Below are positions 1 through 64,000 of a stretch of DNA of 64,000 bases, piece after piece. Origin of the DNA: Candidatus Nomurabacteria bacterium (lineage in GTDB: Bacteria > Patescibacteriota > Minisyncoccia > Phycocordibacterales > SBAW01); assembly GCA_943348815.1 (NCBI GenBank), contig CALQYT010000006.1, positions 2,501-66,500 on the forward strand, written 5' to 3'. Each line of letters starts with the position of its first letter. Positions within the stretch are counted from its first letter, which is position 1. The notes below the pieces were generated by a model. The model had not been told where the DNA came from, made no database searches, and saw nothing but the letters and a program-made list of their open reading frames with translations. The translations under genes were made by a program, and so were the position numbers.

Positions 1-1023
1 CTTGTTTAACTCTTTTTCCGTAATGTATTTCTGTGAGCACGCTAACTCCTTTTTCTTGGTGCATCGGTAATAGGTGTAGTGGTGCGTATTGCCGTTCTGC
101 TGATGTTTAGTTTTCTCCTCCGCCGTTATCATCATGTCGCACTCGCCGCACCGCATCATGCCGGTAAAGGCAAACTCGTGCGTCTTGGATCGCGGCTTGC
201 CCTTGCGACCGAGCATCACCTGTATCCGGTCGTACTCCGCCTCGGTAATCATGGGCTCGTGTACGCCCTTGTACCAAAGGCCGCTACCTACGGGGTACTC
301 AAAGCGTCCGTAGTAAAAGGGGCGGCTAAAGAGGTTGTATATGGCGCTATTGGGCAGCGGCTTGCCGTATTGGCCCGTAAAACCCCATTCCTTGGTCGCT
401 AGGCGGCGTATTTGCACCGGCGTGTAAGTACCTTGGAGCATGAGATCAAACATCTTGCGTACCATATCGAACCGCGCAGGGTCTTTAACGATAGTTTTAT
501 TGCCTCGCTCGGCGTACCTGTCGTTTAGATAGCCAAGCGGAGCAGGGGCGGGATAGATGCCGCGCTCCGCCTTAGCCTTTAGTCCACGCTTAACATTTAT
601 GCCTTTATTATCGTTCTCTAACTTCGCCTGACTGCATAGCAGGTTGAGTAGAAACTTATCGCTAGGCGTATTCTTGAATACCTGACTTGGTGTAATAATC
701 TCGCGGAGCTTGCCGAGGTCAAATAAATAAATCAGTCTGCCGGTATCCATAGAGTTGCGCGAGAGACGGTCGGCGTTCCACACCACAATCCCGTGTGCTT
801 TACCCGCTTCGATATCGTCCATGAGCATATTGAACACTGGACGGCCCGGCGCTTTTGCCGAGTATGCCTCGCGTTGCTCATCAGCTAGAACAACACTCAT
901 CTGCTCCGCTAGTCGTTTAAGCTCGTCAATCTGCGAATCAATCGAGAGCACCTGCCGATCTTCCTGCTCCGAGGATTTACGGGCATAGAGCACATATCGG
1001 GTTGCTTTCACATTTTCGTTCAT
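1..1023 (-). CDS. Large serine recombinase (phage-type integrase), partial. The N-terminus lies at 1023 and the C-terminus runs off the window start.
   Basis: Manual reverse-strand translation gives MNENVKATRYVLYARKSSEQEDRQVLSIDSQ..GIVVWNADRLSRN (serine-recombinase catalytic motifs). Downstream there is a recombinase domain and a zinc ribbon (RCGECD...YYRC). This ORF is not in the supplied track because it has no in-window stop. Confidence 0.85.
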   Translation of the reverse strand, partial: MNENVKATRYVLYARKSSEQEDRQVLSIDSQIDELKRLAEQMSVVLADEQREAYSAKAPGRPVFNMLMDDIEAGKAHGIVVWNADRLSRNSMDTGRLIYLFDLGKLREIITPSQVFKNTPSDKFLLNLLCSQAKLENDNKGINVKRGLKAKAERGIYPAPAPLGYLNDRYAERGNKTIVKDPARFDMVRKMFDLMLQGTYTPVQIRRLATKEWGFTGQYGKPLPNSAIYNLFSRPFYYGRFEYPVGSGLWYKGVHEPMITEAEYDRIQVMLGRKGKPRSKTHEFAFTGMMRCGECDMMITAEEKTKHQQNGNTHHYTYYRCTKKKELACSQKYITEKELNK

Positions 1024-1065
1024 GTTGGTTTAAGGGTGTGCCTACTATCGTTAGCGGTAATCATA

Positions 1066-1626
1066 CTACGATTTGTCGCTCTTGCCCCAATTCCGCTCCC
1101 GCATCAGGTCTTTCATTTTCTGGAAGCCTTTGTTATCGGCTGTGGGGATTTCTTTAGCAGATTTCCTTAGTACATTTACCGTCTCCCCGTTTGGACTATT
1201 AGAAGTGCGTTTTGAGGACTGTTCTTGTTGCTGTTTTAGGACTGTTTGAATAGTCCTCGCAGTGAGACTATTCATGGGTAGCCATTTTGAGCAATCAAGC
1301 AGGTGGTACAAGTTGCCCCTCCTCCCTTTGGATCGCCGGACAGTAATCATGCGAAGTGCCTCTAGGACTTTTAGAGAACGCGAGATTTTACTACGGCTCT
1401 TAGTGCCTATCTCGCGCATGAGCGTTTCGTATGAGGGAAAGCATGACTGGGTGGTAGCGTTTGCGTGCCGCGCTAGCGCCACATATACGGCGGCGTCTTT
1501 ACGCAGAAACCGCAGATAGTCCTTATCTACAAATTCGTTGTCTATGTAAAACCGCGACTTTTTATATCGCGCTCTAATACGCGGCTCATTAGTTTCCTTG
1601 TCCATAGATTTCATCACTTCCTCCAT
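1066..1626 (-). CDS. Winged-helix/HTH DNA-binding protein, possibly a replication-organizer or RDF-like protein. Hypothetical.
   Basis: 186-aa ORF immediately downstream of the recombinase start. Basic protein with a central wHTH-like segment (ETLMREIGTKSRSKISRSLKVLEAL). Confidence 0.45.
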   Translation of the reverse strand: MEEVMKSMDKETNEPRIRARYKKSRFYIDNEFVDKDYLRFLRKDAAVYVALARHANATTQSCFPSYETLMREIGTKSRSKISRSLKVLEALRMITVRRSKGRRGNLYHLLDCSKWLPMNSLTARTIQTVLKQQQEQSSKRTSNSPNGETVNVLRKSAKEIPTADNKGFQKMKDLMRERNWGKSDKS

Positions 1627-1894
1627 TCAAAATCTCATACACTTTTGCCGACACTTTGTCCTCGATTTCTTTGCCTGTGCTTAGATCAATCGGGTGGAAT
1701 GTTTGGAAACTCTTTTCTCCTACTTTCTTTGCCGGATACACGAGCCTATAGCCCACGCCGTTGAGGCGAGTGCGGACCGCAACAGAGCCAACATAGTATT
1801 TTTGGTCGAGCACGAAAGAGGCGAAGCCGACGAGGCCATCTTGCGGCTTTACCGGCACAAATTGGATTTCGGTTATGGTTGTTTCAGGCCGCAT
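1589..1894 (-). CDS. spoVG: SpoVG family nucleic-acid-binding protein
   Basis: 101 aa. Aligns along its length with B. subtilis SpoVG (ITEIQFVPV..FASFVLDQKYYVGSVAV..YRLVYPAKK..FHPID..). Confidence 0.75.
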   Translation of the reverse strand: MRPETTITEIQFVPVKPQDGLVGFASFVLDQKYYVGSVAVRTRLNGVGYRLVYPAKKVGEKSFQTFHPIDLSTGKEIEDKVSAKVYEILNGGSDEIYGQGN

Positions 1895-2131
1895 GGGTTT
1901 TCACTTCTTCGGTCGGTTGCGCTACCAAGTGCTCAAATATTGCTCCGTACAGGCTCACGAGCCGGTTTGCTCGGCGTGATGCCTCGGCATCACTAAGTTC
2001 CTCGTGGAAAGTATCCCGATATAGCTGCTTGAACTCCTGTATAGCTTCGGGCGGCAACATAAAAACTGGATATGGTCGATATCCAGTCTGCGCGAGGGTA
2101 TGGTTGCTGTCGGTTGCAGATTTGGGTTGCT

Positions 2132-2890
2132 CTAAGCAACCCTATAAAAAGACTTATCTTGCAGAGCAAATAAATACTTGCCGCATTTTTCCTCAACTTT
2201 CAAGTTGAGGCGGTAAACCGCGTAGCGGATTGAACGCCTACCTTTTTGGATATCACGAAGAATAGCGGGGTCTATTGCGTTAGCTATATCGTCCCACTGG
2301 ATAACCTCATTTACTTGTCTTTGAAACGCGAGGCGGCAAACATCCTGTTGTCGGGAGTTATACCTAATAGGCACTATGCCGCCGTTCCACATTATCCGTG
2401 GCGGGTCGTTATAAAATTTCGCCACGGCTGGGTTAGTGTTCTTTAACACTCCGTCTTTATCGGGGATGGAGACATCGTACTTCTTGCACTCGGCATATAT
2501 TTTTTCAGGGTCAATAATAGTAAATTTTAGATGCGCCCTTAGGATATTTCCCTGCACCTCGTTTTCATTTATTAGCGTGCATAGCTCGCTAAATCTTTCC
2601 ACATGATATTTGTTTAACGCCGCCGTCCTTGCCTCGCGGCGTTCCCTTGTGTAGTCAGCATCAGGAATTGTAAGTTTGCCGTCTTGATAATAATCAGTAG
2701 TCTCCGTAATTTTAGGGAAAGGGGTCTTGTTCTCATATATCTCAATATCAACCATCTCCCGTTCTCGCAGGGGAGAGTGCTCTATAAGCTTAGTGAGTAT
2801 GTAGCTTACATACTCGTGCGTTTTTGATGCCTTTTCGTCAACTTCTGCTTTAATCATCACTTTTTCATCACGAGCTTGCGTGGCCCCCAT
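2132..2890 (-). CDS. Hypothetical protein
   Basis: 252-aa ORF with no recognisable motif. A start at the internal MIKAEV is also possible. Confidence 0.45.
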   Translation of the reverse strand: MGATQARDEKVMIKAEVDEKASKTHEYVSYILTKLIEHSPLREREMVDIEIYENKTPFPKITETTDYYQDGKLTIPDADYTRERREARTAALNKYHVERFSELCTLINENEVQGNILRAHLKFTIIDPEKIYAECKKYDVSIPDKDGVLKNTNPAVAKFYNDPPRIMWNGGIVPIRYNSRQQDVCRLAFQRQVNEVIQWDDIANAIDPAILRDIQKGRRSIRYAVYRLNLKVEEKCGKYLFALQDKSFYRVA

Positions 2891-2978
2891 TTTAGCCCTT
2901 TTTGTCTAAGGTTGCCTATGCATTGGACACCCACCCCCACCCCCCGGGGGGTGGGTGATAATGATAATCAGTATTGGA

Positions 2979-3583
2979 GCCACCCCGCCAAAAAATGAGT
3001 TCCCCCGCGTGGCCGCCGTCCTCGGCGGCGCAGAGATGCCGGTAGGCGTCTCTGCGAGTGGAAAGGCGGTAGCCTTGACTAGACAAGCCCCGCGACCGCT
3101 ACGGCGGGCGCGGAGGATGTCGCGCCGAACGACACACAACCCCATATCTCCAACGATGGGGGTTTGTGGCGTTCGGCCAATAAATGGGAGCCGTAGAGGA
3201 GGCAAATACCACCAACTTGCAGGCAAGTTGCGCGGCACCCGCGACTTTTCATAGAAAAGGGAGTATTTGTCTCTGTTCGCCGGTGCAAACGCACTTTAGT
3301 GCGTTTGGGGCACAAAAAAATTTCTGCTCAACGCGAAGACCAGTAAAGGATAGGCTTTACGCAGGCTGTAGCGGGGAGGGGAAATTTTCTTGCGCCGCAC
3401 TTTAGCGCCGCCGGCGGCTATGGCTTTCCATCCTATTGGCGACATCCTCCGCGCCCGCCGTAGCGGTCGCGGGGCTTGTCTAGTCAAGGCTACCGCCTTT
3501 CCACTCGCAGAGACGCCTACCGGCATCTCTGCGCCGCCGAGGACGGCGGCCACGCGGGGGAACTCATTTTTTGGCGGGGTGGC
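2979..3583. repeat. 605-bp element: perfect 145-bp inverted repeats (2979-3123 and 3439-3583) around a 315-bp core that has its own hairpins
   Basis: The mirrored ORF pairs 2955-3254/3296-3553 and 2906-3238/3390-3605 share identical peptides, proving exact reverse-complement arms. The core contains perfect hairpins (ccgaacg..cgttcgg and caaacgcac-ttta-gtgcgtttg). Confidence 0.8.
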
Positions 3584-3609
3584 GTTTAAAACTAGCTTGC
3601 GGTAGCGAG

Positions 3610-3822
3610 CTAGAAGTCTATAAGGTTTTTGAGCTTAAAGCCGAGGGCTCTAGCTATCTTTTCCATATTGGTGAGGGTGATGTTCTTTTCTGCGCGCTCG
3701 ATCATGCCTATGTAAGTGCGATGTACCTTGGCGAGTTCGCCGAGCCGCTCTTGGGATATACCGCGTTTATCGCGCTCCTGGCGTACACGGTTGCCGAACT
3801 TGATGAGTATCTGCTTATTCAT
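3610..3822 (-). CDS. XRE-family (Cro/CI-type) HTH transcriptional regulator
   Basis: 70 aa with the canonical HTH_3 signature (ISQERLGELAKVHRTYIGMIERAEKNITLTNMEKIARALG). Confidence 0.85.
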   Translation of the reverse strand: MNKQILIKFGNRVRQERDKRGISQERLGELAKVHRTYIGMIERAEKNITLTNMEKIARALGFKLKNLIDF

Positions 3823-3879
3823 ACCTACATCCCCAGTGTAGGTATTGCTAACTATAGACTCTACATACTATAGTTAGCA
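3823..3879. promoter_or_regulatory. Divergent control region with two palindromes (acctaca-N6-tgtaggt and tgctaactatag-N10-ctatagttagca); candidate operators for the XRE regulator
   Basis: Perfect inverted repeats directly upstream of the XRE start, between it and the plus-strand gene block. Confidence 0.4.
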
Positions 3880-3895
3880 GGTATGGATAAGGAAT

Positions 3896-4117
3896 TTGGG
3901 CGTTTGGCGGCTAACTAATCCTCGTATGGACCTCTTACGCAGGATAGGGCATGTGCTTGGGGTACTGTGGGTAATACTTCTGGTTGTTGGGTGGGTATTT
4001 ATCTCGATTGTAGACATAGCTGTAGGGTGCCCTCCGCCGCCCTTTGCCCACCAATGTTTTAAACAGCGATATATACACGACTGTTTGATATTGCATAAGG
4101 AGGACTGCAACGAGTAG
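3896..4117 (+). CDS. Small hydrophobic hypothetical protein
   Basis: 73-aa ORF with a TM-like stretch. An overlapping antisense ORF (3935-4255) makes the call uncertain. Confidence 0.2.
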   Translation: MGVWRLTNPRMDLLRRIGHVLGVLWVILLVVGWVFISIVDIAVGCPPPPFAHQCFKQRYIHDCLILHKEDCNE

Positions 4118-4176
4118 AAAACTAACGAAACCTGTGGCATAGTGCCCGACAGAAGTTAACCCCAAGGGAGGCCACC

Positions 4177-4569
4177 GTGCTTCTAAGCGAACGCCAAATC
4201 GTGTGGACTCCAGTGTTGGGGCGGGACAGTCTCGCCATCGCACTTCAGAGGCCATTTGCTACCGCGTGCATGGCGCACAAGGTAGACGACATTAAGAAGT
4301 TCACCGAGGGAGTGTGGAGGTTGATGGGGAATAAACCCCCTGTCGAGCCAAGCAACTTCCTCGATATCCATCAGGGTATCTTGCCCAAGGGCTTCTATGC
4401 CGGCCACGATGGACTGTGGCTCACTATGGATAGCCCAACGGCACACCCGACACGGCCGCTGTACTACCACGGCCACAACGAAGACCGACACGCGTCCGAT
4501 CGGCTCTGGCTCCTACGAGCTTTTGCTGCTTGGGCGGAAGGTGCCGCAACCGTCATGAACTGGGATTAA
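4177..4569 (+). CDS. Hypothetical protein (GC-rich module gene 1)
   Basis: GTG start preceded by a gggagg SD. Markedly higher GC than the neighbours. Confidence 0.5.
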   Translation: MLLSERQIVWTPVLGRDSLAIALQRPFATACMAHKVDDIKKFTEGVWRLMGNKPPVEPSNFLDIHQGILPKGFYAGHDGLWLTMDSPTAHPTRPLYYHGHNEDRHASDRLWLLRAFAAWAEGAATVMNWD

Positions 4570-4581
4570 GGAGGACTAATC

Positions 4582-5094
4582 GTGCTGACCAAGAAGCAAC
4601 TCATTGCGCTGCAATATGTCATTGCAGCGGCTCCCGATGGCAACAAGTTTGCCAAGCAACTGCACTTCTTCCTGCTCGCACAGTCGGCGGGTTTGACGAA
4701 GGAGGTCTGCATCACCCTGCAAGAGGGTGATGAGTGGCCGAAGGCCGAGCTCCGCAAGGAAGCCCATGGTATCGACAGCATGTGGAGCAGCACCGCGAGC
4801 ACCCATCTGCCGGAGATCATGGCAGCCATGGGTACACGGTTCATCTACAGCTTGCACTACGGCCACTATGGTGAGAACGGCGAATTCGACACCAAAGGAC
4901 AACTGGCCGAATGCAAAGCCCCGCTGCGCTACACTTTCTGGCTGGCGCACGAGTGCTACGCCGATGCGGCGACCAAGCTCACCGCCACTCGGAAGGAGCT
5001 GGAAGCGATCGATGTCTGCCCTCACAAGCTGATGCAACAGCTCTATGCCACCAAGCGCCAAGAGCGCGAGATGGCCAAAGCTGCGGCTCGGTAA
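4582..5094 (+). CDS. Hypothetical protein (GC-rich module gene 2)
   Basis: GTG start 7 nt after a taaggagga SD. Tightly coupled to the upstream ORF and followed by a terminator. Confidence 0.55.
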   Translation: MLTKKQLIALQYVIAAAPDGNKFAKQLHFFLLAQSAGLTKEVCITLQEGDEWPKAELRKEAHGIDSMWSSTASTHLPEIMAAMGTRFIYSLHYGHYGENGEFDTKGQLAECKAPLRYTFWLAHECYADAATKLTATRKELEAIDVCPHKLMQQLYATKRQEREMAKAAAR

Positions 5095-5110
5095 TCTTCT
5101 CGCAGAACAA

Positions 5111-5147
5111 GGCGCGACCCTTAGCCAGGGCCGCGCCGTTTTCTTTT
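5111..5147 (+). terminator. Rho-independent terminator
   Basis: ggcgcgaccct-tagcc-agggccgcgcc stem followed by ttttcttttc. Confidence 0.5.
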
Positions 5148-5191
5148 CGCATTAGGTAGTCCTTTTCGCTATATACAACTACAATAGGCGC

Positions 5192-6040
5192 ATGCTAGAG
5201 GCAGTAAAAAGGTGGGCGCAAATTGAAGTAATGCTGATTCGTATGCGTATAGCAAACCGCAACGAGTTTTCAATCATGGAAAAAACTTATCGCCTTGCCC
5301 ACCAGATAATGCGCGACAAGAGCAATAATCTGGTCTGGGACGAGGCAGACCATTTTAGTAAAGTAATAATCGTTTTTCTCGCTAAGAACCTACACCGCCT
5401 CCAATCCATTAGGCTCCTCTGTAGGAGAGGTCTAGCAAAAGACGCACTGCCGCTGACTCGCAGTATGTTTGAGGAGTTGGTAGATATGAAATACATGGCC
5501 GCCGACAAGTCGCGGGTGCAAAACTACATTGATTACGACACCCATACTCGCTACAAATTGGGCAAAATGTTAGAGCAGTACGGAAGTGAGGGTATCGACT
5601 GGCCGAGGCTGAAAAAGAGAAATGAGCAATTAGAGAAAGAGTGGAAGAAGATTGAACACCGATATACCTACAAATCTGGAGACGGCAAAACCCGGGCGTT
5701 CCCTCGATGGACACGCGAAAATGTACGCCAACTAAGTGAGGCTGTTGGGCTCGGCAGCATGTACGGCTATCTCTATGGGCACATGTCTAACTATGGGCAC
5801 TCTAACCCGATGGCTGCTGACGAATTTGTGCAGGGCAAACAAGGCGACAATGTCGTTGTAGAGGTGGGGGCAAGTGAGGCATTTGTCCCGCAAGTACTAG
5901 CCACAGCTAGTGGAATGTATCTCGATATGTTGAGGGTAGCTAACGAAGAACGCCAAATGAAACTTGATGCAATAATTGAGCCGGTAGAGATTGCGTTGCG
6001 TAAGGGTGCGGAGGCACGAAAAGCCCAAAGAAGCAGCTAG
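5192..6040 (+). CDS. Hypothetical protein
   Basis: 282-aa ORF with a mid-range GC composition typical of coding sequence. Confidence 0.5.
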   Translation: MLEAVKRWAQIEVMLIRMRIANRNEFSIMEKTYRLAHQIMRDKSNNLVWDEADHFSKVIIVFLAKNLHRLQSIRLLCRRGLAKDALPLTRSMFEELVDMKYMAADKSRVQNYIDYDTHTRYKLGKMLEQYGSEGIDWPRLKKRNEQLEKEWKKIEHRYTYKSGDGKTRAFPRWTRENVRQLSEAVGLGSMYGYLYGHMSNYGHSNPMAADEFVQGKQGDNVVVEVGASEAFVPQVLATASGMYLDMLRVANEERQMKLDAIIEPVEIALRKGAEARKAQRSS

Positions 6041-6109
6041 CGAGGATACCTCGACTTTTGTGGAGGAATGTTGTAATTTGCTCTGCGGATAGAGCAACGG
6101 AGGTTCACG

Positions 6110-6664
6110 ATGCTTACCATTTTCGTGAGCCGACGAAAGCAGCGAATCATCACTGCTGACGGCTCAAGAATGAAAGTCCGCCGGGCGTATGTCCGGCAAG
6201 GTGGGCAAATGCAGTACTTGCAGGAGCCCGAAACCTTCGAGGATTTGTCGGGGGTACGAATTGTCGTCAAAGAGTGGTGCAAGCTTAGGCGGCTACCTCG
6301 AAACGATAAGGTGGAGCAGGCCATCATTAAGTTTTTGCGGGAGCACCACGCCAAGCAAAACATTAAGTTCGACTGCTATGCCTTTGCCAACCTGACGCAT
6401 GGTGTGGAGGTACACCCATGCTGCTACTTGCACAAGCATTGGGACACCAAACCCTTTGATGGGCGGCTAGAGGTCGGCGGCGCAGTGTTCTTCATCACCC
6501 CCGGTAAGGAAATGAGCAATTTCCACCACGCTGCAATCTACATCGGACGAGGTTTGTACATTTCGGTCTATGGGGCGGGCGGCGACTTGGAAATCTCGAC
6601 GCTGCGGGATATGAAAAAGTTCTACAAAGCCAAACAAGTCTTACTTGGGGTTCCATGCCCCTAG
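6110..6664 (+). CDS. Hypothetical protein
   Basis: 184-aa ORF. Confidence 0.5.
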   Translation: MLTIFVSRRKQRIITADGSRMKVRRAYVRQGGQMQYLQEPETFEDLSGVRIVVKEWCKLRRLPRNDKVEQAIIKFLREHHAKQNIKFDCYAFANLTHGVEVHPCCYLHKHWDTKPFDGRLEVGGAVFFITPGKEMSNFHHAAIYIGRGLYISVYGAGGDLEISTLRDMKKFYKAKQVLLGVPCP

Positions 6665-6681
6665 GCGGTTGCTATCCAGCA

Positions 6682-6732
6682 GCCGTCTTTTCATTTACTA
6701 TAGAGGTTCTAAAGTAATCCAAGACCGGCAGC
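6682..6732 (+). repeat. Direct repeat copy 1 (gccgtcttttcattt..atagaggttctaaagtaatccaagaccggcagc)
   Basis: The 33-bp core is identical to 7052-7084. It lies about 18 bp after the stop of the upstream gene. Confidence 0.8.
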
Positions 6733-6791
6733 CAGTGACTTTTTAATAAGTTTGTTGTAGTGTTTTTGTAGAACAAGACAGGAGAACCGAA

Positions 6792-7013
6792 ATGACCATC
6801 TCTCGGTCAGATCTTCTCGCCGACTTGGTGCAGGCGGTTGCTGCATTTCGGCAGGCTATGCCAGTGCCTCGGGAGTACATCGATGAGGCACTCGAACGGA
6901 TTCAGAACGGGCAAGAGCCAGAAGTTAAACGCTATCCAAACGGCATGCCGACAATGATTGGCGTGTACGAGGTGGCAACCCGTCTTGAGGCCGCCAGAAA
7001 GGCGAAGCAATGA
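6792..7013 (+). CDS. Hypothetical small protein
   Basis: 73-aa ORF bracketed by the two direct-repeat copies. Confidence 0.4.
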   Translation: MTISRSDLLADLVQAVAAFRQAMPVPREYIDEALERIQNGQEPEVKRYPNGMPTMIGVYEVATRLEAARKAKQ

Positions 7014-7029
7014 AGGGCGGTCAGGAATG

Positions 7030-7084
7030 GCCGTCCTTTTCATTTGTTAGAATAGAGGTTCTAAAGTAATCCAAGACCGGCAGC
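7030..7084 (+). repeat. Direct repeat copy 2
   Basis: Same 33-bp core as 6700-6732, with a similar preceding gccgtc(c)ttttcattt. Confidence 0.8.
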
Positions 7085-7297
7085 AAAAATTCGGCTCAGC
7101 AGTGCTTCACCTCTACCCCATCCGACTCTAATAGGCTTAGAGTATGAGTGAATTACTATATCTCATGCTCATCATATTACCCCTAGTAGTGGTACTCGCC
7201 GGGGTCATATCGGTATTGACCGACCCGGAGCGCATCGACGAAGAGGAAAAAGCGCGCGTTAAGCGCAAACTTCGCTATCGCCGACACTAGCGATTGA

Positions 7298-8944
7298 CTA
7301 CAGCGGCCTGCCTGCCGGCAGGCAGGCTTTGAGGAACGCCACAAACAGCGGGTGCGGAGTAAGCGGCCGGGAGAGAAACTCGGGATGGAATTGCGTGCCC
7401 AACATAAAGGGGTGTGCCTCGCGCGGCAGCTCGGCTATCTCCATCAAGTTGTGATCGGGCGAGGTGCCACTAAATTTGAGCCCCGCTTCGGTGAGTTTAA
7501 TAACCGCATTTAGGTTGACCTCGTAGCGATGACGATGGCGCTCCTGCACCTCTTCGACATCCCCATACGCCTCGCGGGCAATCGTGTCATGGCGCAGTTT
7601 GCACGGGTACGTGCCGAGCCGCATCGTGCCACCGAAGTCGGCTTTCTCCATTTTTTCTTTCTGGTGCTCCATAATATGGATCACCGGATTGCGCGCGTCG
7701 GGTTTAATTTCGGCCGTGTGGGCGTCGGGGATCTTGGCAACATTGCGCGCGTACTCTACTACCATCAGCTGCATGCCGTAGCAGAGGCCAAAGTACGGGA
7801 TTTTATTTTCGCGGGCAAAGCGGATGGCCGCAATAATCCCCTCTACCCCACGACTGCCAAACCCGCCGGGCACCAATATGCCCTGGTATTGTTTTAGTTC
7901 TTCGAGCTTCGCCGGATCTTTTTCGTACACCTCCGAATCGAGGTATGCCAGCTTAACTTTGACATCCTGAGCGGCGCCCGCATGCTTCATCGCCTCGATG
8001 ACCGAAATGTAAACATCAGAGAGCACATAGTCGCCCGACATAAAATATTTACCGACCACCGCAATCGAAATTTCTTTCTGCGGATTTTTTGTTTTTGTTA
8101 CAAATGACTCCCAATCTTTGAGGTTACTCGGGCGCTTGTCGAGCCCCAGCACATCGCACAAAATGTCACCCATGCCGTCTTTTTCGTAATTAAGCGGCAC
8201 ATCGTAGATTGAGTCGACATCGGGCGCCGAAATAACATGATCGGGGTTGATGTTGCAGAAGATGCCTATCTTTTCTTTGCGTTTAGCGTCGATGGGCACT
8301 GCCGCGCGGGCAAGAATGATGTCTGCTTGCAACCCTACCGAGTTGAGTGAGCGCGCCGCATACTGCGTGGGCTTGGTCTTCATCTCGCCGATATTGTGCG
8401 GGATGGGTACATAGGAAACCATCACCACCGCCACATCGCGCGGATTTTTGTTTTTGAGCATGCGCGCCGCCTCCAAAAAGATGATGTTTTGATATTCGCC
8501 GATCGTGCCGCCTATTTCGATAATCGTCACCTCAGACTGCGCGGCCTTTTGCGCCTCGTCGATACGGCGCAACACCTCGAGCGGCACATCGGGCACCACC
8601 TCGACGTTATTGCCTTTGTACTCAAGATTGCGCTCTTTGCGGATTATTTCTTGATACACACGACCGGTGGTCATGTAATTGATGCTCGGCAATGTCTCGC
8701 TGAGAAAGCGCTCGTAGTTGCCCATGTCCTGGTCGGTCTCGTAGCCATCGTCGAGCACAAACACCTCGCCATGCACGGTCGGATTCATCGTCCCGGCATC
8801 AATGTTGATGTACGGGTCGATTTTGATCGCCGTAACTTTAAACCCTTTGGATTTTAAAATCCGCCCGATCGATGATGTTGCGACTCCTTTCCCTATCCCA
8901 GACATTACCCCGCCCACTACAAAAATGTATTTCGGCGCCGCCAT
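7298..8944 (-). CDS. pyrG: CTP synthase
   Basis: 548 aa. N-terminal synthetase signature (IFVVGGVMSGIGKG) and C-terminal GATase domain. Confidence 0.95.
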   Translation of the reverse strand: MAAPKYIFVVGGVMSGIGKGVATSSIGRILKSKGFKVTAIKIDPYINIDAGTMNPTVHGEVFVLDDGYETDQDMGNYERFLSETLPSINYMTTGRVYQEIIRKERNLEYKGNNVEVVPDVPLEVLRRIDEAQKAAQSEVTIIEIGGTIGEYQNIIFLEAARMLKNKNPRDVAVVMVSYVPIPHNIGEMKTKPTQYAARSLNSVGLQADIILARAAVPIDAKRKEKIGIFCNINPDHVISAPDVDSIYDVPLNYEKDGMGDILCDVLGLDKRPSNLKDWESFVTKTKNPQKEISIAVVGKYFMSGDYVLSDVYISVIEAMKHAGAAQDVKVKLAYLDSEVYEKDPAKLEELKQYQGILVPGGFGSRGVEGIIAAIRFARENKIPYFGLCYGMQLMVVEYARNVAKIPDAHTAEIKPDARNPVIHIMEHQKEKMEKADFGGTMRLGTYPCKLRHDTIAREAYGDVEEVQERHRHRYEVNLNAVIKLTEAGLKFSGTSPDHNLMEIAELPREAHPFMLGTQFHPEFLSRPLTPHPLFVAFLKACLPAGRPL

Positions 8945-8957
8945 TTAATTATCAGTA

Positions 8958-9887
8958 CTATATCTTCAAATACCGCTGGACCGCAAGCCAGCTGGCGGCC
9001 GCACCCAGCACGACACCCGTGCCAATAATGATCCCAAAGATCGAGAAGAAGTGACTGACGTAGTAGCTAAAAACATTTACCCCGCCAAAAAAGTTGCCGG
9101 TGGGGCCGCCGAGCCACCAGGTAAGTGGGTAGAAGATGAGCAGCGTAATCACGCCGGCCACTAAGCCATAGAGTATGCCCTCGACAATAAAGGGTCCGCG
9201 CACATAGAGCGCCCCGGCACCCACCAAACGCATAACCTGGATTTCGTCGCGGCTGGTGTAGATCGCAAGGCGCAAGGTGTTAAAGGAAATCGCGAGCGTA
9301 ATGAGGATGAGTATGCCGACAATCCAGCGACCAAGCACTTGGGCGGAGTTGGTGATGTACTGCAAACGCTCAAGCGCGGCGCGGTGCTGCTCGTCATAAA
9401 AGTTAATTTTGTCGATGACCGAGCTGGCGCCGTCTTGCGTTTGCTGGTCTTGCAAGAAGGTCGCGATGGTTTCGTATTGCGAAATATCTTTGGCTTTGAC
9501 GTTCAACACGGCGCCAAGCGGGTTGTCGGGCAACTCGTCGAGCGCTTGCAAGGTAAGCTGGTCGTTTTTATGGCGGTCTCTAAACTGCGCCAACGCCTCG
9601 TCGCGTGAGAGGTATTGTACCGAGGCCACTTCGGGCAGGGCCTCGAGCGAGGCCTTCATCTCTAAAATCCGATCTTCGGGTGCTTGGGTGGTGAAGTACA
9701 CGTTGACGTCGGCCTTGTCGCGGAGCTCTTGGAGTGCCGAGCCCAAAATCACGCCGGCAAAAATAGTCATGCCTACCGTAAAGAGCGTCACCGTCATGAC
9801 GAGTATCGAGGCGATAGACACAAAGGCGTTGCGGGAGAAGTCGAGTACCCCCGCGCGCAAAACTCGTTTAAAGAGTACCCACTTCAT
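8958..9887 (-). CDS. ftsX: Cell division permease FtsX
   Basis: 309 aa with one N-terminal TM, a periplasmic domain and three C-terminal TMs. FtsX-like sequence. Confidence 0.8.
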   Translation of the reverse strand: MKWVLFKRVLRAGVLDFSRNAFVSIASILVMTVTLFTVGMTIFAGVILGSALQELRDKADVNVYFTTQAPEDRILEMKASLEALPEVASVQYLSRDEALAQFRDRHKNDQLTLQALDELPDNPLGAVLNVKAKDISQYETIATFLQDQQTQDGASSVIDKINFYDEQHRAALERLQYITNSAQVLGRWIVGILILITLAISFNTLRLAIYTSRDEIQVMRLVGAGALYVRGPFIVEGILYGLVAGVITLLIFYPLTWWLGGPTGNFFGGVNVFSYYVSHFFSIFGIIIGTGVVLGAAASWLAVQRYLKI

Positions 9888-9973
9888 TTAACAAAAGTAT
9901 AACCGATTTTTTCGCAGGCCCAAATGAAGCGCTCAATAAATAAAAACCGCGCCCACTGAGGACGCAGTCAAAA

Positions 9974-10351
9974 TCAGGATGTGGGGCGGACCGCTTCGAT
10001 GATCGAAAAGCCGTTCTCGTCGAAGGTGACCTTAACCCATGTCCGGCTGAGGCGGCCGAAGGTGTTCGACAACACCTCCCGAAGATTAATGACCTCGCGG
10101 TTGGGGCGCTCCGGATCACACAGCCAACCAGACTTGTGATCGTACCGGTAGAAGGCGCCGACACCTTGAACATCTTCATAGCGAAACGTGGCTCCCCGGG
10201 TGGGACTGTGGCTGGCAAACTTGCCGTCAGCCGCCACGAGCGTAGTCTCGACGAGTTTGTGGAGCTCGATAGTGTGCTTTTCCATGGTCTCCAGAAACCA
10301 GGAATCGCGGCTCGACACCCTCAAGGTACCGGAATATTCCTCTGTTGGCAT
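9974..10351 (-). CDS. Hypothetical protein
   Basis: 125-aa ORF co-oriented with its neighbours. Confidence 0.4.
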   Translation of the reverse strand: MPTEEYSGTLRVSSRDSWFLETMEKHTIELHKLVETTLVAADGKFASHSPTRGATFRYEDVQGVGAFYRYDHKSGWLCDPERPNREVINLREVLSNTFGRLSRTWVKVTFDENGFSIIEAVRPTS

Positions 10352-10423
10352 CAGGTTTCCCCTTGTTGCGGCCCAGCCGCGTGGAACGAATCGGCAACAC
10401 TGTACAAAAAAACACTAAGACTG

Positions 10424-11512
10424 TCAACTAAGGGAGGCGACCTCGCCCGCGTAATTTGTTTTCATCGCCTCCCGAAAATCTGCAATGTTTGCCGCAATAC
10501 CATTACCCAAAAGCCAACGTACCTTTACATCCACCGCAACGTCGGTGTGGTCATAACATGGGATACCGCCGGCTTTAATAGCCGCGAGACCAGTTTCATA
10601 ATGGGTCGCCACCGCACTGCCGCCGGGAAACTTTGTGGTTATAAAAATAGGTACCAAATATTCTTCGGTTGCTTGTTTGATGACTGGGAGCAAATTATAT
10701 TGACCTTCTGAACATACGTTACCTTCTCCTAGAGATTTAAAGATCATTGCGGAGACACCACCATTGGTAATGAAACCTAGTACTACATTTGGGTCGATAC
10801 CTGGTGCCAACTCAAAGCCAATCACTCCCCTACCAAACTTGGGTGCAAGATTTATTTTCTCCTGTGCGTCAACTTTCATCTTTACAAGATTCTTCTTGAG
10901 ATGCACCCCGTTTGAATCTATCGAGCCCACATCAGGGTACGAGGGGGATTGAAACGCATCGAACCGCTTTTCGCTCAATTTGAGCGCCCGGCAACCGAGC
11001 AAAACTTTGTCCCAAAAATTTACTAACACGTCGGCTACACCAATCCTTATCGCTTCATCTAAGGTCCTAAAAAGATTTTCAAGATTGAATCGGCCGTCCC
11101 CACCCGGTTCGTAGATAGGATTTTGTGAGCCAGTCAAACAAACAGGGATACGCAAGCCGCTTTTGCCCGGATCTTTACCATGCAAGGCCAACGACAGTGC
11201 AGTCGCGGTGTATGCAAGCGTGTCTGTGCCATGGGCGATAGCGACACCGTCATATCCTTCTTCATCTTGAGCTTTCTTAACTCTAAAAATAAGTTTCTCC
11301 CAATCGTTTGGGGTCATGTTAGAGCTATCTTTGGCGGTCACAAACTCAAACACAACCTCCATATCCTTCTTAACCTTTTCTATCGCGGGTTCACAAGCGA
11401 TCTGAAAGATTTTGCTATCTTTTGGAGGAACTAAAACTATCTGCCCATCCCGCTCTTCGGGGACTTGTCCGATGGTTCCACCATTGTAGAGAAATAAAAC
11501 GCGTTTCTTCAT
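10424..11512 (-). CDS. L-asparaginase family protein (type I / GatD-like)
   Basis: Contains LYNGGTIG and HGTDTL motifs. 362 aa. Confidence 0.75.
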   Translation of the reverse strand: MKKRVLFLYNGGTIGQVPEERDGQIVLVPPKDSKIFQIACEPAIEKVKKDMEVVFEFVTAKDSSNMTPNDWEKLIFRVKKAQDEEGYDGVAIAHGTDTLAYTATALSLALHGKDPGKSGLRIPVCLTGSQNPIYEPGGDGRFNLENLFRTLDEAIRIGVADVLVNFWDKVLLGCRALKLSEKRFDAFQSPSYPDVGSIDSNGVHLKKNLVKMKVDAQEKINLAPKFGRGVIGFELAPGIDPNVVLGFITNGGVSAMIFKSLGEGNVCSEGQYNLLPVIKQATEEYLVPIFITTKFPGGSAVATHYETGLAAIKAGGIPCYDHTDVAVDVKVRWLLGNGIAANIADFREAMKTNYAGEVASLS

Positions 11513-11554
11513 ATCCGCTTTATCTTAATACAAACACTACCTTTGTCTACTAAC

Positions 11555-11579
11555 AAAAAACGCGCCTCGACGGCGCGTT
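11555..11579 (-). terminator. Rho-independent terminator (minus strand)
   Basis: aacgcgcc-tcgac-ggcgcgtt hairpin with a T-tract on the minus strand, downstream of 11592-11840. Confidence 0.5.
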
Positions 11580-11591
11580 CCTATTAGAAAA

Positions 11592-11840
11592 CTACAGCCC
11601 CCGAACCTTCTTCAAAACAACTTTCGTAAGTTCGTCGCCGTCGTTGAGGTGCGAACCGGGGGCATCAGACCACATACTCGTTATTTCGTAGGTGCCGTCA
11701 GGGACTTTAAAACCCGGCGGCCCAAAACCGACGTAAGAACCCCAAGTCAAACGGCTGTGGTGGTAAACCCAGGTGTGCTTACTCGTATAGGTCAGGATGA
11801 TGCGACCCTTGGTGTTTTTCAGCTTGACGACAGTGGCCAT
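11592..11840 (-). CDS. Hypothetical small protein
   Basis: 82-aa ORF. Confidence 0.4.
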   Translation of the reverse strand: MATVVKLKNTKGRIILTYTSKHTWVYHHSRLTWGSYVGFGPPGFKVPDGTYEITSMWSDAPGSHLNDGDELTKVVLKKVRGL

Positions 11841-11915
11841 CCAGCTCTCCTCCTAGGTAGACTGTTCGCTCAGAATATCCCTAAAAACGCCTACTCTGTC
11901 AACTAGAATTTAGAA

Positions 11916-12596
11916 TTACAGAATATACTTCCCCTCCTTGTCGTCGCGGATTACTTTGCCGCGGTCCATCGTGATGACACGTTTTTTGAGAGAATCGATG
12001 ACGCCCTTGTTGTGAGTCGTGAGAATAATTGTCGTGCCCAAGTCGTTGATCTTTTTTAAAATCTGCACTATCTCAAACGTGTTGACCGGGTCGAGGTTAC
12101 CCGTCGGCTCGTCGGCGACAATGACATCGGGTTGGTTAACAATCGCGCGGGCAATCGCCACGCGCTGTTGTTCGCCGCCCGAGAGCTCGTGGGGGAAGTT
12201 ATTCATCTTGTCGCCGAGGTCTACCAACTCGAGCACGTGCGGCACGTCGGAGTGGATCTCTGCCTCGGGCTTACCGGAGGCTTCCATTGCAAAGGCGATG
12301 TTTTCGTAGGCGGTTTTGTTGGGGAGGAGCCGGAAGTCCTGAAAGACCGTCCCGATTTTGCGGCGCAAAGTGTTTATTTTTGAGGTCGGCATCTCATGCA
12401 CGTTGATAGACTCAAAAAACACCGAGCCGGTCGTCGGCTTTTCCTCGGCCAAGAGCATCTTAACCAGCGTTGTCTTTCCCGCGCCGGAGTGCCCGACGAG
12501 CGAAATAAACTCCCCCGGCTCTACCGAGAAGGAAACGTCTTCAAGCGCAACGGAGTTATCAGCGTAAATTTTGCTTACGCGGTCGTAATAGATCAT
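11916..12596 (-). CDS. ftsE: Cell division ATP-binding protein FtsE
   Basis: Walker A (GHSGAGKTT), ABC signature (LSGGEQQR) and Walker B. Confidence 0.9.
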
Positions 12597-12605
12597 TGGA
12601 CCGTA

Positions 12606-13466
12606 TTATTGTACTAAAAAAGGCTCGAGATTGCCATCCAGTACTCCCGCAGCATCCCGCACCTCAACATTAGTTCGGTGGTCTTTAACCAATTGATACG
12701 GATGGAGCACATACGAGCGGATTTGGTTGCCCCATTCAATCTTGCCTGCCGCAACCGAGAGGTCGGATATTTTTTCTTTGCGCTCTTCTTCCATCTTTCG
12801 CAGGAGTTTTGCGGTGAGTATCGCGAGCGCCTTTTCTTTATTGGCCCCTTGGGTGCGCTCGCCGTCGACGTGCGCCGAAAGGTTAGTTGGTTTGTGCACA
12901 ATGCGCACGGCCGTCTCGCGTTTGTTAACGTTTTGCCCGCCGGGGCCCGAGGAGCGCGCCACGGTAATCTCTAAATCTTTTTCGTCCAGCTCGATGGCTG
13001 CCACCTTTTGCAGCACCGGCAGTACTTCGACTAACACAAAGGAGGTATGACGCTTTTCGTTAGCATTAAACGGCGAGATCCGCACCAGCCGGTGCACGCC
13101 GTACTCTCCCTTCAATACTCTATAGATATTTTTTCCTTCGATCTCGATAGAAACATTGCGGTAGCCGCCATGGTCGTTTTTATTTTCGTGCAAAACTTTT
13201 ACGCCCCAGCCGTGCTTCTCTATATATTTGCGATACATCGCCAACAGCATTTGGGCAAAGTCTTCGGCGTCATCGCCGCCAGCGCCCGCTACCAGCGATA
13301 GTATCGCCCCGCCGCGGTCGTAGGCACTCCCACCCTCGGCCTCTGTCTTTAAATCCTGCAGCTCTTTAATAAGCGCTTGCGCCTCGGTAGGGTTGCTCCA
13401 AAAATCCGCCGCCTGCATCGCGACTTCTATCTCTTTAATACGTAGTTCTATGGCCTCCTTTTCCAC
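12606..13466 (-). CDS. prfB: Peptide chain release factor 2. Short form with a GTG start and no frameshift site.
   Basis: SPF tripeptide ([15 protein letters not shown]) and GGQ motif ([11 protein letters not shown]). Only 286 aa. Confidence 0.85.
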
Positions 13467-13484
13467 TCGCCCACTATAACAAAC

Positions 13485-14450
13485 TTATACCGCGGCAGAG
13501 CGCACGGGCTTTTGGTCAGTGTTGGTATTTTGCTCTGTGCGTTGCGGCGCTTGCTTTGCATCCCATCGGCCCCCCGCTGGACGGGCGGTCGGAATTGCGG
13601 CAAGAGTGCTTTTAAACGTGCTTGCCGAAAGTGGGTCGAGGTCGGTAAGATTCTCTACCAAACCTGCGAGTAATTTTTTACGTGTCGCAGGGTTCATGGT
13701 GAGCGCCTCTTTAAGCATCGAGGTTATCGAAACGCCAGCCAGCAGGGCAATTTTTGGCTGCTTATCCTCTGTTGCAAGACCTCGCGCCACTGTATGCAAC
13801 TTTTCAGCAATAGCTAGCGCTCTTAGCTTGAGCGTAAAATCCGCCAACCCCTGCCACTCCAACACTTTTCCGGTGAGCTCGTCTACCACCTCACGGGTCG
13901 GATTATGAGGGATCTTTCCTACCACAGACATAATACCCGGCGCGTTCAAATATAAACCTCCGGCGGCCAGGATAGTGGCGGAGTCTCCCATAATTTTAAA
14001 AAACTCACGACGATTTACGTATATGCTGAAATACAAGGCTGCTGTAGCCAAGGCCAGAAAGGCCGCGCCAACGTTGCTTCGCTGCTCTAACTTCTGCATT
14101 TCGGCTTTCGCCGCCGACGGCGGAAGAGGTGTATTAACTCCAAAGACGGGCAAATTTTTTTCTCGCGCGGCAATTATCAATGCCCGCGCATGTTGCAATG
14201 ATCCTTTATACTCTCCCGCTTCAACTGACTGTAACACTCGGGCCCACTCTTGCTCGTCACCGTCATAACCACTGTCTAGCTCAAGCAGCGATACGGCGAG
14301 TGCATCTACTTCGCCCAATGCTTCAGGCGGCACCGGGCCATGCCCAAGACTAATGAGTCGAGCAACACTCCCGCCAGCAAAAGGTACCTCGATAACATTT
14401 TTTAGTTTTTCCTGAGCGGGCGGCCTAGAAAATGCATCCCCTATATCCAT
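13485..14450 (-). CDS. Hypothetical protein
   Basis: 321-aa ORF immediately upstream of prfB. Confidence 0.5.
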   Translation of the reverse strand: MDIGDAFSRPPAQEKLKNVIEVPFAGGSVARLISLGHGPVPPEALGEVDALAVSLLELDSGYDGDEQEWARVLQSVEAGEYKGSLQHARALIIAAREKNLPVFGVNTPLPPSAAKAEMQKLEQRSNVGAAFLALATAALYFSIYVNRREFFKIMGDSATILAAGGLYLNAPGIMSVVGKIPHNPTREVVDELTGKVLEWQGLADFTLKLRALAIAEKLHTVARGLATEDKQPKIALLAGVSITSMLKEALTMNPATRKKLLAGLVENLTDLDPLSASTFKSTLAAIPTARPAGGRWDAKQAPQRTEQNTNTDQKPVRSAAV

Positions 14451-14473
14451 GCGGCCACTCTATCACACGTTTT

Positions 14474-14549
14474 TGGAGCCAGAGGCCGGGATCGAACCGG
14501 CGACCTGCGGTTTACGATACCGCTGCTCTACCAACTGAGCTACTCTGGC
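14474..14549 (-). tRNA. tRNA-Thr(CGT), CCA encoded
   Basis: Hand-folded cloverleaf: acceptor GCCAGAG/CTCTGGC, anticodon stem GCGGT/ACCGC, loop ATCGTAA. Confidence 0.8.
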
Positions 14550-14576
14550 GTACTACCCTACTCCGGAATACCCGGG

Positions 14577-14649
14577 AGCCGAAGCCCGGAATCGAACCGG
14601 GGACCTACTCCTTACCATGGAGTTGCTCTACCATCTGAGCTACTTCGGC
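14577..14649 (-). tRNA. tRNA-Thr(GGT)
   Basis: Acceptor GCCGAAG/CTTCGGC, anticodon stem ACTCC/GGAGT, loop ATGGTAA. No encoded CCA. Confidence 0.75.
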
Positions 14650-14705
14650 AATGCAAAAACAGTATCGCATTTCTGCGCTTTTGGCGAGCCCAAAAAAATA
14701 AGCGA

Positions 14706-15314
14706 CTAGTCTACGGTACGTATAGTGGAAGCTTCAACGGTGAGTTGCGAAGTGTCCGACTGGAGCGTGCCGTTGATTGTAATGGTGTCGCCAACGTGCA
14801 CGTTGGCTAGTGAAATAGTTTTGCCGTCGTGATTGAGTACCCGCGTACCAAAATGTCGTGCACCGTAATCTTGTCCGTTGGTGGTTACTAGCCACGTAAA
14901 GTCTGCTCCGCCCCAGAGCGTTCGTACCAAAAGTTGTGAGCTGCTGACCGATTGCACTTGCGCATTGCGCAACAGCACCAAACCGGTGGGTGCAATGTGC
15001 ATCTCGACCATGGAGCTCTGCTCGGCAACCATGCTCACCGGTGCCTCAACACCCGCAAAAGCGGGGCGCGCTGCCGCCATCGAGAGAGCAAAAGCTCCCA
15101 CCGCAATTCCAAAAAAGGCGGAGGTAACAAAAAGTGCGGCAAAAGGCCGTTCGCGCACTATTGTCGGCGCGTACTGCCACACGCGGCCAAAAACACCGCC
15201 GAATATTCCTTCGATCTCTCTACCCAACCCAGCAGCGTCGGTATGCAGTTTGCGCGCGGCTTCGGTAGCAGCCGTTGAAAAATCTTGTGCGACAAGTTGG
15301 GGTTGAGAGCTCAT
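14706..15314 (-). CDS. Hypothetical membrane-anchored protein
   Basis: The ORF extends to 15479. The start MSSQPQ at 15314 is preferred but uncertain. There is a TM segment near the N-terminus. Confidence 0.4.
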   Translation of the reverse strand: MSSQPQLVAQDFSTAATEAARKLHTDAAGLGREIEGIFGGVFGRVWQYAPTIVRERPFAALFVTSAFFGIAVGAFALSMAAARPAFAGVEAPVSMVAEQSSMVEMHIAPTGLVLLRNAQVQSVSSSQLLVRTLWGGADFTWLVTTNGQDYGARHFGTRVLNHDGKTISLANVHVGDTITINGTLQSDTSQLTVEASTIRTVD

Positions 15315-15504
15315 CAACACACAATACGCAGGATATGATGAAGCCCCCATGAGTAAATCTATGCGCGAGAGACGGGCTTGGCTTTCGGTCGAACCTTGCC
15401 GTCGCAAAGTTCGCCTGCAGCCCCGGCTCGGTATTTTGCAAGTGCAAAATATACCTCCGCCGTTCAAGTCCCTCGGCAAGCACGCTTGCCGCTCTCGCTA
15501 CGCA

Positions 15505-15528
15505 AAAATCCCCCTGCGGGGATTTTTG
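15505..15528. terminator. Hairpin terminator adjacent to the tRNA-Asp 3' end
   Basis: aaaaatcccc-ctgc-ggggattttt, a 10-bp stem with T-tracts on both sides. Confidence 0.55.
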
Positions 15529-15532
15529 TCTG

Positions 15533-15606
15533 CGCGAGAGACGGGACTTGAACCCGCAACCTCGTCCGTGACAGGGACGCGCTCTAACCAGTTGAGCTAC
15601 TCCCGC
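15533..15606 (-). tRNA. tRNA-Asp(GTC)
   Basis: Acceptor GCGGGAG/CTCTCGC, anticodon stem CGTCC/GGACG, loop CTGTCAC. Confidence 0.8.
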
Positions 15607-15738
15607 ATTTTGTTGAGTCCCGACGCCTGGGTCGGGAGGCCGACCAAAGCGTCGGCCCTACTCCCGCAAAAGCTAACCTTCAATAACCGAGGGCAAGCAG
15701 GCGCATTCTAGCGTAAAACGAGCGCCCTTTCCAGCGCA

Positions 15739-16113
15739 TTAATTCCGGTCGCGGCGGTCTTTGAGCTCGCGAAATTTGCGGAATTCTGCTTCGAGCATCT
15801 CAAGCTCCGAGTCTTCCATCTCTTCGATATCAATTAATTTATTGCGCGCCGGGCCGATAGCTTTAATGAGCTCGTCGAGCTTAAGATGCACGGCATGCGA
15901 GTCGCGGTTTTGGGTGTTTTGAATCAAGAAAACCATCAAGAAGGTCAAAATCGTCGTGCCTGTGTTTATCACCAACTGCCAGGTGTTGGAGTAGTCGAAC
16001 CACGGTCCGGTGAGGGCCCACACCACCACCAATAAAAATGCCAGCATAAACGCCCACGAGCTGCCCACCAGCTCGGCGGTTTTGTGTGCAATACGGCGAA
16101 ATACTTCGTGCAT
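15739..16113 (-). CDS. Low-affinity iron permease-like small membrane protein
   Basis: 124 aa. WQLVINTGTTILTFLMVFLIQNTQNRD..KLDELI pattern, as recalled for this family. Confidence 0.45.
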   Translation of the reverse strand: MHEVFRRIAHKTAELVGSSWAFMLAFLLVVVWALTGPWFDYSNTWQLVINTGTTILTFLMVFLIQNTQNRDSHAVHLKLDELIKAIGPARNKLIDIEEMEDSELEMLEAEFRKFRELKDRRDRN

Positions 16114-16143
16114 GTTCCTAGTATACCCCTTTTAATCTGCGAG

Positions 16144-16217
16144 TACCGGGGGTGGGAGTTGCACCCACGACCTCAGCGTTATGAATGCTGTGCTCTTACT
16201 AACTGAGCTACCCCGGT
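16144..16217 (-). tRNA. tRNA-Met(CAT), elongator type
   Basis: Acceptor ACCGGGG/CCCCGGT with the 1:72 position paired. Anticodon loop TTCATAA. Confidence 0.7.
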
Positions 16218-16266
16218 ATGCAGGAAAAATACCACGCAACGAGCGCTTTTCCAAATTAACTTCTTG

Positions 16267-16338
16267 TTGCGGGGGCGGGAATTGCACCCGCGACCTTCAG
16301 GTTATGAGCCTGACGAGCTACTACTGCTCCACCCCGCG
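16267..16338 (-). tRNA. Initiator tRNA-fMet(CAT)
   Basis: Near-identical to the E. coli tRNA-fMet 5' half (CGCGGGGTGGAGCAG..GCTCGTC.GGCTCATAACC), with a C1:A72 mismatch. Confidence 0.8.
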
Positions 16339-16354
16339 ATATATGAAAAGTATA

Positions 16355-16945
16355 TCAAATAGCGCCCAATTCCTCAAGCACGCGTTTGTAGTTGGTTATA
16401 GCCATTTGGATATCGCGCGAGCTGAGCTCCAAACTCTCGCCACTGTGCGCAATTTGGTTGCGCAGCATGTGCGCGTCCCAGGCATTGCGGAGGCTGCTAA
16501 GTTGGAGCGGATTAGCGATTTTTAACTGCTCGCCTACCGAGACACCAACATAACCGGCCGCATCAAGCGCGTCGCCCATCATGATGTCGGCCTCCAATAT
16601 TGCGCGCCGCCAGTCGCTCGGGTTTTGCGAGGTTGCGAGTGCCACAATATGTTCCCACCGGCTGCTGCCTTCTGGCTTTGCGGGCTCCTCCTCGTGTTCA
16701 TGCGCATGCTTTTCTTTGGCATGAAAGCCGGCGTGCTCGACCTGCAGCAATCTGATTTGTGCGTACACGATCAAGAGCAAAAGAATAAACGAGAGTGTCA
16801 TCCCTACAATCACAATCGTGGTCGTCGTACCCGCCACCCAGCTCGGCAACTGCGCACTGAGATGAAAGCTCGCCAAAAAGTCGTACGCGCGTACGAGCAA
16901 ATATTCTATATTGAGATAATCAACACCGTTAGAGGACATTACCAA
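16355..16945 (-). CDS. Hypothetical membrane protein with a possible C-terminal HEPN-like Rx4H motif
   Basis: N-terminal TM segments. C-terminal LRNQIAHSGE. Confidence 0.4.
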   Translation of the reverse strand: MVMSSNGVDYLNIEYLLVRAYDFLASFHLSAQLPSWVAGTTTTIVIVGMTLSFILLLLIVYAQIRLLQVEHAGFHAKEKHAHEHEEEPAKPEGSSRWEHIVALATSQNPSDWRRAILEADIMMGDALDAAGYVGVSVGEQLKIANPLQLSSLRNAWDAHMLRNQIAHSGESLELSSRDIQMAITNYKRVLEELGAI

Positions 16946-16963
16946 CTATTCTAACGTGTTTTT

Positions 16964-18379
16964 TTATTCTAGAACGCGACCCAGGGTAAAGAGCGCGGCT
17001 TCATCCCCGTGTGCCGCGGTGAGTTGTATGCCGACCGGCAAGGTACTTCCCCCTTCTGACACTGTACCCATAGGTACCGAAATAGCCGGATTGCCGGTGA
17101 GGTTGGCCGAGACCGTAAATATGTCGGCAAGATAAGCCGAAAGAGGATCACTTTTTTCACCTATCTTCCATGCCGGAGTGGGCATCGTTGGTGTGGCAAT
17201 GGAGTCTACTTTTTGTAATGCCTCAACAAATTCCGCGCGCAAGCGTTTGCGCGCCTCGGTGGCTTTGCCGTAATACGCGTCGTAGTAACCGGCCGAGAGT
17301 ACATAGGTGCCCAGCATAATGCGGCGGCGAGTTTCGAGGCCAAAACCCTCGGCGCGGCTTTTGGCGTAATCTTCCCAGAGCGACTCGCCTTTGCGCGAGA
17401 GCCCATAGCGCACGCCGTCAAAGCGCGAGAGGTTCGTCGAGACTTCGGCAAAGTTGATGATGTAATAGGCTGCAAGCGCTGCCTTGGCGGAAGGAAATTC
17501 GATACTGCGGTCAATTACATATCCCTGGCTCTCTAGTTTTTTGAGCGACGCTTCAAACTGCGCTAGCACTTCTGGTTGTACTCCCTCAAGCAAACTCTGC
17601 GGCACCCCTATTTTGCGTTTCGGATTTCGGATTTCGGATTTCGTGCTTTCGATAGAAGTACTATCAAGCACATCTTTCCCTTTAATTGCATTAAATAAAA
17701 GCTCCGCATCAGCAACCGTTTTAGTAAGGGGGCCGATTTGGTCAAACGACGAAACCGCCGCAATAAGCCCCGAACGCGAGACCGCGCCATAGGTTGGTTT
17801 GAGCCCCACGACACCGCAAAAGCTTGCCGGGTTGCGCACCGAGCCGCCCGTATCGCTTCCGAGCGCGCCGAGTGCCAGGTTGGCCGCGACTGCTGCGGCC
17901 GAGCCACCCGAGGTGCCGCCCGCTACGCGCGACTCGTCGTGCGGATTTTTAGTAACCCCAAACGCTGAGTTTTCGGTCGAGCCACCAAGCGCAAACTCAT
18001 CCATGTTGGTGCGCCCCACAAACACTGCACCCGCCGTTTTAAGTTTAGTAATCGCGGTGGCGTCATAGGTCGCAACATAGTGCTCGAGCATTTTTGATGC
18101 CGCACTCACTTTTTTACCCGCAATTAAAATATTATCTTTTATCGCAAGCGGGATGCCGAGCAACGGGTGCACCTCGGCTGCCTCGGCACCTGCGCGGCGA
18201 AGATCCGCCGCTTCGGCTTGAGCGCGCACATCATCAAACACTTCTAAATACGCATTAAGCGTCGGATTCTTTTTTTGTGATTCAGCAACACAAGCTTCTG
18301 CAAGTTCTACCGCAGAAATTTCTTTAGCCGCAAGTTTTTTAGACGCTTCGGTTATCGAGAGCGTAGGGAGATCACTCAT
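16964..18379 (-). CDS. gatA: Glutamyl-tRNA(Gln)/Asp-tRNA(Asn) amidotransferase subunit A
   Basis: Amidase signature (GGSSGGSAAAVAA), 471 aa. Confidence 0.9.
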   Translation of the reverse strand: MSDLPTLSITEASKKLAAKEISAVELAEACVAESQKKNPTLNAYLEVFDDVRAQAEAADLRRAGAEAAEVHPLLGIPLAIKDNILIAGKKVSAASKMLEHYVATYDATAITKLKTAGAVFVGRTNMDEFALGGSTENSAFGVTKNPHDESRVAGGTSGGSAAAVAANLALGALGSDTGGSVRNPASFCGVVGLKPTYGAVSRSGLIAAVSSFDQIGPLTKTVADAELLFNAIKGKDVLDSTSIESTKSEIRNPKRKIGVPQSLLEGVQPEVLAQFEASLKKLESQGYVIDRSIEFPSAKAALAAYYIINFAEVSTNLSRFDGVRYGLSRKGESLWEDYAKSRAEGFGLETRRRIMLGTYVLSAGYYDAYYGKATEARKRLRAEFVEALQKVDSIATPTMPTPAWKIGEKSDPLSAYLADIFTVSANLTGNPAISVPMGTVSEGGSTLPVGIQLTAAHGDEAALFTLGRVLE

Positions 18380-18674
18380 CTTTTTGGATTATTTTGCGCA
18401 CCACGTTGTAATCGCCCTCGCGTTTAGGAAATGCGGCGAGCAGCTCGTCGCGTTTGCCGAGCGGCGTGTTTGGTACATCCTCCCGCATCACATTGTGCAA
18501 GGGTTTAAGGTCCGACCTTGAAGAGTCCTGAGTTGAGGTCGGACCTTGGGTCGAAACTTGCCCCACATAGTCAAGAATAGTAGAGATGTCTTTTTGAAAG
18601 CTCTCAACCTCTCCCTCTTGCAGTTGCAGCCGGGCAAGCTCTGCGAGCGCTCGAACCTCTTCCTTAGAAATCAT
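18372..18674 (-). CDS. gatC: Amidotransferase subunit C
   Basis: 100 aa. Overlaps the gatA start by 8 nt. GatC-like N-terminal helix (VRALAELARLQL). Confidence 0.75.
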   Translation of the reverse strand: MISKEEVRALAELARLQLQEGEVESFQKDISTILDYVGQVSTQGPTSTQDSSRSDLKPLHNVMREDVPNTPLGKRDELLAAFPKREGDYNVVRKIIQKDE

Positions 18675-18688
18675 GTAGCAATAGTACC

Positions 18689-21280
<2,592 letters not shown>

Positions 21281-21290
<10 letters not shown>

Positions 21291-21880
21291 CTAAATATAT
21301 TTTCGAGCACCGTAATAGAGTGTGTAACGGTTGGATTGTCACTCCACGATACCGTGACCGTCACCACCGCTTCGTCTGGCGAAGGGCCGCTTGGGTTTGG
21401 GTCGTTAACTACTTTCACCGTGCGGATAAACTGCTGCGGCGTGTCGATAAGGTTGAGGTTGTTCACGTCCGCATTGTAATTAAAATAGCCGTTGGCGGTG
21501 TCATATCTCATCACCGGGCAGGTGCCACCACAAGATTGCGGACTGGTGGGGTTGCTCGCGAGCGAATCGAGATAACAGGTAGCACTTCCATCGGTGCTCA
21601 CACAGTTGGGCAGACCTGAAAGCCAAGTACCGGATGGACACTCGCTCCCACCGGCCGCTAAACAGGCGCTGTCACGCAAGAAGCGCACCTGCTCCATGGC
21701 ATCTTGTGCGAGATAAAATGCGGTAAATTGGTTTTTAGCTATCAAGGTTGAGGTGAGTCCTTTAGAGGCAATCGTGAGCGGTCCCGCAATAGCGGTCGCG
21801 AGCAGCAACACCGCGAGCAGGGTCTCTATCAAAGTAAACCCGCGAGATGTTTGGATTTTTTTAATTATTTTATTGATCAT
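21281..21880 (-). CDS. Type IV (pseudo)pilin
   Basis: Start MINK..SRGFTLIETLLAVLLL prepilin leader plus E5. Confidence 0.7.
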
Positions 21881-22463
21881 ACAGTCGTTGGGTAACCGAG
21901 GTTTGCAAGTTAAAGGTCGAGGTTTGGGTGGCACTGACCGTAACGGTCCCCGAGATGAGGATAGTTACTTTGGGTTGGATGCTGGTCACCTCCGCACCGG
22001 TGACATAAAATTGCAACGACTGGATAGTAACCTCCTTCGCCGTTATTTCCGAGAAGCTTGCGCCCGCACAGCTGGTGGGGAGCGACGCGGGAGCAGTAAT
22101 AGCGCGCATGATCTGTCCACCGGCAAGGCAATATTCGACTCCCGTGACGCCGTCCGCAGAAAGAAAGGCAAACGAAGAAGCGGGGGGTGGGGATGGAGAA
22201 ATACCCGTGCAGTCACGCGAAGCGCTTGGTGCACTACCGAGCGTAATATCACAGTGATAGTTTTGTCCGGTGCGCATCGAACGCGACATCGCATCGAGAG
22301 AGAAGTTGAGGTTATTGATGACTGACTTAAGCGTTTGCGCGCGCCGGTCGCTCTCCGACATCGACAACAAAGAACCGAGCGCTATGGTCATCACCACCGC
22401 AAAAATCGCGACCGAGACCAGCATTTCGATAAGGGTAAATCCGCGTGGTTTCATAGTTAGCAA
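21870..22463 (-). CDS. Type IV (pseudo)pilin
   Basis: MKPRGFTLIEMLVSVAIFAVV. Confidence 0.75.
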   Translation of the reverse strand: MLTMKPRGFTLIEMLVSVAIFAVVMTIALGSLLSMSESDRRAQTLKSVINNLNFSLDAMSRSMRTGQNYHCDITLGSAPSASRDCTGISPSPPPASSFAFLSADGVTGVEYCLAGGQIMRAITAPASLPTSCAGASFSEITAKEVTIQSLQFYVTGAEVTSIQPKVTILISGTVTVSATQTSTFNLQTSVTQRLYDQ

Positions 22464-23143
22464 CTAACTGGCAGCGTGACGATGTCGGTGCCGGGCGCAC
22501 ATACCGCAATTTGTCCGGTTGAAGATATCTTGATACTGCGGGTGTCCTGATTGCCGTTTGATTTTAGTTGAATGTACGCAGCCGAGTACGCCGCCGTTGT
22601 GCCCGAGGCACAGGCACCCGAGGCTTGATTGGTGGCAAAGCACGCATCGGGGTTAGGTCGGCGGAAGTAGATGGTAAGGGTGTCGATGAGGGTCGCAGTG
22701 CCCGCGGTACACTCTTGTGAAGCTCCGCCGACGCGCGTCGCACAGAACTTTGAGAGCACGTAGCCGTTGCCAAGGGTAAAGACCGTCGGAATAGGCGGGC
22801 CTTCGCTAGCGCTGTCGTACGCGCCATTGCCGTTGAGGTCAGGAAATAAATAATACTGGGTAATAGTCCCCGACGGCAGGTAGATGCCGTAGCCGGAAGA
22901 AAACACGCCGCTCCCCGGCGTACTCTCGCGCACCGAGACGCCAAACACTTGTGCTTGACGCACCGAGAGCGCCAGGCTGTAGGTTAGCGAGCGCAGCAGC
23001 GTTGAACTATTAAATTTTGCTTGTTGAAAAAGAATAAATAGCGAAACGATAAGAACGATGGCGGAGACCACGACGAGCTCGATCAGCGTAAAGGCCTTGG
23101 GGTTAGAGAAAGAGTGACGCCACCGTTTGGAAGAAATCAACAT
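22457..23143 (-). CDS. Type IV pilin-like protein
   Basis: NPKAFTLIELVVVSAIVLIV, with Ala at -1. Confidence 0.6.
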   Translation of the reverse strand: MLISSKRWRHSFSNPKAFTLIELVVVSAIVLIVSLFILFQQAKFNSSTLLRSLTYSLALSVRQAQVFGVSVRESTPGSGVFSSGYGIYLPSGTITQYYLFPDLNGNGAYDSASEGPPIPTVFTLGNGYVLSKFCATRVGGASQECTAGTATLIDTLTIYFRRPNPDACFATNQASGACASGTTAAYSAAYIQLKSNGNQDTRSIKISSTGQIAVCAPGTDIVTLPVSC

Positions 23144-23864
23144 GGAGAAAATAAGCGCACCCGGCGCCCAGGATAAGAAAGGGCGCAAAGGGAACTTCGC
23201 TATTCATTGTATATCGTTTAGAGAGCAGTATCGCACCAATGCCCACAAGCGCACCCGCCCAAAACGCAAGGACAAACGCCGTACCTCCTGCGGAGAGTCC
23301 GAGTAACCATCCAAGCGATATCTCTAACAACCCGTCTCCCCATCCCATCCAACGACCTTTCGAGATAAGCGAGATAAGCAGTAGCGGCGCCGCAAGGAAC
23401 AGACCAGCAGCAAGGTTCCACCCTCCCCACCCGGCCAAGTACCAATGCGCGAGTGAAAGTACGGCAACAAGCGCGAGAGCACTCCAAGGGATGATGAAGT
23501 GCCTAAAGTCGTACACGACAATAAACAATAGGGTGAGCCACAAACAAAAATCTATACCAAAGAAAATCCACGACGGCGTTTGCAGGTACACGCCGAGCCC
23601 TAAAAGCGCCGCAGCGGCCTCAACCAGTGGGTACTGCCAAGAAACTTTCGAAAAGCAGTACCGGCAGCGGCCCTTCAGCCATGCGTACGAAAAGAGCGGC
23701 ACCAGGTCGAGCACACCGAGCCTATGCCCGCAGTGCATACAGCACGAGCGCCCGGAGAGTGCCGAGCGCCCGGTATTATAGCGGTACAAAATAGCGTTAA
23801 GAAAGCTCCCCAGAATCAGACTAAACAGAGTGACCGCAACTCCCGTCACAAACCCCACCTCCAT
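23103..23864 (-). CDS. pilD: Prepilin peptidase (A24)
   Basis: N-terminal CxxC..CxxC pair and polytopic TM segments. The start overlaps the upstream pilin stop (TAATG). Confidence 0.8.
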   Translation of the reverse strand: MEVGFVTGVAVTLFSLILGSFLNAILYRYNTGRSALSGRSCCMHCGHRLGVLDLVPLFSYAWLKGRCRYCFSKVSWQYPLVEAAAALLGLGVYLQTPSWIFFGIDFCLWLTLLFIVVYDFRHFIIPWSALALVAVLSLAHWYLAGWGGWNLAAGLFLAAPLLLISLISKGRWMGWGDGLLEISLGWLLGLSAGGTAFVLAFWAGALVGIGAILLSKRYTMNSEVPFAPFLILGAGCAYFLHVDFFQTVASLFL

Positions 23865-24472
23865 TAGGGCGTCAGATCGTAACAACCGTCGGGAGTTGCG
23901 GCGGAAGTGCCGGTGCAACCACCGGCATTGCCGTCGAACGACGCGGGGCTCGGGCTCGTGGTACAACGATAGAAAGTGATTGAGGTGTAGACGTTAGAGA
24001 GCGAGGAATTGCCGTCGATGTCTTGGCTAAGTGCGGAGCTAGAAGTGTCTTCAAATCCTGCACCAATGTGGTAGATGATCGGGAGATTGCTAGAAGAGTT
24101 GCTGCAAATACCCGAAGAGGAAGTGGTATAGGGTGTATAGCGGTAACAACCGGTACCAGAACTGTTGGCGGTTGCGGCTGAACAGCTACCCGTGCCGCCT
24201 TGCGGGTCGATGGGTACGACGGGCAAATAGGTGGGGGCGAGACCACCACCGGGCGCTGCGCCGGACGCAGCGTAGATGTTAAGCGGATACATGCCGTTGT
24301 CGTTGTAGTATTGCGAGAGTGCAAGCTGGATGAGCTTAACATCCGCAACGCGCTTAGAGTCGCGCGACTTTTGTTTAGAACTTGCAATCGAAACGCTAAT
24401 AATGCTGGTGAGGACCGCAATGATAGCGATGACTACCATCAGTTCAATAAGGGTAAACCCGCGGGTACGCAT
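23864..24472 (-). CDS. Type IV pilin
   Basis: MRTRGFTLIELMVVIAIIAVL. Ser/Thr/Gly-rich C-terminus. Confidence 0.8.
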   Translation of the reverse strand: MRTRGFTLIELMVVIAIIAVLTSIISVSIASSKQKSRDSKRVADVKLIQLALSQYYNDNGMYPLNIYAASGAAPGGGLAPTYLPVVPIDPQGGTGSCSAATANSSGTGCYRYTPYTTSSSGICSNSSSNLPIIYHIGAGFEDTSSSALSQDIDGNSSLSNVYTSITFYRCTTSPSPASFDGNAGGCTGTSAATPDGCYDLTP

Positions 24473-24492
24473 AGGTTTATAATACTACAGAG

Positions 24493-25059
24493 TTAGGGGC
24501 ACTTTGTTTTGCCCGCCGAATTGTTAAGGGTGTTGAAATAGAAACTGAAGCTCGCGGACTCGGAGTTACCACTATTGTCGACACACCATACTTTGGTCGG
24601 ATCGCTTTTGAGCGGTACGGCGACTAGCCAATACACGGCCGTGTTCGCGCCCGCCGGCGACCAAACACACAATATCGCGTTGGTGGTTGCTCCCACAAAG
24701 TTACTCGCAGGCGTACCTGCGTTTTTGGAGGCGCCGATAAGTGCTTGTTGGATGATCGGATCACCCCACATCCCCTGGTCGGCGGTGATACCGCCACCGC
24801 AGGCTGAACCCGCTGCGGCAACGGTTGCATTATCCGGACTGTTGGGCACACTCATACCAGGGTTATAAGAGTCCCCGTGGGTGCTTGCGTACACTTCTGC
24901 CTGAGCGCGGATGGTGTCGAGGTTACCCTGGACACTCGCGCCGGAACCCTGTTTGCGGGCATTCCCGAGTGATATCAATACCACCGCCGCCAAAATACCA
25001 ATGACCGCAATCACGACGAGGATCTCGATGAGGGAAAACCCTCGCGGTTGTGAACTCAT
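24493..25059 (-). CDS. Type IV pilin (PilA-like)
   Basis: QPRGFSLIEILVVIAVIGILAAVVLISL. Confidence 0.85.
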   Translation of the reverse strand: MSSQPRGFSLIEILVVIAVIGILAAVVLISLGNARKQGSGASVQGNLDTIRAQAEVYASTHGDSYNPGMSVPNSPDNATVAAAGSACGGGITADQGMWGDPIIQQALIGASKNAGTPASNFVGATTNAILCVWSPAGANTAVYWLVAVPLKSDPTKVWCVDNSGNSESASFSFYFNTLNNSAGKTKCP

Positions 25060-25134
25060 GACTCAAGTATAGCAACACAAAAACAAAATCCCCACCCAAT
25101 AAGGAGTGGGGACTTTGTATTTAACACAATGCTC

Positions 25135-25620
25135 CTATTGGCAAGCACTGATTGAGGTGACAGAAGAAGGAATGGCGCCGGTGCCAGTCTTGCTTCCACC
25201 TGATGAATCTACGCAGAAGTAACCACCACTCTTAAGAGGGGCGTAGACGGAATAGCCACTCGAGACGGTCGAAGAGGCAGCAGCTGCAGCAGATGAGAAG
25301 ATGCTCAGTGTGCCACCTGACTGACTATTGATATCGGCCGTGACTGCCTTGAAGTTCGCGCTGTCCGTGGTAAAGGTCGTTTGTGCGGCACTGGCTGACA
25401 CGATCGTGCCGGTATTCCCGAGCTCGGCATACGTGGTGGCGGAAGCCGACGTCTCGATGCCTGTACGGACTTGGTTTGCCTCCTCTTGTATACGCGCGTC
25501 AGAGCCCTTGCTGCGTGCATTGCCCAAGGAGACGAGCACAATGGCCGCCAAAATGCCGATGATGGCAATGACGACGAGGAGCTCGATAAGGGTGAAGCCC
25601 TTGTTAATAACTTTTCGCAT
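25135..25620 (-). CDS. Type IV major pilin (PilA-like)
   Basis: [28 protein letters not shown]-terminal Cys pair. Confidence 0.85.
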
Positions 25621-25747
25621 AGATAATTCTAGAATCTTCTAATTAATAAATAACGCGTATAAATGGCCTGCAACGTAAAGTCGTTAGGCTCCCCTATTAT
25701 AGCGACTCTCCGGCATGCTACGAACTACCCTGTGGATAGTGGCGGTA

Positions 25748-26968
25748 TTACAACGACGAAGCCGAGTTGTAGATAGGCAGAAGTACCGCCGAGAGGAGAA
25801 AGCCAACTCCAAGGGCCAACGCCACAATAAGCACCGGCTCAATCAGGGAAACAAGAGTGTCGACAGCCGAGTTGACTTCGCGGCTATAAAACTTAGCCAA
25901 ACGATCGAGTATGTTGCCCATTTCGCCGGTTTCCTCGCCGATTTGGAGCATTTGGACAAAGATCCCCGGCATCTGCCCCGGGCTATAGCGCGCCAACACT
26001 TGGGAAAGGGGGGCGCCACCTTTGACTCCCTCTATGGCCTCTCGAAGTATTGCCTCATAAATGTCGTCCTCTACCACATTGGCCGTAATTTCGAGCGCAC
26101 GAACCGCGGAGATGCCAGAGGTGAGCATGACGTTCATGTTGTCGGCAATGCGTGAGAGATAGAGTTTTTGGTACAGTGATCCGACATAGGGTATCGAGAA
26201 TTTAAAATGCGACCAGGCAATACGTCCGGCAGGCGTTTGTATATAACGAAACATAAAGTACCCGCCAATAATGAGCGCAATGAGGAGAAAGATGCCGTAA
26301 TTCGTTAGGAAGCGGCTGAAACCGAGAATGACTTCGGTAAAGAATGGTAATTTTTGGCCGGAGTCGGTCAAGATAGCGCCGATTTTTGGGATAACAAGCG
26401 TGAGCATCAACGTCATCACCGCGATAAAGGTCACGACAATAAACGCCGGGTAGATGAGCGCGTTTTTAGCTTTGGCCCCTAGTTCGTAGCTGCGGTCAAT
26501 GTAATCGGCAAGAAAGAGAAAGGTTTGGTCGAGCTTGCCGGACTCCTCGCCTGCACGCACCATGTTGACGTAAAAGTCTGAAAATACTTTAGGGTGTTTC
26601 TCCAGCGACTTGCTGATCGAGTTGCCACCTTGGAGGTCGTCGCTGATAGTCGCGAGCACTTGGCGGATAAACGGTTTTTCGGCCTGCTCGGCCAACAGTC
26701 TAAAGACCCGCAGTGCCGAGACTTGCGCTTCAAACAGCGTGGCTATTTGGCGCGAGAGGATAACCAGGTCGCGGCTGGAGACTCCACCAAAAATGGTGAT
26801 CTCCTGCATCTGCTGCCACGTCGACTTGTTGCCGCCACCGGTAATCGAGGTGATCGTGAGCCCCTTGCGCTGCAGTATGCCAATAGCGGCATCTTGACCG
26901 CCGGCACTCAGCGTACCGCTCGTTGCTTTGCCGTTGCTATCGAGTGCTTCGTACTTAAAATCAGCCAT
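25748..26968 (-). CDS. pilC: Type IV pilus platform protein PilC (GspF family)
   Basis: 406 aa. Duplicated GspF domains and three TM segments. Confidence 0.9.
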   Translation of the reverse strand: MADFKYEALDSNGKATSGTLSAGGQDAAIGILQRKGLTITSITGGGNKSTWQQMQEITIFGGVSSRDLVILSRQIATLFEAQVSALRVFRLLAEQAEKPFIRQVLATISDDLQGGNSISKSLEKHPKVFSDFYVNMVRAGEESGKLDQTFLFLADYIDRSYELGAKAKNALIYPAFIVVTFIAVMTLMLTLVIPKIGAILTDSGQKLPFFTEVILGFSRFLTNYGIFLLIALIIGGYFMFRYIQTPAGRIAWSHFKFSIPYVGSLYQKLYLSRIADNMNVMLTSGISAVRALEITANVVEDDIYEAILREAIEGVKGGAPLSQVLARYSPGQMPGIFVQMLQIGEETGEMGNILDRLAKFYSREVNSAVDTLVSLIEPVLIVALALGVGFLLSAVLLPIYNSASSL

Positions 26969-26971
26969 ATA

Positions 26972-28033
26972 TTACAGGAGGCGTTCGAGTGTTTTGGGCG
27001 AAATAGAGCGCGAGTACGCAGACTCGACGGTGATTTGGCCAGAACGGACCAATTCCGCCAACGAGCGGTTCATGTCGATCATCCCCTCTTCGATACCCGT
27101 CTCAATTAAAGTTTGGATCTCGTGCGTGCGCTTTTCGCGGATCAAGTTTGCAACGGCGGTGTTGTTGATAAGCAATTCATAGGCTGGGATAAGACCGCCC
27201 GAGATGCGCGGCACCAACCGCTGGCTAAAAATACCCGCCATCGAGCTGGCCAACTGAATACGGATCTGATCTTGCTGCCCCGCGGGGAACACATCGATAA
27301 TGCGGTCGATGGTTTGCACCGCATTGTTGGTGTGCAAGGTCGAGAGCACCAAGTGGCCGGTCTCGGCGGCCGTAACGGCCGTTGCAATAGTATCCGGCGT
27401 GCGCATCTCGCCGATCATCACCACATCGACATCTTGCCGGAAGAGGCTGTCGAGCGCCGTTTGAAAGTCGTGTGTGTCGACGCGCACTTCGCGTTGATCA
27501 ATAAGTGAACGCTTATTTTCAAATAAATATTCAATAGGATCTTCGATCGTCACAATATGTTCGGTGCGCTCTTGGTTTATTTTTTCGATCAGAGCGGCAA
27601 GCGTGGTCGTTTTGCCCTGCCCTACCGGCCCCACCACCAAAAAGAATCCTTGTTCGCGCGTAGAAAACTGTTCTATCGACGGCGGCAGGTTAAGCTCGGC
27701 AAGCGTGCGGATCACGCGCGGGATAAGGCGCAGCGCAATGCCAATACGCCCGCGTTCAAAGTAACCATTACCCCTAAAGCGCGCTTTCTCGCCGTAGGCA
27801 TACGAAAAGTCGACTTCCTGCGTCTCCAAAAAACTTTTTTTGCGCTCGGGAGTCATAAGGGCATCTAAAAAGCCCAACAGGTCTTCTTTGGTGAGTATAG
27901 GTTGGGAGATGGGCGTCATCGCGCCCGAAACACGGATGATGGGTACAGAACCCTGCCCCAAGTGCAAGTCGGATGCTCCTTGGGCGATCGTACTATCGAT
28001 GAGCTCCTGTAATTTTGTGTTGTTCGTAGGCAT
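26972..28033 (-). CDS. pilT: Twitching motility ATPase PilT
   Basis: Walker A GPVGQGKTTT, 353 aa, retraction-ATPase size. Confidence 0.85.
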   Translation of the reverse strand: MPTNNTKLQELIDSTIAQGASDLHLGQGSVPIIRVSGAMTPISQPILTKEDLLGFLDALMTPERKKSFLETQEVDFSYAYGEKARFRGNGYFERGRIGIALRLIPRVIRTLAELNLPPSIEQFSTREQGFFLVVGPVGQGKTTTLAALIEKINQERTEHIVTIEDPIEYLFENKRSLIDQREVRVDTHDFQTALDSLFRQDVDVVMIGEMRTPDTIATAVTAAETGHLVLSTLHTNNAVQTIDRIIDVFPAGQQDQIRIQLASSMAGIFSQRLVPRISGGLIPAYELLINNTAVANLIREKRTHEIQTLIETGIEEGMIDMNRSLAELVRSGQITVESAYSRSISPKTLERLL

Positions 28034-28035
28034 AG

Positions 28036-29904
<1,869 letters not shown>

Positions 29905-29914
29905 GGTTCATAGT

Positions 29915-30208
29915 TTATTTCCCCACTGGCGCAAAAGGATTGCGGCGGCCCGCCTGTTGGGGCGGAATGCTCACCCCAAAGTCGGTAAGCGACATAAACA
30001 CCGGGTCCTTAAAGATTCCCGGGTCGAGCTTAATCGTGTGTAGTTGACCCAACGTGCTCAGAATTTGTTGCGACATGGGCGAAGTTGCCCCACTCGTTGA
30101 GATAGTAGCGGAGGAGCCCGCCGAACCCCACACCCACCACCCTAGCCCGGCAACTATTGCAGCCACGAGTGCACCCATAAGCAATTTATTTTGTAAGAGA
30201 CTTTGCAT
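29915..30208 (-). CDS. Hypothetical small exported protein (pilus-locus member)
   Basis: 97 aa with an N-terminal TM/signal. Confidence 0.4.
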   Translation of the reverse strand: MQSLLQNKLLMGALVAAIVAGLGWWVWGSAGSSATISTSGATSPMSQQILSTLGQLHTIKLDPGIFKDPVFMSLTDFGVSIPPQQAGRRNPFAPVGK

Positions 30209-30234
30209 ATTACGTGTAGTGAGTCATAGCGAAT

Positions 30235-30798
30235 CTAATGGAGCCAATACGTACGGATATTAAAGGAAACGTCATAGAGCGGAGACTTAGTATCAAGAGG
30301 CTTGAAGGTTATTTTTTGGACGTTAACCAACCGAAGACTGTGTTCGATATCTTGCAAAAAGGCTAGGAAATCATCATAACTTGCGGTCACTGAAAATGAG
30401 ATGTCTGCCGAGCCAACCGGGTCGCCGGAAGAGCCAACCGCAAGCGCGCCCCGGGCCCCTTTAGAGTCAGACACACTCCCGAGCGATACATTTTTAAGCG
30501 TGAGGTTGCGGCGCGCGGCAATATTTTGGATGTCGATGGTAAAGCGGATGTTGTCGATGTTGTCGGGGAGTATACGCTCAAGCTTCTGCAAGTCGTCAGG
30601 AGAAAAGGTGTTGCGTTTTGAAAGAAGTTGGTCGCGCGAACTTTTAAGCTGCGCCGCATTGTCGAGCGCACCATCAAACGATGCGATTTGCGCTTGCATG
30701 TCTTTAATGCCGCCCGGACCCTGGTAGGCGTTATTGGTGTAGAGCACAAAGAGCCCGATGGCGGCTGCAACAAGAATGATGGGTAGGAAGAGTCTCAT
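30235..30798 (-). CDS. pilO: PilO-like pilus assembly protein
   Basis: N-terminal TM, coiled coil and C-terminal domain. Positioned next to a pilN-like gene. Confidence 0.55.
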   Translation of the reverse strand: MRLFLPIILVAAAIGLFVLYTNNAYQGPGGIKDMQAQIASFDGALDNAAQLKSSRDQLLSKRNTFSPDDLQKLERILPDNIDNIRFTIDIQNIAARRNLTLKNVSLGSVSDSKGARGALAVGSSGDPVGSADISFSVTASYDDFLAFLQDIEHSLRLVNVQKITFKPLDTKSPLYDVSFNIRTYWLH

Positions 30799-30800
30799 GG

Positions 30801-31412
30801 TTAGGGGGTAGTCGAGCTGGCGCTTTGCGCGGCTTGTTGCGAGAGGTTGCGGCTATACAAGAGGAGCGATGGGTCGACCGTTGCTCCGACGTTGAAGGTT
30901 ATCTTGCCCAGATCGCCCACCGAAATGCCCGAGAATATTACGTCTTTAAGGACCTTGCTCCCGCCAAACTGGTCGGACTGCAGGGCGACGGACGAAAAAC
31001 TGTCGGCGCTGCCCAACAGCGAGATACTTGCCGAACCGTCTTGCGTAAGCGAATATTCAAAACTCGAAAACTGCACACTCTGGAGAGTGATAGTAGAGAG
31101 GAAGTAAAAGATAGCCGAGGGACTGATGTGTTTTTGCAAAAGCGAACGCGCTTGAGTAATGCGGCTGTCGGTGCGCACCAGGTCCTGGATCGCGCTGGCG
31201 TCAAAGGCTCCCTCAGCGCGGCGCAGCGAGGTATCTTTGTCGTTAATTTGTTTGGAGAGTAATTGTTGATATCCGAACGCCGCCCCTGCGGCCGCAAGAG
31301 AAATAACAAAAATAACTAGTGCCAAAAGCAGGATAAGACTCATGCCTCCCCCGCGCGCTTGTGCGGCAAGCGCTTGTTTGGGAATAAAAGAGCCTTGGAC
31401 GTTGGGATCCAT
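30801..31412 (-). CDS. pilN: PilN-like pilus assembly protein
   Basis: Single TM followed by a periplasmic domain. The order is pilM...pilN-pilO. Confidence 0.5.
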   Translation of the reverse strand: MDPNVQGSFIPKQALAAQARGGGMSLILLLALVIFVISLAAAGAAFGYQQLLSKQINDKDTSLRRAEGAFDASAIQDLVRTDSRITQARSLLQKHISPSAIFYFLSTITLQSVQFSSFEYSLTQDGSASISLLGSADSFSSVALQSDQFGGSKVLKDVIFSGISVGDLGKITFNVGATVDPSLLLYSRNLSQQAAQSASSTTP

Positions 31413-31461
31413 TCTCCTCTAGTATAAGTGCAAATTTAACGCAAGCGTCGTTATATCAACA

Positions 31462-32361
31462 CTACCCCACCAAAAAGCCACCTAACACCAAAAGACACAC
31501 GGCCACGAGTTTAAAGTGCAGATGGGTGCGCGAAAAGCGCTCCCGCACCCGGTACCCAAAGAATATTTGGGCCACGAACGCAACCCCGAACAACACGATT
31601 GGCTCTAAGGACTCCATGGCCGCAACCTGCGAGACTGCGGCCAACACGAGCGCCTGTGTCCAGAGCGCCGTCCCGAGCGCATCGAACACTTTGCTCAGCA
31701 TGATGGGCGGCACATAGACACCCGCTGGGGTGGTAAGGAGGAGTCGGAATTTGCCTCGCATAATGATAATAAGCAGTAGTACGAGCCCACCCGCCATCCA
31801 TATATCAAGAAAAAAAGTCACGCCCGTAATCCCCTGCGTGACATGGAGACTCTTAAATACGTAGGCCTCGATGCCAGAAAAAATACTTTGGAACAGCAGC
31901 GCTCCCCACACCAACAGAGAAAATTCTTTTTTGATCCGGTGCGTGGTACCGTCGACAATAAAACCGATACCACCGAGTACCAACAAGGTGATGCCCGCAA
32001 TCTGCGCCAACGAAAAATGCAGTTGCAGCCCCTGCACATCGATAAAAAGAAACGCAAAGGGTGCCAAGTACCCTATTGCACCAATACCGGTCACTTCGAG
32101 ACGACGTAACACGTACGTATAGGACAGCGAGCTGACCACCGCCATAAGTACGAGTGGGAGCAAAATAGGTGGAAAGAGACCTTGTACGTGGCCGAGCCAT
32201 CCGGTTAATCCCAAACAAAAAGTAGCAAGTGAAAAACAAATAACGCGCCAAAAGGTCGCCACCAAGGAGTCGATGCGGCGATCTTCGACGAGTGCGAGCT
32301 TGTCTATAACGCCTTCAAACGCGTAGGCCAACAAAGACCCGAGGACAAAGAGCTGCCACAT
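31462..32361 (-). CDS. Polytopic membrane protein (DMT/EamA-like transporter)
   Basis: About 10 TM segments in two repeated halves. Confidence 0.45.
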   Translation of the reverse strand: MWQLFVLGSLLAYAFEGVIDKLALVEDRRIDSLVATFWRVICFSLATFCLGLTGWLGHVQGLFPPILLPLVLMAVVSSLSYTYVLRRLEVTGIGAIGYLAPFAFLFIDVQGLQLHFSLAQIAGITLLVLGGIGFIVDGTTHRIKKEFSLLVWGALLFQSIFSGIEAYVFKSLHVTQGITGVTFFLDIWMAGGLVLLLIIIMRGKFRLLLTTPAGVYVPPIMLSKVFDALGTALWTQALVLAAVSQVAAMESLEPIVLFGVAFVAQIFFGYRVRERFSRTHLHFKLVAVCLLVLGGFLVG

Positions 32362-32373
32362 GTACTAATAGTA

Positions 32374-32844
32374 CTACTTAAAATTTTTACCAAACGCGTT
32401 CCAGGGCAAAGACATTTTTTGCTGCGCTTCGGGAAATTGGTTAATGATCCACTGCGCATAGGTGTTGCTGTTAGGGCCACGCAACACATAGTGGTCGCGA
32501 TGCGGGTAGGTTTGCGGCGTCGCTTCGATAGCCGCGGCCATTTGCTGTGCCACCGAACCTTCGCTGCCCTCAACCACTCCGCCAAGCCGCACGTCTTTAA
32601 ACCGACGTTTGGAGTAGAGAGAGCGCTCTATACCCTCAAAGGGGGCGTAATAATCTTGATGCAGGTGACCCCAGCGCAAAATAGCGTCCTCCGGATGCCA
32701 AAAAATCTCCCAGCGCGACAATACTCCTTTGTTATTAATGACAAACCACGGATGCCGCGCAAAATTAAAAGGAATTTCTGCCGGACAGGTAAAAAGAAAC
32801 ACTTGGTGGCGGTCCGGGTGCACTAATTTTTTAAAATCCTGCAT
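32374..32844 (-). CDS. Hypothetical protein
   Basis: 156-aa ORF. Confidence 0.45.
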   Translation of the reverse strand: MQDFKKLVHPDRHQVFLFTCPAEIPFNFARHPWFVINNKGVLSRWEIFWHPEDAILRWGHLHQDYYAPFEGIERSLYSKRRFKDVRLGGVVEGSEGSVAQQMAAAIEATPQTYPHRDHYVLRGPNSNTYAQWIINQFPEAQQKMSLPWNAFGKNFK

Positions 32845-32849
32845 AGTGT

Positions 32850-33701
32850 CTACGCATTAAAATAGGCGATCAATTCGGACTCAATATGGTAATGGTGTAA
32901 CTGTTTTTGTAGAGAGTTTTTGATGTTGAGTTTGGTCGGATGAAAGCTGGGCTGATAATATTTGGCCCAATCAGGTAGAAACGACCGGTAGATACCTTTT
33001 TTACCAAACAAAAACGGTGCGGCCGTGCGCCAGGTGTGCCAGCTCCAGAGTACGTTGCGCTGCCGCATGATTGAAAAGATGCAGGCGTGATGTATGTAGA
33101 GCACGATCGCGCTCGCAATAGTGGCGACCGCAGCGCGCCTAAAGTAACCTCCACCAAGCTCCAAATATAAATCAAATACCGTTGCGCGGTGGTCGAGCTC
33201 CTCGAGCGCGTGCCAGGTCCACACGCGGTCCATACGCTCATCGACCCCCCTTCCCTCAAAAAATCCAACATCCAACACTTGCCGCGCACCGCAGGCGGTA
33301 AAGTGCTCGGTAATAGCGCAGATCGCAAGTTTGGTGAGCGTCGAACAATGACGATCATAAAAAGCGGTCATCCGGCGCACTTTGCCCGCATATTTAGCAA
33401 CCGGGTAGCGGTGTTTTTTTAAATACTCGTTATACGCATCGTGTACCCGCGCATGGGCGCGCTCTTCGTGCAAAATATCTTCGATACTTTCTTGTAACTC
33501 CGGTGCCGTAAGGAGCGGGCGCGCTTCTTCGACGCTACTCACGACAAACCGCTCCGCATCGGGGATAGTAATCGAGGCGGCGTTAAACAAAATTGTTACG
33601 AGCGCGTTTTCGTCAAACCACCACGGCTCAATGGGTACGTGTTCGTGCTTAAGTTCTTGGGCGTGCAACCGCTCCCGTTCGTTGACTATCGGTTCCGCCA
33701 T
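32850..33701 (-). CDS. Predicted metal-dependent hydrolase family protein
   Basis: His-rich motifs (HEERAHARVHD, HALEELDH). Confidence 0.45.
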   Translation of the reverse strand: MAEPIVNERERLHAQELKHEHVPIEPWWFDENALVTILFNAASITIPDAERFVVSSVEEARPLLTAPELQESIEDILHEERAHARVHDAYNEYLKKHRYPVAKYAGKVRRMTAFYDRHCSTLTKLAICAITEHFTACGARQVLDVGFFEGRGVDERMDRVWTWHALEELDHRATVFDLYLELGGGYFRRAAVATIASAIVLYIHHACIFSIMRQRNVLWSWHTWRTAAPFLFGKKGIYRSFLPDWAKYYQPSFHPTKLNIKNSLQKQLHHYHIESELIAYFNA

Positions 33702-33716
33702 GGCAGCACTATAGCA

Positions 33717-34844
33717 CTAGCCAAGCTCCTGCAAACGGCGGAGTGCAAGACCCACCGCAACGCTAAATTCGGGGCCGGCTTCTTTGAGAATTGCTTCCAA
33801 AAATGCGGGTGCTTGGGTTTTGCCAAACGGGTCGGACAGACGGATGGGCGTTGTCACCTTGCTTTGCATAAATTCCTTCAGCCCGCGCAAGGTTGAACCG
33901 CCGCCAGTTAAAACCAACGCACTCAAAGTTTGGCTGGTGCGTGTCTCCCACGAACTAACCGTGCGCGTCAACTCGGCAATCATCGGGGTAAGGGAGAGTT
34001 CAAACGATTTTTTGAGGTCTGCACCCGCTTGGCCGGGCGGCAGCGAACCACCGCCTACCGTTGCCGGACCTTCGCCGCTCAAACCATATTTACGTTTGCG
34101 GTCTTCGGCTTGCGTCACCGTAAGCCCAAGCGCGCGACTCGCGTTGAGGCTTAAGTCCTGGCCACCATGATTGATAATGTGACTCTCGCGGATGAGTCCG
34201 CGTTCAACCACATAAAATTTAGTGGTCGCCGCGCCGATGTCGACTACCGCCACCGGCGCAAGCCCGTGGTCGAGCGACGCGCGCACCGCCGAAAATACTT
34301 CGATCTCAAAAAATGCAGGTAAAAGGGTTGCCTCTTGGCCGATACTTCTAAATTTCGCGATCGTGTCGTTGTGGATGGCAACCAAAAGCACTTCCATTTT
34401 GCCGTCCGGCCCCGGTTTTTTGGCATCCGAAACAAGAAACCAATCGAGCAACACTTCATTAATTGGTACGGGGATATACTTACGTGCCTCAATCGGCACC
34501 ACTTGGGCCAACTGCTTTTCGACCGTGGCGGGAAGGCGGATGATCGATACCAAGCTCGAGGAGTACGGGATGGCGATAGCGGCATCTTGCGTCGTCACAT
34601 TGGCTTCGCGGATGACATCTTTAAGCGCTTCGGCTATTTTTTCGGCCGGCAAAGAGGTAGCGCGGCCGATTTCGGTACCGGCATAGGGCCCGAGCGCAAT
34701 AGCACCATAGGTTTCGAGTACGACGCGGCCCTTTTCTCGCCGTAGCTGCACCACCTTGACCGCAGAGGTGCCAATATCAACGCCAATCACGCTTTTGACC
34801 TCTTTAGAGAACAGCGAAGAAAACGATGGAAGAGAAAAATCCAT
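33717..34844 (-). CDS. pilM: Type IV pilus assembly ATPase-like protein PilM
   Basis: Actin-like fold start (VIGVDIGTSAVKVVQL), 375 aa. Confidence 0.85.
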   Translation of the reverse strand: MDFSLPSFSSLFSKEVKSVIGVDIGTSAVKVVQLRREKGRVVLETYGAIALGPYAGTEIGRATSLPAEKIAEALKDVIREANVTTQDAAIAIPYSSSLVSIIRLPATVEKQLAQVVPIEARKYIPVPINEVLLDWFLVSDAKKPGPDGKMEVLLVAIHNDTIAKFRSIGQEATLLPAFFEIEVFSAVRASLDHGLAPVAVVDIGAATTKFYVVERGLIRESHIINHGGQDLSLNASRALGLTVTQAEDRKRKYGLSGEGPATVGGGSLPPGQAGADLKKSFELSLTPMIAELTRTVSSWETRTSQTLSALVLTGGGSTLRGLKEFMQSKVTTPIRLSDPFGKTQAPAFLEAILKEAGPEFSVAVGLALRRLQELG

Positions 34845-35473
34845 TTACAATGTATTTTACCATGTTTCGTGAGCTGATTTCTGAAGTGCTCGACCTACTA
34901 GTGCCGCCGCGCCCCACCGAGCGGGTGGTGCGGCTGCTTACCCTTGATGAGCTCCATGACTTGGCGCAGGAGGACGGCCTGCCCTATCACGACCCGCGCG
35001 TTACGGCGCTTATTTGGGAGCTCAAATACTACGGTACGCGCCGCGCACGGCAGTTGGCCGGCGCCTATTTGGCCGAAGTGTTGATGGCCGTTGCAGCCGA
35101 AGAGCTCGGCAAACCTTTATTAATCCCCATCCCCATGCACCAGAACCGTCGGAGGGAGCGCGGACATAACCAAACCGAGCTGCTGTGTAAAGCAGCGCTG
35201 TCTTTTACAGATCCGGTAGGATTTGAGTACGCTCCGACCGCATTAGTCCGGGTAGTCAACACCAAAACGCAGCAAGGTTTACCGCGGCAGGTACGCTTGC
35301 GTAATGTACACGGCTCGATGGCTGCAGGTCCCGGTGCCGAAAAAATAAAAGATAGAGTTTGTGTCGTGGTAGATGATGTCACCACGACCGGCGCAACCTT
35401 GCAAGAAGCACAGCGCGTGCTCCGTTTGTGCGGAGCGCGCGCTGTACATGTAACAGCGTTAGCTAGGTCTTAA
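34826..35473 (+). CDS. comF: ComF-family phosphoribosyltransferase-domain protein
   Basis: PRTase motif VCVVVDDVTTTGATL. No N-terminal Zn finger. Confidence 0.65.
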   Translation: MEEKNPFTMYFTMFRELISEVLDLLVPPRPTERVVRLLTLDELHDLAQEDGLPYHDPRVTALIWELKYYGTRRARQLAGAYLAEVLMAVAAEELGKPLLIPIPMHQNRRRERGHNQTELLCKAALSFTDPVGFEYAPTALVRVVNTKTQQGLPRQVRLRNVHGSMAAGPGAEKIKDRVCVVVDDVTTTGATLQEAQRVLRLCGARAVHVTALARS

Positions 35474-35901
35474 AACGTAACCGGAATCTCAAGCTGATTT
35501 TCGTTTTCTGGCAAACCAGATGGGTTGTCTTTTTGCAGCACGAGTTTGCCCGTTGCCGTGGTCGGTTTATCGAACGTCAGCGTCGCCACAAACGGCACGT
35601 ACTCGGTGGTCATCCAGTCACCTTGCGCTTGTGCAGCAACTTGTCCAAGCTCTTTACCATTGGCATCATAGATTTTCACGGGGAAACTTGCCTCAAAATA
35701 CCAACCGCCTCGCGCCTTACCGGTGATCGTCAGTGGACTAGTAATTTTAATATTAGGAAGGGGCGAAGTAACTATGATCAAATCATCTTTCGATGCCGGG
35801 ACATTGGTAGGAGCAGGAGTACCAGTCGGCATCCCTTGTAGATACCACCACGCGCCTCCGGCAACAACCACCACGACTAGCACTGCAATAATTTGCTTCA
35901 T
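35470..35901 (-). CDS. Exported Gmad2-like Ig-fold protein
   Basis: Signal/TM, then ITSPLPNIKITSPLTITGKARGGWYFEASFPV..DNPSGLPEN pattern. Confidence 0.4.
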   Translation of the reverse strand: MKQIIAVLVVVVVAGGAWWYLQGMPTGTPAPTNVPASKDDLIIVTSPLPNIKITSPLTITGKARGGWYFEASFPVKIYDANGKELGQVAAQAQGDWMTTEYVPFVATLTFDKPTTATGKLVLQKDNPSGLPENENQLEIPVTF

Positions 35902-35917
35902 GTCAGTGTAGACGCTT

Positions 35918-36406
35918 TTATTGCGTCATCATTACTTTCGTATACGTAGTAACTTCGCCACGGCCTGTGAGGTCGGTGGTGGTCATCGTCTTGTCGTCGA
36001 CTTTGTTAACCACAAAGAAGGTTGTTTCAACGCCGCCGTCCCACACTACTTGTATGATCGGTAAGCCCGAGAGATTGGCGGCGAGTTTACTATTTGCCGG
36101 CAGTGCGGATGCGTTAACCGTACTCCACTCTCCGCCCGTGCCTGCACCCGCATCACCTTCGTAGCGGTCGATCATCACGCCGTCGGGGCGGATTTCGCGC
36201 GTAAATTTAGCGTCGGTTTTGCTCTGCCACATGCCCGACATTTTAGGGTCGCCAATATTTTCCTTCGTGTTCGAGGTTTGCGGCGTACTCGTTGCTTGCT
36301 GCGCACCCGTATCAGCGGGCGCCTTGCTCATTTGCGGCCAAAAATAAAATACTCCTGCGGCGATAATAACAATTGCGGCGACCACCCATCCTGCTGCTGC
36401 GTTCAT
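35918..36406 (-). CDS. Hypothetical membrane-anchored protein
   Basis: 162 aa with an N-terminal TM. Confidence 0.45.
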   Translation of the reverse strand: MNAAAGWVVAAIVIIAAGVFYFWPQMSKAPADTGAQQATSTPQTSNTKENIGDPKMSGMWQSKTDAKFTREIRPDGVMIDRYEGDAGAGTGGEWSTVNASALPANSKLAANLSGLPIIQVVWDGGVETTFFVVNKVDDKTMTTTDLTGRGEVTTYTKVMMTQ

Positions 36407-36461
36407 AGAGTGAAAATTAAAAAAAATAATACGCCTAGTATAGCGCGTCTAGAAACTATCG

Positions 36462-38225
36462 CTACCGCAGGATTCGGCTTGTCGGTATCATGGGTACAAA
36501 TTCTTTGAACGCCTCTCTCAGCTCTTTAATGCCGATGGGTTTGGTGAGGTGTGTCGTAAAGCCGGCCTCGAGCGCTTTTACCTTGTCTTCTGAAAGCCCA
36601 TAGCCGGTGAGTGCGATGACGGGTATTTGTACTCCGCGGGCGAGCAGGGTATGGATGACCGTGTACCCGTCCATATGCGGCATACCGATGTCGAGAATAA
36701 TCACATCAAACTTCGAGAGTGCCGTATGCGCAAGAATCTCTGCACCCGAGTAAAGCGCTTCTGCATGACACCCCAACTTGTTGAGAAGTTTAACGAGTGA
36801 GTCCGCAGCCCGCACGTTGTCGTCAACCACCAGCACACGCTGTGTCATACTCTCATTCCCTTGCGCGCCCGGCTTGGAAGCAAAAGAAAGGACCTCGGTG
36901 AGCGGAAGCTTGACGGTAAACTCGCTGCCTTTATTCCTCCCTTCGCTCGTTGCCACGATAAAACCTTTGTGCAACTCTACTATTTTTCGTACCAACGCAA
37001 GCCCGATGCCTAACCCGCTTGCATTGGTGCTGTCGCGTCCTTGGTAATATATTTCAAAAATATTAGGGAGATCTTCAGGATGGATGCCTTCGCCGTTGTC
37101 GCGGATCTTAATAATCGCGTATTCCTCTTCCTTGGAAAGATCAACCCAGATAGAACCTCCTTGGGGAGTAAACTTGACCGCATTACTCATCAGGTTGGTA
37201 AAGGCCTGTTCTAGCCGCGTGTCGTCCGCCCACACCTGGAGCGGTGTTGAGGGGTAGGTAAAGTGGAGCGTAATATCCGAGGTGCGCAATAGCGCGTCGC
37301 TTGCCTTCAGCGAGCGCTCCACCAATTTGCGCAGCTCCACGGTGTGCGGGACTATTTCTATCTTCGCCTGCGTAAAGCGCGTGACATCCAAAAGATCGCC
37401 GAGGAGTTTCGTGAGGTGGTCAAACTGATACTCAATGTTGTCGAGCTCCTCGCGCACATCGGTCGTGGTTTCGCGCAACTTCAAAAGCTCCAACGAACTT
37501 TTGATGGGCGCAAGTGGATTGCGCAGCTCGTGCGAGAGCGACGCTAAGAAAAGGTCTTTGGCTTTGTCGCGCTTGGTTATTTCTTCAGAGAGGCGGCCGT
37601 TATCCAAAATGACGCCAAGGTCGTTGCAAAATTCTTGAAAAAACTCGAAAGCGCTCTGCGTGTACACTCTACCGGATTCCGCATACCCAAGCGAAAGCGC
37701 GCCGAGTGTCTTGCCTCGCGCGCAAATAGGAATAATCATGAGCGACTTCAGCCCAAGGCGTTGCATCGCCTCTAAATGCTCGGGCGAGCGAGCGCCTTGC
37801 CGTATCGTTTCGTCGGTAACGACCGGCACAAACTGTGCGTTGCCCGTCCTGATAGCCGTATACAGATCGCTAGAATTTTTTTCAGTCGTAGGGAAACGTT
37901 TTTCAAATTCAAAAAGATAGTCCGTCATCTTTTGGTCCTTGTGGATGACGGCGATACGCTCGAGACCATTACCCTCGATGAGTACGTCGATAGCGCACCA
38001 GTCGGCGAGCGAAGGTACGGTTAGTTTGGCTTTTTGGAGGAGCCACGTGCGGAAGTCTACTTTGGTCGAAAGGATCTTTGCCGACTCCATCATGAACCGG
38101 AGCTTGTTTTCGCGCGAGTCGAGGCGCAAGGCTTCGGCGGCGCTCAGGGTGTCTTTTTTAGGTTTGATCATATAAAAATTACGGCCGCGCAGGACATTGC
38201 CGTGTAGGTGCACTATAGACTCCAA
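36462..38225 (-). CDS. Hybrid sensor histidine kinase/response regulator (GAF-HisKA-HATPase-REC)
   Basis: H-box SHELRNPLAPI, N/G boxes and a C-terminal receiver (VLVVDDN..ILDIGMPHMDG..KP). Confidence 0.85.
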   Translation of the reverse strand: MESIVHLHGNVLRGRNFYMIKPKKDTLSAAEALRLDSRENKLRFMMESAKILSTKVDFRTWLLQKAKLTVPSLADWCAIDVLIEGNGLERIAVIHKDQKMTDYLFEFEKRFPTTEKNSSDLYTAIRTGNAQFVPVVTDETIRQGARSPEHLEAMQRLGLKSLMIIPICARGKTLGALSLGYAESGRVYTQSAFEFFQEFCNDLGVILDNGRLSEEITKRDKAKDLFLASLSHELRNPLAPIKSSLELLKLRETTTDVREELDNIEYQFDHLTKLLGDLLDVTRFTQAKIEIVPHTVELRKLVERSLKASDALLRTSDITLHFTYPSTPLQVWADDTRLEQAFTNLMSNAVKFTPQGGSIWVDLSKEEEYAIIKIRDNGEGIHPEDLPNIFEIYYQGRDSTNASGLGIGLALVRKIVELHKGFIVATSEGRNKGSEFTVKLPLTEVLSFASKPGAQGNESMTQRVLVVDDNVRAADSLVKLLNKLGCHAEALYSGAEILAHTALSKFDVIILDIGMPHMDGYTVIHTLLARGVQIPVIALTGYGLSEDKVKALEAGFTTHLTKPIGIKELREAFKEFVPMIPTSRILR

Positions 38226-38424
38226 ACATGAAGATCTCCTAAAGATGAGCTCAAGCCTATCTTGTCAATACTTTTTTGGTCTGGGCGGTGGTGATGTCCC
38301 GATGTTCGAACCGAAACGGCTTCATTTCAGAAGCGTTGATAAAATCGTACGTGATTTAAGGCGAATCTACAAAGAAAATCCTGCCTTATTCGATATTCCT
38401 ACTTTTGCTCAGAAGATTTACTGA
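38197..38424 (+). CDS. Small ORF, paralog copy 1 (..FEPKRLHFRSVDKIVRDLRRIYKENPALFDIPTFAQKIY)
   Basis: 75-aa ORF. Its 3' end overlaps the SET gene 3' end on the opposite strand. The start is uncertain (M at 38197, 38245 or 38299). Confidence 0.3.
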   Translation: MPCRCTIDSKHEDLLKMSSSLSCQYFFGLGGGDVPMFEPKRLHFRSVDKIVRDLRRIYKENPALFDIPTFAQKIY

Positions 38425-39046
38425 TCTGCTCAACTTGCTCGTCGGAAAGCTTCGAACCGGCAAGACGAGTAGAGGCTCCAGCGGAAGCTATGAGGGTAGC
38501 GCGGCGGAGAATACACTCATTTAAGTAAGGAGAGAAATGTCCTTCATAGCGCTCTTGCAAGTCCTTGTTCTGCCAGTCCTTACCTGTAATCGTATGGCGA
38601 CATAGACTCGTACCACATTTGCACTCTCCTGGCATTATATAATTATCGTCAATAACGAAGGTTGCGTAGTCAATAGTGAGCTCCTCTTCAGGTTGTATAT
38701 TGCAACGAGCACTTATAGTTACCCCATCCTCCATCCAGGTATTAGGATCGCAGGAGTGATTATGGTTATAACTCGGGTCGTCGTTTTTAGTAGCATGGTC
38801 AAAAATGTCATACAAATTTTCTCCGATTCGCTGAACGGCTCTACCCTCCTGTTTTGCTTTTTGAGCCTCGGTTTCATTTACGAAATCTCCGCCCCAAATG
38901 ACAACCACTTCGCCAGTTTTGATTGGCTCAATAGCAAACAAACCTCTGCCGTGAGCCGGAGAGTTTCTTTCTTCTACTTTTGGACTAATCCAAGATTCTT
39001 TTAAATACTGTTTTTCGCTCATAGTTCGAATCCCTTTGGGGTTCAC
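38399..39046 (-). CDS. SET-domain protein with a C-terminal Fic_N-like segment
   Basis: SET motifs GRGLFA, NHSCDPN, EELTIDY and post-SET CKCGTSLC. The last ~30 aa (TLIASAGASTRLAGSKLSDEQVEQI) match the Fic N-terminal region of the 60582 protein. Confidence 0.8.
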   Translation of the reverse strand: MNPKGIRTMSEKQYLKESWISPKVEERNSPAHGRGLFAIEPIKTGEVVVIWGGDFVNETEAQKAKQEGRAVQRIGENLYDIFDHATKNDDPSYNHNHSCDPNTWMEDGVTISARCNIQPEEELTIDYATFVIDDNYIMPGECKCGTSLCRHTITGKDWQNKDLQERYEGHFSPYLNECILRRATLIASAGASTRLAGSKLSDEQVEQISKSSEQK

Positions 39047-39275
39047 TCATTTTATCATTTCTCAGTTTTGAGATGTAGCGCAAAATAAGGGAATTTTTAC
39101 TACTACTTTCCAAAACTACTGGCGGTGGCGATCTCCGCAAGTTAGAACCGGTAATCGCCTTAAAGTCCTTGAATTTCGGACGTATAGATAAAATTATACG
39201 CCGTTTGAGGCTATTTTACAAGGAAAATCCAGCCTCGTTTGATGTTCCGGCCTTTGCTGTTAAGGTCTACTAAGA
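39047..39275 (+). pseudogene. Small ORF, paralog copy 2, lacking an ATG start (..LEPVIALKSLNFGRIDKIIRRLRLFYKENPASFDVPAFAVKVY)
   Basis: About 65% nt identity to 38285-38424. Has an in-frame upstream stop and no start codon. Ends 18 bp from the prophage holin stop. Confidence 0.35.
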
Positions 39276-39292
39276 TCGGATTTTAGCTAAAT

Positions 39293-39511
39293 CTAAAGAG
39301 TTCCTTGCTGGCCTTCGCTCTCCTCGATCAATCTCTGCTCTTTGAGGTATCGGGTTATCGCATACCACGCCGAGTTGATCACTGGGATCAACAACGCCCA
39401 GCGAGGGTCGTTTTGAACGTAAGCGATCAGAAGCGGCAGGATGGACGATACTGCAGAGTAAAAGAAAACAATTGCGAGGTGCTTAAGTGCTTCTTTTTGA
39501 GGTGTTGTCAT
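39293..39511 (-). CDS. Holin-like small membrane protein (2 TM)
   Basis: 72 aa, two hydrophobic helices, adjacent to the amidase. Confidence 0.4.
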   Translation of the reverse strand: MTTPQKEALKHLAIVFFYSAVSSILPLLIAYVQNDPRWALLIPVINSAWYAITRYLKEQRLIEESEGQQGTL

Positions 39512-39516
39512 AGTTA

Positions 39517-40092
39517 TTAGTTAATTATTTGTTTTATCATTGCCAATCCTTCCTCTACTTTCCTCACACCCTCCTCGACTGAAGGCTTTGGCGTTTCTGT
39601 TTGCTGGTTGGCTAGTGCCACCAGTTCGTCGAGGATTCTTTTATTGGTTGCCGGGCAGTTTGGTTTCTTTGAGAAGATCTCAAAGTGGCCAACGACATGA
39701 TCACGGTCAATCGGAATCTGCCATCGCTGACAAATCTCTCGGATCAAGGTTGCGCTGGATTGCTTCATTGCTTCAGTCCATCCCTCGTCTGGCTTACCCT
39801 CATGTTCAATACCGATCGTGTACAGGTTCGGGTTTACGTTCGGTCTTATAAGTTTCCAAACTGGGGCGTCCACTCGGCCAGCGTGCCAGGCGGCGTCATT
39901 CTCTTGAACGTATTGGTGGACTTCGCCACTTTTTCCGATCCCATAGTGTGCGCTGACTTGCGAAGTTGGGTTGGCAAACCACGAGTCAGTGCCCGGTAGT
40001 GTGCCATCCATGATGTGAATGACCACTGCTTCTGGCCGGTAACCTTTGCGTCCCACCCAGAAGTTGGATGATTTCTTTTGAATGATGTTCAT
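39517..40092 (-). CDS. N-acetylmuramoyl-L-alanine amidase (Amidase_2/PGRP endolysin)
   Basis: AHYGIGKSGEVHQYV..AWHAG..IGIEHEG..HVVGHFEI..CP, zinc-amidase motifs. Confidence 0.85.
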   Translation of the reverse strand: MNIIQKKSSNFWVGRKGYRPEAVVIHIMDGTLPGTDSWFANPTSQVSAHYGIGKSGEVHQYVQENDAAWHAGRVDAPVWKLIRPNVNPNLYTIGIEHEGKPDEGWTEAMKQSSATLIREICQRWQIPIDRDHVVGHFEIFSKKPNCPATNKRILDELVALANQQTETPKPSVEEGVRKVEEGLAMIKQIIN

Positions 40093-40095
40093 AGA

Positions 40096-40353
40096 TTATT
40101 TGTTAATGGTTAGTAGTAGGTTGATGATGGCTGTAATGAGCCCGCCGATTGATGCCGTAGCAATAATCCAAAAGAACCGCTTGAGCCAATCAACGTCAGT
40201 TCCGACTTTGGTCATGTCGGTCTGCAGATGTACAAGATGATTGTCTTTTATTTCGTTCACGGCTTTTTCAACCCGGTCGAGACGCTCATCTTGTAGTTGG
40301 TTTTGGTAGTCGGTTCTATCCATGTGATTATTTCGGCACGTAGGCTCTTTCAA
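40096..40353 (-). CDS. Small C-terminally membrane-anchored protein (holin/spanin-like)
   Basis: 85 aa. The probable start is MDRTDY at 40323. C-terminal TM. Confidence 0.35.
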   Translation of the reverse strand: MKEPTCRNNHMDRTDYQNQLQDERLDRVEKAVNEIKDNHLVHLQTDMTKVGTDVDWLKRFFWIIATASIGGLITAIINLLLTINK

Positions 40354-43144
40354 ATTTATTTATGAGGCCTCTAGCTTCCAATTCTTGCTCTAGGCGATTC
40401 TGGAGTTCTTGCTGTCGGTAGAACTTTTCTTTTTCGATGTCTACGTTTTTTGCTTTTGCGCCAATCAATCCATACAAGAACTTCACAGCTCCGGATGTAT
40501 TCTGATCGCTTAACTTCCCGGCAGTGTTGTAGAACCTGCCAAGAGCGGTGTTTAAGAAGTGAAGCTTATAAGCATTGCCTCGATAACTGACTGAACCGTC
40601 TTTGTTTTTGTGTTCGGTTACTTCCAGCCAGTCTCTTAATCCCGGCACTGAATTCACGAACGGAAAGACTCTATTGTTTGCTTCAATAGGTTCGCCGGTG
40701 AAAAGGTTTTGCCCGGTGCCGACTTCGATTGGATATTTCAGGAGCGGAGATAGTTCACCGACCATGCTCGCCACAGTCCGTTTCGCATCTCCTTTCCAAA
40801 TGCGATTAATGTCTTCGACGGGCAGTCCCAGTCCGTAGAGGTATTGAGAGAAACCGTTCTTTTCACCAAGTCGGACCGGCAGACCCTCTCGCATGTAGGG
40901 CGGTAAGGCGGCGAACTCTTCTTTGGCTTTCTGTTTGTTGTCGCCCTGCAGATTTTCCAGAAGTTTACCGATTGCTCCGTACTTGCCGGGCTGTTTGGCC
41001 ATCTGCTCAAGCTGAAGTGGAATGTTGCCTCGTGTCCATCGGTAGAATGGCAACAGTCGCTTCATTACGTTTTGTTCAAAGCCGGTTAGGGCTTCGGGCG
41101 CATAGTCGAAGTGGAATTGAAATACCTGTTTTGCGGCTTGTTCGGGTGCGTCGCCTTTGATAAGACGATCCACGAACAATGGCAAACGTAATCTGTTTTC
41201 GACCACCTCCATCGCTTTTTTGGGCGTATCCATGAGTTTGGACACAGGGCCCTTACCAATGTCTTTTTCGACCTCACGCATCACATCCAAATACCCAGGC
41301 TGTCCGACGACTCCCAGTTTGTTGGCCAATTCACGGATTTGGCCATATGAGTATTTGGTGCCAAGTTTAGTGGTGATCGTCCCCTCAAGACCCCGAGCGA
41401 TCTGATCGCCTTGCAAATATCGTGCAGGACTCTTTACTCCAGCGAGCCAGTTGTTGAACACGCCACCAATAGAGTTTCTGGTGTGGAATGACGGAAACCA
41501 TCCGGTTACCGATCCTTTCCAAAAACCAAGTGCTTTGTCATAGAGACTTAGGAACTTCCTAGTGGCCTCCTCGTTGGTCAGAGTTTTATAAGTGTCATCT
41601 ACATGCTTTGCGATCTGTTCAGGTAGTAACGTTCCTTTGAGTTGTGGTACTGAGCTTTCGATATACCGGATGCCATTTTCAAAGATGGGTCTGATCGTTT
41701 CTTTGGTCGTCATCTTTCCAGTGATCGGATTTTTAATTTCTTTGGTGATGACTTCCGCTTGTCTGCCGAATTGCTGACCGACGTTGGTCAAAAAGTCATA
41801 AGTATTTACGGCCTTGATGTGTTCGGCCTTACGGGCGGCAAACGCTTTGAAAGCGTCGGGTTCAAAGAGCTGTACACCGTATCTGCCTTGGAAGTATTTG
41901 TTGATCCCTTCGATGGTGCCGTCCAACTGTCTGGTCTTTGCAAATGGATTTTTAACACGAAGCGGTTTGTTTAGTTCGGCCGTTATGTTCATGCCGGTCT
42001 TATTCAGGAAGTCACGGCCCTCGGGTGTGAGATAGTGTCGAACATAATCTGGTAATTCCGTATCTAGGATTCCTTTCTCTTTTTCTATCGTGGCAAAGTT
42101 CGCATGCTGGCCTCGGATATTTTCCATGATCGTGTCGATCACGCTCTTTGGGGCTTCAGCAACCTGAGCGGCTTCTTTTGCCACTGGGCTTTCAAGCATT
42201 TTGCCAATCTCAAGTCCTGCGGTATTGCCCAGCTCTTTTTTGGCTGTCTTACCGAGTGCGGCCGCTTCCTCGACAGCTTTGCTTACTTCGGCTCGGGTGC
42301 CTTTGCTGAATGCAGTAAACTTGTCGAGATATTCTTGGCCTATACCACCGGGCATTTCTTTAATGGCCTTGAATGGCACAAATGCTTTACCGGCCAAGTC
42401 TTTTGCGCCTTGGTAGAGTTTGCCGACAACCGGTGTCTTTTCAACGATAGTATCTGCGGCTCTGAACGGAGCGGTCACTGCGGCTCGGGGCAATATCTGT
42501 TTGCCCATAAACTTGAGGCCGTCTTTAGCGAGAAACTTTTCGCCGCCTTCCTCAAGAACTTTTACGGCTACTGCTTTTCGTCCGGCTTCCTCACCGAGCT
42601 TCAAGATCGAGTCTTTAAGAAGGGTCGTACCGGCTTTGCTCAACGCCACCTCGCCAGCTTTGGTTGCCAATTTAGCTTCGGCCCCATAACCGAATGTTAT
42701 ATATGTAGTCGGATCAAGGAGCACGTCGGCAATAAAGCCACCGATAGGATTCTTAATGCCTAGAGCTTCGGACGGTAGTGTACGTTCTTTTATACCCCTC
42801 ATTATTCCTTTGCCACTGATAAGACCGCCGACTGCGTATGCTCCGGTGTTGAGTAAGTGGAGGAGTCGTTGCAGGACAGATTCTTTCGGCTGGGCGTTGG
42901 AAACATCCACACCTTGTTGAGCGGCGTAATCTTGAAGTCCAGCGACCGTTGTGACTTTCGGCTTGGCCGCAGGAGTGGAGGAATCGCTTGGCATCATCGT
43001 GTACTTGCCACTGGCATCCTTGCCGTACTTCATTCCCGATCCAGAGCTGGGTTCGGCAACCTTAATCGGCGCAACGGGTTTTATTGCCTGTACCGCATCG
43101 GTTCGTATGTACTTTCCAGTTGTAGGGTCTTTAACGTAGGCCAT
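40328..43144 (-). CDS. Large virion protein (938 aa), putative internal/ejection or tail-associated protein
   Basis: Start MAYVKDP 4 nt after the LysM-gene stop. Long Lys/Ala-rich alpha-helical protein. Confidence 0.55.
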   Translation of the reverse strand: MAYVKDPTTGKYIRTDAVQAIKPVAPIKVAEPSSGSGMKYGKDASGKYTMMPSDSSTPAAKPKVTTVAGLQDYAAQQGVDVSNAQPKESVLQRLLHLLNTGAYAVGGLISGKGIMRGIKERTLPSEALGIKNPIGGFIADVLLDPTTYITFGYGAEAKLATKAGEVALSKAGTTLLKDSILKLGEEAGRKAVAVKVLEEGGEKFLAKDGLKFMGKQILPRAAVTAPFRAADTIVEKTPVVGKLYQGAKDLAGKAFVPFKAIKEMPGGIGQEYLDKFTAFSKGTRAEVSKAVEEAAALGKTAKKELGNTAGLEIGKMLESPVAKEAAQVAEAPKSVIDTIMENIRGQHANFATIEKEKGILDTELPDYVRHYLTPEGRDFLNKTGMNITAELNKPLRVKNPFAKTRQLDGTIEGINKYFQGRYGVQLFEPDAFKAFAARKAEHIKAVNTYDFLTNVGQQFGRQAEVITKEIKNPITGKMTTKETIRPIFENGIRYIESSVPQLKGTLLPEQIAKHVDDTYKTLTNEEATRKFLSLYDKALGFWKGSVTGWFPSFHTRNSIGGVFNNWLAGVKSPARYLQGDQIARGLEGTITTKLGTKYSYGQIRELANKLGVVGQPGYLDVMREVEKDIGKGPVSKLMDTPKKAMEVVENRLRLPLFVDRLIKGDAPEQAAKQVFQFHFDYAPEALTGFEQNVMKRLLPFYRWTRGNIPLQLEQMAKQPGKYGAIGKLLENLQGDNKQKAKEEFAALPPYMREGLPVRLGEKNGFSQYLYGLGLPVEDINRIWKGDAKRTVASMVGELSPLLKYPIEVGTGQNLFTGEPIEANNRVFPFVNSVPGLRDWLEVTEHKNKDGSVSYRGNAYKLHFLNTALGRFYNTAGKLSDQNTSGAVKFLYGLIGAKAKNVDIEKEKFYRQQELQNRLEQELEARGLINKFERAYVPK

Positions 43145-43148
43145 ATTT

Positions 43149-44468
43149 TTATTTACCGAATAACCCCTTGAAGAAGTTCTTTGTGCTGGTGTATCCGGAC
43201 TTCGCAAGGCTCGGTATCTTTTGCGTGAACACGTCTTTAACTCCAGCACCAAAGTCGTGAGCTGTTAGCGGCGGTTGTTGTGGTTGCGAGGCGGCGGCCG
43301 CTTGATCTGCGGCGTTTGCGTCATTTACGATCTGATCTCTCTTAGCCAACACCTGACCTCGAATGTTTTGCGGCACATTGGCTATTGAGAAGTTTGGGTT
43401 ATTGAGGAGTTCGAGTGCGTAGGATTCCACGTCACTTGTATCTCCACCGGCTCCAGAACCGCTCGCCGTCTTTCGCCCCACTACCTTTGTCCCGCCGATG
43501 TCATAGGTGGTTCCGGCCGGTGTGCTGTTGGCCAGATTTGCGAGTTTAATTGCTCGGTCGATCACGTCTTGAGCATTTTTCTTTTCTTGCTCTTTGCCAT
43601 ACTTGGCGGCATCGATAATATTGGCTACATCTTTTTCTGATGCGCCAAATACTTGGCTTAGGAGATTGCCGAGTATGCTGTATTGATCCTTTTGGAAGCC
43701 GAGTGTTTTTTCTGCAACGTTGAGTGGAAGCGTTGAATCCTCGTATGCCATACCGGCCGCATCTTTGGCAGAGGCATCGGCTACTCCGAGTTTATTTGCC
43801 AGCTGATTACGTTCGGACAGAAGTTTTCGGTATTCATCAATGAGCGGATTCTTTTCTGATGCGACTAGCCGTTGCGTCTGACTTTCGGTCACAAGACCGC
43901 CGCTTTGTATCGTTCGGTCACGGATATCTTTTTCAGAAGCATTAATAGCTTCCTCCATCTTTGCGAGCCGATCATCCAAGCTCTGCAAATTTGTCTGCAT
44001 CTGATCGATGCCTCGGTTCGCACGTTCGGTTTTATAGAGGTCTCCTTTTTTCGGCAGATTTTTGAGCGTATCGAGGTAGGAAGTCTGGCTATCCTGCATG
44101 CTTTTGAGAGCGGTATCGAGTCCCAGGTCGGACCGGTATTTTTGGAGCAAAGAGGTGTTAGAAGGCACGTCAGCTCCATAAAGGCTGTTATTGGCTGGGG
44201 CTGGGCTCGTCCCCGGGCTCGAAATTTGGTCAACACGGGTGGTTACGGGGGTAGAAGGTGTCACAGGTGCAGGCTGGGGTGAACCGCTCGCCCCCGGGGC
44301 AACGGGCGTGGGTTTCGGTATTTCGGGCAAGTTCAAGGGCGATCCGGCGTAGATCAGGTTCGGATTCTTGATGGTTGGGTTGGCCTTAAGCAGGGCATCT
44401 ACGGTTGTCCCTTGCTGTTTGGCGATTCCCGATAAGGTTTGACCTTTTTGGATGGTTATTGTTGCCAT
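43149..44468 (-). CDS. LysM-domain protein with coiled-coil (phage structural/peptidoglycan-binding)
   Basis: N-terminal LysM (IQKGQTLSGIAKQQGTTVDALLKANP..IYAGSPLNLP), a Pro/Thr linker and a coiled-coil. Confidence 0.6.
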   Translation of the reverse strand: MATITIQKGQTLSGIAKQQGTTVDALLKANPTIKNPNLIYAGSPLNLPEIPKPTPVAPGASGSPQPAPVTPSTPVTTRVDQISSPGTSPAPANNSLYGADVPSNTSLLQKYRSDLGLDTALKSMQDSQTSYLDTLKNLPKKGDLYKTERANRGIDQMQTNLQSLDDRLAKMEEAINASEKDIRDRTIQSGGLVTESQTQRLVASEKNPLIDEYRKLLSERNQLANKLGVADASAKDAAGMAYEDSTLPLNVAEKTLGFQKDQYSILGNLLSQVFGASEKDVANIIDAAKYGKEQEKKNAQDVIDRAIKLANLANSTPAGTTYDIGGTKVVGRKTASGSGAGGDTSDVESYALELLNNPNFSIANVPQNIRGQVLAKRDQIVNDANAADQAAAASQPQQPPLTAHDFGAGVKDVFTQKIPSLAKSGYTSTKNFFKGLFGK

Positions 44469-44472
44469 AGGT

Positions 44473-44667
44473 TTAAGTCAGGGTTACGTATCTCCAGTTG
44501 CCGTTGAAAAAGATATAAAACCGTCTCACGCCTCCACTGTCATAGAGGGCAAAACTTATCGGTGTCCTCGGTGTATCAGTCGGCGCGACGTCGAGAATGG
44601 GGATGTCACGAAGGAGCCTTAGGATCGACCCCAAATTCGGATCATTGATGTTTTTATCTTCGTTCAT
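44473..44667 (-). CDS. Hypothetical small phage protein
   Basis: 64-aa ORF. Confidence 0.3.
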   Translation of the reverse strand: MNEDKNINDPNLGSILRLLRDIPILDVAPTDTPRTPISFALYDSGGVRRFYIFFNGNWRYVTLT

Positions 44668-44672
44668 GGTGA

Positions 44673-44963
44673 TTATGGTAGGTTTTTAAACTCGTCCAAG
44701 ACCTCATTAATCTGGTCGAGTTGCGTTTTGAATTTGGCCATAGTGACCTCGATGTCCTCTTTTTCTTTTTGCAATGCAGGAATGTTGATCACTGTTACGT
44801 CTGGGCGTGAATCAATTTTTTTCACGTTATCGTCATCTATTTTCTCCAACGTGAACTTTTTCTTTATTTCCGTTGGAGGTGGCGTTACCACCGGCTCTGG
44901 TTTGGGTTCGACTGGGGCCGGAGTCGCATCTGCTGTATTTGGTGTTGTTGTTTCGTCGGGCAT
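44673..44963 (-). CDS. Hypothetical phage protein (Pro/Thr-rich N-terminus)
   Basis: 96-aa ORF. Confidence 0.4.
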   Translation of the reverse strand: MPDETTTPNTADATPAPVEPKPEPVVTPPPTEIKKKFTLEKIDDDNVKKIDSRPDVTVINIPALQKEKEDIEVTMAKFKTQLDQINEVLDEFKNLP

Positions 44964-44970
44964 ATATTTT

Positions 44971-46716
44971 TTATTTAATTATTCGATCAGGGATGTATAC
45001 GGTTGAGATATCGGAAATTCCCATATCCCACTCGCCAATAAATCCCGATGGTGACCAGACCTCAATTTTTAACTGAATCTTTTTCGACCTCGCATTGAAC
45101 CGGAGCAGTTTGTTAACTGCCGCCGGATAATCACTCCCCTTGAGAGTGGCGATCTTTTTAAATGAGGAGAGCAAAATGTAGGAGTTGCTGTCGTAGCTCT
45201 CGCCGTTGTAGAGCGTTTCGTCCACATAGATTCTCTTGAGCGTAGTGTCGATCGATGCGACATGTCTTATTTGCCCCGCACCGCCACCGGAGAGCACTGT
45301 TATTTCATCGCCGACTTCGTAGTAAGGCGGCGAACCCGGCAGAAATGAGAGATCAAAATAAGTGCTCGAACCTCCTAGGGCGTACTGAGTATATTTTTGA
45401 TATTGCTCGGTGGTGTTGTACTTGATCACTATTCTTGCAAAGCTTGTGTTCACTAGTGGTTTCCAAAAGTTAAGGATCACTTGCTTAAATCGTTTACGCA
45501 GATACGGTTCATCATCGAGAAGTGGCGTTACGAGAATTGCTCCCCAGTTGTACGGCCGCGCAGTGCCTTGATCCATCGAAGCGTCGATGACATACGCTCC
45601 GGAGCCGCCGCCTTTGTACCAAGCGGCTCGGAAAATATTGCCACCAGTATCGACAAGAATGCTTCCAACACTGATCACGCCAAAGCCACTTATGTTCGTA
45701 GTAGCGTTGTTCGACATCGTGTGTTTGAAATACAAAGCCCTTGTTACTGGGTTGAAGACCCAAATGCCACCGGGCAGGAATCGTTTGGACATGTCGTATC
45801 CGCTCGCACCTTTTCCGATCAGAATTAATCCTTGGAAAACTTTGACTGCGTCCGGATTGATGTTTATAAGGCTGGCGTAGTTAGCATCAAGCTGAATGTC
45901 CGGGAATCGTGCGAGCTTTATAAGTCCAACGCCGTTGAATGCATTGATCCAGCCATCACCAGTTATCACGTAGAGCGTGTTCTTATCGACTACACCGGCT
46001 AGAGCTCGGACTTGTGGTAGTTGGATTACTCGGTTGTAGGTTTGTGAGTAACCGTCCCAGAAAAAGAGGGCTGATCCGAAGGCGTTATGGTGAGCACAAA
46101 TGACGAGATAGTCGGTAAGCGGTTGAAGCCACTTGATCTTGTATCCGAGTGGCAGGGTGATACGAGTTGAATTCCACGTTCCAGCTCCTTGATCCCATAC
46201 GGCCAAGTATCTTTGGTTTCCGAAGCAGACGAATTTTAGAAACTTATTTATCGGACACAATTCGGCATTGTTCGATACAGCAAAACTCTGCCATGAGTCA
46301 TTCCATGTCGCGGCATTGGCATCGTATCTACCGGCGTATCCGTTTGAGGCGAAGTATAAATATCCTTTCTCGACGTAATTATCGATTTGGCTGTCACCGA
46401 ACAGTCCTAAACCTCCCCAAGCGTTCACGTTGTCATGAACTTCCGTCCAGCTCGGGTAGTTGTAGCGGAATATCTTGCCGTCGAGCATGTTGTTGACGTA
46501 GTTTGTGTTGTCAAAAATTGTGCCCCAGTACACATCAGCCAGCGTGGGAACTGATGCGCTGTCGGCTTCCTTGATCATCTTTGATGCCACTCGCAGGTAT
46601 GGTGGTGATGCTTCAAAGTCCAGTCCTTGTGACCACCAGAACATGCCTTCGGCATTGAGATTACCCAGTCCGAGGTGAAAGCGTGATATTTTCCAAATTT
46701 TCTTTGCGAGTGACAT
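44971..46716 (-). CDS. Putative tail/receptor-binding protein (propeller-like, W/Y/G-rich)
   Basis: 581 aa with recurring aromatic-Gly blades (GGLGLFGDS.., GYLYFASNGYAGRY.., GGIWVFNP..). Confidence 0.5.
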   Translation of the reverse strand: MSLAKKIWKISRFHLGLGNLNAEGMFWWSQGLDFEASPPYLRVASKMIKEADSASVPTLADVYWGTIFDNTNYVNNMLDGKIFRYNYPSWTEVHDNVNAWGGLGLFGDSQIDNYVEKGYLYFASNGYAGRYDANAATWNDSWQSFAVSNNAELCPINKFLKFVCFGNQRYLAVWDQGAGTWNSTRITLPLGYKIKWLQPLTDYLVICAHHNAFGSALFFWDGYSQTYNRVIQLPQVRALAGVVDKNTLYVITGDGWINAFNGVGLIKLARFPDIQLDANYASLININPDAVKVFQGLILIGKGASGYDMSKRFLPGGIWVFNPVTRALYFKHTMSNNATTNISGFGVISVGSILVDTGGNIFRAAWYKGGGSGAYVIDASMDQGTARPYNWGAILVTPLLDDEPYLRKRFKQVILNFWKPLVNTSFARIVIKYNTTEQYQKYTQYALGGSSTYFDLSFLPGSPPYYEVGDEITVLSGGGAGQIRHVASIDTTLKRIYVDETLYNGESYDSNSYILLSSFKKIATLKGSDYPAAVNKLLRFNARSKKIQLKIEVWSPSGFIGEWDMGISDISTVYIPDRIIK

Positions 46717-46723
46717 GGTGGTT

Positions 46724-47356
46724 TTATACGAGACTGCTTCTTGGTATCTCGGCTTGATCAGAAGCCGCGGCCATTCGAGCGATCTCTTGGTCTCGCCATT
46801 TGCCGATCATGATTTTCTCAAAGTTATTTTCTGCTTGGCGTTCAAGCTCGGTGTCGCCTTGCTGGTTGTAGTACATTTTTTTGCCCCATTCGACGTAGGC
46901 TTGGTGGTAGAGCTTTTCTACTTCCGGCTCGTCATTGTCGGAGGCAAAGTCGTCTGAGATCCGCACAAACACCAAATTCATGCTGTCGCCGTCTTTGGTC
47001 GGTATTGCTATCGGGTAAAACGAACCGCCGAGCAGGTAGACTGCGTGGTTGGTGTAGTCGCTTCGTTTTCGGAAGTCGACCAGCTTATAGGGTTGAGTGT
47101 CAGTGCCGACTCTTAATTCCATGAACGCTCGAAAGTTTTCGGGGACCGGGTATCTTGTCTGATTAGCAACAGTCGTGTACGGCTGTTCGGTCTTGAGATA
47201 GTCCCAGTAATCGAATGATTGGTTTTGATCGTTTGCTGGTCGCCAACCCTGAACCTTTTCATCGGCTTTCTGCACCCACGTGTTGAGCAGTGTGTCATCA
47301 ACAGTCTGGTCGTCGACTTCGTTCTTGATTGCTTTTTTAATGTCGCCTCTGGTCAT
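46724..47356 (-). CDS. Hypothetical phage structural protein
   Basis: 210-aa ORF. Confidence 0.45.
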   Translation of the reverse strand: MTRGDIKKAIKNEVDDQTVDDTLLNTWVQKADEKVQGWRPANDQNQSFDYWDYLKTEQPYTTVANQTRYPVPENFRAFMELRVGTDTQPYKLVDFRKRSDYTNHAVYLLGGSFYPIAIPTKDGDSMNLVFVRISDDFASDNDEPEVEKLYHQAYVEWGKKMYYNQQGDTELERQAENNFEKIMIGKWRDQEIARMAAASDQAEIPRSSLV

Positions 47357-47361
47357 AGATT

Positions 47362-47676
47362 TTAGATGTCATCACGGATGATGATTGATAGTTGTTTGTA
47401 GCCGGTCTGGATTTTGCCGTCCGGAAACGTAACCTCGACCTCACCGAGATACGTTGCGACCGTGTTGGTGTCCGAAGATGTCCAGCTGTACCGGCATTTG
47501 CCCTTGAGGGCATCGGTAATGGTGCAGGTTGCGCCGTTGATCTTTACGGATCCCGTGGTTGCGTCCTTCATGTAAAACTTCACCGTGCATCCAGTTAAAT
47601 CCACCGGCGCACCATCTTGGGTGAGGGTGAATTCGAGTGGAGGACGAGTGTCGTTTTGTACGATTTTTATGCTCAT
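47362..47676 (-). CDS. Hypothetical phage protein
   Basis: 104-aa ORF. Confidence 0.4.
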   Translation of the reverse strand: MSIKIVQNDTRPPLEFTLTQDGAPVDLTGCTVKFYMKDATTGSVKINGATCTITDALKGKCRYSWTSSDTNTVATYLGEVEVTFPDGKIQTGYKQLSIIIRDDI

Positions 47677-49016
47677 AGGTTTATGTCTTGTTTCTTTCCC
47701 GGCAAAGCCACATCTGTCTTTGCGGTTTGCAGTTGCTGATCTTGCCGAGCCGTTTTGACCTCAACGCCTGGCTTGGCAGTGGTAAGTCCCAATGTCTCTC
47801 TGGCCGAGAGCATCAGGATTGATAATTTCGCCGATACGAGCTGGATCGCAATCTTTACACCAGCAGGAATTTTCCAGATATCCCACACGTACCGCAGTGT
47901 CTTGGCTATCAGTCCTTGGATGTCCAGCAGATATGTCCATTGCTTGCCGAGCGTGATCAGGATGTCGAATCGGTACGTCCACGTTTTATTCAGAGTGATG
48001 AGGATGTCCATCACATAGTTCATGGACTTCGTTGCAAACTGGCGTATGTCGAGGAGGTAGGTCTCGATCTTTGCTATAAGAATTCTGATATCAAGCTTGT
48101 ACGTTTCAACCCTGGTCACGAGTGCATTGATATCGAGCTTATAGATCAGGGTTCGGGCAACGAAGCTGGTAATGTCAAACAGATACGTCACCTGCTTTTG
48201 CACGTTCAGCAAAATGTCAGACAAGTACGTTTCTATTTTTGCGATGAGATTCCGGACGTCGAGAACGTAGCGGAGATTCTTTGTCGCAAGGTTTCTGATA
48301 TCCAGCACATATGTCCATGCCTTTGACGCAAGACCTCTTATGTCGAGGAGATATGTCATGGTCTCGTTGGCCAAGTTTCGGATATCCAGTTTGTAGGTCA
48401 GCATCTTTGCGACTGCATCACCAACGTCGAACAGGTATGTTTCAATCTTTGTTGCAAGATTGCGGATGTCGAATTGGTAGATGGTCGTTCGGATTGCAGA
48501 CAGGAAGTTGTCGAACTTGTACGTCCACTGTTTTCCTAGCGTGATCAAAATGTCGAGCAAGTAGTTTGGATACTTTGCGATCAGGTTTTGGATGTCCAGC
48601 TTATAAGTCATTGTCTTGAAAGCTCCCCCGATGATGTCGAACACGTAGGTTATCGTCTTTGTTGCTTGAATGAATTCGTCTAGCAGGTACGTTACGGTTT
48701 TCGTTGCCAAGTTCCGGATGTCTAAGATGTAGGTCAATGCTTTCGTCGCTAGGTTTCTGATATCGAGTACATATATCAGGGATTTCGTTGCAAGATTCCA
48801 AGCATCGAACAGATAGGCCTCAACCTTTGTCACAAGATTCCGAATGTCGAGGACGTATGTCCTCACGTTCAGCACAGTGATGAATTCGTCGAAAAGATAC
48901 CTGATCGTTTTTGCTACCAATCCAAACAGGTCGAGCACATAGCTCACGTTCTTATTCACCGGGCTTGACCCAGTATTGTTAAGTTGTGCCGTGTTGAATT
49001 GATAGGAGTTGAGCAT
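47673..49016 (-). CDS. Repetitive fibre-like protein (~14-aa tandem repeats, TYxLDIRNLATKxx)
   Basis: More than 25 degenerate repeats (YVLDIRNLATKALTYILDIRNLATKTVTYLLD..), with a corresponding ~42-bp DNA periodicity. Confidence 0.55.
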   Translation of the reverse strand: MLNSYQFNTAQLNNTGSSPVNKNVSYVLDLFGLVAKTIRYLFDEFITVLNVRTYVLDIRNLVTKVEAYLFDAWNLATKSLIYVLDIRNLATKALTYILDIRNLATKTVTYLLDEFIQATKTITYVFDIIGGAFKTMTYKLDIQNLIAKYPNYLLDILITLGKQWTYKFDNFLSAIRTTIYQFDIRNLATKIETYLFDVGDAVAKMLTYKLDIRNLANETMTYLLDIRGLASKAWTYVLDIRNLATKNLRYVLDVRNLIAKIETYLSDILLNVQKQVTYLFDITSFVARTLIYKLDINALVTRVETYKLDIRILIAKIETYLLDIRQFATKSMNYVMDILITLNKTWTYRFDILITLGKQWTYLLDIQGLIAKTLRYVWDIWKIPAGVKIAIQLVSAKLSILMLSARETLGLTTAKPGVEVKTARQDQQLQTAKTDVALPGKKQDINL

Positions 49017-49022
49017 AAGCGT

Positions 49023-50564
49023 TTATCCTGTTGCTGGTATGTTTGTTCCCCGCACGGAGTTGGTGCCTTGCAGTGAGATTTGAGCAGTGACGGCGTCTTT
49101 GCACACGTTGCCGATCACCAAGTTGAAATCATCGCCGGTGGCATTCTCTCGGATGTGGTATGCAACCTTATTCGCCGCGGCCGCTTGGCAGTTGTTGCCG
49201 ATAACCGTGTTGTAGGTCGAAAAGGTGGTGCCGTTATCATCGAGAAAAATGTCGCTATAGGTGTTATTCGTTCCTGTACCGTTATCAATCAGCATGTTGC
49301 TGGAGATGACATTCTTGGACCCACGGATTCTGATGGCGTGTAGTGCGGTTGAGCGAATGGTATTGCCGACAATGGCGTTTTGATTCGCACCAGCTTGCAT
49401 ATAAATCGCTTCTTGGTTTGCGAGATAAATGCTGTTGCCACTTATCGTGTTGCCGATCACGTTTGAGTCGGCCGCTCCCAAGATTGCTCGATATGGCTGG
49501 TAGAAGCTGTTACCAGTAATCGCGGTTCTTGCAGTGCTGGCCGCCAGATAAACGCCAGTTTGGAAGAAAGCAACACTTCCAAACCAATTGGCGGATACGT
49601 TGAAGTTCACGACGCCGTTCAAATACACACCGTAGGAAGTGTTATCAATAAACACATTGCCGGTGACGTTGTTGTAGTGTGCGTTTGAATAAACACCGTA
49701 TAAGTTGTGAATTAGGACATTGCCGATAATATCGTTGGTTTGCGAGCTCGAGAAAATGCCTATGCCAGCACCGCCGGTATTTTCATCGATGATATTATTT
49801 TCAATGATACTTTTATCGGCAAAGATTAATTTCAGGCAATCCAATAAGCAATTGGTGAGCCGACACCCTCTCACGATATTTCTCAGAGATTTTGTGCCAG
49901 ATGAGCCGTATAGCACGATGGCCGCTCCGAGAGATGTTTGGTTAGCTCTATTGCCGTCCACCGTTAAGTCCTCGACCACGCAGTCGTTGACGATAGTAGT
50001 TCCGTTGCCGACTTGAATCATGTCGACGTTGGTTGAGTTGGCTAAGGTGATCTTGGTTGATTTTCCTTCGCCTCGCAGGATGACGTTGCTTTTCAAGATG
50101 TTGATGTTCCCAGCAATCGTGTACGTTCCTTTTTTGAGTACGACCACGCCGCCACCCGACGGCAGATTGCTTATCGCTTCATTGATCTCGGATTCGTCAG
50201 CTGTACCGTCGGTGTTGTAATCGCCGGAGCCGTCAGTGGCTACGATCACCTCTGTTCTTGCTTGGAAGTCGTCAAAGAGCTGGGCAGTCACCAACAGTTC
50301 AATGTGTGCATTCTGTGCCCACGACTGGGCGGTAGTTCCTTCTTTGGCTCTCACAATCGTGAAAGCGTCCGTAGACTTTGCGGTAACTCTTACAATCTCC
50401 CCAAGTGCCGCGTCAGTCGTGTAGAGTGTGGCGTGAAATGGGACGGCTGGAAACTTCGCACCATCGCCAGTCTGCACGTTCAAAGTCGTCGCTCCCGATC
50501 CGAGAGGATTGTCAGTGATCGTGCTCTTGGCATTGTTCTTTTTGGTGAGGAAAGTTTTAGCCAT
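49023..50564 (-). CDS. Right-handed beta-helix (pectate-lyase-like) tailspike/depolymerase candidate
   Basis: Repeated NxxGNxxxxN rungs (IIGNVLIHN..VTGNVFIDN..ITGNSFYQP..VIGNTISGN..IVGNTIRST). Confidence 0.6.
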   Translation of the reverse strand: MAKTFLTKKNNAKSTITDNPLGSGATTLNVQTGDGAKFPAVPFHATLYTTDAALGEIVRVTAKSTDAFTIVRAKEGTTAQSWAQNAHIELLVTAQLFDDFQARTEVIVATDGSGDYNTDGTADESEINEAISNLPSGGGVVVLKKGTYTIAGNINILKSNVILRGEGKSTKITLANSTNVDMIQVGNGTTIVNDCVVEDLTVDGNRANQTSLGAAIVLYGSSGTKSLRNIVRGCRLTNCLLDCLKLIFADKSIIENNIIDENTGGAGIGIFSSSQTNDIIGNVLIHNLYGVYSNAHYNNVTGNVFIDNTSYGVYLNGVVNFNVSANWFGSVAFFQTGVYLAASTARTAITGNSFYQPYRAILGAADSNVIGNTISGNSIYLANQEAIYMQAGANQNAIVGNTIRSTALHAIRIRGSKNVISSNMLIDNGTGTNNTYSDIFLDDNGTTFSTYNTVIGNNCQAAAANKVAYHIRENATGDDFNLVIGNVCKDAVTAQISLQGTNSVRGTNIPATG

Positions 50565-50578
50565 AGGTTATAAGTTCT

Positions 50579-51358
50579 CTATGCGGCAGTGTCGCCCTCG
50601 GACTTCACTTGGGTTGAGTTGGCGGTTACTGCACCGGCTCCAGCTGGCCACGTGATGCGATACCAGAGACCGAAATTTCCGGCTGGCGCAACGTCACCGT
50701 TTTTCATACCGGCCGCCTTGCTTGCCATGTCGCCACCCTCGGCATTGACCGATGATCCGCCAGAGTATTTCTTGCCGTACCAGATAAAGCTGATCTTTTT
50801 GTTTACGCCGATGGTGCCTCGGGTCGTGCCTCCTGATCCTTGTCGAATGGTTACGATTCTTGATCCAGAGAGTGAGGCCGCATACGCACCGTAGAGTTTT
50901 GAGAACGTCAAAGCCCCCACAACTTCAGTGGTGCCATTGAGGGTTAAGTTCTCGGACTGTCTGTTTCCGGATGCATCCTCGCCGACAACAGTGATCTGTC
51001 TGGTATCAGCACCATCGGAAACAACTGCAACAACGGCGTTTGCACCAAACGCTGACATGTTGCCTTGTGCTCCGTCAGCATCGTCAACATGGTTGATTCC
51101 GAAGCCGAATGACAGAGCGGCATTGGTCGGCTGGCTCAAAAGCCACGACACGACGTTTTGCCACGTGAGTGTGGCATGGGTATTTTTGCGGAATATCTTT
51201 CGGTATTCCGTACCTCCGGCCGCCGCCTCATCGCCGGTTATGTCGGTGAAGAGGTTATTGTCGACGTTATCCACGACTTCCGTTGCAGAGATGTCTTGTC
51301 CGTCCGAGAGCGTGGCGTTCGACTTATATTCTTTTAGGTCTGCAGATACTATTGCCAT
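50579..51358 (-). CDS. Hypothetical phage structural protein (Gly/Ala/Ser-rich)
   Basis: 259-aa ORF. Confidence 0.45.
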   Translation of the reverse strand: MAIVSADLKEYKSNATLSDGQDISATEVVDNVDNNLFTDITGDEAAAGGTEYRKIFRKNTHATLTWQNVVSWLLSQPTNAALSFGFGINHVDDADGAQGNMSAFGANAVVAVVSDGADTRQITVVGEDASGNRQSENLTLNGTTEVVGALTFSKLYGAYAASLSGSRIVTIRQGSGGTTRGTIGVNKKISFIWYGKKYSGGSSVNAEGGDMASKAAGMKNGDVAPAGNFGLWYRITWPAGAGAVTANSTQVKSEGDTAA

Positions 51359-51370
51359 AAGCGTTGGTGT

Positions 51371-51745
51371 TTAGTTTTCTTGCTTTTCTTGCAGGAGTTC
51401 GATCAGACGATCTTTGGTCTCTGATCCATCAAGCTCAATGCCTTTTTCTTCGGCCAGAGCTTGAAGCTCTTTCTTGGTGTGCTTCTGCAAGTCGCCGTCG
51501 ACCTCCGGCTCTTTGTCTTTGGTGTTTTGTTCAGACTCCTCGGATACTTTCCAGAAGTCCACGTTGAACGTTGGCAAAGATTCCAACTTTTCGATGACTT
51601 CCTCGTCTTGCGTTTCAAACTGACCGTCGACGAACTGGGCGTATTTGCCGGGGACGTCGCCGACCTTAGTCCCGCCCTCGTATGTCGGCATTGCCGGTTT
51701 AAGAACGATCTTTAAGGATTTGATGTGTGAATTAAATTTGGCCAT
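51371..51745 (-). CDS. Small acidic phage protein with C-terminal HeH/SAP-like motif
   Basis: KKELQALAEEKGIELDGSETKDRLIELL. Confidence 0.4.
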   Translation of the reverse strand: MAKFNSHIKSLKIVLKPAMPTYEGGTKVGDVPGKYAQFVDGQFETQDEEVIEKLESLPTFNVDFWKVSEESEQNTKDKEPEVDGDLQKHTKKELQALAEEKGIELDGSETKDRLIELLQEKQEN

Positions 51746-51843
51746 AGGTTTGTAGTGATTAATTTTTTAATTTATGGCATCCGCTCTTACTCCTGGCCTC
51801 CACATGAGTGAAAGCCAGCGAGTCAGAGCAGAGCCGTTGACGT

Positions 51844-53067
51844 TTAGACAACGCCCTTGAGCAATGCGTTCTTTTCGAAGTTGACTCTCTGCAAGCCAGT
51901 TTCGGTTTTGTACTGATCGACTTCCTCGTCAGCATCATTGTCTTGGATGTTGGTTTCGAGCATGGTGTCTCGGCCATTCAACGGACAATGCTTGAGCGTG
52001 GAGAGATCGACCACTACACCGATACCGGCATACTGGTTGTCGAACATCGGATGACGAACAATGTTCAGCGTTCCGAATGACGACTGGAACTTACGGATTT
52101 CTACGCCGTAGGTCTTATCGCTCGGTACGATGTACATCTTGGAAGTTGCAAAGCTTTCCAAGTAGCCCAGCACGGCATTACCGCAGAAGAAATACTTCTC
52201 GGATGATCCGTACTTGAAGGCATAGTTCTGCAAGAACGAGCGGAACTCCGGCTCGGTGAGGGATGAAGCGGCTTCGTCTTGCACGTTGCCAGCGGCAACG
52301 ATTGCTTCAAGAATGCCTCCGGTGAGACGCAGTGGCTTGCCATCGGGACCGGTGACTTCTTTCTTTTCTCCAAACCAGTATCCGCGTTCGATTTTCTTTG
52401 CTTGTTCGATACCGTGCTTTGCACGCAGGTATTTCAAGTCCGCACCGGGGTTTCCGGCTGGGTAGAGCTTCGAAGCGTTTTCGGTTTGGGTGACGCCGAA
52501 CTTCGTTTTGAAGATTTGGGTAAAGTTGGTGACCTTTACGAGCTTGGTCGTATTGGAATCACCGGACTTTGATCCTTCTTCAAACGCCGGGCCGATGACC
52601 AACAGCCAGTCGTTATCGTTGATAGCGGCGGCCGCAGTTGCACCGGCTCCACGGGTAACGGTTAAAATGTTGCCCGAGTAGTCGACCGAGGTGACGCGCA
52701 TGATTTCACCAGTTCGAGTGTTTTTAATCAGGTCGAACTTGGAGAAGATCGCCGCGCTTGGGTTGTCCACGGCGAGAGCAGTGGCACTGGATGAATATCC
52801 AGCACCATTGTTGATCTGCGCCCAGACACCGGAGTACTGATCCTCGTATTCGGTAAACTCCGGGTTGTACACGACTCTTTTTTGTAGAGCCATGCCCTCG
52901 AACTTGCCTCCACCGTCGCCGATCTTTCCGATTTGGGTCAAAAAGGCGGTGAGCGGTGATTCTCCCGGTTCGAGCAGGAAAATTTTGTCATCGACATCAG
53001 GAATACGCTGGGATTGTTCAATCGTCAGCGTGTTCCTTGATCCGATGATGTGGGTTGGTTCTGCCAT
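51844..53067 (-). CDS. Putative major capsid protein
   Basis: 407 aa, immediately downstream of the scaffold gene in portal-scaffold-capsid order. Confidence 0.55.
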   Translation of the reverse strand: MAEPTHIIGSRNTLTIEQSQRIPDVDDKIFLLEPGESPLTAFLTQIGKIGDGGGKFEGMALQKRVVYNPEFTEYEDQYSGVWAQINNGAGYSSSATALAVDNPSAAIFSKFDLIKNTRTGEIMRVTSVDYSGNILTVTRGAGATAAAAINDNDWLLVIGPAFEEGSKSGDSNTTKLVKVTNFTQIFKTKFGVTQTENASKLYPAGNPGADLKYLRAKHGIEQAKKIERGYWFGEKKEVTGPDGKPLRLTGGILEAIVAAGNVQDEAASSLTEPEFRSFLQNYAFKYGSSEKYFFCGNAVLGYLESFATSKMYIVPSDKTYGVEIRKFQSSFGTLNIVRHPMFDNQYAGIGVVVDLSTLKHCPLNGRDTMLETNIQDNDADEEVDQYKTETGLQRVNFEKNALLKGVV

Positions 53068-53124
53068 AGGTTGTGGTTGTTACAGACCGGCAACCGCTCA
53101 CGAAGACCTCAAATCTTATAAGGG

Positions 53125-53979
53125 TTACCGGACTTTATTTGGGTTGATACTTGATCCCACAAGGTCATCAAAGGGACTGCCTTGTGGTGTGTTGCCTTTG
53201 GTAGCTGGTGAGCCACCTCCGACACCGGATGCGTTTTCTCGCTCGAGATTCTTAACCTCCTCTTTCTTGAGAGCTTCATCGGCCGCTTTCTTTGCTTGCG
53301 AATCCTTTGTGACGGAGTCGTAAGCCAGTTGAAGTGTCCGGGCATTGAACGGAAGCTTTTCTTTTTCGATGATGTCGAGCACTTGGTGACCCAGCTCGGG
53401 TTCTTTGAAGTCCTCGTGTTCACCGATCCATTTGTCGATCTCGGCTTTCGTCTTTGCTTTGGTTTCTCGCTCCTCAAGTTTTTTGTCGAGGATGGCTTCG
53501 ATATCGGGCTCGTCCTTTGCTGGCTCTGCATCGCTGGCTTTCATAGCTTCGGCGAGTGCCGCTTTCAGCTGTTCGGCCAGTTGCGGTTGCTTGACCAATG
53601 CCTTGTCGAGTATTGAGAGAAACTGGTCGTTTTTCTCGCTTGTGGCTTTGAGCTCATTAAGTTCTTTGCCTTGCTCGATGATCTTGGTCTGGGCTTCGTC
53701 ATAAGAGCGCTTGGCATCCTCTTCGCTCTTGAACTTGCCCCAGAAGGACTTATCGCCTTCGGGTTGTTTACCCTCGGGACTTTGGCTCTTATCGTTTGGC
53801 TTTACGCCAGATTGATCCTCGGGTTTAGCCGGGGCGTCTGGTTTCTTGTCAGGTTGGTCTCCGCTCGGAGTGCCCGACGGAACGGAATTGACCGGTTGTT
53901 CCTTACCGACCGCATCGTCAAAAGACGGAGTCTCTGGCTTTGCGTTCGGATCGGCGCCGGAATTGTTTTTGTTGTCCAT
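53125..53979 (-). CDS. Putative scaffolding protein
   Basis: Acidic, Lys/Glu-rich coiled-coil. Positioned between portal and capsid. Confidence 0.55.
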   Translation of the reverse strand: MDNKNNSGADPNAKPETPSFDDAVGKEQPVNSVPSGTPSGDQPDKKPDAPAKPEDQSGVKPNDKSQSPEGKQPEGDKSFWGKFKSEEDAKRSYDEAQTKIIEQGKELNELKATSEKNDQFLSILDKALVKQPQLAEQLKAALAEAMKASDAEPAKDEPDIEAILDKKLEERETKAKTKAEIDKWIGEHEDFKEPELGHQVLDIIEKEKLPFNARTLQLAYDSVTKDSQAKKAADEALKKEEVKNLERENASGVGGGSPATKGNTPQGSPFDDLVGSSINPNKVR

Positions 53980-54179
53980 AGGCTTTTATTGCAACGGATT
54001 GCTCCTTTTTTCGGTCTGACCTCACTCAGACTTACTTTGGTGTCCGTTGATTTAATAAACCGAGCCCCTTTGCGGAGGCTCGGTTGGCTTCTCAAGATGT
54101 GGAAATCGCCAGAAATCCCATCTTAAGAGGCCAGCTGAACCCCTCAAAATTTTGGCGATTTCCTTTGGGTTAAGAAGTT

Positions 54180-54419
54180 TTATGTTGGTGCTTTCATATG
54201 TTCATCGTGAATGGTTTTAATCCGAAGCAGGATTACTCCCAAGCCCTCGGCTCGACCTTGATAAAATCGCATCTCATCTGCAGTGAGTCCTTTATTGAGT
54301 ATCCATGTCTTGGTGACTTCAAGTTCATTGGCAATAAGTTCGGAGAGTGCATTAAAATACTTGGTCTCATAGAGATTGCTTATTGTTTCCTCGATATCTT
54401 TGTGTAGTGTGTCGTTCAT
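54180..54419 (-). CDS. Hypothetical small phage protein
   Basis: 79-aa ORF between portal and scaffold. Confidence 0.35.
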   Translation of the reverse strand: MNDTLHKDIEETISNLYETKYFNALSELIANELEVTKTWILNKGLTADEMRFYQGRAEGLGVILLRIKTIHDEHMKAPT

Positions 54420-54423
54420 AGGT

Positions 54424-56331
54424 TTATTGCTTCATGGCATTGCCAAACATCGCACCCATTTCGTTACCCGGCAGTGGTTCTTTGGCTGGCATTGCTCCGG
54501 CCATTGGGTCTATGGCAGGTGCATCACCGGGTGCTACGTCGGTCATACCGGGGCCCGGTGGTGTTACGTCGGCAGGATTCGGTACTACCGGTGCAGGTTT
54601 GTTTTCGGCAATGTAGTTGGTCGGCTCCCAGCCATAGTCCTCAAAGAGCTTCATCAAAATTTTGAATTTCTTTATTGAGTACACCGTTCCTGTTTCCGGA
54701 TCAGTTAATTCGTTCACGTCTTTGATCAGTCCCCAGAGTTCCAAGTCCTTTGATTTGCGAAGTTCAGTGGAAGTGGCAAGGCTTGCTGTGGATTCAAGGG
54801 ACATCTCGTAGTCATAGTCAAAGAGTCCTTCGATGTTCTCGGTAGCATCGTTTATAAGTCCGTGACGCATCAGAATTGCGACGGCCTTGTCTGGCATCAC
54901 ACCTTTGGTCGTCCAAAATTGCTTCATCATACAAATCCAGTGTTCAAAGTGCATCACGTAGGAGTTACGAAGCATGATTAGGAACAGCTTCACTCCCTCG
55001 AGCGTTGCTTCTCGCATGAATGAGGCAACAGTCGCTGTTTGTTTCTGGTCTACACCGGCAGTGGTGGTGTATTCGTCTATACCGACTGCGATTCTCATGG
55101 CTTCCTTGATGTGATCGGGTTCTACGAACGCCGAGGAGTTCACGTCTCCAAATTTCAACTCACGCACGGAGTTCGGATCATTCGTCCATAGGATTCCCAG
55201 TGGTCTTACGGTAATGGTTGACTGCTTATATCCGGGGAGAGCCACTGGTGCCGCGGCGATCATGCTGTGTATTTTCATGGTCACGGCATCTACTCGCTGG
55301 TTGGTTACCGAGTTCAGAAGTTCTTGCAGATGGTCTACAAGTTTCGGTATGCCGAGCCAGTAGAACGAGAATGGTCGGGGGAAGAAGCCTGTTCGGGAGA
55401 AGGGTTTTGTTTGGTGATCGTAGGGATTGTCGTTGTCTTTGATCTCGATTGGCGTTCCTTCCATCGGCAGGAACACGCAGAAGTGGTCATCAGTCCATCG
55501 CTCTACGACCTCAAAGAGTTTATCGCTTGAGACTGGCAATTGGACCGGGTTGTTTGGGTTGCCTTGGATTGGAGTTGACGCCTTGGTTGTCTCTCGGATG
55601 CTCTTACGCACTTGGATCAAGACTTCTTTTCGCACGTAGGCATAGTCGGTAATATCGCCACCGGATTTTATAACCTCGCCGTCTTTGTCCACAAACTGAT
55701 TCCATGTGTTGGTTGGTACGTCGGAGTATTGGGTTTTCATTTCATCCAACGTCAGTACGTATCGGTGAAATACCGGGAACGGATCGGCTATCTTTTTCAT
55801 CCTCGGGTGTGGGTAGAAGTTATAAATATCTACCGGATCAAAGTCTGGTCGGAAGGTTATTCTCTCGGTAGCCGTCTTGAAGATCAGTTTCTTTATCTTA
55901 TCGATCATGCCGATTTCTTTCTGTCTCTTTTTCTTGGTCTCTTTCTTGAGGAAGTCTTTGCCAATGGTCGTTCCGCAAATGAACACCTGCAGGAAGTAGT
56001 CGATCAGGTCATCGCTCATGCCAATCTCCCAGAGCCACAGGATCAGGTCTTTGACGGCTTCGCTGTTCTTACCCTCGAGCTTGAAGTCAGGTGTAATGCC
56101 GACGGTCTTTTGTAAAAAGGTTTTGATGTATGCGAAAACTTGGGGAATGAAAACATTGGATTGCCACACTTCGCCGTCAGTGGTCTGCTCCAGCTCTACG
56201 GCACGATCACCGTTCCAAGACGAGAACAGCTTATAGCCCCGATCAAATTCGGGTTTGTAGTAGTACATGAAGTTCTTTTTTGCTTCATCGTACTCGGTAT
56301 TATATTTTTGCAGTTCTTTGGTAGTGGCCAT
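54424..56331 (-). CDS. Portal (head-tail connector) protein
   Basis: 635 aa, immediately downstream of TerL. C-terminal Pro/Gly/Ala/Met-rich tail. Confidence 0.6.
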   Translation of the reverse strand: MATTKELQKYNTEYDEAKKNFMYYYKPEFDRGYKLFSSWNGDRAVELEQTTDGEVWQSNVFIPQVFAYIKTFLQKTVGITPDFKLEGKNSEAVKDLILWLWEIGMSDDLIDYFLQVFICGTTIGKDFLKKETKKKRQKEIGMIDKIKKLIFKTATERITFRPDFDPVDIYNFYPHPRMKKIADPFPVFHRYVLTLDEMKTQYSDVPTNTWNQFVDKDGEVIKSGGDITDYAYVRKEVLIQVRKSIRETTKASTPIQGNPNNPVQLPVSSDKLFEVVERWTDDHFCVFLPMEGTPIEIKDNDNPYDHQTKPFSRTGFFPRPFSFYWLGIPKLVDHLQELLNSVTNQRVDAVTMKIHSMIAAAPVALPGYKQSTITVRPLGILWTNDPNSVRELKFGDVNSSAFVEPDHIKEAMRIAVGIDEYTTTAGVDQKQTATVASFMREATLEGVKLFLIMLRNSYVMHFEHWICMMKQFWTTKGVMPDKAVAILMRHGLINDATENIEGLFDYDYEMSLESTASLATSTELRKSKDLELWGLIKDVNELTDPETGTVYSIKKFKILMKLFEDYGWEPTNYIAENKPAPVVPNPADVTPPGPGMTDVAPGDAPAIDPMAGAMPAKEPLPGNEMGAMFGNAMKQ

Positions 56332-56332
56332 A

Positions 56333-57982
56333 TTAGTAAAGTTTCATTGATCGACCTTTGGTCGCTTTCGGCATTGCGCTTGGCAGTTCCTTGAGTCCTT
56401 GCCATGCGAGCATTGCCGAAATAAGGCAGTCATCTTTTTGTCCTGTTTCCGCTCCCATTCCATGCCGGTTGCTTTCATTGGTGTGTACGAAGGTCATCAT
56501 CTGGCTTACGGTCGTTGGGCTTGATAATCCGATTTCCTCATCACGCAGTCCGGCAATAAAGTCGTCTACCATGAGGGGCTTGGTGGTCTGGGTGGTTTTC
56601 CATCCCAGTTCTTTTCTCTTGGTGTTGGTGACCTTGTCGAATATGGTTCTTTGATAGAGATTGCCGTACTCGGCTTTGAGAGCGTTTATTACCGCCAGTC
56701 CGTGATTGTTTATTTCGATGACAGCCAGTGCTTCGTTGAAGAGTTGGGCAGTCTGTTTGATTTTCTTGGCAAACAGGTCTGGTTGTATCTGTCCCACGTA
56801 ACTTCCGACTTCACGTCCGGTCATCTTGTCGATTACCGTGATCGCCGAGTCATCTTGTCCGATTCCTTCGCTTGGGTCTGCTCCCAAGCTGTAGAAGTGT
56901 CTCGGATTCGGTTCCTCGTAAATCATGATGTCATCCAGCTTTCGTATCGGGGCCCGGGTGAATTTGCTCTGGGCTTCCACATACTGTTTTGGAATGACTG
57001 CTTTACTTGATGCCACGAACGCTTCCTCGATGGTTGCCGGGTATTCTTGCTTGAACTTATCGACTTCGCCGCCACACTTGTTTTGAATTGCCCAGCGTCG
57101 CCAGTTCAGTTGTTCTAGGGTCAGCTTTGTTTTCGTCTTGAGACCCCTTTCGTATTCGTCCAGTGTTTCGGAAAACTTTATCTTTTCTTGGTCACTGGTG
57201 AATTCGAGACTGTATTCAGGCATCAGATGCCATGGCAGGAAGATGAGTTCAAACTCGCTCTTTCCGGCCAGTGCGTCTTGCACGGCTCGGTAGAAGTATT
57301 CACCATCACCTCCGAAGCCATTGGCGGTGGATTCCAGAAACACGGCAGTATTGGGCAGGTTCGGAATTGCTTGCAATGCCGATAGCATCAGGTCTTTAGC
57401 GTTTTTCCAGAACGCTACCTCGGAGCCGTGGAAGTTGTGGAGGGTTAAACCTCTACCCACTTTCACTTTGTCGGCAGTGGCAATGACCATTCGTGATCGG
57501 AGTCCCGGGTCTGCAGTCCTTGTCTTTTCCTCGGGATTCTCGAACACCATCTGCTTCTTGTTGTCGTACCGGCGCATTGGCTTCGCCCATGTGGGAAGCA
57601 TGTCGTAGAACAGCTTACTCATGGCAAAGATTGCGTCTGTTGATTCTGGTTCGTGGGCAACGATAAGCGAGTTGGTGTTCTCAAATCGTGCAGTCCTCTC
57701 GAAGATTAGGGCTTCGCACAGTGTTGAGACTCCTTCTTGTCTGGCCTTGAGGATAATCATTCGTATTGGCTTACCCAGTGCTCGTAGTTTCTTGATCCGG
57801 TTGTAGATCAGGGATTGAGCGGTATTCAGGTGTAAAAGAACGGTTTGCTGATTCTTGGTTTTTATTGATAAACACCTCTCGATGAATTCTTGCGGTTCAG
57901 CGTCGCAAATCCTCATCACCTCCACGAGGTCGTTAACCATCTGGAGGGGGTTTCTCTCTTGCTTTTCGGAGGATTTGTTCAT
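56333..57982 (-). CDS. Terminase large subunit
   Basis: ATPase Walker A-like (ILKARQEGVSTL), Walker B/coupling (MVIATADKV) and a C-terminal nuclease region. 549 aa. Confidence 0.85.
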   Translation of the reverse strand: MNKSSEKQERNPLQMVNDLVEVMRICDAEPQEFIERCLSIKTKNQQTVLLHLNTAQSLIYNRIKKLRALGKPIRMIILKARQEGVSTLCEALIFERTARFENTNSLIVAHEPESTDAIFAMSKLFYDMLPTWAKPMRRYDNKKQMVFENPEEKTRTADPGLRSRMVIATADKVKVGRGLTLHNFHGSEVAFWKNAKDLMLSALQAIPNLPNTAVFLESTANGFGGDGEYFYRAVQDALAGKSEFELIFLPWHLMPEYSLEFTSDQEKIKFSETLDEYERGLKTKTKLTLEQLNWRRWAIQNKCGGEVDKFKQEYPATIEEAFVASSKAVIPKQYVEAQSKFTRAPIRKLDDIMIYEEPNPRHFYSLGADPSEGIGQDDSAITVIDKMTGREVGSYVGQIQPDLFAKKIKQTAQLFNEALAVIEINNHGLAVINALKAEYGNLYQRTIFDKVTNTKRKELGWKTTQTTKPLMVDDFIAGLRDEEIGLSSPTTVSQMMTFVHTNESNRHGMGAETGQKDDCLISAMLAWQGLKELPSAMPKATKGRSMKLY

Positions 57983-58358
57983 AGCTTAGGTCTGTTCCAA
58001 ATAATCCCCGATGTTCGACCGTTTCTTTCGGGCTTCCGAGTTCTCGGTCGAGGACTTCTTTGGCGGCGCGAAATTTAACATTGTCATCGGAGCTACCCAT
58101 TAAGGCGATCATCATGCTCGCCGCAACGGCAAGGTTCTTTCGGAGTATCTCTTGGGCATCTGCTTTCTTAATCTCATTCTGTTCGTCACGGTATTTGTCG
58201 TATTCCTCTTTGAGCAGTCCACCGAACATGAACCACTTCCGCACGGTCGAGAGGGGTGTCTTGAGTTTTTTGGCAATGACGATATACGACTCACCGGCGT
58301 ATTTGAGGTGAACCGCTTCTTGGTACTTTTCGTTTTGTATGTCGACATTTTTGGCCAT
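57933..58358 (-). CDS. Putative terminase small subunit (HTH)
   Basis: 141 aa. N-terminal HTH-like (YIVIAKKLKTPLSTVRKW). Overlaps the TerL start. Confidence 0.45.
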   Translation of the reverse strand: MAKNVDIQNEKYQEAVHLKYAGESYIVIAKKLKTPLSTVRKWFMFGGLLKEEYDKYRDEQNEIKKADAQEILRKNLAVAASMMIALMGSSDDNVKFRAAKEVLDRELGSPKETVEHRGLFGTDLSYEQILRKAREKPPPDG

Positions 58359-58359
58359 T

Positions 58360-59220
58360 TTAGTTCTGTTTAGTTCCGTTTAATTCCGCAATGCGGTCTG
58401 AACAGATGATTTCCAGTGCCTTGCTCTCGCTCACACTCTGGGCTTTGGCGACCTCTGCCAATGCCTCATCGATGACGGTTTTCTGTGGATTGGTCACGTT
58501 GAAACTGATAAGGGCGATGGTCTCTCGGTGGGCATTGATGTCTTTGCTTATCTTGCCGACCTTTACGCCTTTGGTCTTTGCAAATGCGGTAACTGCTTTT
58601 ATAAATTCATCGGCGGCTTCTTTCGGGTCTTTGTCGACGATAAAATTCAAGGCGACAAAGTTCTCACGCTCGGCTTTCTTAAGCTCGATCATTTTCTTTT
58701 CTATTTCGTCCTTCACGAGGTCGAGTGCGTCTTTAACATTCACGTCCTCCTCGCCGAGGTTGCTTGCGATCTCTTTTATCGAGTATCCGTTTTGTGTCAG
58801 CTCGTAGGCGAGCTTGCCGAGTTTGAGTTGCTGGTTGGACCCGTGAATGTTGTCGGTTAATCCGTAGAGCTTGGCTTCGTCCTCGCTTTTGAATTCGTGG
58901 ACATTTGCTTCGATCTCGGCATTGCCGAGCTCCCCGAGCACTTTCCATGTGTGGTAACCACCAACGATCACATAGCCGTCTTTGACTTTCATGTTCGGCC
59001 AAACGCCGACTTGGATCGGTTTGGTCTGTCCGTATCGGGTCAGGGCTTTTTTGAGCGACGAAAATTGTCGGGCGTTCATCTCGTTGGGATTCCAAGAGTT
59101 CGGAACGCACTCTTTAATTTTCACCGTCTTGATTTGTGTTTTTGTTTTGGTCATACGGTTACGATCATGTACTCGATGTTGTTGCTCTGGTTGCGACCAC
59201 CCGCGTTTGATACCGACCAC
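58360..59220 (-). CDS. ParB-like nuclease domain protein
   Basis: ParB N-terminal domain pattern (IQVGVWPN...VIVGGYHTWKVLGELG). Confidence 0.65.
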   Translation of the reverse strand: MVGIKRGWSQPEQQHRVHDRNRMTKTKTQIKTVKIKECVPNSWNPNEMNARQFSSLKKALTRYGQTKPIQVGVWPNMKVKDGYVIVGGYHTWKVLGELGNAEIEANVHEFKSEDEAKLYGLTDNIHGSNQQLKLGKLAYELTQNGYSIKEIASNLGEEDVNVKDALDLVKDEIEKKMIELKKAERENFVALNFIVDKDPKEAADEFIKAVTAFAKTKGVKVGKISKDINAHRETIALISFNVTNPQKTVIDEALAEVAKAQSVSESKALEIICSDRIAELNGTKQN

Positions 59221-60170
59221 TTGTGATCAAGCATCTGCACTTCGGCTTTGCGATACTTTTGCACCATCGCCAATAACTTTTCTGGCTTCACGCCGACGTC
59301 CTCTTTATTTTGGCCAAGCGAGATGATCCATTGGGGAATATGCTTTGCGGCTTCAAACATTCTTTCCAGAAAATCGTCAGCGTCTTTGTTTGAAAATCCG
59401 CTCGGTTTGTTATCCAGCTTTTTACCCACGAGCAGGTTATCTAAAATCCCATACTCAACCTCGTAGGCAGAAGAGCCAGGATAAGGAGGATCAAAATAAA
59501 TAACATCACCCTGAACAGTCTTGAGGAAATCAAACACGTCTTTTTGGTGTATTTCATTGTCTTGGTGGTTGTCGAAAATTCCATGATTAACTTCGTCTTT
59601 TAATTTTTCCAAAGTGAGCATGGGATTCTGGATCATCCGTAGGTTTTTCGGGGCATGTGACTTGGATCGCAGTGGCCACTCCCATTTGCGAGCTTCCAAG
59701 TCCAGTGTGTCCCGGGTGTGCGTAAACTTTCCGAATTGTCGGCACGACAGTATGAATTTGATGATAAGGTGCATGAGCAAATATCGTTTGGTTTCGTTTT
59801 CCACCTGTCTGGCGGCCACCACAGCATTGTCTAAAAAGTCTGCTATCTTGCTGGTGAAAACTTTCGGGCAGTAATTCTTTTTTATAAATCCATCGTGTTT
59901 AGTTTCGACGAACAACCTTGCCAAGTCCTCGCTCTCTAACTTCACAGAATTGTTGGCGATAATTGCTTTGCCAATAATCAGGGACCGGAATGCGATGTCA
60001 TTTGAAATAACTTTGTATCCTTTTGCCTTGGCGTAGAGACTCACTGATCCGCCACCAAGAAAAGCATCGATAAAAACTCCTTCTGTTTTCTTGATCGGCT
60101 TAAAAATATATTTGACCAGCTTTCGCTTGCCGCCGAAATAACTTGGTAATGATTGGAATTTGGAAAACAT
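59151..60170 (-). CDS. DNA N6-adenine methyltransferase (Dam/D12 class)
   Basis: Motif I FGGKRKL..FLGGGSV and motif IV DPPY. Confidence 0.85.
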   Translation of the reverse strand: MFSKFQSLPSYFGGKRKLVKYIFKPIKKTEGVFIDAFLGGGSVSLYAKAKGYKVISNDIAFRSLIIGKAIIANNSVKLESEDLARLFVETKHDGFIKKNYCPKVFTSKIADFLDNAVVAARQVENETKRYLLMHLIIKFILSCRQFGKFTHTRDTLDLEARKWEWPLRSKSHAPKNLRMIQNPMLTLEKLKDEVNHGIFDNHQDNEIHQKDVFDFLKTVQGDVIYFDPPYPGSSAYEVEYGILDNLLVGKKLDNKPSGFSNKDADDFLERMFEAAKHIPQWIISLGQNKEDVGVKPEKLLAMVQKYRKAEVQMLDHKWSVSNAGGRNQSNNIEYMIVTV

Positions 60171-60581
60171 ATAAAGTTAATTCAAATCTCTGACACCCGC
60201 GCATCCCCCGTAGATTTTTTATGTACTCGAAGCCCGTGAGCTCCGAGCAGTGTGAGGTCGATTACGGGTAGCAGATGTCGACCATCGGGGTATCAGAGAG
60301 CTGACAACAACTGAAAACGAAAAGAGCTCGCGATCCGATACCACAAAATGTGATAATTGGATCGCGAGCTCTTAAACTCGGAATACCTTTCAGGATGCCC
60401 CTTGAGGCATAAGCTATTCAGTTGTTAATTGCATTATAGCACCGCTCAAAAAGTCTGCACAAGAGTACCCCCTGTGCATAAACTCTTACATCGGTTGCCC
60501 ACAGGGTGGTGATTTGCATTTGCCGCTATAATCGGTTACAATCCACTATATGCATTATAGCGGTTAATTTATAGCTCATTT
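60171..60581. promoter_or_regulatory. Divergent intergenic control region with a 14-bp perfect IR (agagctcgcgatcc-N24-ggatcgcgagctct, 60324-60375), three copies of the attatagcgg motif and a TATAAT box
   Basis: Repeats at about 60436, 60524 (inverted) and 60557. TATAAT at about 60529. An AT-rich stretch precedes the Fic start. Confidence 0.35.
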
Positions 60582-61646
60582 ATGAAAGACATTACACGAA
60601 AATTCGATCATCGCATTAAAAATCCCGATCCGCACATCGTGGCTCTTTTGGCTGAGATTGATGGTATCCGGGGTGAGTTCAAGTCAGGTTTGCGAATGAC
60701 GCCACAGGCAATTACTAATCTCCGCAAGTCGACACTCATCACATCTGCCGGTGCCTCGACTCGTATTGAGGGCGCGAAACTTACCGACGAGGAAGTGGAG
60801 AAGATCATGCGCGGTCTTGCGGTCTCTAAATTTGCCGATCGTGATTCGCAGGAAGTGCAGGGCTATCTCGAAACGCTTCAGAATGTTTTCGATAGCTTCC
60901 AAACTCTGCCGCTTCGCGAGGGCATCATTACTTCGCTTCACAAACAGCTCCTCAAATACTCAACCAAAGATGACACGCATCGAGGCGGTTACAAAAAGAA
61001 AGAGAATACTGTCGGCGTACTTGGACCGGATGGCAAGGTCGCGCGGATCATGTTTGAGACGACAAAAGCGTTCCTTACTCCCAAGGAAATGCAGGAGCTC
61101 GTGGACTGGACTGCTGATGCGTTTGAGAAGAGCCGTTTCCACCCTCTCCTTATCATCGCGAACTTCATTATTGAATTTTTGAAAATCCACCCATTCGAGG
61201 ACGGCAATGGGCGTCTTTCGCGTGTCCTTACAAATCTCTTGCTTCTGCGATCCGGCTACCAGTTCGTACAGTATGTCTCTCACGAGCAGATTGTTGAACG
61301 CCGCAAGGACGAATACTATCTTGCGCTCCGCAAGTCGCAGGAGACGTTCAAGACTGATCACGATACTATTGCGCCATGGCTCAATTTCTTCCTTTCAGTC
61401 ATCAAGGAGCAAGCCACAAAAGCACTCTCGTACCTGGAAGAAGAAAAAGTCGAGGACAATCTCTCTCCAAAGCAATACGAGGTCTGGAAGCATGTCTCAA
61501 GTGTCGGCGAGGCCGCACCGGGCGAGATCGTCAAAGCAACCGGTATAGCACTGGGCACAGTTCGCCAGGCACTTAACAGTTTGGTTGATCTGGGCAAGGT
61601 CAAGCGCGTTGGGCGTGGCCGGGGTACACGGTATGTAAAAATATAA
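60582..61646 (+). CDS. Fic family protein with N-terminal inhibitory motif and C-terminal wHTH
   Basis: Fic motif HPFEDGNGRLSR, inhibitory (S/T)xxxE(G/N) = STRIEG and a C-terminal wHTH (GTVRQALNSLVDLGKVKRVGRGRGTRY). Confidence 0.85.
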   Translation: MKDITRKFDHRIKNPDPHIVALLAEIDGIRGEFKSGLRMTPQAITNLRKSTLITSAGASTRIEGAKLTDEEVEKIMRGLAVSKFADRDSQEVQGYLETLQNVFDSFQTLPLREGIITSLHKQLLKYSTKDDTHRGGYKKKENTVGVLGPDGKVARIMFETTKAFLTPKEMQELVDWTADAFEKSRFHPLLIIANFIIEFLKIHPFEDGNGRLSRVLTNLLLLRSGYQFVQYVSHEQIVERRKDEYYLALRKSQETFKTDHDTIAPWLNFFLSVIKEQATKALSYLEEEKVEDNLSPKQYEVWKHVSSVGEAAPGEIVKATGIALGTVRQALNSLVDLGKVKRVGRGRGTRYVKI

Positions 61647-61666
61647 ACTTAAATTGGAAATCGCCT

Positions 61667-62170
61667 ATGAACACACAAAATCATAAACACGAAGAAGCAA
61701 AACGATACCTCAAAAAGTTTGAGATCGTTGAGACCGAAGTTGAGTTGCCGATTCAGGGTCAGGTGAAAGATCCGGAAGACCTTTACCAGTTCCTCAAGGA
61801 TTTGGAGAACGAGAGTGTACCCAAGACTATCGGGATTTATCTCGATGATAAAAACTTGTTTCTTGGGCATCAGATCTTTTTAGGTTCCTCTCCCAAGAAC
61901 TTCAATACCCAGATGCTCTGGCATTACTTCTCTTTATTTCTTGCTCAAAAGTTTATCCTCCTAATTAATCATCCGGGCTCTGCTGATCCGACGCCGGATG
62001 AGATCGACAAAAAACTCATGCGAGCTCTACAGGCCGACTCGCAGGTTTTGTCGTTCAAACCATTTTTTGCAGACTTCATTATCGTGGCTAAAAAATCTTA
62101 CTTCAGCATGGCGACCAACGACGGTACAACGGCTCATTCTGGCCATCAGGAACATATTACGAAATTTTAA
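61667..62170 (+). CDS. RadC-like JAB/MPN domain protein
   Basis: LINHPGSADPTPDEID..DFIIV resembles the RadC HNHPSG..PS..D motif. 21-bp gap after the Fic gene. Confidence 0.55.
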   Translation: MNTQNHKHEEAKRYLKKFEIVETEVELPIQGQVKDPEDLYQFLKDLENESVPKTIGIYLDDKNLFLGHQIFLGSSPKNFNTQMLWHYFSLFLAQKFILLINHPGSADPTPDEIDKKLMRALQADSQVLSFKPFFADFIIVAKKSYFSMATNDGTTAHSGHQEHITKF

Positions 62171-62173
62171 TTT

Positions 62174-63880
62174 ATGAAATACGTCAAATTTACCCTCAAA
62201 GATTATAAAGCGATCGCCGGTGAGCTGGAGATAGATATTAAAAAATCCTTGCTCCCCATTATTGGCATCAACGAAAGCGGCAAGACCAGTATCTTGTGGG
62301 GTATTTTCGCTTTCGATGAAGCTAATGATTCACTCAACGATGGTCGGCACATGAAAAATGTCGGCAACCTTTATAAAACAAGTAATCGCGGGGAGCCGTC
62401 GATCATAGCTGATATTGAGGCAACTAAAGAAGAATTGATTGATTTTTTAGACAGTATTGATAGTAGTGCAGAAACACCGGCCGAAGCAAAGGCAGAAATA
62501 AAGAAATACAAACGAGCTCTTTCCTCATGGGCTGACGTGATCCGGATTAAACGAAACTTGATAAGCAAAACATACAGTATCGAGAATCCGGGGTTAAAAC
62601 CATTCTCACATCTCAATCCGCTCATGATCGAGGAGTGTCTCGGCAGTACGCCTTATATTCTCTACTTCGATGATTTCCGGGACACCATTCACGAGGAGAT
62701 CCTGATCGAGGGTGAGGCTGGCTCCCCTAAGGGATGGCTTGCGATTATCGAGCAGTTGTTCAAAAAGACCAATCCCAGCTATTCAGTCTACAAACTTCAA
62801 GGGACCGAGGAGCTTCAAAGAAAAAGCATCATGGCTGACGTGTGTAAGACCCTTAACAACACGTTGGCCAAAGAGTGGGAGAAGTTCACCCTTGAGGAGG
62901 GATCACGACTGGACGTTGATATTCAGTATGTCGCCACAGAAAACAAACTCAACCTTTTCATAAAAGAAAACATCGATGGCAATGATCGCTACTTTGGTAT
63001 TCAGGATCGAAGCAAAGGTTTTTATTGGTTCTTTAATTTCGTGATGAAGCTCGAGTTTAATCCGAAAGTCCGAAGCATGGATGACAAAGATACTATCTAC
63101 TTACTGGATGAGCCGGGTTCTTATCTCTATTCCAGCGCACAAGCAAAGCTCTGTGAAAAGTTAGCCTTGTTGTCTCAAAATAATGTGGTCATTTATTGCA
63201 CTCATTCACATTACTTGCTTGATCCGGATAAGATACCTTTGAGCTATATCAAGATTGCTCAAAAGGGTGGTGATGGGAGCGTTAAGCTCGTCTCGCTTCC
63301 GGAGTACAAAGACGATAAAAAAGAAAAACGACTTGCGATCCAGCCGATTATCGATGCACTAAAAATCAAACCATTTATTACAGACTTTAATTTCGAGTAT
63401 CTCTGTATCGTCGAGGGTATTTACGATTACTATGTTTTTGAGATGTTTCAGGGCGAAAATCACAACCTTAAATTTTTGCCGGCCGTGAATGCGGATAGCT
63501 TGAAGTATTTCATCTCTATTGCAATTGGGTGGCGCGTTCAGTACGTGGCCATGTGGGACAATGACGCCGAGGGCAAAAAGGAGTTCACAAAAGCGCAGGG
63601 ATTTTTCGGGGAGCGGGAAGCAAAAAAGTTTCTGCTCTTGCCATCGGAGAATCCACGCAAAAAAAACTTTATTCTGCAGGACTTATTTGTCGGTGGCGAC
63701 CTGAAGATGATTAAGCAAGAGCTTAGCCTTCCTGCGAATGCCGCTTTTGAGAAAACAATCCTAATGCTGTATTTCAGCGATAAGCGCAAGGAAATAGTTG
63801 GCAAAATTTCCAACGACACCAAAAAGGCGGTTAAGCACGTGTACACGAAAATTAACGAGCTATATCAGAGTTCTCAATAA
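62174..63880 (+). CDS. OLD-family ATPase-Toprim nuclease (ABC-type ATPase N-terminus, Toprim C-terminus)
   Basis: Walker A IIGINESGKTS, Walker B-like IYLLDEPGSYL and Toprim CIVEG..MWDNDAEG. 4-bp gap after the upstream gene. Confidence 0.6.
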   Translation: MKYVKFTLKDYKAIAGELEIDIKKSLLPIIGINESGKTSILWGIFAFDEANDSLNDGRHMKNVGNLYKTSNRGEPSIIADIEATKEELIDFLDSIDSSAETPAEAKAEIKKYKRALSSWADVIRIKRNLISKTYSIENPGLKPFSHLNPLMIEECLGSTPYILYFDDFRDTIHEEILIEGEAGSPKGWLAIIEQLFKKTNPSYSVYKLQGTEELQRKSIMADVCKTLNNTLAKEWEKFTLEEGSRLDVDIQYVATENKLNLFIKENIDGNDRYFGIQDRSKGFYWFFNFVMKLEFNPKVRSMDDKDTIYLLDEPGSYLYSSAQAKLCEKLALLSQNNVVIYCTHSHYLLDPDKIPLSYIKIAQKGGDGSVKLVSLPEYKDDKKEKRLAIQPIIDALKIKPFITDFNFEYLCIVEGIYDYYVFEMFQGENHNLKFLPAVNADSLKYFISIAIGWRVQYVAMWDNDAEGKKEFTKAQGFFGEREAKKFLLLPSENPRKKNFILQDLFVGGDLKMIKQELSLPANAAFEKTILMLYFSDKRKEIVGKISNDTKKAVKHVYTKINELYQSSQ

Positions 63881-63901
63881 TGCTAAAATTGTAATTCAAA
63901 T

Positions 63902-64000
63902 ATGTTCCCGACAAATATCCAAAAATTAATAAAAACGCCGATGATCCTGCTTACCATAGGAGCATTGGTTTTTGGATTTATCTGTCTGGGAACTTTTACC
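63902..64000 (+). CDS. Partial ORF (hydrophobic N-terminus) running off the window end
   Basis: MFPTNIQKLIKTPMILLTIGALVFGFICLGTFT... with no stop in the window. Confidence 0.25.
   Translation, partial: MFPTNIQKLIKTPMILLTIGALVFGFICLGTFT

Follow-up and report, generated by a model that had tools for sequence, protein, structure and literature searches.

Invertible DNA switches such as fimS of E. coli, hin of Salmonella and cwpV and flgB of C. difficile consist of a segment of a few hundred bp that is bounded by inverted repeats, lies between transcription units and occurs in both orientations. The cassette described here, a 605-bp element located in a 64-kb stretch of DNA that was analysed over its whole length (the window), has a similar general layout but differs in that its arms are 145-198 bp long, structured and under selection, whereas the repeats of the switches measure about 9-30 bp (about 10-40 bp for site-specific invertons as a class), and in that neither a promoter nor an adjacent dedicated invertase was detected; its two orientations, in addition, come from separate contigs. 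Long perfect or nearly perfect inverted repeats that recombination or gene conversion keeps identical and that give rise to two isomers also occur in the yeast 2-micron plasmid and in chloroplast genomes. Here, by comparison, only ca. 315 bp of non-coding DNA are flipped, no FLP/FRT-type system was identified and the repeats hold local hairpins that are selected. Complementary multi-hairpin sequences upstream of replication or lytic genes are likewise found in ColE1 (RNAI/RNAII) and in the immunity RNAs of phages P1 (c4) and P4 (CI), antisense systems in which selection would act on the hairpins as well as on their complementarity and in which complementary parts can share one leader region. 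These parts, however, span 10-110 nt and have known transcripts and promoters, whereas the cassette, with arms of 145-198 nt and no visible promoter, is known from sequence alone.

The intergenic region of Ff phages and the ssoA-type single-strand origins of rolling-circle plasmids are also non-coding runs of hairpins, several hundred nt in length, which act in single-stranded DNA, but they have no long perfect flanking inverted repeats and do not invert, and the island that carries the cassette is devoid of a detectable rolling-circle Rep. Finally, the Correia, ERIC, RPE and REP/BIME repeats resemble the cassette in being non-coding and hairpin-forming with terminal inverted repeats, but they are multi-copy, dispersed and often associated with target duplications, whereas the cassette is single-copy and occupies a fixed syntenic slot. 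No description of such an element was found in the literature. To our knowledge, hardly any characterisation exists of the mobile elements of Patescibacteria (CPR), from which neither cis-regulatory nor RNA elements have been described. The unusual aspect of the cassette lies in the association of long arms evolving in concert, hairpins that are kept independently in each arm and a core that occurs in both orientations.

The overall layout of the element, with its two arms of 145 nt that are 100% complementary and its core of 315 nt, was recovered by a repeat search with which self-blastn agrees, and is detailed in Table 1 together with the neighbouring features. It matches exactly the original prediction, which had also reported two perfect hairpins in the core and an A-rich stretch. 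Perfect hairpins are indeed present (CAACTTG-CAGG-CAAGTTG and that of helix 8), as is an A7 run. The repeat ends abruptly at both outer limits, where the flanks (..TATTGGA and GTTTAAA..) are unrelated to each other. GC content is 0.54-0.61 across the element versus ca. 0.44-0.47 in the flanks, and direct repeats within it amount to nothing beyond one 13-nt pair. In the 64-kb window, this is the sole inverted repeat of at least 30 nt within 5 kb, barring one 31-nt pair at 74% that is at chance level, and blastn detected no second copy of any part of the element. Helices 9-11 of the core look like a bidirectional terminator and might act as one. A direct reading of the sequence shows, on the opposite strand of these helices, a structure followed by a T7 run.

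Table 1. Features of the cassette and of its surroundings in the window (hairpins are written as stem-loop-stem).
Feature	Position	Strand	Remarks
Large serine recombinase gene		-	cut by window start; 548 aa in overlapping contig L001
Hypothetical protein gene, 252 aa	2132-2890	-	
Operon-side flank	2889..2957	-	outside the repeat; invariable neighbour
Promoter-like site TAGGCA-18-TAAAAT	2918 to 2889	-	for the operon of the 252-aa gene
G/C-rich hairpin or G-tract box	2929-2957	-	in operon-side flank
Whole element	2979-3583		605 bp
Left arm (toward 252-aa gene)	2979..3123	+	repeat search, self-blastn; from outer to inner end, 30-nt conserved terminal box, then four GC-rich local hairpins
Conserved terminal box GCCACCCCGCCAAAAAATGAGTTCCCCCGC	2979..3008	+	CCCCGCC-N12-CCCCyGC
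Arm hairpin			GCCGCCG-TCCT-CGGCGGC
Arm hairpin			CAGAGATGCC-GGTA-GGCGTCTCTG
Arm hairpin			AAGGC-GGTA-GCCTT
Arm hairpin			CCGCG-A-CCGC-TACG-GCGG-G-CGCGG
Core, 315 nt	3124..3438	+	multi-branched fold, 12 helices; folds better on window + strand
Helix 1	3124..3177	+	54-nt near-perfect hairpin flush with left arm; compensatory C-G to U-A in relatives (pair 3/52)
Helix 8	3286..3307	+	CAAACGCAC-TTTA-GTGCGTTTG; pairs 165/182, 166/181, 167/180
Helices 9-11	3309..3396	+	long irregular hairpin; A7 tract (3314-3320) pairs with TTTTCTT
Right arm (toward XRE)	3439..3583	-	exact reverse complement of left arm
Terminal box, second copy	3554..3583	-	
Hairpin CTAGCT-N10-AGCTAG, then TTTT	3585..3613	-	overlaps XRE stop codon; weak, terminator-like
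XRE/HTH_3 gene, 70 aa	3610-3822	-	

The genetic context agrees with that proposed earlier, namely a hypothetical gene on one side and an XRE gene on the other, within an integrase-bearing island. The genes named here all lie on the - strand and follow each other in the order serine recombinase, a 186-aa HTH_36 protein similar to phage O-like and DnaD-like replication initiators, a SpoVG-like protein, a 58-aa ORF, the 252-aa protein, the element and XRE. The 252-aa protein was modelled with a pLDDT of 90 and its sole fold match is a winged-helix-like C-terminus. The recombinase, which is the only one of the island and is located at its tRNA-Gln end, belongs to the 548-aa integrase type and shows similarity to DNA invertases. 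Just beyond the window its gene overlaps a tRNA-Gln gene, and the same arrangement is found in the related contig L004, so that at least two islands, that of the window (contig L001) and that of L004, adjoin tRNA-Gln.

With a terminator-like hairpin behind XRE and a promoter-like site on the opposite side (Table 1), the element fills the gap between two co-directional transcription units. In L022, the CTAGCT/AGCTAG hairpin stays with the element despite an insertion of ca. 700 nt after XRE. Within the element itself, no sigma-70-like promoter was found in the four members examined and a relaxed search returned weak, non-conserved candidates only; the other promoters of the island match the consensus well. 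Terminator-like hairpins inside the element are all weak and none is convincing, and the core of L004 carries on one strand a hairpin followed by T7.

Contigs carrying related elements were retrieved via the 252-aa protein, which has a handful of close relatives all originating from Patescibacteria-type samples, and via the XRE protein. The 145+315+145 layout occurs in six further contigs, all with a core of 315 nt: L020 (= L023; arms 97% alike), L021 (96%), L024 (92%), L022 (90%), L047 (arms with 3 mismatches, exactly 605 nt in total) and L017, whose contig begins inside the left arm. Over 605 columns, the six window-type sequences can be aligned without a gap and are 83-88% identical to the window. 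A more distant member, L004 (= L013, from a Hainich MAG), has perfect arms of 198 nt around a core of 306 nt, and shares with the window no more than the 30 nt at the outer end of each arm (GCCACCCCGCCAArAAtTGArTTCCCCyGC, 87% identity). The islands share a backbone composed of XRE, the cassette, (a 69-aa ORF), a 240-aa protein, the SpoVG-like protein, the O-like initiator and the 548-aa serine integrase, and among relatives the element keeps one slot, with XRE on one side and the 69/240-aa operon promoter on the other. XRE relatives with 84-90% identity occur in other backbones and there lack the element, which indicates that the cassette goes with the backbone (240-aa protein, O-like initiator and 548-aa integrase) rather than with XRE itself; a generic partnership with XRE was discarded on these grounds.

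Comparison between the window and L022, in which XRE and the recombinase are 99% and 95% identical at the protein level, respectively, shows that the two elements diverge by 15% versus 31% and 41% at the four-fold degenerate sites of the same two genes. Substitutions among relatives display no codon periodicity (p = 0.58-0.88) and are evenly spread over the three phases. Together, this lower divergence and the even codon phases show that the element is constrained but non-coding and, with the gap-free alignment, establish that it is under purifying selection. A protein-coding reading of the mirrored ORFs was rejected on the absence of codon phase in the substitutions; that no plausible protein is encoded and that these ORFs are mirror artefacts had been proposed from the start, and the compensatory substitutions in hairpins (see below) point the same way. 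In the comparison with L004, synonymous sites are saturated (15/25 differ), which renders meaningful the architecture and the terminal box that are retained there. Across lineages saturated at synonymous sites, conservation thus covers the architecture of long arms around a core of ca. 310 nt and, within the arms, the 30 nt at their outer ends.

The selected state was approached from the pattern of substitutions and from the predicted folds. As a single strand, the whole element is predicted to form one giant hairpin, while each arm alone forms four GC-rich hairpins (z ca. -4.2). For the core, folding and an Infernal search had been recommended as a check. Its fold is strong when compared to shuffled sequence (z = -8.7 and -8.0 for the + and - strands, respectively). 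No Rfam family matches: at the gathering threshold, Rfam 15 gave nothing that overlaps the element, either in the window or in five relatives, and the best matches over the region at E up to 10 were noise. Substitutions cluster in loops or occur as compensating pairs. On the + strand, the core consensus comprises 118 pairs with 97.5% of cells paired, and 6 of these pairs (13 cells) have changed on both sides. The resulting covariation reaches 0.090, compared to 0.031 at most in slid controls in which partners were shifted by 1-3 columns, and none of 500 shuffles attained it; resting on ca. four independent lineages, these statistics are modest. The clearest case is helix 8, in which CAAACGCAC/GTGCGTTTG is replaced by CACGAGCAC/GTGCTCGTG, three adjacent pairs being altered on both sides in 3 of the 6 aligned sequences.

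Local hairpins of the arms present the same signature, with 3 pairs changed on both sides (for instance AAGGC-GGTA-GCCTT to AAGAC-GGTA-GTCTT) and a covariation of 0.067 versus 0.036 at most in the controls. In the left arm of L022 only, CCGCCG/CGGCGG has become CCGTCG/CGACGG, so that the first local hairpin is kept while identity with the other arm is broken. This paired C to T and G to A change, confined to one arm, indicates that local pairing is selected and not solely arm-to-arm identity. In the L004 lineage, L016 displays a C-G to T-A change. As substitutions preserve local hairpins in the arms as well as in the core, these data indicate that the selected state is a locally folded single strand and not only the complementarity between arms. 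The different hairpins are unrelated in sequence, which speaks against their being a set of palindromic sites bound by protein; their loops recur as GGTA, both being GGGA in one arm of L047. As for the strand concerned, the core folds 13-23 kcal/mol better on the + strand in every member, including L004, and wobble pairs favour the same strand (41 vs 17 cells, in 16 vs 8 columns). This bias is suggestive but weak and could reflect base composition. The large structured ncRNA that figured among the initial proposals is compatible with the covariation, but has neither an Rfam match nor a detected promoter on its side.

Arm-to-arm differences within one element amount to 0, 1, 3, 6, 8 or 12 positions, whereas both arms of the window differ from every other arm at 20-30 positions. 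The arms of L004 are perfect, yet they cannot be aligned to those of the window beyond the outer 30 nt. Such a contrast between comparisons within and between elements shows the two arms to be evolving in concert. Where the arms mismatch, transversions and transitions in both senses are evenly mixed, suggesting that arm identity results from copying by gene conversion rather than from selection for a perfect duplex. Different elements also have arm alleles in common, and blocks of similarity end at or inside arms: the outer part of the right arm of L022 is window-like, and similarity to L020 breaks off where the arm ends. Arms thus serve as exchange points between islands as well.

Inversion of the core was documented in L024, where the core is reversed relative to XRE when compared to the window and to L017, L020, L021, L022, L025, L026 and L047. 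L024 has its cargo region in common with L025 (2 differences over 4 kb), and the arms of L024 differ from each other at 8 positions, which makes the k = 141 assembly unambiguous. These comparisons indicate that inversion between the arms has happened and that, with respect to the genes on either side, both orientations of the core occur; since the arms are alike, flipping the core amounts to flipping the whole cassette. Contig L002, in which the core is joined to the left flank in the opposite orientation, was set aside as a proof of inversion because its 145-nt arm exceeds the k of 141 and both orientations yield the same k-mers. L024 is the only inverted contig among the nine that can be oriented, and further sites also separate it from its nearest relative, so that the inversion may be a rare evolutionary event rather than a working switch.

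Our preferred reading, held tentatively, is that the element is an integral, single-copy, non-coding cis module of integrative Patescibacteria islands that acts as a folded strand and whose recombining arms flip the core. The folded strand would most likely be an RNA of ca. 0.6 kb, with transient single-stranded DNA as the alternative. The cassette lies in a promoter-less gap, flanked by the weak XRE terminator on one side and by the promoter of the replication/integration operon on the other. Exchange between the arms, by recombination or gene conversion, would keep them alike and would also flip the core. Transcripts that pass the weak terminator behind XRE would then contain one strand of the cassette or the other, depending on its orientation. 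The neighbouring operon might thereby be affected in cis in an orientation-dependent manner, for example with the hairpin-studded arms pairing as antisense partners or with the cassette serving as a barrier or a processing site. Several observations weigh against this module. No sigma-70-like promoter or convincing terminator was found in the cassette and a terminator-like hairpin follows XRE, so that transcription of the cassette is a presumption; no Rfam match accompanies the fold, the strand bias is weak, the covariation comes from ca. four independent lineages and a single orientable contig in nine is inverted. RNase III would normally cut a perfect RNA duplex of 145-198 bp, and such a duplex would be odd in a stable structured RNA. 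A bolder version, which we regard as a long shot, would have the cassette act as a promoter-less flip-flop devoid of a dedicated invertase, turned round as a complete 605-bp unit by recombination between its identical arms, in which transcripts from the XRE side carry either the folded RNA of ca. 0.6 kb or its complement and thereby confer heritable two-state control on the operon. If true, large structured RNA elements would gain a new class, with self-complementary arms made of several hairpins, in islands of an episymbiont lineage.

A classical DNA inversion switch, in which a recombinase (the serine recombinase of the island or RecA) would flip a promoter or terminator of the core and so toggle read-through from XRE into the operon, appears unlikely. 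The existence of both core orientations, the position of the cassette exactly between two transcription units and the presence of an invertase-like serine recombinase in the island are all in its favour, as is the resemblance of helices 9-11 to a terminator of the A-tract/hairpin/T7 type, with one strand giving the stronger version, together with the hairpin and T7 of the L004 core. However, no promoter was found in the core and what resembles a terminator there is weak, the operon downstream is served by a promoter of its own located beyond the arm, and the arms are 5-20 times longer than known invertase recombination sites. The recombinase, moreover, is an integrase type encoded beside a tRNA attachment site and not a dedicated, adjacent invertase, and a DNA switch would leave unexplained the selection on hairpins along the whole 605 nt, arms included. 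Of the invertible or cruciform switch suggested in the original prediction, the inversion itself thus stands, as documented by L024, but no promoter, clear terminator or dedicated invertase was found to go with it.

Equally improbable in our view is a signal acting in single-stranded DNA, namely a hairpin array for priming or for initiating the complementary strand after uptake or during rolling-circle or strand-displacement replication, an array that inverted arms would let work on whichever strand is exposed. Such a signal would account for hairpins being selected in a region with no detectable promoter, and the island does encode an O-like initiator and a SpoVG-like nucleic-acid-binding protein; GGTA loops, GTAG at the loop-stem junction and TAGCG motifs also bear, by eye, a resemblance to such signals. 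On the other hand, Pfam and PHROG scans of the island proteins, supplemented for the 252-aa protein by a fold search and an HUH motif check, detected no HUH Rep or relaxase, the 252-aa protein having neither the motif nor a matching fold. The O-like initiator, furthermore, is only 49% identical where the element is 85% identical, with no co-variation between the two. A replication origin was another of the early candidates; one of the theta type, relying on iterons or DnaA boxes, is not supported, given the same want of co-variation and an element that, with a GC content of about 0.6, contains no iterons, DnaA boxes or AT-rich region.

A functionless or selfish palindrome is less probable still. 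Under this reading, an inverted duplication of single origin would have been homogenised by gene conversion and would serve at most as a patch of homology for module exchange, in line with the arm alleles common to different elements and with the mosaic boundaries at or inside arms (right arm of L022; L020). It accords poorly with a divergence of 15% versus 31-41% at synonymous sites over a gap-free alignment, with the compensatory changes in local hairpins, and with an architecture and terminal box that are kept where neutral sites are saturated.

A MITE-like non-autonomous transposon was the first candidate listed, to be checked by looking for multiple copies; terminal inverted repeats, a conserved outer 30 nt and the lack of coding capacity speak for it. 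The element is single-copy and rare: next to the single copy of the window, a scan for the terminal motif in 185,579 GTDB species-representative genomes returned one locus, that of L013 (the two ends of one element), plus one chance match. Searches of phage and plasmid collections (blastn, distant mode) gave no match, and no viral contig was found with a 26-mer of the arm, the terminal motif or the 252-aa family. In the islands, the terminal box is confined to the ends of the element and is absent elsewhere (e.g. from att sites), and hairpins with a GGTA loop were not found as a genome-wide repeat. With no target-site duplication in the window or in relatives and the same syntenic slot every time, where even the distant L009-L011, L014 and L015 show diverged, arm-like versions of the terminus (their contigs break there), a MITE is very improbable.

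Assemblies behave at this locus as expected for a repeat longer than k. L001, obtained with MEGAHIT (k141) from a different sample, ends 141 nt into the arm, the k127 and k141 contigs of relatives end 127 and 141 nt into it, respectively, and their Logan contigs (k = 31) begin either 30 nt inside the outer end of the arm or exactly at its inner end. A collapsed or fabricated palindrome, the scenario under which the whole observation would have dissolved, can be practically dismissed even though the 145-nt arm is close to the read length and to k = 141 and k-mers of up to 141 nt cannot settle which way the core lies in the window, because the same architecture is recovered across MEGAHIT, a SPAdes-style assembly and JGI and NCBI MAGs, the arms of some relatives are 90-97% alike and assemble unambiguously, and the flanks are unique on each side of the element.

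The cassette breaks short-read assemblies at predictable points, which is relevant to MAG quality. Even if it were only a recombination patch, it would still provide a clear natural example of concerted inverted-repeat evolution in bacteria. Should it turn out to be a functioning switch or a large RNA of a new kind, it would offer a marker for tracing module exchange among islands and a handle on the choice these islands make between staying integrated and replicating or excising.

The 3' end of the gene encoding the 548-aa serine recombinase is overlapped, on the opposite strand, by a tRNA-Gln(CTG) gene, both in the lineage of L001, a contig overlapping the island of the window, and in that of the more distant L004; tRNA-Gln thus borders both islands and is their probable integration site. 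Five further tRNA genes (Thr-CGT, Thr-GGT, Asp, two Met) are clustered on the minus strand at window positions 14474-16338 and are unrelated to the cassette finding.

Within the backbone, variability is highest in two genes, those of the 252-aa protein and of the O-like initiator, with 31% and 49% identity, respectively, between the window and L022, a relative having the same cassette layout, while the integrase, the XRE protein and the 58-aa ORF range from 91 to 99% in the same comparison. The structure of the 252-aa protein was predicted with confidence, and comparison with the PDB returned no fold match except for its winged-helix-like C-terminus. In metagenomes, this family counts ca. 150 representatives at 50% identity.

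Location of features in the window and in contigs of related islands (L-numbers)
Feature	Contig	Position	Strand	Remark
tRNA-Gln(CTG) gene	L001	3683-3754	opposite serine recombinase gene	just left of window start
tRNA-Gln(CTG) gene	L004	9026-9097	opposite serine recombinase gene	
O-like initiator gene	window	1066-1626	-	
252-aa protein gene	window	2132-2890	-	
70-aa XRE gene	window	3610-3822	-	related loci L024, L034-L046
G-tract box	window	2929-2957		
G-tract box	L018	1-25		
G-tract box	L019	ca. 104-128		
G-tract box	L009	ca. 395-420		
G-tract box	L015	ca. 143-165		

On the operon side, ca. 20-35 nt beyond the cassette, the window and its relatives carry a G-tract box (CACCCACCCCCCGGGGGGTGGGGGTG in the window, GGGGTGGGCGGGAT(A)GGGG in relatives) that might fold into a hairpin or into a G-quadruplex and that is followed downstream by a promoter-like site with the -10 element TAAAAT. 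On the XRE side, L022 displays an insert of ca. 700 nt (4214-4912), unrelated to any other sequence retrieved in this analysis, which separates the stop codon of XRE from the terminator-like hairpin preceding the cassette; despite this insert, the hairpin remains attached to the cassette. Within the right arm of the L047 cassette (3809-3953), GGGA replaces GGTA in both of the hairpin loops with that sequence. These two parallel T-to-G changes, at equivalent loop positions and in one arm only, hint at a functional equivalence of the loops, as GNNA-type loops.

Overlapping palindromes (window 3805-3879; TGCTAACTATAG / CTATAGTTAGCA and a 25-nt imperfect pair) occupy the divergent promoter region that separates XRE from the cargo genes; they are kept in relatives and are probably XRE operators. 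The 70-aa XRE family is very large in Patescibacteria (5,878 database clusters, E < 1e-15), and the adjoining cargo varies, comprising a restriction-modification pair, SMODS/AGS_C (CBASS-like) genes, or DUF5677 together with an NlpC/P60-like protein. The size of this family and its varied cargo neighbours suggest that the 70-aa XRE protein is a common regulator of defence-type islands.

What the first reader, a model, noticed from the sequence alone, without database searches (positions are those of the whole stretch)
38399..39046. SET-domain protein ending in a Fic N-terminal-like helix whose inhibitory Glu is replaced
The protein has canonical SET/post-SET motifs. Its last ~30 residues (RATLIASAGASTRLAGSKLSDEQVEQI) are about 70% identical to the N-terminal segment of the Fic protein 21 kb away (STLITSAGASTRIEGAKLTDEEVEKI). 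That segment carries the Fic auto-inhibitory (S/T)xxxE(G/N) motif, but here it is TRLAG: Glu to Ala. The gene is either a SET-Fic_N fusion, a relic of a Fic gene, or a trans-acting Fic-regulating helix. It sits exactly at the prophage boundary.
Basis: seen in the sequence. Interest (0 to 1): 0.6.

Follow-up and report, generated by a model that had tools for sequence, protein, structure and literature searches.

The report
SET cargo fused to cassette micro-ORF
The Fic-like tail on this SET methyltransferase is not a leftover of the nearby Fic gene: it is the end of a conserved 57-residue mini-gene that belongs to a widespread, apparently undescribed family of single-gene cassettes found next to serine tRNA genes in candidate-phyla-radiation (CPR) bacteria, here attached to the end of a prophage.

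Summary
The 207-aa SET/post-SET protein ends in about 36 residues homologous to the autoinhibitory-helix region of the Fic protein 22 kb away, with Ala at the inhibitory Glu position.

The interpretation needs revising. The tail is the C-terminal two thirds of a stand-alone 57-aa ORF family (over 100 members in CPR bacteria). That family is 50% identical to Fic residues 34-79. Its "Glu" position is dimorphic across the family (52 Ala, 48 Glu).

This micro-ORF is part of a conserved backbone:
- a 106-nt promoter/leader block;
- a variable cargo gene;
- the 57-aa ORF;
- a 140-nt terminal block.

The backbone flanks dozens of unrelated cargo genes. In 19 loci it directly abuts a tRNA-Ser gene, and it often forms tandem arrays. 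The terminal block is the 3' end of a phage large serine integrase gene that spans attP. It is not a decayed Fic domain.

In the window, the 844-bp SET cassette (38285-39128) lies between two such blocks at the end of an SU10-like prophage. Related phages lack it.

Cargo-tail fusions arose independently in at least five other cargos. The tail is under purifying selection (dN/dS 0.02-0.15). Its function is inferred: probably a trans-acting Fic-binding helix.

The parts
38285..39128 (-). The whole 844-bp SET cassette: leader block, SET cargo fused to the micro-ORF tail, and terminal block DR1
   Evidence: Homology to the cassette backbone in more than 40 loci starts and ends at these limits. Related phages L088/L089 stop matching the window at 39119-39122 and lack this segment. 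Homology to L001/L002/L003 stops at 38284/38285.
39020..39128 (-). Conserved leader block ('up5'): TGnTAAAAT -10-like box, CCC..GGG hairpin and AAGGGA Shine-Dalgarno-like site, ending at the cargo ATG. Its first 8-9 nt overlap the recombination core.
   Evidence: 77-92% identical upstream of unrelated cargos. Alignment of 39 copies. In 19 loci its start overlaps the 3' end of a tRNA-Ser gene.
38510..39022 (-). SET + post-SET cargo part (residues 1-171)
   Evidence: Pfam SET E 4.6e-13. 319 homologs, most about 175 aa without the tail. Model pLDDT 91.6 with top PDB matches ASH1L, MLL1 and NSD1. dN/dS 0.035-0.09.
38399..38509 (-). Tail (residues 172-207 plus stop): LRRATLIASAGASTRLAGSKLSDEQVEQISKSSEQK. 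It derives from residues about 21-57 of the cassette's 57-aa ORF and is homologous to the Fic inhibitory helix, with Ala188 at the Glu position.
   Evidence: 80-92% identical to stand-alone 55-65-aa proteins P0121-P0223. hhalign of the family against the window Fic residues 34-79: probability 97.9, E 3.3e-13. dN/dS 0.02-0.15. Per-codon-position identity 0.82/0.92/0.45 over 40 loci. The model shows helix 165-189, a turn, then helix 194-203.
38284..38424 (+). DR1: orphan 3' end of a large-serine-integrase gene (attP P-arm). It is an open frame without a start codon, GGGDVPMFEPKRLHFRSVDKIVRDLRRIYKENPALFDIPTFAQKIY*, and overlaps the SET stop region by 25 nt on the opposite strand.
   Evidence: Direct repeat with 39121-39271 (67.5%, E 5.8e-9). 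Conserved 46-codon frame, wobble periodicity 0.62/0.83/0.83, no conserved start. In frame with the integrase end ...VLTWTSGG in the L105+L088 reconstruction and contiguous with it in natural contigs L112-L115.
39121..39273 (+). DR2: the prophage's own copy of the integrase 3' end / attP P-arm. It marks the end of the phage proper.
   Evidence: 76-86% identical to the terminal block of related phages L088 and L089, whose homology to the window starts here.
39293..40092 (-). Last phage genes before DR2: a 72-aa membrane protein and the Amidase_2 endolysin (context)
   Evidence: Pfam Amidase_2 E 7.4e-29. Same gene order in L001 and L088.
60582..61646 (+). Prophage SoFic-type class II Fic protein (Fic_N, Fic and wHTH). 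Residues 45-76 (60716-60807) are the segment similar to the tail, and it carries its own STRIEG motif and HPFEDGNGR.
   Evidence: Pfam Fic E 2e-16. PADLOC SoFic E 1.9e-42. PDB 8uqu_A E 6.3e-38. Conserved at 79-88% in four related viral contigs.

Best explanation
Shown:
- The SET gene is the cargo of an 844-bp non-autonomous cassette (38285-39128).
- The cassette backbone is shared by dozens of unrelated cargo genes in CPR/Patescibacteria genomes. It consists of a 106-nt promoter/leader block, a conserved 57-aa micro-ORF just after the cargo, and a 140-nt terminal block.
- Chromosomal cassettes start at the 3' end of tRNA-Ser genes and can be stacked in arrays.
- The terminal block is the 3' end of a phage large-serine-integrase gene whose attP lies inside the gene. 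This explains why it reads as 46 conserved codons with no start codon.
- In the window the cassette lies between two such blocks: DR2, the end of an SU10-like prophage, and DR1, the junction with host DNA.
- In the SET cassette the last few SET codons, the SET stop codon and the first ~20 micro-ORF codons are missing. SET therefore now reads straight into the micro-ORF.
- The micro-ORF is a stand-alone homolog of the Fic N-terminal inhibitory-helix hairpin. It is closest to the Fic genes of this same phage family.
- Its Glu position is Ala in half of the family, so Ala here is inherited and not a local mutation.
- The tail is translated and under purifying selection.

Inferred (about 0.35):
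- The micro-ORF or tail docks on a SoFic-type Fic core as a class I antitoxin helix does. The Glu form blocks AMPylation. The Ala form binds without blocking, acting as a decoy or tether that here brings SET along.
- The fusion itself is probably a tolerated deletion that keeps both functions.
For: Tail versus stand-alone family:
- Only five close SET homologs carry the tail (four proteins P0001-P0004, and L067). About 300 others end near residue 175.
- The tail is 80-92% identical to more than 100 stand-alone 55-65-aa proteins.

Cassette architecture:
- The same leader and 3' blocks flank SET, NUDIX, HIT, kinase, methyltransferase, S51 peptidase, GATase, ANT-like and membrane cargos.
- Arrays occur in L016, L022, L024, L040, L044 and L087.
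- tRNA-Ser abuts the leader in 19 loci.

Cassette as an add-on to the phage:
- Phages L088 and L089 lack the cassette.
- L067 has the same SET-tail cassette directly at a chromosomal tRNA-Ser.

Terminal block is the integrase 3' end:
- The large serine recombinase in L105 runs antisense into tRNA-Ser.
- About 33 close homologs reach ...SGG and then continue with tRNA-antisense sequence or end; a few shorter entries break off earlier.
- The junction is in frame, and intact attP occurs in L112-L115.

Coding signal: codon-position conservation and dN/dS.

Independent fusions: different junction positions in L040, L046, L050, L058 and L087.

Homology to Fic:
- hhalign E 3.3e-13.
- Best PDB match is the inhibitory-helix region of 8uqu.
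- Weak YhfG/FicA hit.
- The phage Fic clade is the closest to the tail.

Dimorphism: A 52 / E 48.
Against: - No Fic catalytic domain lies within 6 kb of the micro-ORF in about 35 CPR loci, so there is no class I toxin-antitoxin gene pair.
- The window Fic has its own inhibitory helix.
- No binding or activity data exist, and a complex could not be modelled here.
- The micro-ORF matches no Pfam, NCBIfam, PHROG or PADLOC model above threshold.
- The cassette's left end is not a P' arm of the phage attP, and no recombinase is linked to the chromosomal cassettes. How cassettes move is therefore unresolved.
- It is also unresolved whether the phage carries the SET cassette or integrated upstream of a resident one.
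Confidence: 0.78

Rival explanations
1. The micro-ORF or tail has a job unrelated to Fic enzymes. One possibility is a small recombination directionality factor or accessory protein for the large serine integrase whose attP arm it adjoins. Another is a cassette maintenance or regulatory peptide. The Fic similarity would then reflect only its evolutionary origin.
For: - It is always encoded next to, and overlaps by 25 nt, the integrase 3' end/attP arm.
- It is never linked to a Fic core.
- The supposedly key Glu is dispensable in half of the family, and both forms are conserved.
- Known directionality factors of serine integrases are small and unrelated to each other (own knowledge).
- It has a Lys-rich N-terminus.
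Against: - The most conserved stretch is exactly the Fic inhibitory motif region, SAGASTR(L/I)(E/A)G, nearly identical to the phage Fic. That is unexpected after a change of partner.
- The phages themselves (L088, L089, and the window up to DR2) lack the micro-ORF although they need their own directionality factor.
- In-frame fusions that delete the Lys-rich N-terminus are tolerated.
Confidence: 0.27
2. The tail is a functionless read-through created by a deletion. It is kept only because the underlying DNA is constrained by the overlapping integrase 3' end, by att-site function, or by frequent recombination with intact cassettes.
For: - The last 8 tail codons overlap the antisense integrase frame.
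- Two fused cargos (L058, L087) are frameshifted after ...AGSKLS, which shows decay of the distal part.
- The tail has lower model confidence than the SET domain (pLDDT 65-80).
Against: - In the 86-nt non-overlapping part, third codon positions vary freely while first and second positions are conserved (0.82/0.92/0.45).
- Pairwise dN/dS of the tail among five SET-tail genes is 0.02-0.15 with pS 0.42-0.61, as low as in the SET domain.
- The frame is preserved in at least six independent cargo fusions.
Confidence: 0.1
3. One reading: the gene is the remnant of a Fic gene broken at the prophage boundary, with a decayed Fic domain downstream, or a recent recombinant with the Fic gene 22 kb away.
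For: - There is 74% DNA identity over 92 nt to the window's Fic, in inverted orientation.
- The phage Fic clade is the closest true Fic to the tail.
Against: - No similarity to Fic beyond residue 77 in any frame of 36000-41000.
- The downstream DNA is integrase-derived.
- The tail is far closer (80-92% protein, 80-84% DNA) to cassette micro-ORFs in other genomes than to the window's Fic.
- The fusion predates the divergence of five SET-tail genes with saturated synonymous sites.
Confidence: 0.03

Closest known systems
Class I Fic antitoxins (VbhA, FicA/YhfG): small proteins that supply the (S/T)xxxE(G/N) inhibitory helix in trans
   Same: - A stand-alone protein of about 57 aa built around an inhibitory-helix homolog, with the motif at the C-terminal end of a long helix.
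- About half of the family keeps S-x-x-x-E-G.
- Weak YhfG profile hit in the motif region (E 0.14).
   Different: - Not encoded next to a Fic toxin.
- Half of the family, and all fused tails, have Ala instead of Glu.
- It is part of a mobile cassette backbone.
- It does not reach any curated family threshold.
SoFic-type class II Fic proteins (Fic_N + Fic + wHTH; PADLOC 'SoFic'; EF-Tu AMPylase, bioRxiv 10.64898/2026.07.09.737422)
   Same: The tail and micro-ORF align to residues 34-79 of the window's SoFic-like protein. These correspond to the inhibitory helix and the helix after it.
   Different: - No dimerisation helix, no Fic core and no HTH.
- The Glu that blocks AMPylation and catalyses deAMPylation in SoFic (E73) is Ala in the SET tail.
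Bacterial and viral SET-domain lysine methyltransferases with a post-SET zinc cluster
   Same: SET fold, NHSC, ELxxDY and CxCx4C, with structural matches to ASH1L/MLL1/NSD1.
   Different: - The C-terminal helix is prolonged into a foreign 36-residue helix-turn-helix.
- The substrate is unknown.
- Tail-less homologs sit in other mobile elements.
Integron gene cassettes
   Same: Single, highly diverse accessory genes (NUDIX, nucleotidyltransferase, methyltransferase and others), each followed by a conserved recombination-associated block and stacked in tandem arrays.
   Different: - No attC-like hairpin or covariation.
- No IntI or attI nearby.
- Each cassette has its own promoter-like leader.
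- The repeat is sequence-conserved, partly protein-coding, and derived from a serine integrase gene.
- The anchor is a tRNA-Ser gene.
tRNA-anchored islands of integrase-less cargo elements (e.g. tycheposon satellites in Prochlorococcus, bioRxiv 10.1101/2020.12.28.424599) and phage morons next to attR
   Same: Cargo units accumulate at a tRNA gene, are separated by att-like repeats, lack their own recombinase, and occur at the end of a prophage after the lysis genes.
   Different: - Units are only 0.7-1.3 kb with one gene.
- They share a fixed promoter block and a fixed micro-ORF.
- The repeat is the integrase's own C-terminal coding end.
- I did not test tycheposon defining features.
Integration-dependent gene truncation (mycobacteriophage BPs repressor spanning attP; SSV1 integrase split on integration). 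This comparison is from my own knowledge.
   Same: attP lies inside a phage gene, so the protein's C-terminus differs between the free and the integrated state.
   Different: - Here the gene is a large serine integrase.
- Only the last 43-46 residues are exchanged, for tRNA-antisense sequence.
- The detached end is what the cassettes carry.

Membership tests
SET-domain protein lysine methyltransferase (PF00856) with post-SET | Significant match to the SET profile | tested here: met
   E 4.6e-13, 49.9 bits against a cutoff of 22.4, residues 25-119.
SET-domain protein lysine methyltransferase (PF00856) with post-SET | NHxC cofactor motif, catalytic Tyr in ELxxDY, and the CxCx4C post-SET zinc cluster | tested here: met
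   N88-H89-S90-C91, E114..D118-Y119, and C134, C136, C141 are invariant or nearly so in 103 sequences.
SET-domain protein lysine methyltransferase (PF00856) with post-SET | SET fold | tested here: met
   Model pLDDT 91.6. Foldseek probability 1.00 to ASH1L, MLL1 and NSD1.
SET-domain protein lysine methyltransferase (PF00856) with post-SET | Methyl transfer to a lysine of a defined substrate | not testable with these tools
   Needs biochemistry.
Fic inhibitory-helix module (class I antitoxin-like) | Homology to the inhibitory-helix region of Fic proteins | tested here: met
   hhalign probability 97.9, E 3.3e-13, 50% identity over 46 columns. Best PDB hit is the 8uqu_A motif region.
Fic inhibitory-helix module (class I antitoxin-like) | Complete (S/T)xxxE(G/N) motif | tested here: not met
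   The window tail has S184-T-R-L-A188-G189, with Glu replaced by Ala. Across the family there are 48 Glu, 52 Ala and 1 Gly.
Fic inhibitory-helix module (class I antitoxin-like) | Encoded next to a Fic toxin that lacks its own inhibitory helix | tested here: not met
   No Fic core within 6 kb in CPR cassette loci. The window's Fic is 22 kb away and has its own STRIEG.
Fic inhibitory-helix module (class I antitoxin-like) | Binds a Fic core and modulates AMPylation | not testable with these tools
   No multimer modelling or assay was available.
Pfam Fic_N (PF13784) | Profile match at or above the gathering score | tested here: not met
   No Fic_N hit for the SET protein or for P0149/P0155, even at E <= 10. 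The window's Fic itself scores only 17 bits.
Integron gene cassette | attC imperfect palindrome after the ORF | tested here: not met
   Consensus fold of 22 terminal blocks gives -8.6 kcal/mol, a covariation term of -0.32, and 1 compensatory pair.
Integron gene cassette | Linked IntI tyrosine recombinase and attI platform | tested here: not met
   99 flanking ORFs were scanned and no recombinase family is among the recurrent hits. Arrays start at tRNA-Ser instead.
Integrative element using a large serine recombinase at a tRNA gene | Junction at the 3' end of a tRNA gene, with a repeat of the core at the far end | tested here: met
   The core TGGCGG/CCGCCA is found at the tRNA-Ser end and at each terminal-block end.
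Integrative element using a large serine recombinase at a tRNA gene | Element-encoded recombinase | tested here: inconclusive
   It is present in the related prophage (L105: Resolvase+Recombinase+Zn_ribbon). The corresponding end of the window's prophage lies beyond 64000. Cassettes have none.
Integrative element using a large serine recombinase at a tRNA gene | Two-armed attP (inverted repeat around the core) on the mobile unit | tested here: not met
   This refers to the cassette. The phage attP is a near-perfect inverted repeat, but the cassette junction has only the P arm.

The most novel reading that the evidence does not exclude
CPR bacteria and their phages exchange a previously undescribed class of miniature, promoter-bearing, single-gene cassettes anchored at tRNA-Ser. 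Each cassette carries a trans-acting mimic of the SoFic inhibitory helix. The Glu form would silence Fic-type defence or toxin enzymes. The Ala form would bind without silencing. When fused to cargo, as in this SET enzyme, it would tether the cargo to Fic or to Fic's target complex. The Glu/Ala dimorphism would then record a conflict between mobile elements and Fic-based immunity.
Probability: 0.2. Interest if true: 0.85.

Novelty: new variant of a known kind. Interest (0 to 1): 0.66.

Why it matters
A curious fusion protein turns out to mark three linked things that I could not find described.

1. There is a cassette system in CPR/Patescibacteria that spreads very diverse small enzymes at tRNA-Ser genes and on phages.
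2. There is a highly conserved 57-aa relative of the Fic autoinhibitory helix that exists apart from any Fic enzyme, in Glu and Ala forms. This offers a natural experiment on trans-regulation of SoFic-type AMPylases, which PADLOC lists as anti-phage defence proteins.
3. There is a large serine integrase whose C-terminus changes on integration because attP lies inside its gene.

For annotation, it explains thousands of small 'hypothetical proteins' called on the antisense strand of these blocks.

Tried and rejected
- **Typo in DNA pattern.** My first collection pattern had one N too many and matched nothing. This wasted one genome scan and one viral scan.
- **Known RNAs.** Rfam found nothing in 38100-39500 apart from a chance thermometer hit.
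- **Decayed Fic domain.** None is present downstream of SET in any frame.
- **Antisense small ORF as an independent gene, or as the end of a long host protein.** Rejected. It has no conserved start, and all 74 database hits are short ORFs with unrelated N-termini.
- **attC-like or other hairpin in the terminal block.** No support.
- **Recombinase next to chromosomal cassettes.** None is recurrent.
- **Cassettes in IMG/VR viral contigs.** None were found beyond two phage ends without cargo.
- **Unfused SET cassette as an ancestor.** Not found. Tail-less SET homologs lie in other mobile contexts.
- **Fold search with the 57-aa model.** Uninformative.
- **Promoter and terminator consensus scan.** Not above the shuffled background.
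- **Full-length integrase carrying the DR-encoded end.** Not found among the homologs listed. Only attP sites with the last 6-10 integrase codons were found.
Full report
**1. Observation**

The minus-strand ORF 38399..39046 is real. Its probable start is the ATG at 39022, giving 207 aa, because the conserved leader ends there and all homologs begin at that Met.

It is a canonical SET/post-SET protein:
- Pfam SET E 4.6e-13.
- NHSC, ELTIDY and CxCx4C are invariant in 103 homologs.
- The AlphaFold model has pLDDT 91.6 and matches ASH1L, MLL1 and NSD1.

Its last ~36 residues match residues 45-76 of the Fic protein at 60582..61646:
- 73.9% over 92 nt, blastn E 1.4e-10 within the window.
- tblastn E 1.1e-8.

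The two segments are 22.2 kb apart and inverted. The motif reads STRLAG against STRIEG in Fic. The same fusion is present in five independent assemblies, so it is not a chimera.

**2. Where the tail comes from**

- Of 319 SET homologs, nearly all end near residue 175. Among the proteins, only P0001-P0004 (82-93% identical) carry the tail. L067 adds a fifth tail-bearing gene.
- Searching with the tail alone returned 103 proteins. Almost all are stand-alone ORFs of 55-65 aa from Parcubacteria, Magasanikbacteria, Liptonbacteria and other CPR lineages, and they are 80-92% identical to the tail.
- Their consensus is MTKxKxxKKNxGISPERLAELRRATLIASAGASTRL[A/E]GSKLSDKEVExVxNxVFGQK.
- Residues 18-44 are at least 90% conserved, except the 'Glu' position, which is Ala in 52, Glu in 48 and Gly in 1. 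The two states largely follow two subfamilies (nearest-neighbour agreement 0.77).
- The Ala of the SET tail is therefore inherited from the family, not a local loss.

**3. The cassette**

The stand-alone ORF always follows a variable gene. Two blocks that flank SET in the window also flank those unrelated genes:
- a 106-nt leader (window 39128-39020, in minus-strand orientation);
- a 3' block made of the micro-ORF plus a 140-nt terminal sequence (window 38509-38285).

Both are 72-92% identical across loci.

Forty-four cassettes from 38 loci have cargos of 108-309 aa. These include SET, four NUDIX, three HIT, P-loop kinases, GrpB-like and ANT-like nucleotidyltransferases, a SAM methyltransferase, S51 peptidases, a GATase, CYTH, pyrophosphatase and membrane proteins.

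The leader carries a conserved TGnTAAAAT box, a CCC..GGG hairpin and an AAGGGA site 9 nt before the ATG.

Units are stacked head to tail in L016, L021, L022, L024, L040, L044 and L087.

In 19 loci the first leader overlaps by 8-9 nt the 3' end of a tRNA-Ser gene with anticodon gct, gga, cga or tga. The junction reads ...CTCCGCCA|GTAGTTTTGGAAAGT.

**4. The terminal block**

On the strand opposite to SET it is an open frame of 46 codons, GG(G/D)DVPKLEPKRLNFRSVDKIVRDLRRIYKENPxLFDxPTFAQKxY*. It has these properties:
- wobble-type periodicity of 0.62/0.83/0.83;
- in-frame indels;
- no conserved start codon;
- database matches only to short ORFs with unrelated N-termini.

The explanation came from a related IMG/VR prophage (L088, L093 and L105 are parts of one 55.9-kb contig, 70-76% identical to the window).
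- Its far end carries a CI-like repressor and a 538-aa large serine recombinase.
- That recombinase ORF runs antisense into tRNA-Ser(cga)...VLTWTSGG|EGGIRTLDTL.
- Nearly all close integrase homologs (about 33 of the 39 listed) end their conserved part at ...SGG and then continue with tRNA-antisense sequence or stop there; a few shorter entries break off earlier.
- Joining the integrase body to the terminal block of the same prophage keeps the frame and gives a 553-aa protein ending ...TSGGGDVPKLEPIRGLHYSRVDKIVRDLRRIYKDNPASFDVPAFAVKVY.
- Four metagenome contigs contain this junction intact, for example ...VQTWTSGGGDVPKFEPKKWLKF...YKENPAYFDIQTFAQKVY* in L114.
- The junction forms a near-perfect inverted repeat: GGTTCTAACTTGGACATC-TGGCGGTGGC-GATGTCCCGAAGTTAGAACC.

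So attP lies inside the 3' end of the integrase gene. The terminal block is that gene's detached end plus the P arm. It is not a decayed Fic domain.

**5. Layout of the window**

| Coordinates | Feature |
|---|---|
| 1-38283 | Host DNA: GC 0.52-0.55, tRNA cluster, hybrid histidine kinase |
| 38284-38424 | DR1 |
| 38399-39022 | SET-tail gene |
| 39020-39128 | Leader block |
| 39121-39273 | DR2 |
| From 39293 | SU10-like prophage, GC 0.45-0.50 |

The prophage runs through a 72-aa protein, the amidase, a holin-like protein, a 974-aa protein, LysM, adaptor, capsid, portal, ParB-like and D12 methylase genes. It then has a plus-strand block with the SoFic-like Fic, RadC and an AriA/PtuA/Old-like ATPase. 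By comparison with L105, the integrase end should lie near 77 kb, outside the window.

Phages L088 and L089 match the window only from 39119-39122 onward and have no cassette. L001 has the same phage plus the same SET cassette but an unrelated host flank. L067 has the SET-tail cassette directly at a chromosomal tRNA-Ser.

The cassette is thus a separable 844-bp unit. Carriage by the phage is the more parsimonious reading of the window-versus-L001 comparison. Integration of the phage upstream of a resident cassette is not excluded.

**6. The fusion**

- Compared with stand-alone cassettes, the SET cassette lacks the last few SET codons, the SET stop codon and the first ~20 micro-ORF codons. The junction reads ...HFSPYLNECI|LRRATLIAS...
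- Fusions with other junction positions exist for a GATase (L040), a membrane protein (L046), an ANT-like enzyme (L050), an S51 peptidase (L058) and a NUDIX enzyme (L087). All have Ala. These fusions are therefore recurrent and independent.
- Among five SET-tail genes with nearly saturated synonymous sites (pS 0.42-0.61 in the tail), dN/dS of the tail is 0.02-0.15. For the SET part it is 0.035-0.09.
- Over 40 loci, codon-position identity in the non-overlapping part of the tail frame is 0.82/0.92/0.45.
- The model continues the SET C-terminal helix through residue 189, so that Ala188-Gly189 lie at its end. A turn (SKLS) and a second helix (194-203) follow, with pLDDT 65-80.
- The stand-alone protein is predicted as the same hairpin: helices 15-38 and 43-54, pLDDT 70.

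**7. Relation to Fic**

- The family profile aligns to residues 34-79 of the window's Fic with probability 97.9, E 3.3e-13 and 50% identity.
- The best PDB match is the motif region of 8uqu_A, which is also the best structural relative of the window's Fic.
- There is a weak hit to YhfG, the FicA antitoxin family (E 0.14).
- PADLOC classifies the window's Fic as SoFic (E 1.9e-42).
- In SoFic the inhibitory helix (Q54-E73) ends in SSEIE(inh)N. E73 blocks AMPylation-competent ATP binding and is required for deAMPylation of EF-Tu (bioRxiv 10.64898/2026.07.09.737422).
- Among about 40 true Fic genes collected, the Fic genes of this phage family are the closest to the tail, at 18-20 identities in 29-31 residues against 14-19 for the others. 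Only the window's Fic gives a DNA-level hit. The micro-ORF therefore probably derives from this Fic lineage.
- No Fic core lies within 6 kb of the micro-ORF in CPR loci, so the arrangement is not a class I toxin-antitoxin pair.

**8. How it most likely works**

Established here: the origin, the architecture, and the fact that the tail is translated and constrained.

Inferred (about 0.35): the hairpin still binds a SoFic-type core, because the residues it shares with Fic are exactly the inhibitory-motif region and are almost invariant. On this reading, Glu forms would act like class I antitoxins. Ala forms would bind without blocking ATP or supporting deAMPylation, and in fusions would tether the cargo.

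Rivals:
- A Fic-unrelated role, such as a directionality factor for the adjacent integrase site (0.27).
- A functionless read-through (0.10), which the selection data argue against.
- A local Fic relic (0.03), which is contradicted.

How cassettes move is unresolved. They carry only the P arm of attP and no recombinase is linked to them. Homologous recombination through the ~400-nt backbone, or use of tRNA-Ser|leader as an attB, are the open options.

**9. Novelty**

The SET fold, the Fic inhibitory helices, tRNA-targeting prophages and cassette arrays are all known kinds. The combination found here was not found in Pfam, NCBIfam, PHROGs, PADLOC or Rfam. It was also not found in three literature searches. 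That combination consists of:
- a fixed promoter block;
- a Fic-helix micro-ORF with a Glu/Ala dimorphism;
- an integrase-derived terminal block;
- a tRNA-Ser anchor;
- recurrent cargo fusions.

I file it as a new variant of known kinds.

Noticed in passing
L105:14476-16092 with tRNA-Ser at L105:15993-16082; L088:8000-8142; window 38284-38424 and 39121-39273: The phage large serine integrase gene spans attP. In the prophage its ORF ends in tRNA-Ser antisense sequence (...TSGG|EGGIRTL...). In the free form it would end in a conserved 43-46-residue tail encoded at the other prophage end. The integrase C-terminus is therefore swapped on integration, which could act as a directionality or stability switch.
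   Followed up: yes
L016, L021, L022, L024, L040, L044, L087 (for example L022:5083-7228, L024:5512-7026): There are tandem arrays of two or three cassettes with different cargos in CPR genomes. The first unit starts at a tRNA-Ser gene of any of four anticodons.
   Followed up: partly
L112:~490-691, L113:~90-288, L114:~460-661, L115:818-1020: These contigs contain complete inverted-repeat attP sites with only the last 6-10 integrase codons upstream and the conserved C-terminal coding block downstream. There is no integrase body. They may be orphan attP sites or other integrase-less elements.
   Followed up: partly
window 60582-63880 (+): The prophage carries a plus-strand block of a SoFic-type Fic (PADLOC E 1.9e-42), a RadC-like JAB protein and an AriA/PtuA/Old-like AAA ATPase (E 6e-17). 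It looks like a prophage-borne defence cluster. Fic and RadC are conserved in the related viral contig L093, followed there by methylases, an SbcC-like ATPase and a PD-(D/E)XK nuclease.
   Followed up: partly
P0011, P0041, P0043 (SET homologs): Some tail-less SET homologs are fused at the C-terminus to a PemK/MazF toxin domain (298-306 aa). This is a second, unrelated kind of SET fusion in the same family.
   Followed up: no
L106, L108, L110: Tail-less SET homologs (70-74% identical) sit in other mobile contexts: after an HTH gene, after PrgI/TraC-like conjugation genes, and near a Rep protein. This SET protein is therefore a common accessory gene of CPR mobile elements.
   Followed up: no
L088:5260-7700: The host flank next to the cassette-free phage end encodes an S24 LexA/CI-like protein, a weak SMODS-like nucleotidyltransferase and a 205-aa membrane protein. 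This may be a CBASS-like module.
   Followed up: no
window 14474-16338 (-): The host part contains a cluster of five tRNA genes (Thr-cgt, Thr-ggt, Asp, and two Met). There is no tRNA-Ser anywhere in the window.
   Followed up: no
window 39020-39045 (leader block) and the equivalent position in all cassettes: Just before the cargo ATG, the leader contains GAACCCnnAAGGGATTCGAAC. On the opposite strand this reads like a tRNA T-arm (GTTCGAATCCC). Its role is unknown; it could be a recombinase half-site, a regulatory hairpin or a relic.
   Followed up: no
window 36462-38225 (-): The start of a hybrid GAF-histidine-kinase-receiver gene lies only about 60 nt from the cassette/host junction. Insertion may therefore have displaced its promoter region.
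   Followed up: no

Follow-up and report, generated by a model that had tools for sequence, protein, structure and literature searches.

A 64,000-nucleotide stretch of DNA (the window) carries a long run of phage late genes on its minus strand, and the question it raises is whether these belong to a prophage, how far that prophage extends, and whether it could still move. The host is a Paceibacteria-like CPR bacterium, as had been supposed: its GatA shares 75-76% identity with proteins of Kaiserbacteria and Adlerbacteria. The part of the window from 39121 to 63880 (24.8 kb) is a real and well preserved prophage, whose gene content, boundaries, family membership and purifying selection are demonstrated here. 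We consider it, with a probability of about 0.68, to be an integrated Caudoviricetes phage, temperate and probably short-tailed, of a family circulating among CPR (Patescibacteria), in a copy that lacks its own lysogeny module. The window copy is probably stranded: the genes for integrase, repressor and replication initiator, all present in a complete relative, are missing from it.

Gene content

The prophage block has a G+C of 0.46-0.51, against 0.52-0.55 in the host part, and consists of two divergent arms (Table 1). The long minus-strand arm runs in the order Dam, ParB-like, TerS, TerL, portal, scaffold, SU10-type capsid, spike, fibres, adaptor, virion proteins and lysis cassette, and the open reading frames and their translations bear out, gene for gene and to the same positions, the minus-strand list of the preliminary description. 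The short plus-strand arm holds a SoFic-like Fic protein, RadC and one exchangeable gene predicted to act in anti-phage defence; the region between the arms has no credible ORF. The family matches of the prophage genes are far above chance level. Searches of Pfam and PHROG families found no integrase, repressor or replication family inside 39121-63880, in agreement with the integrase and replication genes having been reported as missing.

Table 1 Features of the prophage and its junctions (window positions)
Feature	Position	Strand	Evidence or remark
pepA, second, diverged pep copy	38284-38421	+	tblastn against pepB, E 4e-14
SET-domain gene between the two pep copies	38399-39022	-	PF00856, E 5e-13
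pepB, pep block	39121-39270	+	Conserved 50-codon start-less frame, convergent with last lysis gene
Holin-like membrane protein, 72 aa	39293-39511	-	Hydrophobic segment, residues ~12-33
Endolysin, N-acetylmuramoyl-L-alanine amidase (Amidase_2)	39517-40092	-	PF01510, E 7e-29
Holin-like membrane protein, 75 aa	40096-40323	-	Hydrophobic segment, residues ~50-74
938-aa protein, candidate internal virion/ejection protein	40328-43144	-	Position
LysM-domain protein, 439 aa	43149-44468	-	PF01476, E 1.5e-12
64-aa protein, small, conserved	44473-44667	-	Syntenic among relatives
96-aa protein, small, conserved	44673-44963	-	Syntenic among relatives
581-aa protein, candidate nozzle/tail hub	44971-46716	-	Directly downstream of adaptor gene
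SU10-type head-to-tail adaptor (SU10_adaptor)	46724-47356	-	PF24175, E 1e-14
BppU_N-domain protein, baseplate or fibre anchor	47362-47676	-	PF10651, E 8e-11
Repetitive fibre-like protein, 447 aa	47673-49016	-	14-residue period
Beta-helix tailspike	49023-50564	-	NosD/Beta_helix, E 5e-14
259-aa structural-region protein, conserved	50579-51358	-	phrog_13135
124-aa structural-region protein, conserved	51371-51745	-	PHROG matches to its C-terminal region
Major capsid protein (MCP), SU10_MCP family	51844-53067	-	PF17236, E 3e-39
Scaffold-like 284-aa protein	53125-53979	-	SU10-like location between portal and capsid genes
79-aa protein	54180-54419	-	Between portal and capsid genes
Portal	54424-56331	-	Weak: SU10_portal PF23899, E 9e-6; phrog_1216, E 3e-5; adjoins TerL
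TerL, terminase large subunit	56333-57982	-	phrog_2, E 3e-20
TerS-like, terminase small subunit	57933-58358	-	phrog_2538, E 2e-5
ParB-like protein (ParB_N)	58360-59154	-	Pfam E 1e-5; PHROG ParB families down to 6e-16
D12 Dam methyltransferase	59151-60170	-	PF02086, E 2e-21
Divergent intergenic region, late arm/Fic arm	60171-60581	.	18-nt palindrome 60322-60373 (inverted repeat I23)
Fic-domain protein, C-terminal winged helix, part of phage	60582-61646	+	PF02661, E 2e-16
RadC-like JAB-domain protein, part of phage	61667-62170	+	PF04002
ABC/OLD-type ATPase, last phage gene, variable defence-cargo slot	62174-63880	+	AAA_15, E 8e-14
Right prophage/host junction	63881-64000	+	21-nt spacer, then small host membrane-protein gene from 63902

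Among the packaging and head genes, TerL is 27-32% identical to annotated terminases across 88-95% of its length (tblastn). The capsid protein assigned earlier is confirmed by its match to SU10_MCP; the portal assigned earlier is matched weakly, its 24.8 bits to SU10_portal being below the Pfam cut-off of 30. Neither the scaffold-like protein nor the 79-aa protein has a family match in Pfam or PHROGs.

The tailspike N-terminus matches PHROG tail-fibre families, and the protein is variable among relatives (54-95% identity). The fibre-like protein has a residue identity of 0.40 at a lag of 14, against a background of 0.08, with repeat copies spaced by multiples of 42 nt, and its identity among relatives is just 50-91%. 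For the 581-aa protein, no match was found in Pfam, PHROG or PDB, comparison with SU10_017 by hhalign was negative, and the AlphaFold model is unusable (pLDDT 30.6). The 64-aa and 96-aa proteins have no family match in Pfam or PHROG. The LysM protein may be a cell-wall-binding virion protein. The 938-aa protein, which has no Pfam, PHROG or PDB match, is called at the same size in public assemblies and has a dN/dS of 0.06-0.16; its position suggests an internal virion or ejection protein. In the lysis cassette, a strongly hydrophobic stretch of 19 residues occurs once in each of the two small proteins flanking the amidase, as holins would be expected to show. The 75-aa protein is called at that length in public assemblies, and the 72-aa protein is 72-89% identical among relatives.

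The left end

The left end had been placed at about 39.29 kb, which is where the last gene stops; the conserved element in fact reaches 170 nt further left, to 39121. This extension is the pep block, which was detected in 61 related loci and in every one of them comes after the final lysis gene. In 47 of 47 copies only this frame is open, and in 18 of them any in-frame start codon is absent. Variability at third codon positions is about double that at first and second positions, and dN/dS is 0.29. Because pep is constant after the lysis cassette, while the sequence beyond it differs by locus and is host-like (pilins, PilM, LigA, LexA, NUDIX), the left boundary is placed at pep. Judged from the alignment, the 5' edge of pepB, with CTGGCGG at 39118-39125, is the left prophage/host junction, of attL type: when attR (L141), attP-like (L048) and attL (L033 and the window) sequences are aligned, homology switches exactly at CTGGCGG.

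In six loci (L032, L046, L048, L073, L099 and L105) a serine-recombinase frame abuts pep. It is in frame with pep in two of these (L048 and L073), where pep may be translated as the integrase tail; in the other four it ends 6-8 codons inside the block in another frame, and a role of pep as integrase tail is therefore not general. Among 5.8 billion sequences, no protein longer than 82 aa ends in pep.

It is worth adding that the second copy, pepA, matches a profile of the 47 pep copies with E 4e-26 and probably marks where an older, related element ended. The two-copy arrangement recurs in one relative (L110), which keeps the flanks and has a HIT-like gene in the position of the SET-domain gene. 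The last ~31 codons of the SET-domain gene (38417-38509) are a Fic-like fragment (E 9e-8).

The right end

On the right, the preliminary description took the Fic/OLD block for bounding non-phage DNA. This is rejected: the block is the phage's own divergently transcribed arm, up to 63880. In relatives, Fic and RadC stand beside Dam with identities of 82-90%. The Fic protein next to Dam is 86-92% identical in relatives, and its nearly full-length match to the PADLOC SoFic model (E 1.9e-42) makes it a homologue of the SoFic defence protein. RadC adjoins the phage in 10 of 13 genome loci and is 76-86% identical there. The cargo ATPase has partial PADLOC matches to AriA (6e-17), PtuA and Old (1.5e-9), and relatives have a Ppl-like ATPase, restriction-modification genes or AbiE in the same slot.

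The right boundary is placed after the cargo ATPase because identity falls to host level there. When L124 is compared with L135, identity is 81-97% for the phage genes and 92% for the cargo ATPase, as against 33% for the next gene and 65% for DsbA, and the window has the same pattern; between hosts in general, right-flank genes are 33-71% identical and phage genes 80-97%. The prophage junctions, left and right, are identical in every assembly of the source samples. It had been suggested that the element was either a remnant or continued into an early region beyond the window. The former is nearer the truth: host genes begin at 63902, and identical contigs running 3.6 kb further show the small membrane-protein gene and then a DsbA cluster (extension contigs L001 and L002). 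No serine-recombinase remnant was found at the right end of the window.

A complete relative and its lysogeny module

The lysogeny module and the junction anatomy are demonstrated in relatives. The complete relative is one 55.9-kb IMG/VR contig, of which L033, L008 and L141 are parts, with a phage of ~38 kb; this contig is the single case in which both ends of one relative are observed. Beyond the cargo it has a PD-(D/E)XK nuclease, a PF00589 integrase, HTH_36, XRE+S24 and then a Resolvase+Recombinase+Zn_ribbon protein, whose frame overlaps tRNA-Ser(CGA) in antisense. The same order, from cargo to HTH_36 to XRE, is found in L143-145. The module could be a separate small integrative element in tandem; window positions 1-7.2 kb are such a small element, with serine recombinase, HTH_36 and XRE, located at tRNA-Gln.

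The continued plus-strand arm of this relative thus codes for an initiator-like HTH_36 protein, a repressor of CI type (XRE + S24) and a tyrosine recombinase, and ends in the large serine integrase; the phage attachment site is at the 3' end of the integrase gene. We propose that, when the genome is circular, this gene abuts pep beside the lysis genes, and in some lineages reads in frame into it. Integration into the 3' end of a tRNA gene would then separate the two, the integrase closing one end of the prophage and pep the opposite end. The pep-side junction is kept in the window copy, but initiator, repressor, integrase and the second junction are missing, and this copy would therefore be unable to excise or integrate by its own means.

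Distribution and selection

Twenty loci were found among species-representative genomes, 19 of them with an MCP 80-97% identical and with conserved gene order; for the MCP in 19 genome loci, 88-97% identity is also recorded. A related amidase is encoded by 120 metagenome stretches, and the 90%-identity cluster of the MCP has 296 members. For all core genes dN/dS is 0.03-0.18, and together with a conservation far above that of the host flanks, this leads to the conclusion that the family is an active, horizontally spreading phage lineage. Core-gene dS is 0.2 to 2.5, and its variation between genes is the mosaic pattern of an active phage population. Decayed remnants of the family also exist. 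The block is thus conserved, but as a mobile phage and not as the non-phage island that had been considered.

Alternative explanations

The prophage might be complete, with its lysogeny and replication module further right and the DsbA/copper cluster inserted as an island. The source contig does end ~3.6 kb past the window, the cluster has a G+C of 0.41-0.48, below the host mean, and in relatives it runs into copper-resistance genes, which are often mobile. However, the divergence of the cluster is at host level and not at phage level, its six genes include none with a phage-family match (DsbA alone has a Pfam family), and in the complete relative the module comes directly after the cargo, all of which makes this improbable. 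A different account starts from the integrase-less right junction (cargo gene, ~20 nt, same host gene), which recurs in three divergent hosts. Three independent deletions are an unparsimonious explanation, and this counts against our preferred reading. The window copy could instead belong to an integrase-less but mobile sublineage that keeps half an attachment site and is moved in trans by the serine integrase of a co-resident element or a co-infecting complete relative, with insertion favoured immediately upstream of the gene for the small membrane protein. Flanks of 33-71% identity around phage genes of 80-97% at this shared junction, the presence of small serine recombinase/HTH_36/XRE elements in the same genome (as at window 1-7.2 kb) and the strong purifying selection on core genes would all fit. 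Against it, the right junction has no attR-like sequence, CTGGCGG core or recombinase-arm homology; the resident recombinase, located at tRNA-Gln, shares just 22% identity with the L141 integrase, whose type is the one found against a near-identical pep in L048; and no circular junction is present in the assemblies. We regard this account as rather unlikely.

The intact structural genes, under purifying selection and without integrase, repressor or replication genes, and the chromosomal junction conserved in three hosts might also be expected of a domesticated particle system retained by the host, such as a gene-transfer agent or tailocin. This can be given very little credence, since the block is far more conserved than the host flanks and has many different pep-side contexts, its receptor-binding proteins are hypervariable (50-95% identity), a lysis cassette is present, as are Dam, terminase and exchangeable defence cargo, and its relatives include both copies with integrases and repressor and decayed remnants. 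A last doubt concerns the virion, which the preliminary description held to be probably short-tailed. A short tail is indeed probable, given the missing tail-family matches, the adaptor family and the podovirus relatives. Tube and tape-measure functions might still be hidden among the 938-aa, 581-aa and 439-aa proteins, which are without structural assignment. There is a small chance of this, set against the SU10-type adaptor and capsid protein, an order from TerL through portal, small protein and scaffold to capsid as in the podovirus SU10, and several nearest deposited capsid proteins that come from podoviruses (119X, PaMx41 and EBPR podovirus 3); no tail tube, sheath or tape-measure family was matched in Pfam or PHROGs, nor any chaperone or distal-tail family.

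Comparison with known systems

The view that CPR prophages are scarcely described is out of date: as given in a 2025 survey, 1,162 Patescibacteriota phages are recorded, 64% of them called temperate (PMC12911398), and prophages are reported in Paceibacteria, Absconditabacteria, Gracilibacteria and Saccharibacteria (PMC12455944, PMC13059738). These are likewise temperate tailed phages integrated in CPR genomes, some with DNA methylases (PMC12455944, PMC12911398, PMC13059738). The three reports are at catalogue level and, going by their descriptions, do not describe this family, its junction anatomy or integrase-less copies. Because temperate CPR phages are now widely reported, the novelty is modest, and the window copy is a fairly ordinary prophage of a family widespread in ultra-small CPR bacteria.

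Large serine integrases are used by temperate phages of the phiC31, Bxb1 and TP901-1/A118 type (PMC11530663). Relatives of the window copy likewise encode Resolvase + Recombinase + Zn_ribbon integrases beside the attachment site at the genome end, but here the site overlaps the integrase frame, integration is directed to a tRNA gene at its 3' end, where 7 bp (CTGGCGG) are shared, and the window copy is without any integrase. An attP inside a reading frame, with integration at a tRNA gene swapping the C-terminal end of the protein, resembles the integration-dependent immunity of cluster G/N/P mycobacteriophages such as BPs and Brujita, as outlined in PMC9262239 (citing Broussard 2013). There, by the same outline, it is the repressor gene that is split and a tyrosine integrase that acts, whereas here it is the serine integrase gene itself that is split; the in-frame arrangement is found in just two of six junctions, and any functional consequence is putative.

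Escherichia phage vB_EcoP_SU10 (Kuravirus) resembles the window copy in its structural module. The window capsid and adaptor belong to Pfam families built on SU10 (PF17236 and PF24175), the portal matches the SU10 family weakly, and TerL, portal, a ~79-aa protein, scaffold and capsid follow in the same order, with fibre, tail and large virion-protein genes coming after in both. In SU10 the lysis genes stand in the middle of the module, in the window at its end. SU10 is lytic, has a genome of 77 kb and encodes its own DNA polymerase, whereas the window element measures 25 kb (~38 kb in complete form) and has temperate relatives. Window and SU10 proteins lack BLAST-level similarity. Membership of Kuravirus is rejected.

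P2/P4-like prophages have defence hotspots, which include the old gene of P2. The present family has an unrelated phage backbone and host phylum, but it too has a fixed slot near one end, filled by varied genes of predicted anti-phage function (AriA/OLD-like ATPase, Ppl, restriction-modification, AbiE), with the SoFic-like gene alongside.

Gene content and morphology of the prophage

All of the minus-strand reading frames that the preliminary description had placed in a podovirus-like late module were recovered at the same coordinates in the ORF list and its translations, and gene families were assigned using Pfam and PHROGs. The block has a G+C content of 0.46-0.51, against 0.52-0.55 in the adjoining host DNA. 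Its products include a Dam methyltransferase of the D12 type (E 2e-21), a ParB_N protein and TerS, a small HTH protein assigned through a PHROG of small terminases. TerL has no Pfam match; it was recognised by phrog_2 (E 3e-20) and, across 88-95% of its length, is 27-32% identical to genes annotated as TerL. The portal candidate has the size and position of a portal, with a weak match to PF23899 (SU10_portal; 24.8 bits, under the cut-off of 30) and one to phrog_1216 (E 3e-5). The HK97-fold major capsid protein matches SU10_MCP (PF17236, E 3e-39; 135.7 bits, the cut-off being 24.1) and is 25-31% identical to annotated capsid proteins by tblastn. A β-helix spike, a BppU_N protein, a LysM protein and an Amidase_2 endolysin (E 7e-29) are also present, the two small proteins beside the amidase having one strongly hydrophobic segment each. 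The 447-aa fibre-like protein has no Pfam or PHROG match. It shows a clear period of 14 residues, with about 23-28 copies of a unit of rough consensus TYxLDIRNLATKxx; Tandem Repeats Finder detects no array in its gene because the copies are too diverged at the DNA level, and the gene is among the most variable between relatives.

Neither Pfam nor PHROGs matched a tail tube, sheath or tape-measure gene in any ORF of 39293-60170, the same outcome as in the preliminary description; this is negative evidence only. A short-tailed virion would have an adaptor, with a nozzle or hub, directly on the portal, and an adaptor of the SU10 type is present (PF24175, E 1e-14). Sequence searches of the PDB gave no match for the portal, adaptor, 581-aa or 938-aa proteins. 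Comparison of the 581-aa nozzle candidate with SU10_017 by hhalign gave a probability of 0.2, and BLASTP of the adaptor against SU10_016 an E value of 0.47, the choice of these two SU10 proteins as nozzle and adaptor being guesses that may be wrong. A single-sequence AlphaFold model of the 581-aa protein was unusable (pLDDT 30.6).

Capsid identity does not exceed 31% even with the nearest deposited phages (Roseobacter CRP-810, Microcystis Mel-JY34, Pseudomonas 119X/PaMx41 and EBPR podovirus 3), among which there are several podoviruses. Podovirus SU10 has the same order of TerL, portal, small protein, scaffold and capsid protein, and in both genomes the fibre, tail and large virion-protein genes come after the capsid, but the lysis genes are mid-module in SU10 and last in the window. 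Membership of the Kuravirus/SU10-like phages, taken as a lytic genome of about 77 kb that encodes a DNA polymerase, together with proteins of close similarity, was rejected: SU10 is not in the best 15 of 25 capsid tblastn matches, all at 31% identity or less, the prophage has no polymerase, and its relatives are temperate.

Genes for CTP synthase, LigA and GatA, a type IV pilus cluster and five tRNAs lie in the window outside the prophage. GatA shares 75-76% identity with proteins named Candidatus Kaiserbacteria and Adlerbacteria, and about 70% with those of Paceibacterota; on these identities the host is assigned to the CPR bacteria, in the Parcubacteria/Paceibacteria group.

Coordinates of features in the window and in related loci (L-numbers)
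Sequence	Position	Feature	Remarks
Window	1-7200	Separate small integrative element	Also in L139
Window	13-951	N-terminal part of 548-aa large serine recombinase	Small element
Window	2979-3123 and 3439-3583	Perfect 145-nt inverted repeat, 315-nt spacer	Small element; candidate invertible segment
Window	3610-3822	XRE HTH protein	Small element
Window	6695-6732 and 7047-7084	38-nt direct repeat, 95% identical	Around 73-aa ORF
Window	38284-38421	pepA, second diverged copy of pep	
Window	38284-39120	Stretch from pepA to pepB, with SET ORF fused in frame to Fic fragment	
Window	39118-39125	attL-type edge	
Window	39121-39270	pepB	
Window	39121-63880	Prophage	
Window	47673-49016	447-aa fibre-like protein	
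Window	60322-60373	Near-perfect 18-nt palindrome, 16-nt spacer	Between divergent Dam and Fic; candidate operator or origin
Window	62174-63880	Cargo ATPase	
Window	63881-63901	21-nt spacer	
Window	63902 (start)	x141, small host membrane-protein gene	
L099	2695-3678	Rolling-circle replication initiator	REP_ORF2-G2P, E 5e-15; adjoins serine recombinase abutting pep
L110	1179-1937	Corresponding stretch, with HIT-like gene replacing SET	Flanks conserved: 95 nt beside pepB, Fic-like fragment beside pepA
L129	8676-11597	Decayed family remnant	
L137	1-10501	Conjugative type IV secretion element	On 928-kb contig
L143	4351-7276	Fic-RadC arm adjoining diversity-generating retroelement	On another backbone
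L144	1044-3969	Fic-RadC arm adjoining diversity-generating retroelement	On another backbone

Distribution and conservation of the family

The window holds a clean and well-bounded example of a CPR phage family that is widespread, its near-identical capsid genes numbering in the hundreds in public data. A search of species-representative genomes with the capsid protein gave 20 loci, 19 of them at 80-97% identity and mostly on long CPR contigs; the capsid cluster at 90% identity has 296 members, and a search with the amidase gave 120 metagenome stretches. In the loci fetched with the capsid, order is kept gene for gene from Dam to the 938-aa gene, where these loci end, and those fetched with the amidase have the same order and continue through the lysis cassette. 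Capsid, portal and terminase are 80-97% identical among relatives, and the spike, fibre and 581-aa protein fall to 50-57% in some; high variability is the usual pattern for receptor-binding parts. Every core gene has a dN/dS of 0.03-0.18 against four relatives, and synonymous divergence ranges from 0.2 to 2.5 among the genes of one pair, which implies recombinational mosaicism. The core genes are functional and belong to an active phage population; they are not decaying relics.

CPR bacteria form a large share of bacterial diversity, but the genome organisation of their viruses is understood in only a few cases. The preliminary description regarded such prophages as scarcely described. This no longer holds: PMC12911398, PMC12455944 and PMC13059738 report temperate phages and prophages of Patescibacteria in number, and a CPR prophage as such is no longer remarkable. 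The relatives show where the lysogeny genes are, that tRNA 3' ends are targeted with a serine integrase, and that a SoFic-like gene accompanies a swappable defence slot. This is of use for the choice of integrases as CPR genetic tools and for the annotation of CPR genomes, since such blocks sometimes end up in bins named Gammaproteobacteria or Kiritimatiellae. Several phage-bearing contigs, up to 1.3 Mb long (L012, L014, L017, L022, L024-L026, L029), appear in public records as Gammaproteobacteria, Methyloversatilis or Kiritimatiellae and are likely mislabelled or mis-binned. It is worth adding that L129-L134 hold a remnant without late genes, in which AbiEi-AbiEii-RadC and a Dam cut to 255 aa (93% identical) lie between FeoB/YibE_F and Wzy/ribosomal-protein genes.

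The Fic arm and the right-hand boundary

Where loci extend far enough, most have homologues of Fic and RadC next to Dam, at 82-90% identity, and the two genes belong to the phage; the preliminary description had the module run into a Fic/OLD block instead of early genes. The Fic protein is a near full-length match to SoFic (PADLOC E 1.9e-42, profile positions 46-350 of 361), which makes it a putative defence protein homologous to SoFic. The ATPase part of the 'OLD' assignment stands, since the cargo gene matches AAA_15 (E 8e-14). Its PADLOC matches to AriA (6e-17), PtuA and Old are only partial, the one to Old covers residues 302-364 (E 1.5e-9) and scores below AriA, and no Toprim match was obtained, OLD consisting of an N-terminal ABC ATPase and a C-terminal Toprim nuclease. 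In L124-L126, L135 and L141 the gene after RadC is a PHP+SMC ATPase matching Ppl; elsewhere this slot holds DNA methylases and restriction enzymes, AbiEi/AbiEii, or HsdR.

L124 and L135 have 81-97% identity in their phage genes and 92% in the Ppl-like ATPase, against 33% in the next gene and 65% in DsbA. Similarly, the window and L124 share 80-92% identity in the phage genes (TerS 60%), against 46% in x141, 34% in DsbA and 40-71% in other genes of the right flank. This break in identity places the right boundary of the prophage at the spacer before x141, inside the window. An early region had been suggested to lie beyond the window, but contigs identical to it reach 3.6 kb further right (the source contig is 70.2 kb) and show only a DsbA/membrane-protein cluster.

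Two observations concern homologues of this arm. The retroelement in L143 and L144 comprises bAvd, a reverse transcriptase and a 290-aa candidate target gene, and the element in L137, with Replic_Relax, TrbC, PrgI and TraC/TraG, includes a RadC homologue (73% identical).

The pep block at the left edge

About 25-45 nt past the last lysis gene, on the opposite strand, there is a conserved block of 141-153 nt, here called pep, which occupies this place in 61/61 related loci where it was detected. Of its reading frames, one alone is open in all 47 copies, 18 of which have no in-frame ATG, GTG or TTG. Third codon positions are about twice as variable as the others, and the pairwise dN/dS is 0.29. 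The substitutions follow a codon-like pattern, which points to a coding sequence, and no Rfam family matched; an identity as structured RNA was rejected. The database homologues (46/46) are orphans of 31-82 aa. Conservation begins abruptly at GGCGGTG(G/A)CGAT, and hairpins (MFE at or below -12 kcal/mol) upstream of this edge are only modestly enriched (36% against 17%, p = 0.012). Beyond pep the content varies by locus, and a Pfam census of 150 ORFs gave host functions (pilins, PilM, LigA, LexA, NUDIX and VKOR); host genes common to loci are only 27-58% identical there (LigA 42-58%).

Other origins for pep were considered. It is not a replacement 3' end of a host gene, as no host reading frame enters it and the upstream sequences are unrelated. 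Nor is it related to the C-terminal end of x141, the membrane protein of the right junction, for which a profile search gave no match and the alignment shows a different conserved tail. A lysogeny module was considered on the left of pep in L033, where an S24 protein, CBASS and a recombinase lie; it was rejected, the census suggesting host DNA or another island on that side.

In the window pepA and pepB are separated by a SET-domain gene that ends in a Fic-like fragment of 31 codons, and the double-pep region looks like the stub of an earlier related element.

Attachment sites and lysogeny genes in relatives

No integrase, repressor or replication family was matched in the prophage with Pfam or PHROGs, which bears out the earlier remark that integrase and replication genes are missing. 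Specifically, Pfam gave no Resolvase or Phage_integrase match, and tblastn with six related serine recombinases matched the window only at 7-996, outside the prophage. No repressor or replication-initiator gene was detected in the prophage; one relative has XRE+S24 and HTH_36. The spacer at the right holds no core or repeat matching the left edge, there is no attR and no tRNA at this second end, and direct or inverted repeats joining both ends were not found beyond chance.

The relative in question is a 55.9-kb IMG/VR contig, of which L033, L008 and L141 are three pieces. Its plus-strand arm carries, in order, Fic, RadC, two methylases, 396-aa and 337-aa genes, a Ppl-like ATPase, a PD-(D/E)XK nuclease, a 174-aa protein and a PF00589 tyrosine recombinase. 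Next, on the other strand, are an HTH_36 protein and a 131-aa protein, then an XRE+S24 CI-like repressor, and last a large serine recombinase of 538 aa, with a reading frame that runs antisense over tRNA-Ser(CGA). On another backbone, L143-L145 have the same order of Fic, RadC, restriction cargo, HTH_36 and XRE. Integrases with Resolvase, Recombinase and zinc-ribbon domains lie by the attachment site, with tRNA overlap, in L032, L033 and L141, these being relatives and not the window copy. A recombinase with 75% identity to the L141 enzyme is represented in L048 by its C-terminal 154 residues, which run in frame straight into pep, and in L073 the recombinase is also in frame with pep; in L032, L046, L099 and L105 the serine-recombinase frame stops 6-8 codons inside the pep block. 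The replication module of L099 differs from the HTH_36 type.

When L141 (integrase/tRNA), L048 (integrase/pep), L033 (host/pep) and both window edges are aligned, homology switches at a common CTGGCGG, a pattern that would be expected for attR, attP and attL. Window pepB differs from the L048 block at 1 base in 60, a near-identity which suggests that the ancestor of the window copy probably used an L141-type integrase.

Proposed integration scheme, a possible role for pep, and alternative explanations

On the reading preferred here, the complete phage is about 38 kb, with its attachment site at the 3' end of the integrase gene, and integration at a tRNA 3' end places pep and the integrase at opposite ends of the prophage. 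The window copy has the pep-side junction only, without the HTH_36, CI-like and integrase genes, attR and tRNA. We conclude that it is a prophage without a lysogeny and replication module of its own, and it is therefore probably immobile; assemblies from the source samples contain integrated junctions only. Three hosts whose flanks are divergent have the same junction without an integrase, in which the cargo gene is followed by about 20 nt and x141. Independent deletions are unlikely; an integrase-less lineage mobilised in trans, or a second route of integration, may account for it. The lysogeny module of the complete relative could also be a separate small element in tandem, and the left end of the window is such an element, with a serine recombinase ending in tRNA-Gln, HTH_36, SpoVG-like and XRE genes. 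A gene-transfer agent or domesticated particle predicts vertical inheritance and host-like divergence, against which the phage genes are 80-97% identical and the flanking host genes 33-71% (LigA 42-58%).

Only two features could lead to something new, namely the start-less conserved frame at the prophage edge and the integrase-less junction that recurs. Tentatively, and with a probability of only about one in four, pep may be an exchangeable C-terminal tail of the family's serine integrase, with the attachment site inside the gene and integrase-less copies borrowing integrases in trans. The integrase of the circular phage would then be long and end in pep, and that of the prophage would end in sequence antisense to the tRNA; tail exchange could provide a built-in switch of directionality or stability. 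Integrase-less copies such as that in the window would persist, or even move, by borrowed integrases, and this could be why three divergent CPR hosts have an identical junction. However, translation of pep as the integrase tail fits only two of the six junctions. Integration-dependent immunity in mycobacteriophages is a precedent for an attachment site within a reading frame; there, according to PMC9262239, it is the repressor gene that is split and the integrase is a tyrosine enzyme. The present feature is possibly new as a variant, at which the window only hints.

The small element at the left end of the window

The serine recombinase at the left end of the window was considered as the prophage integrase displaced by inversion. 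This was rejected, as the gene ends in an antisense tRNA-Gln followed by the host genes HicB and a TypA-like GTPase, has no pep-like sequence, and belongs to the separate small element. The overlapped tRNA-Gln(CTG) lies about 0.6 kb left of the window, and the element also carries HTH_36, a SpoVG-like protein and DUF5677. Near its right edge, the 38-nt direct repeat may mark an attachment site or the end of the element.
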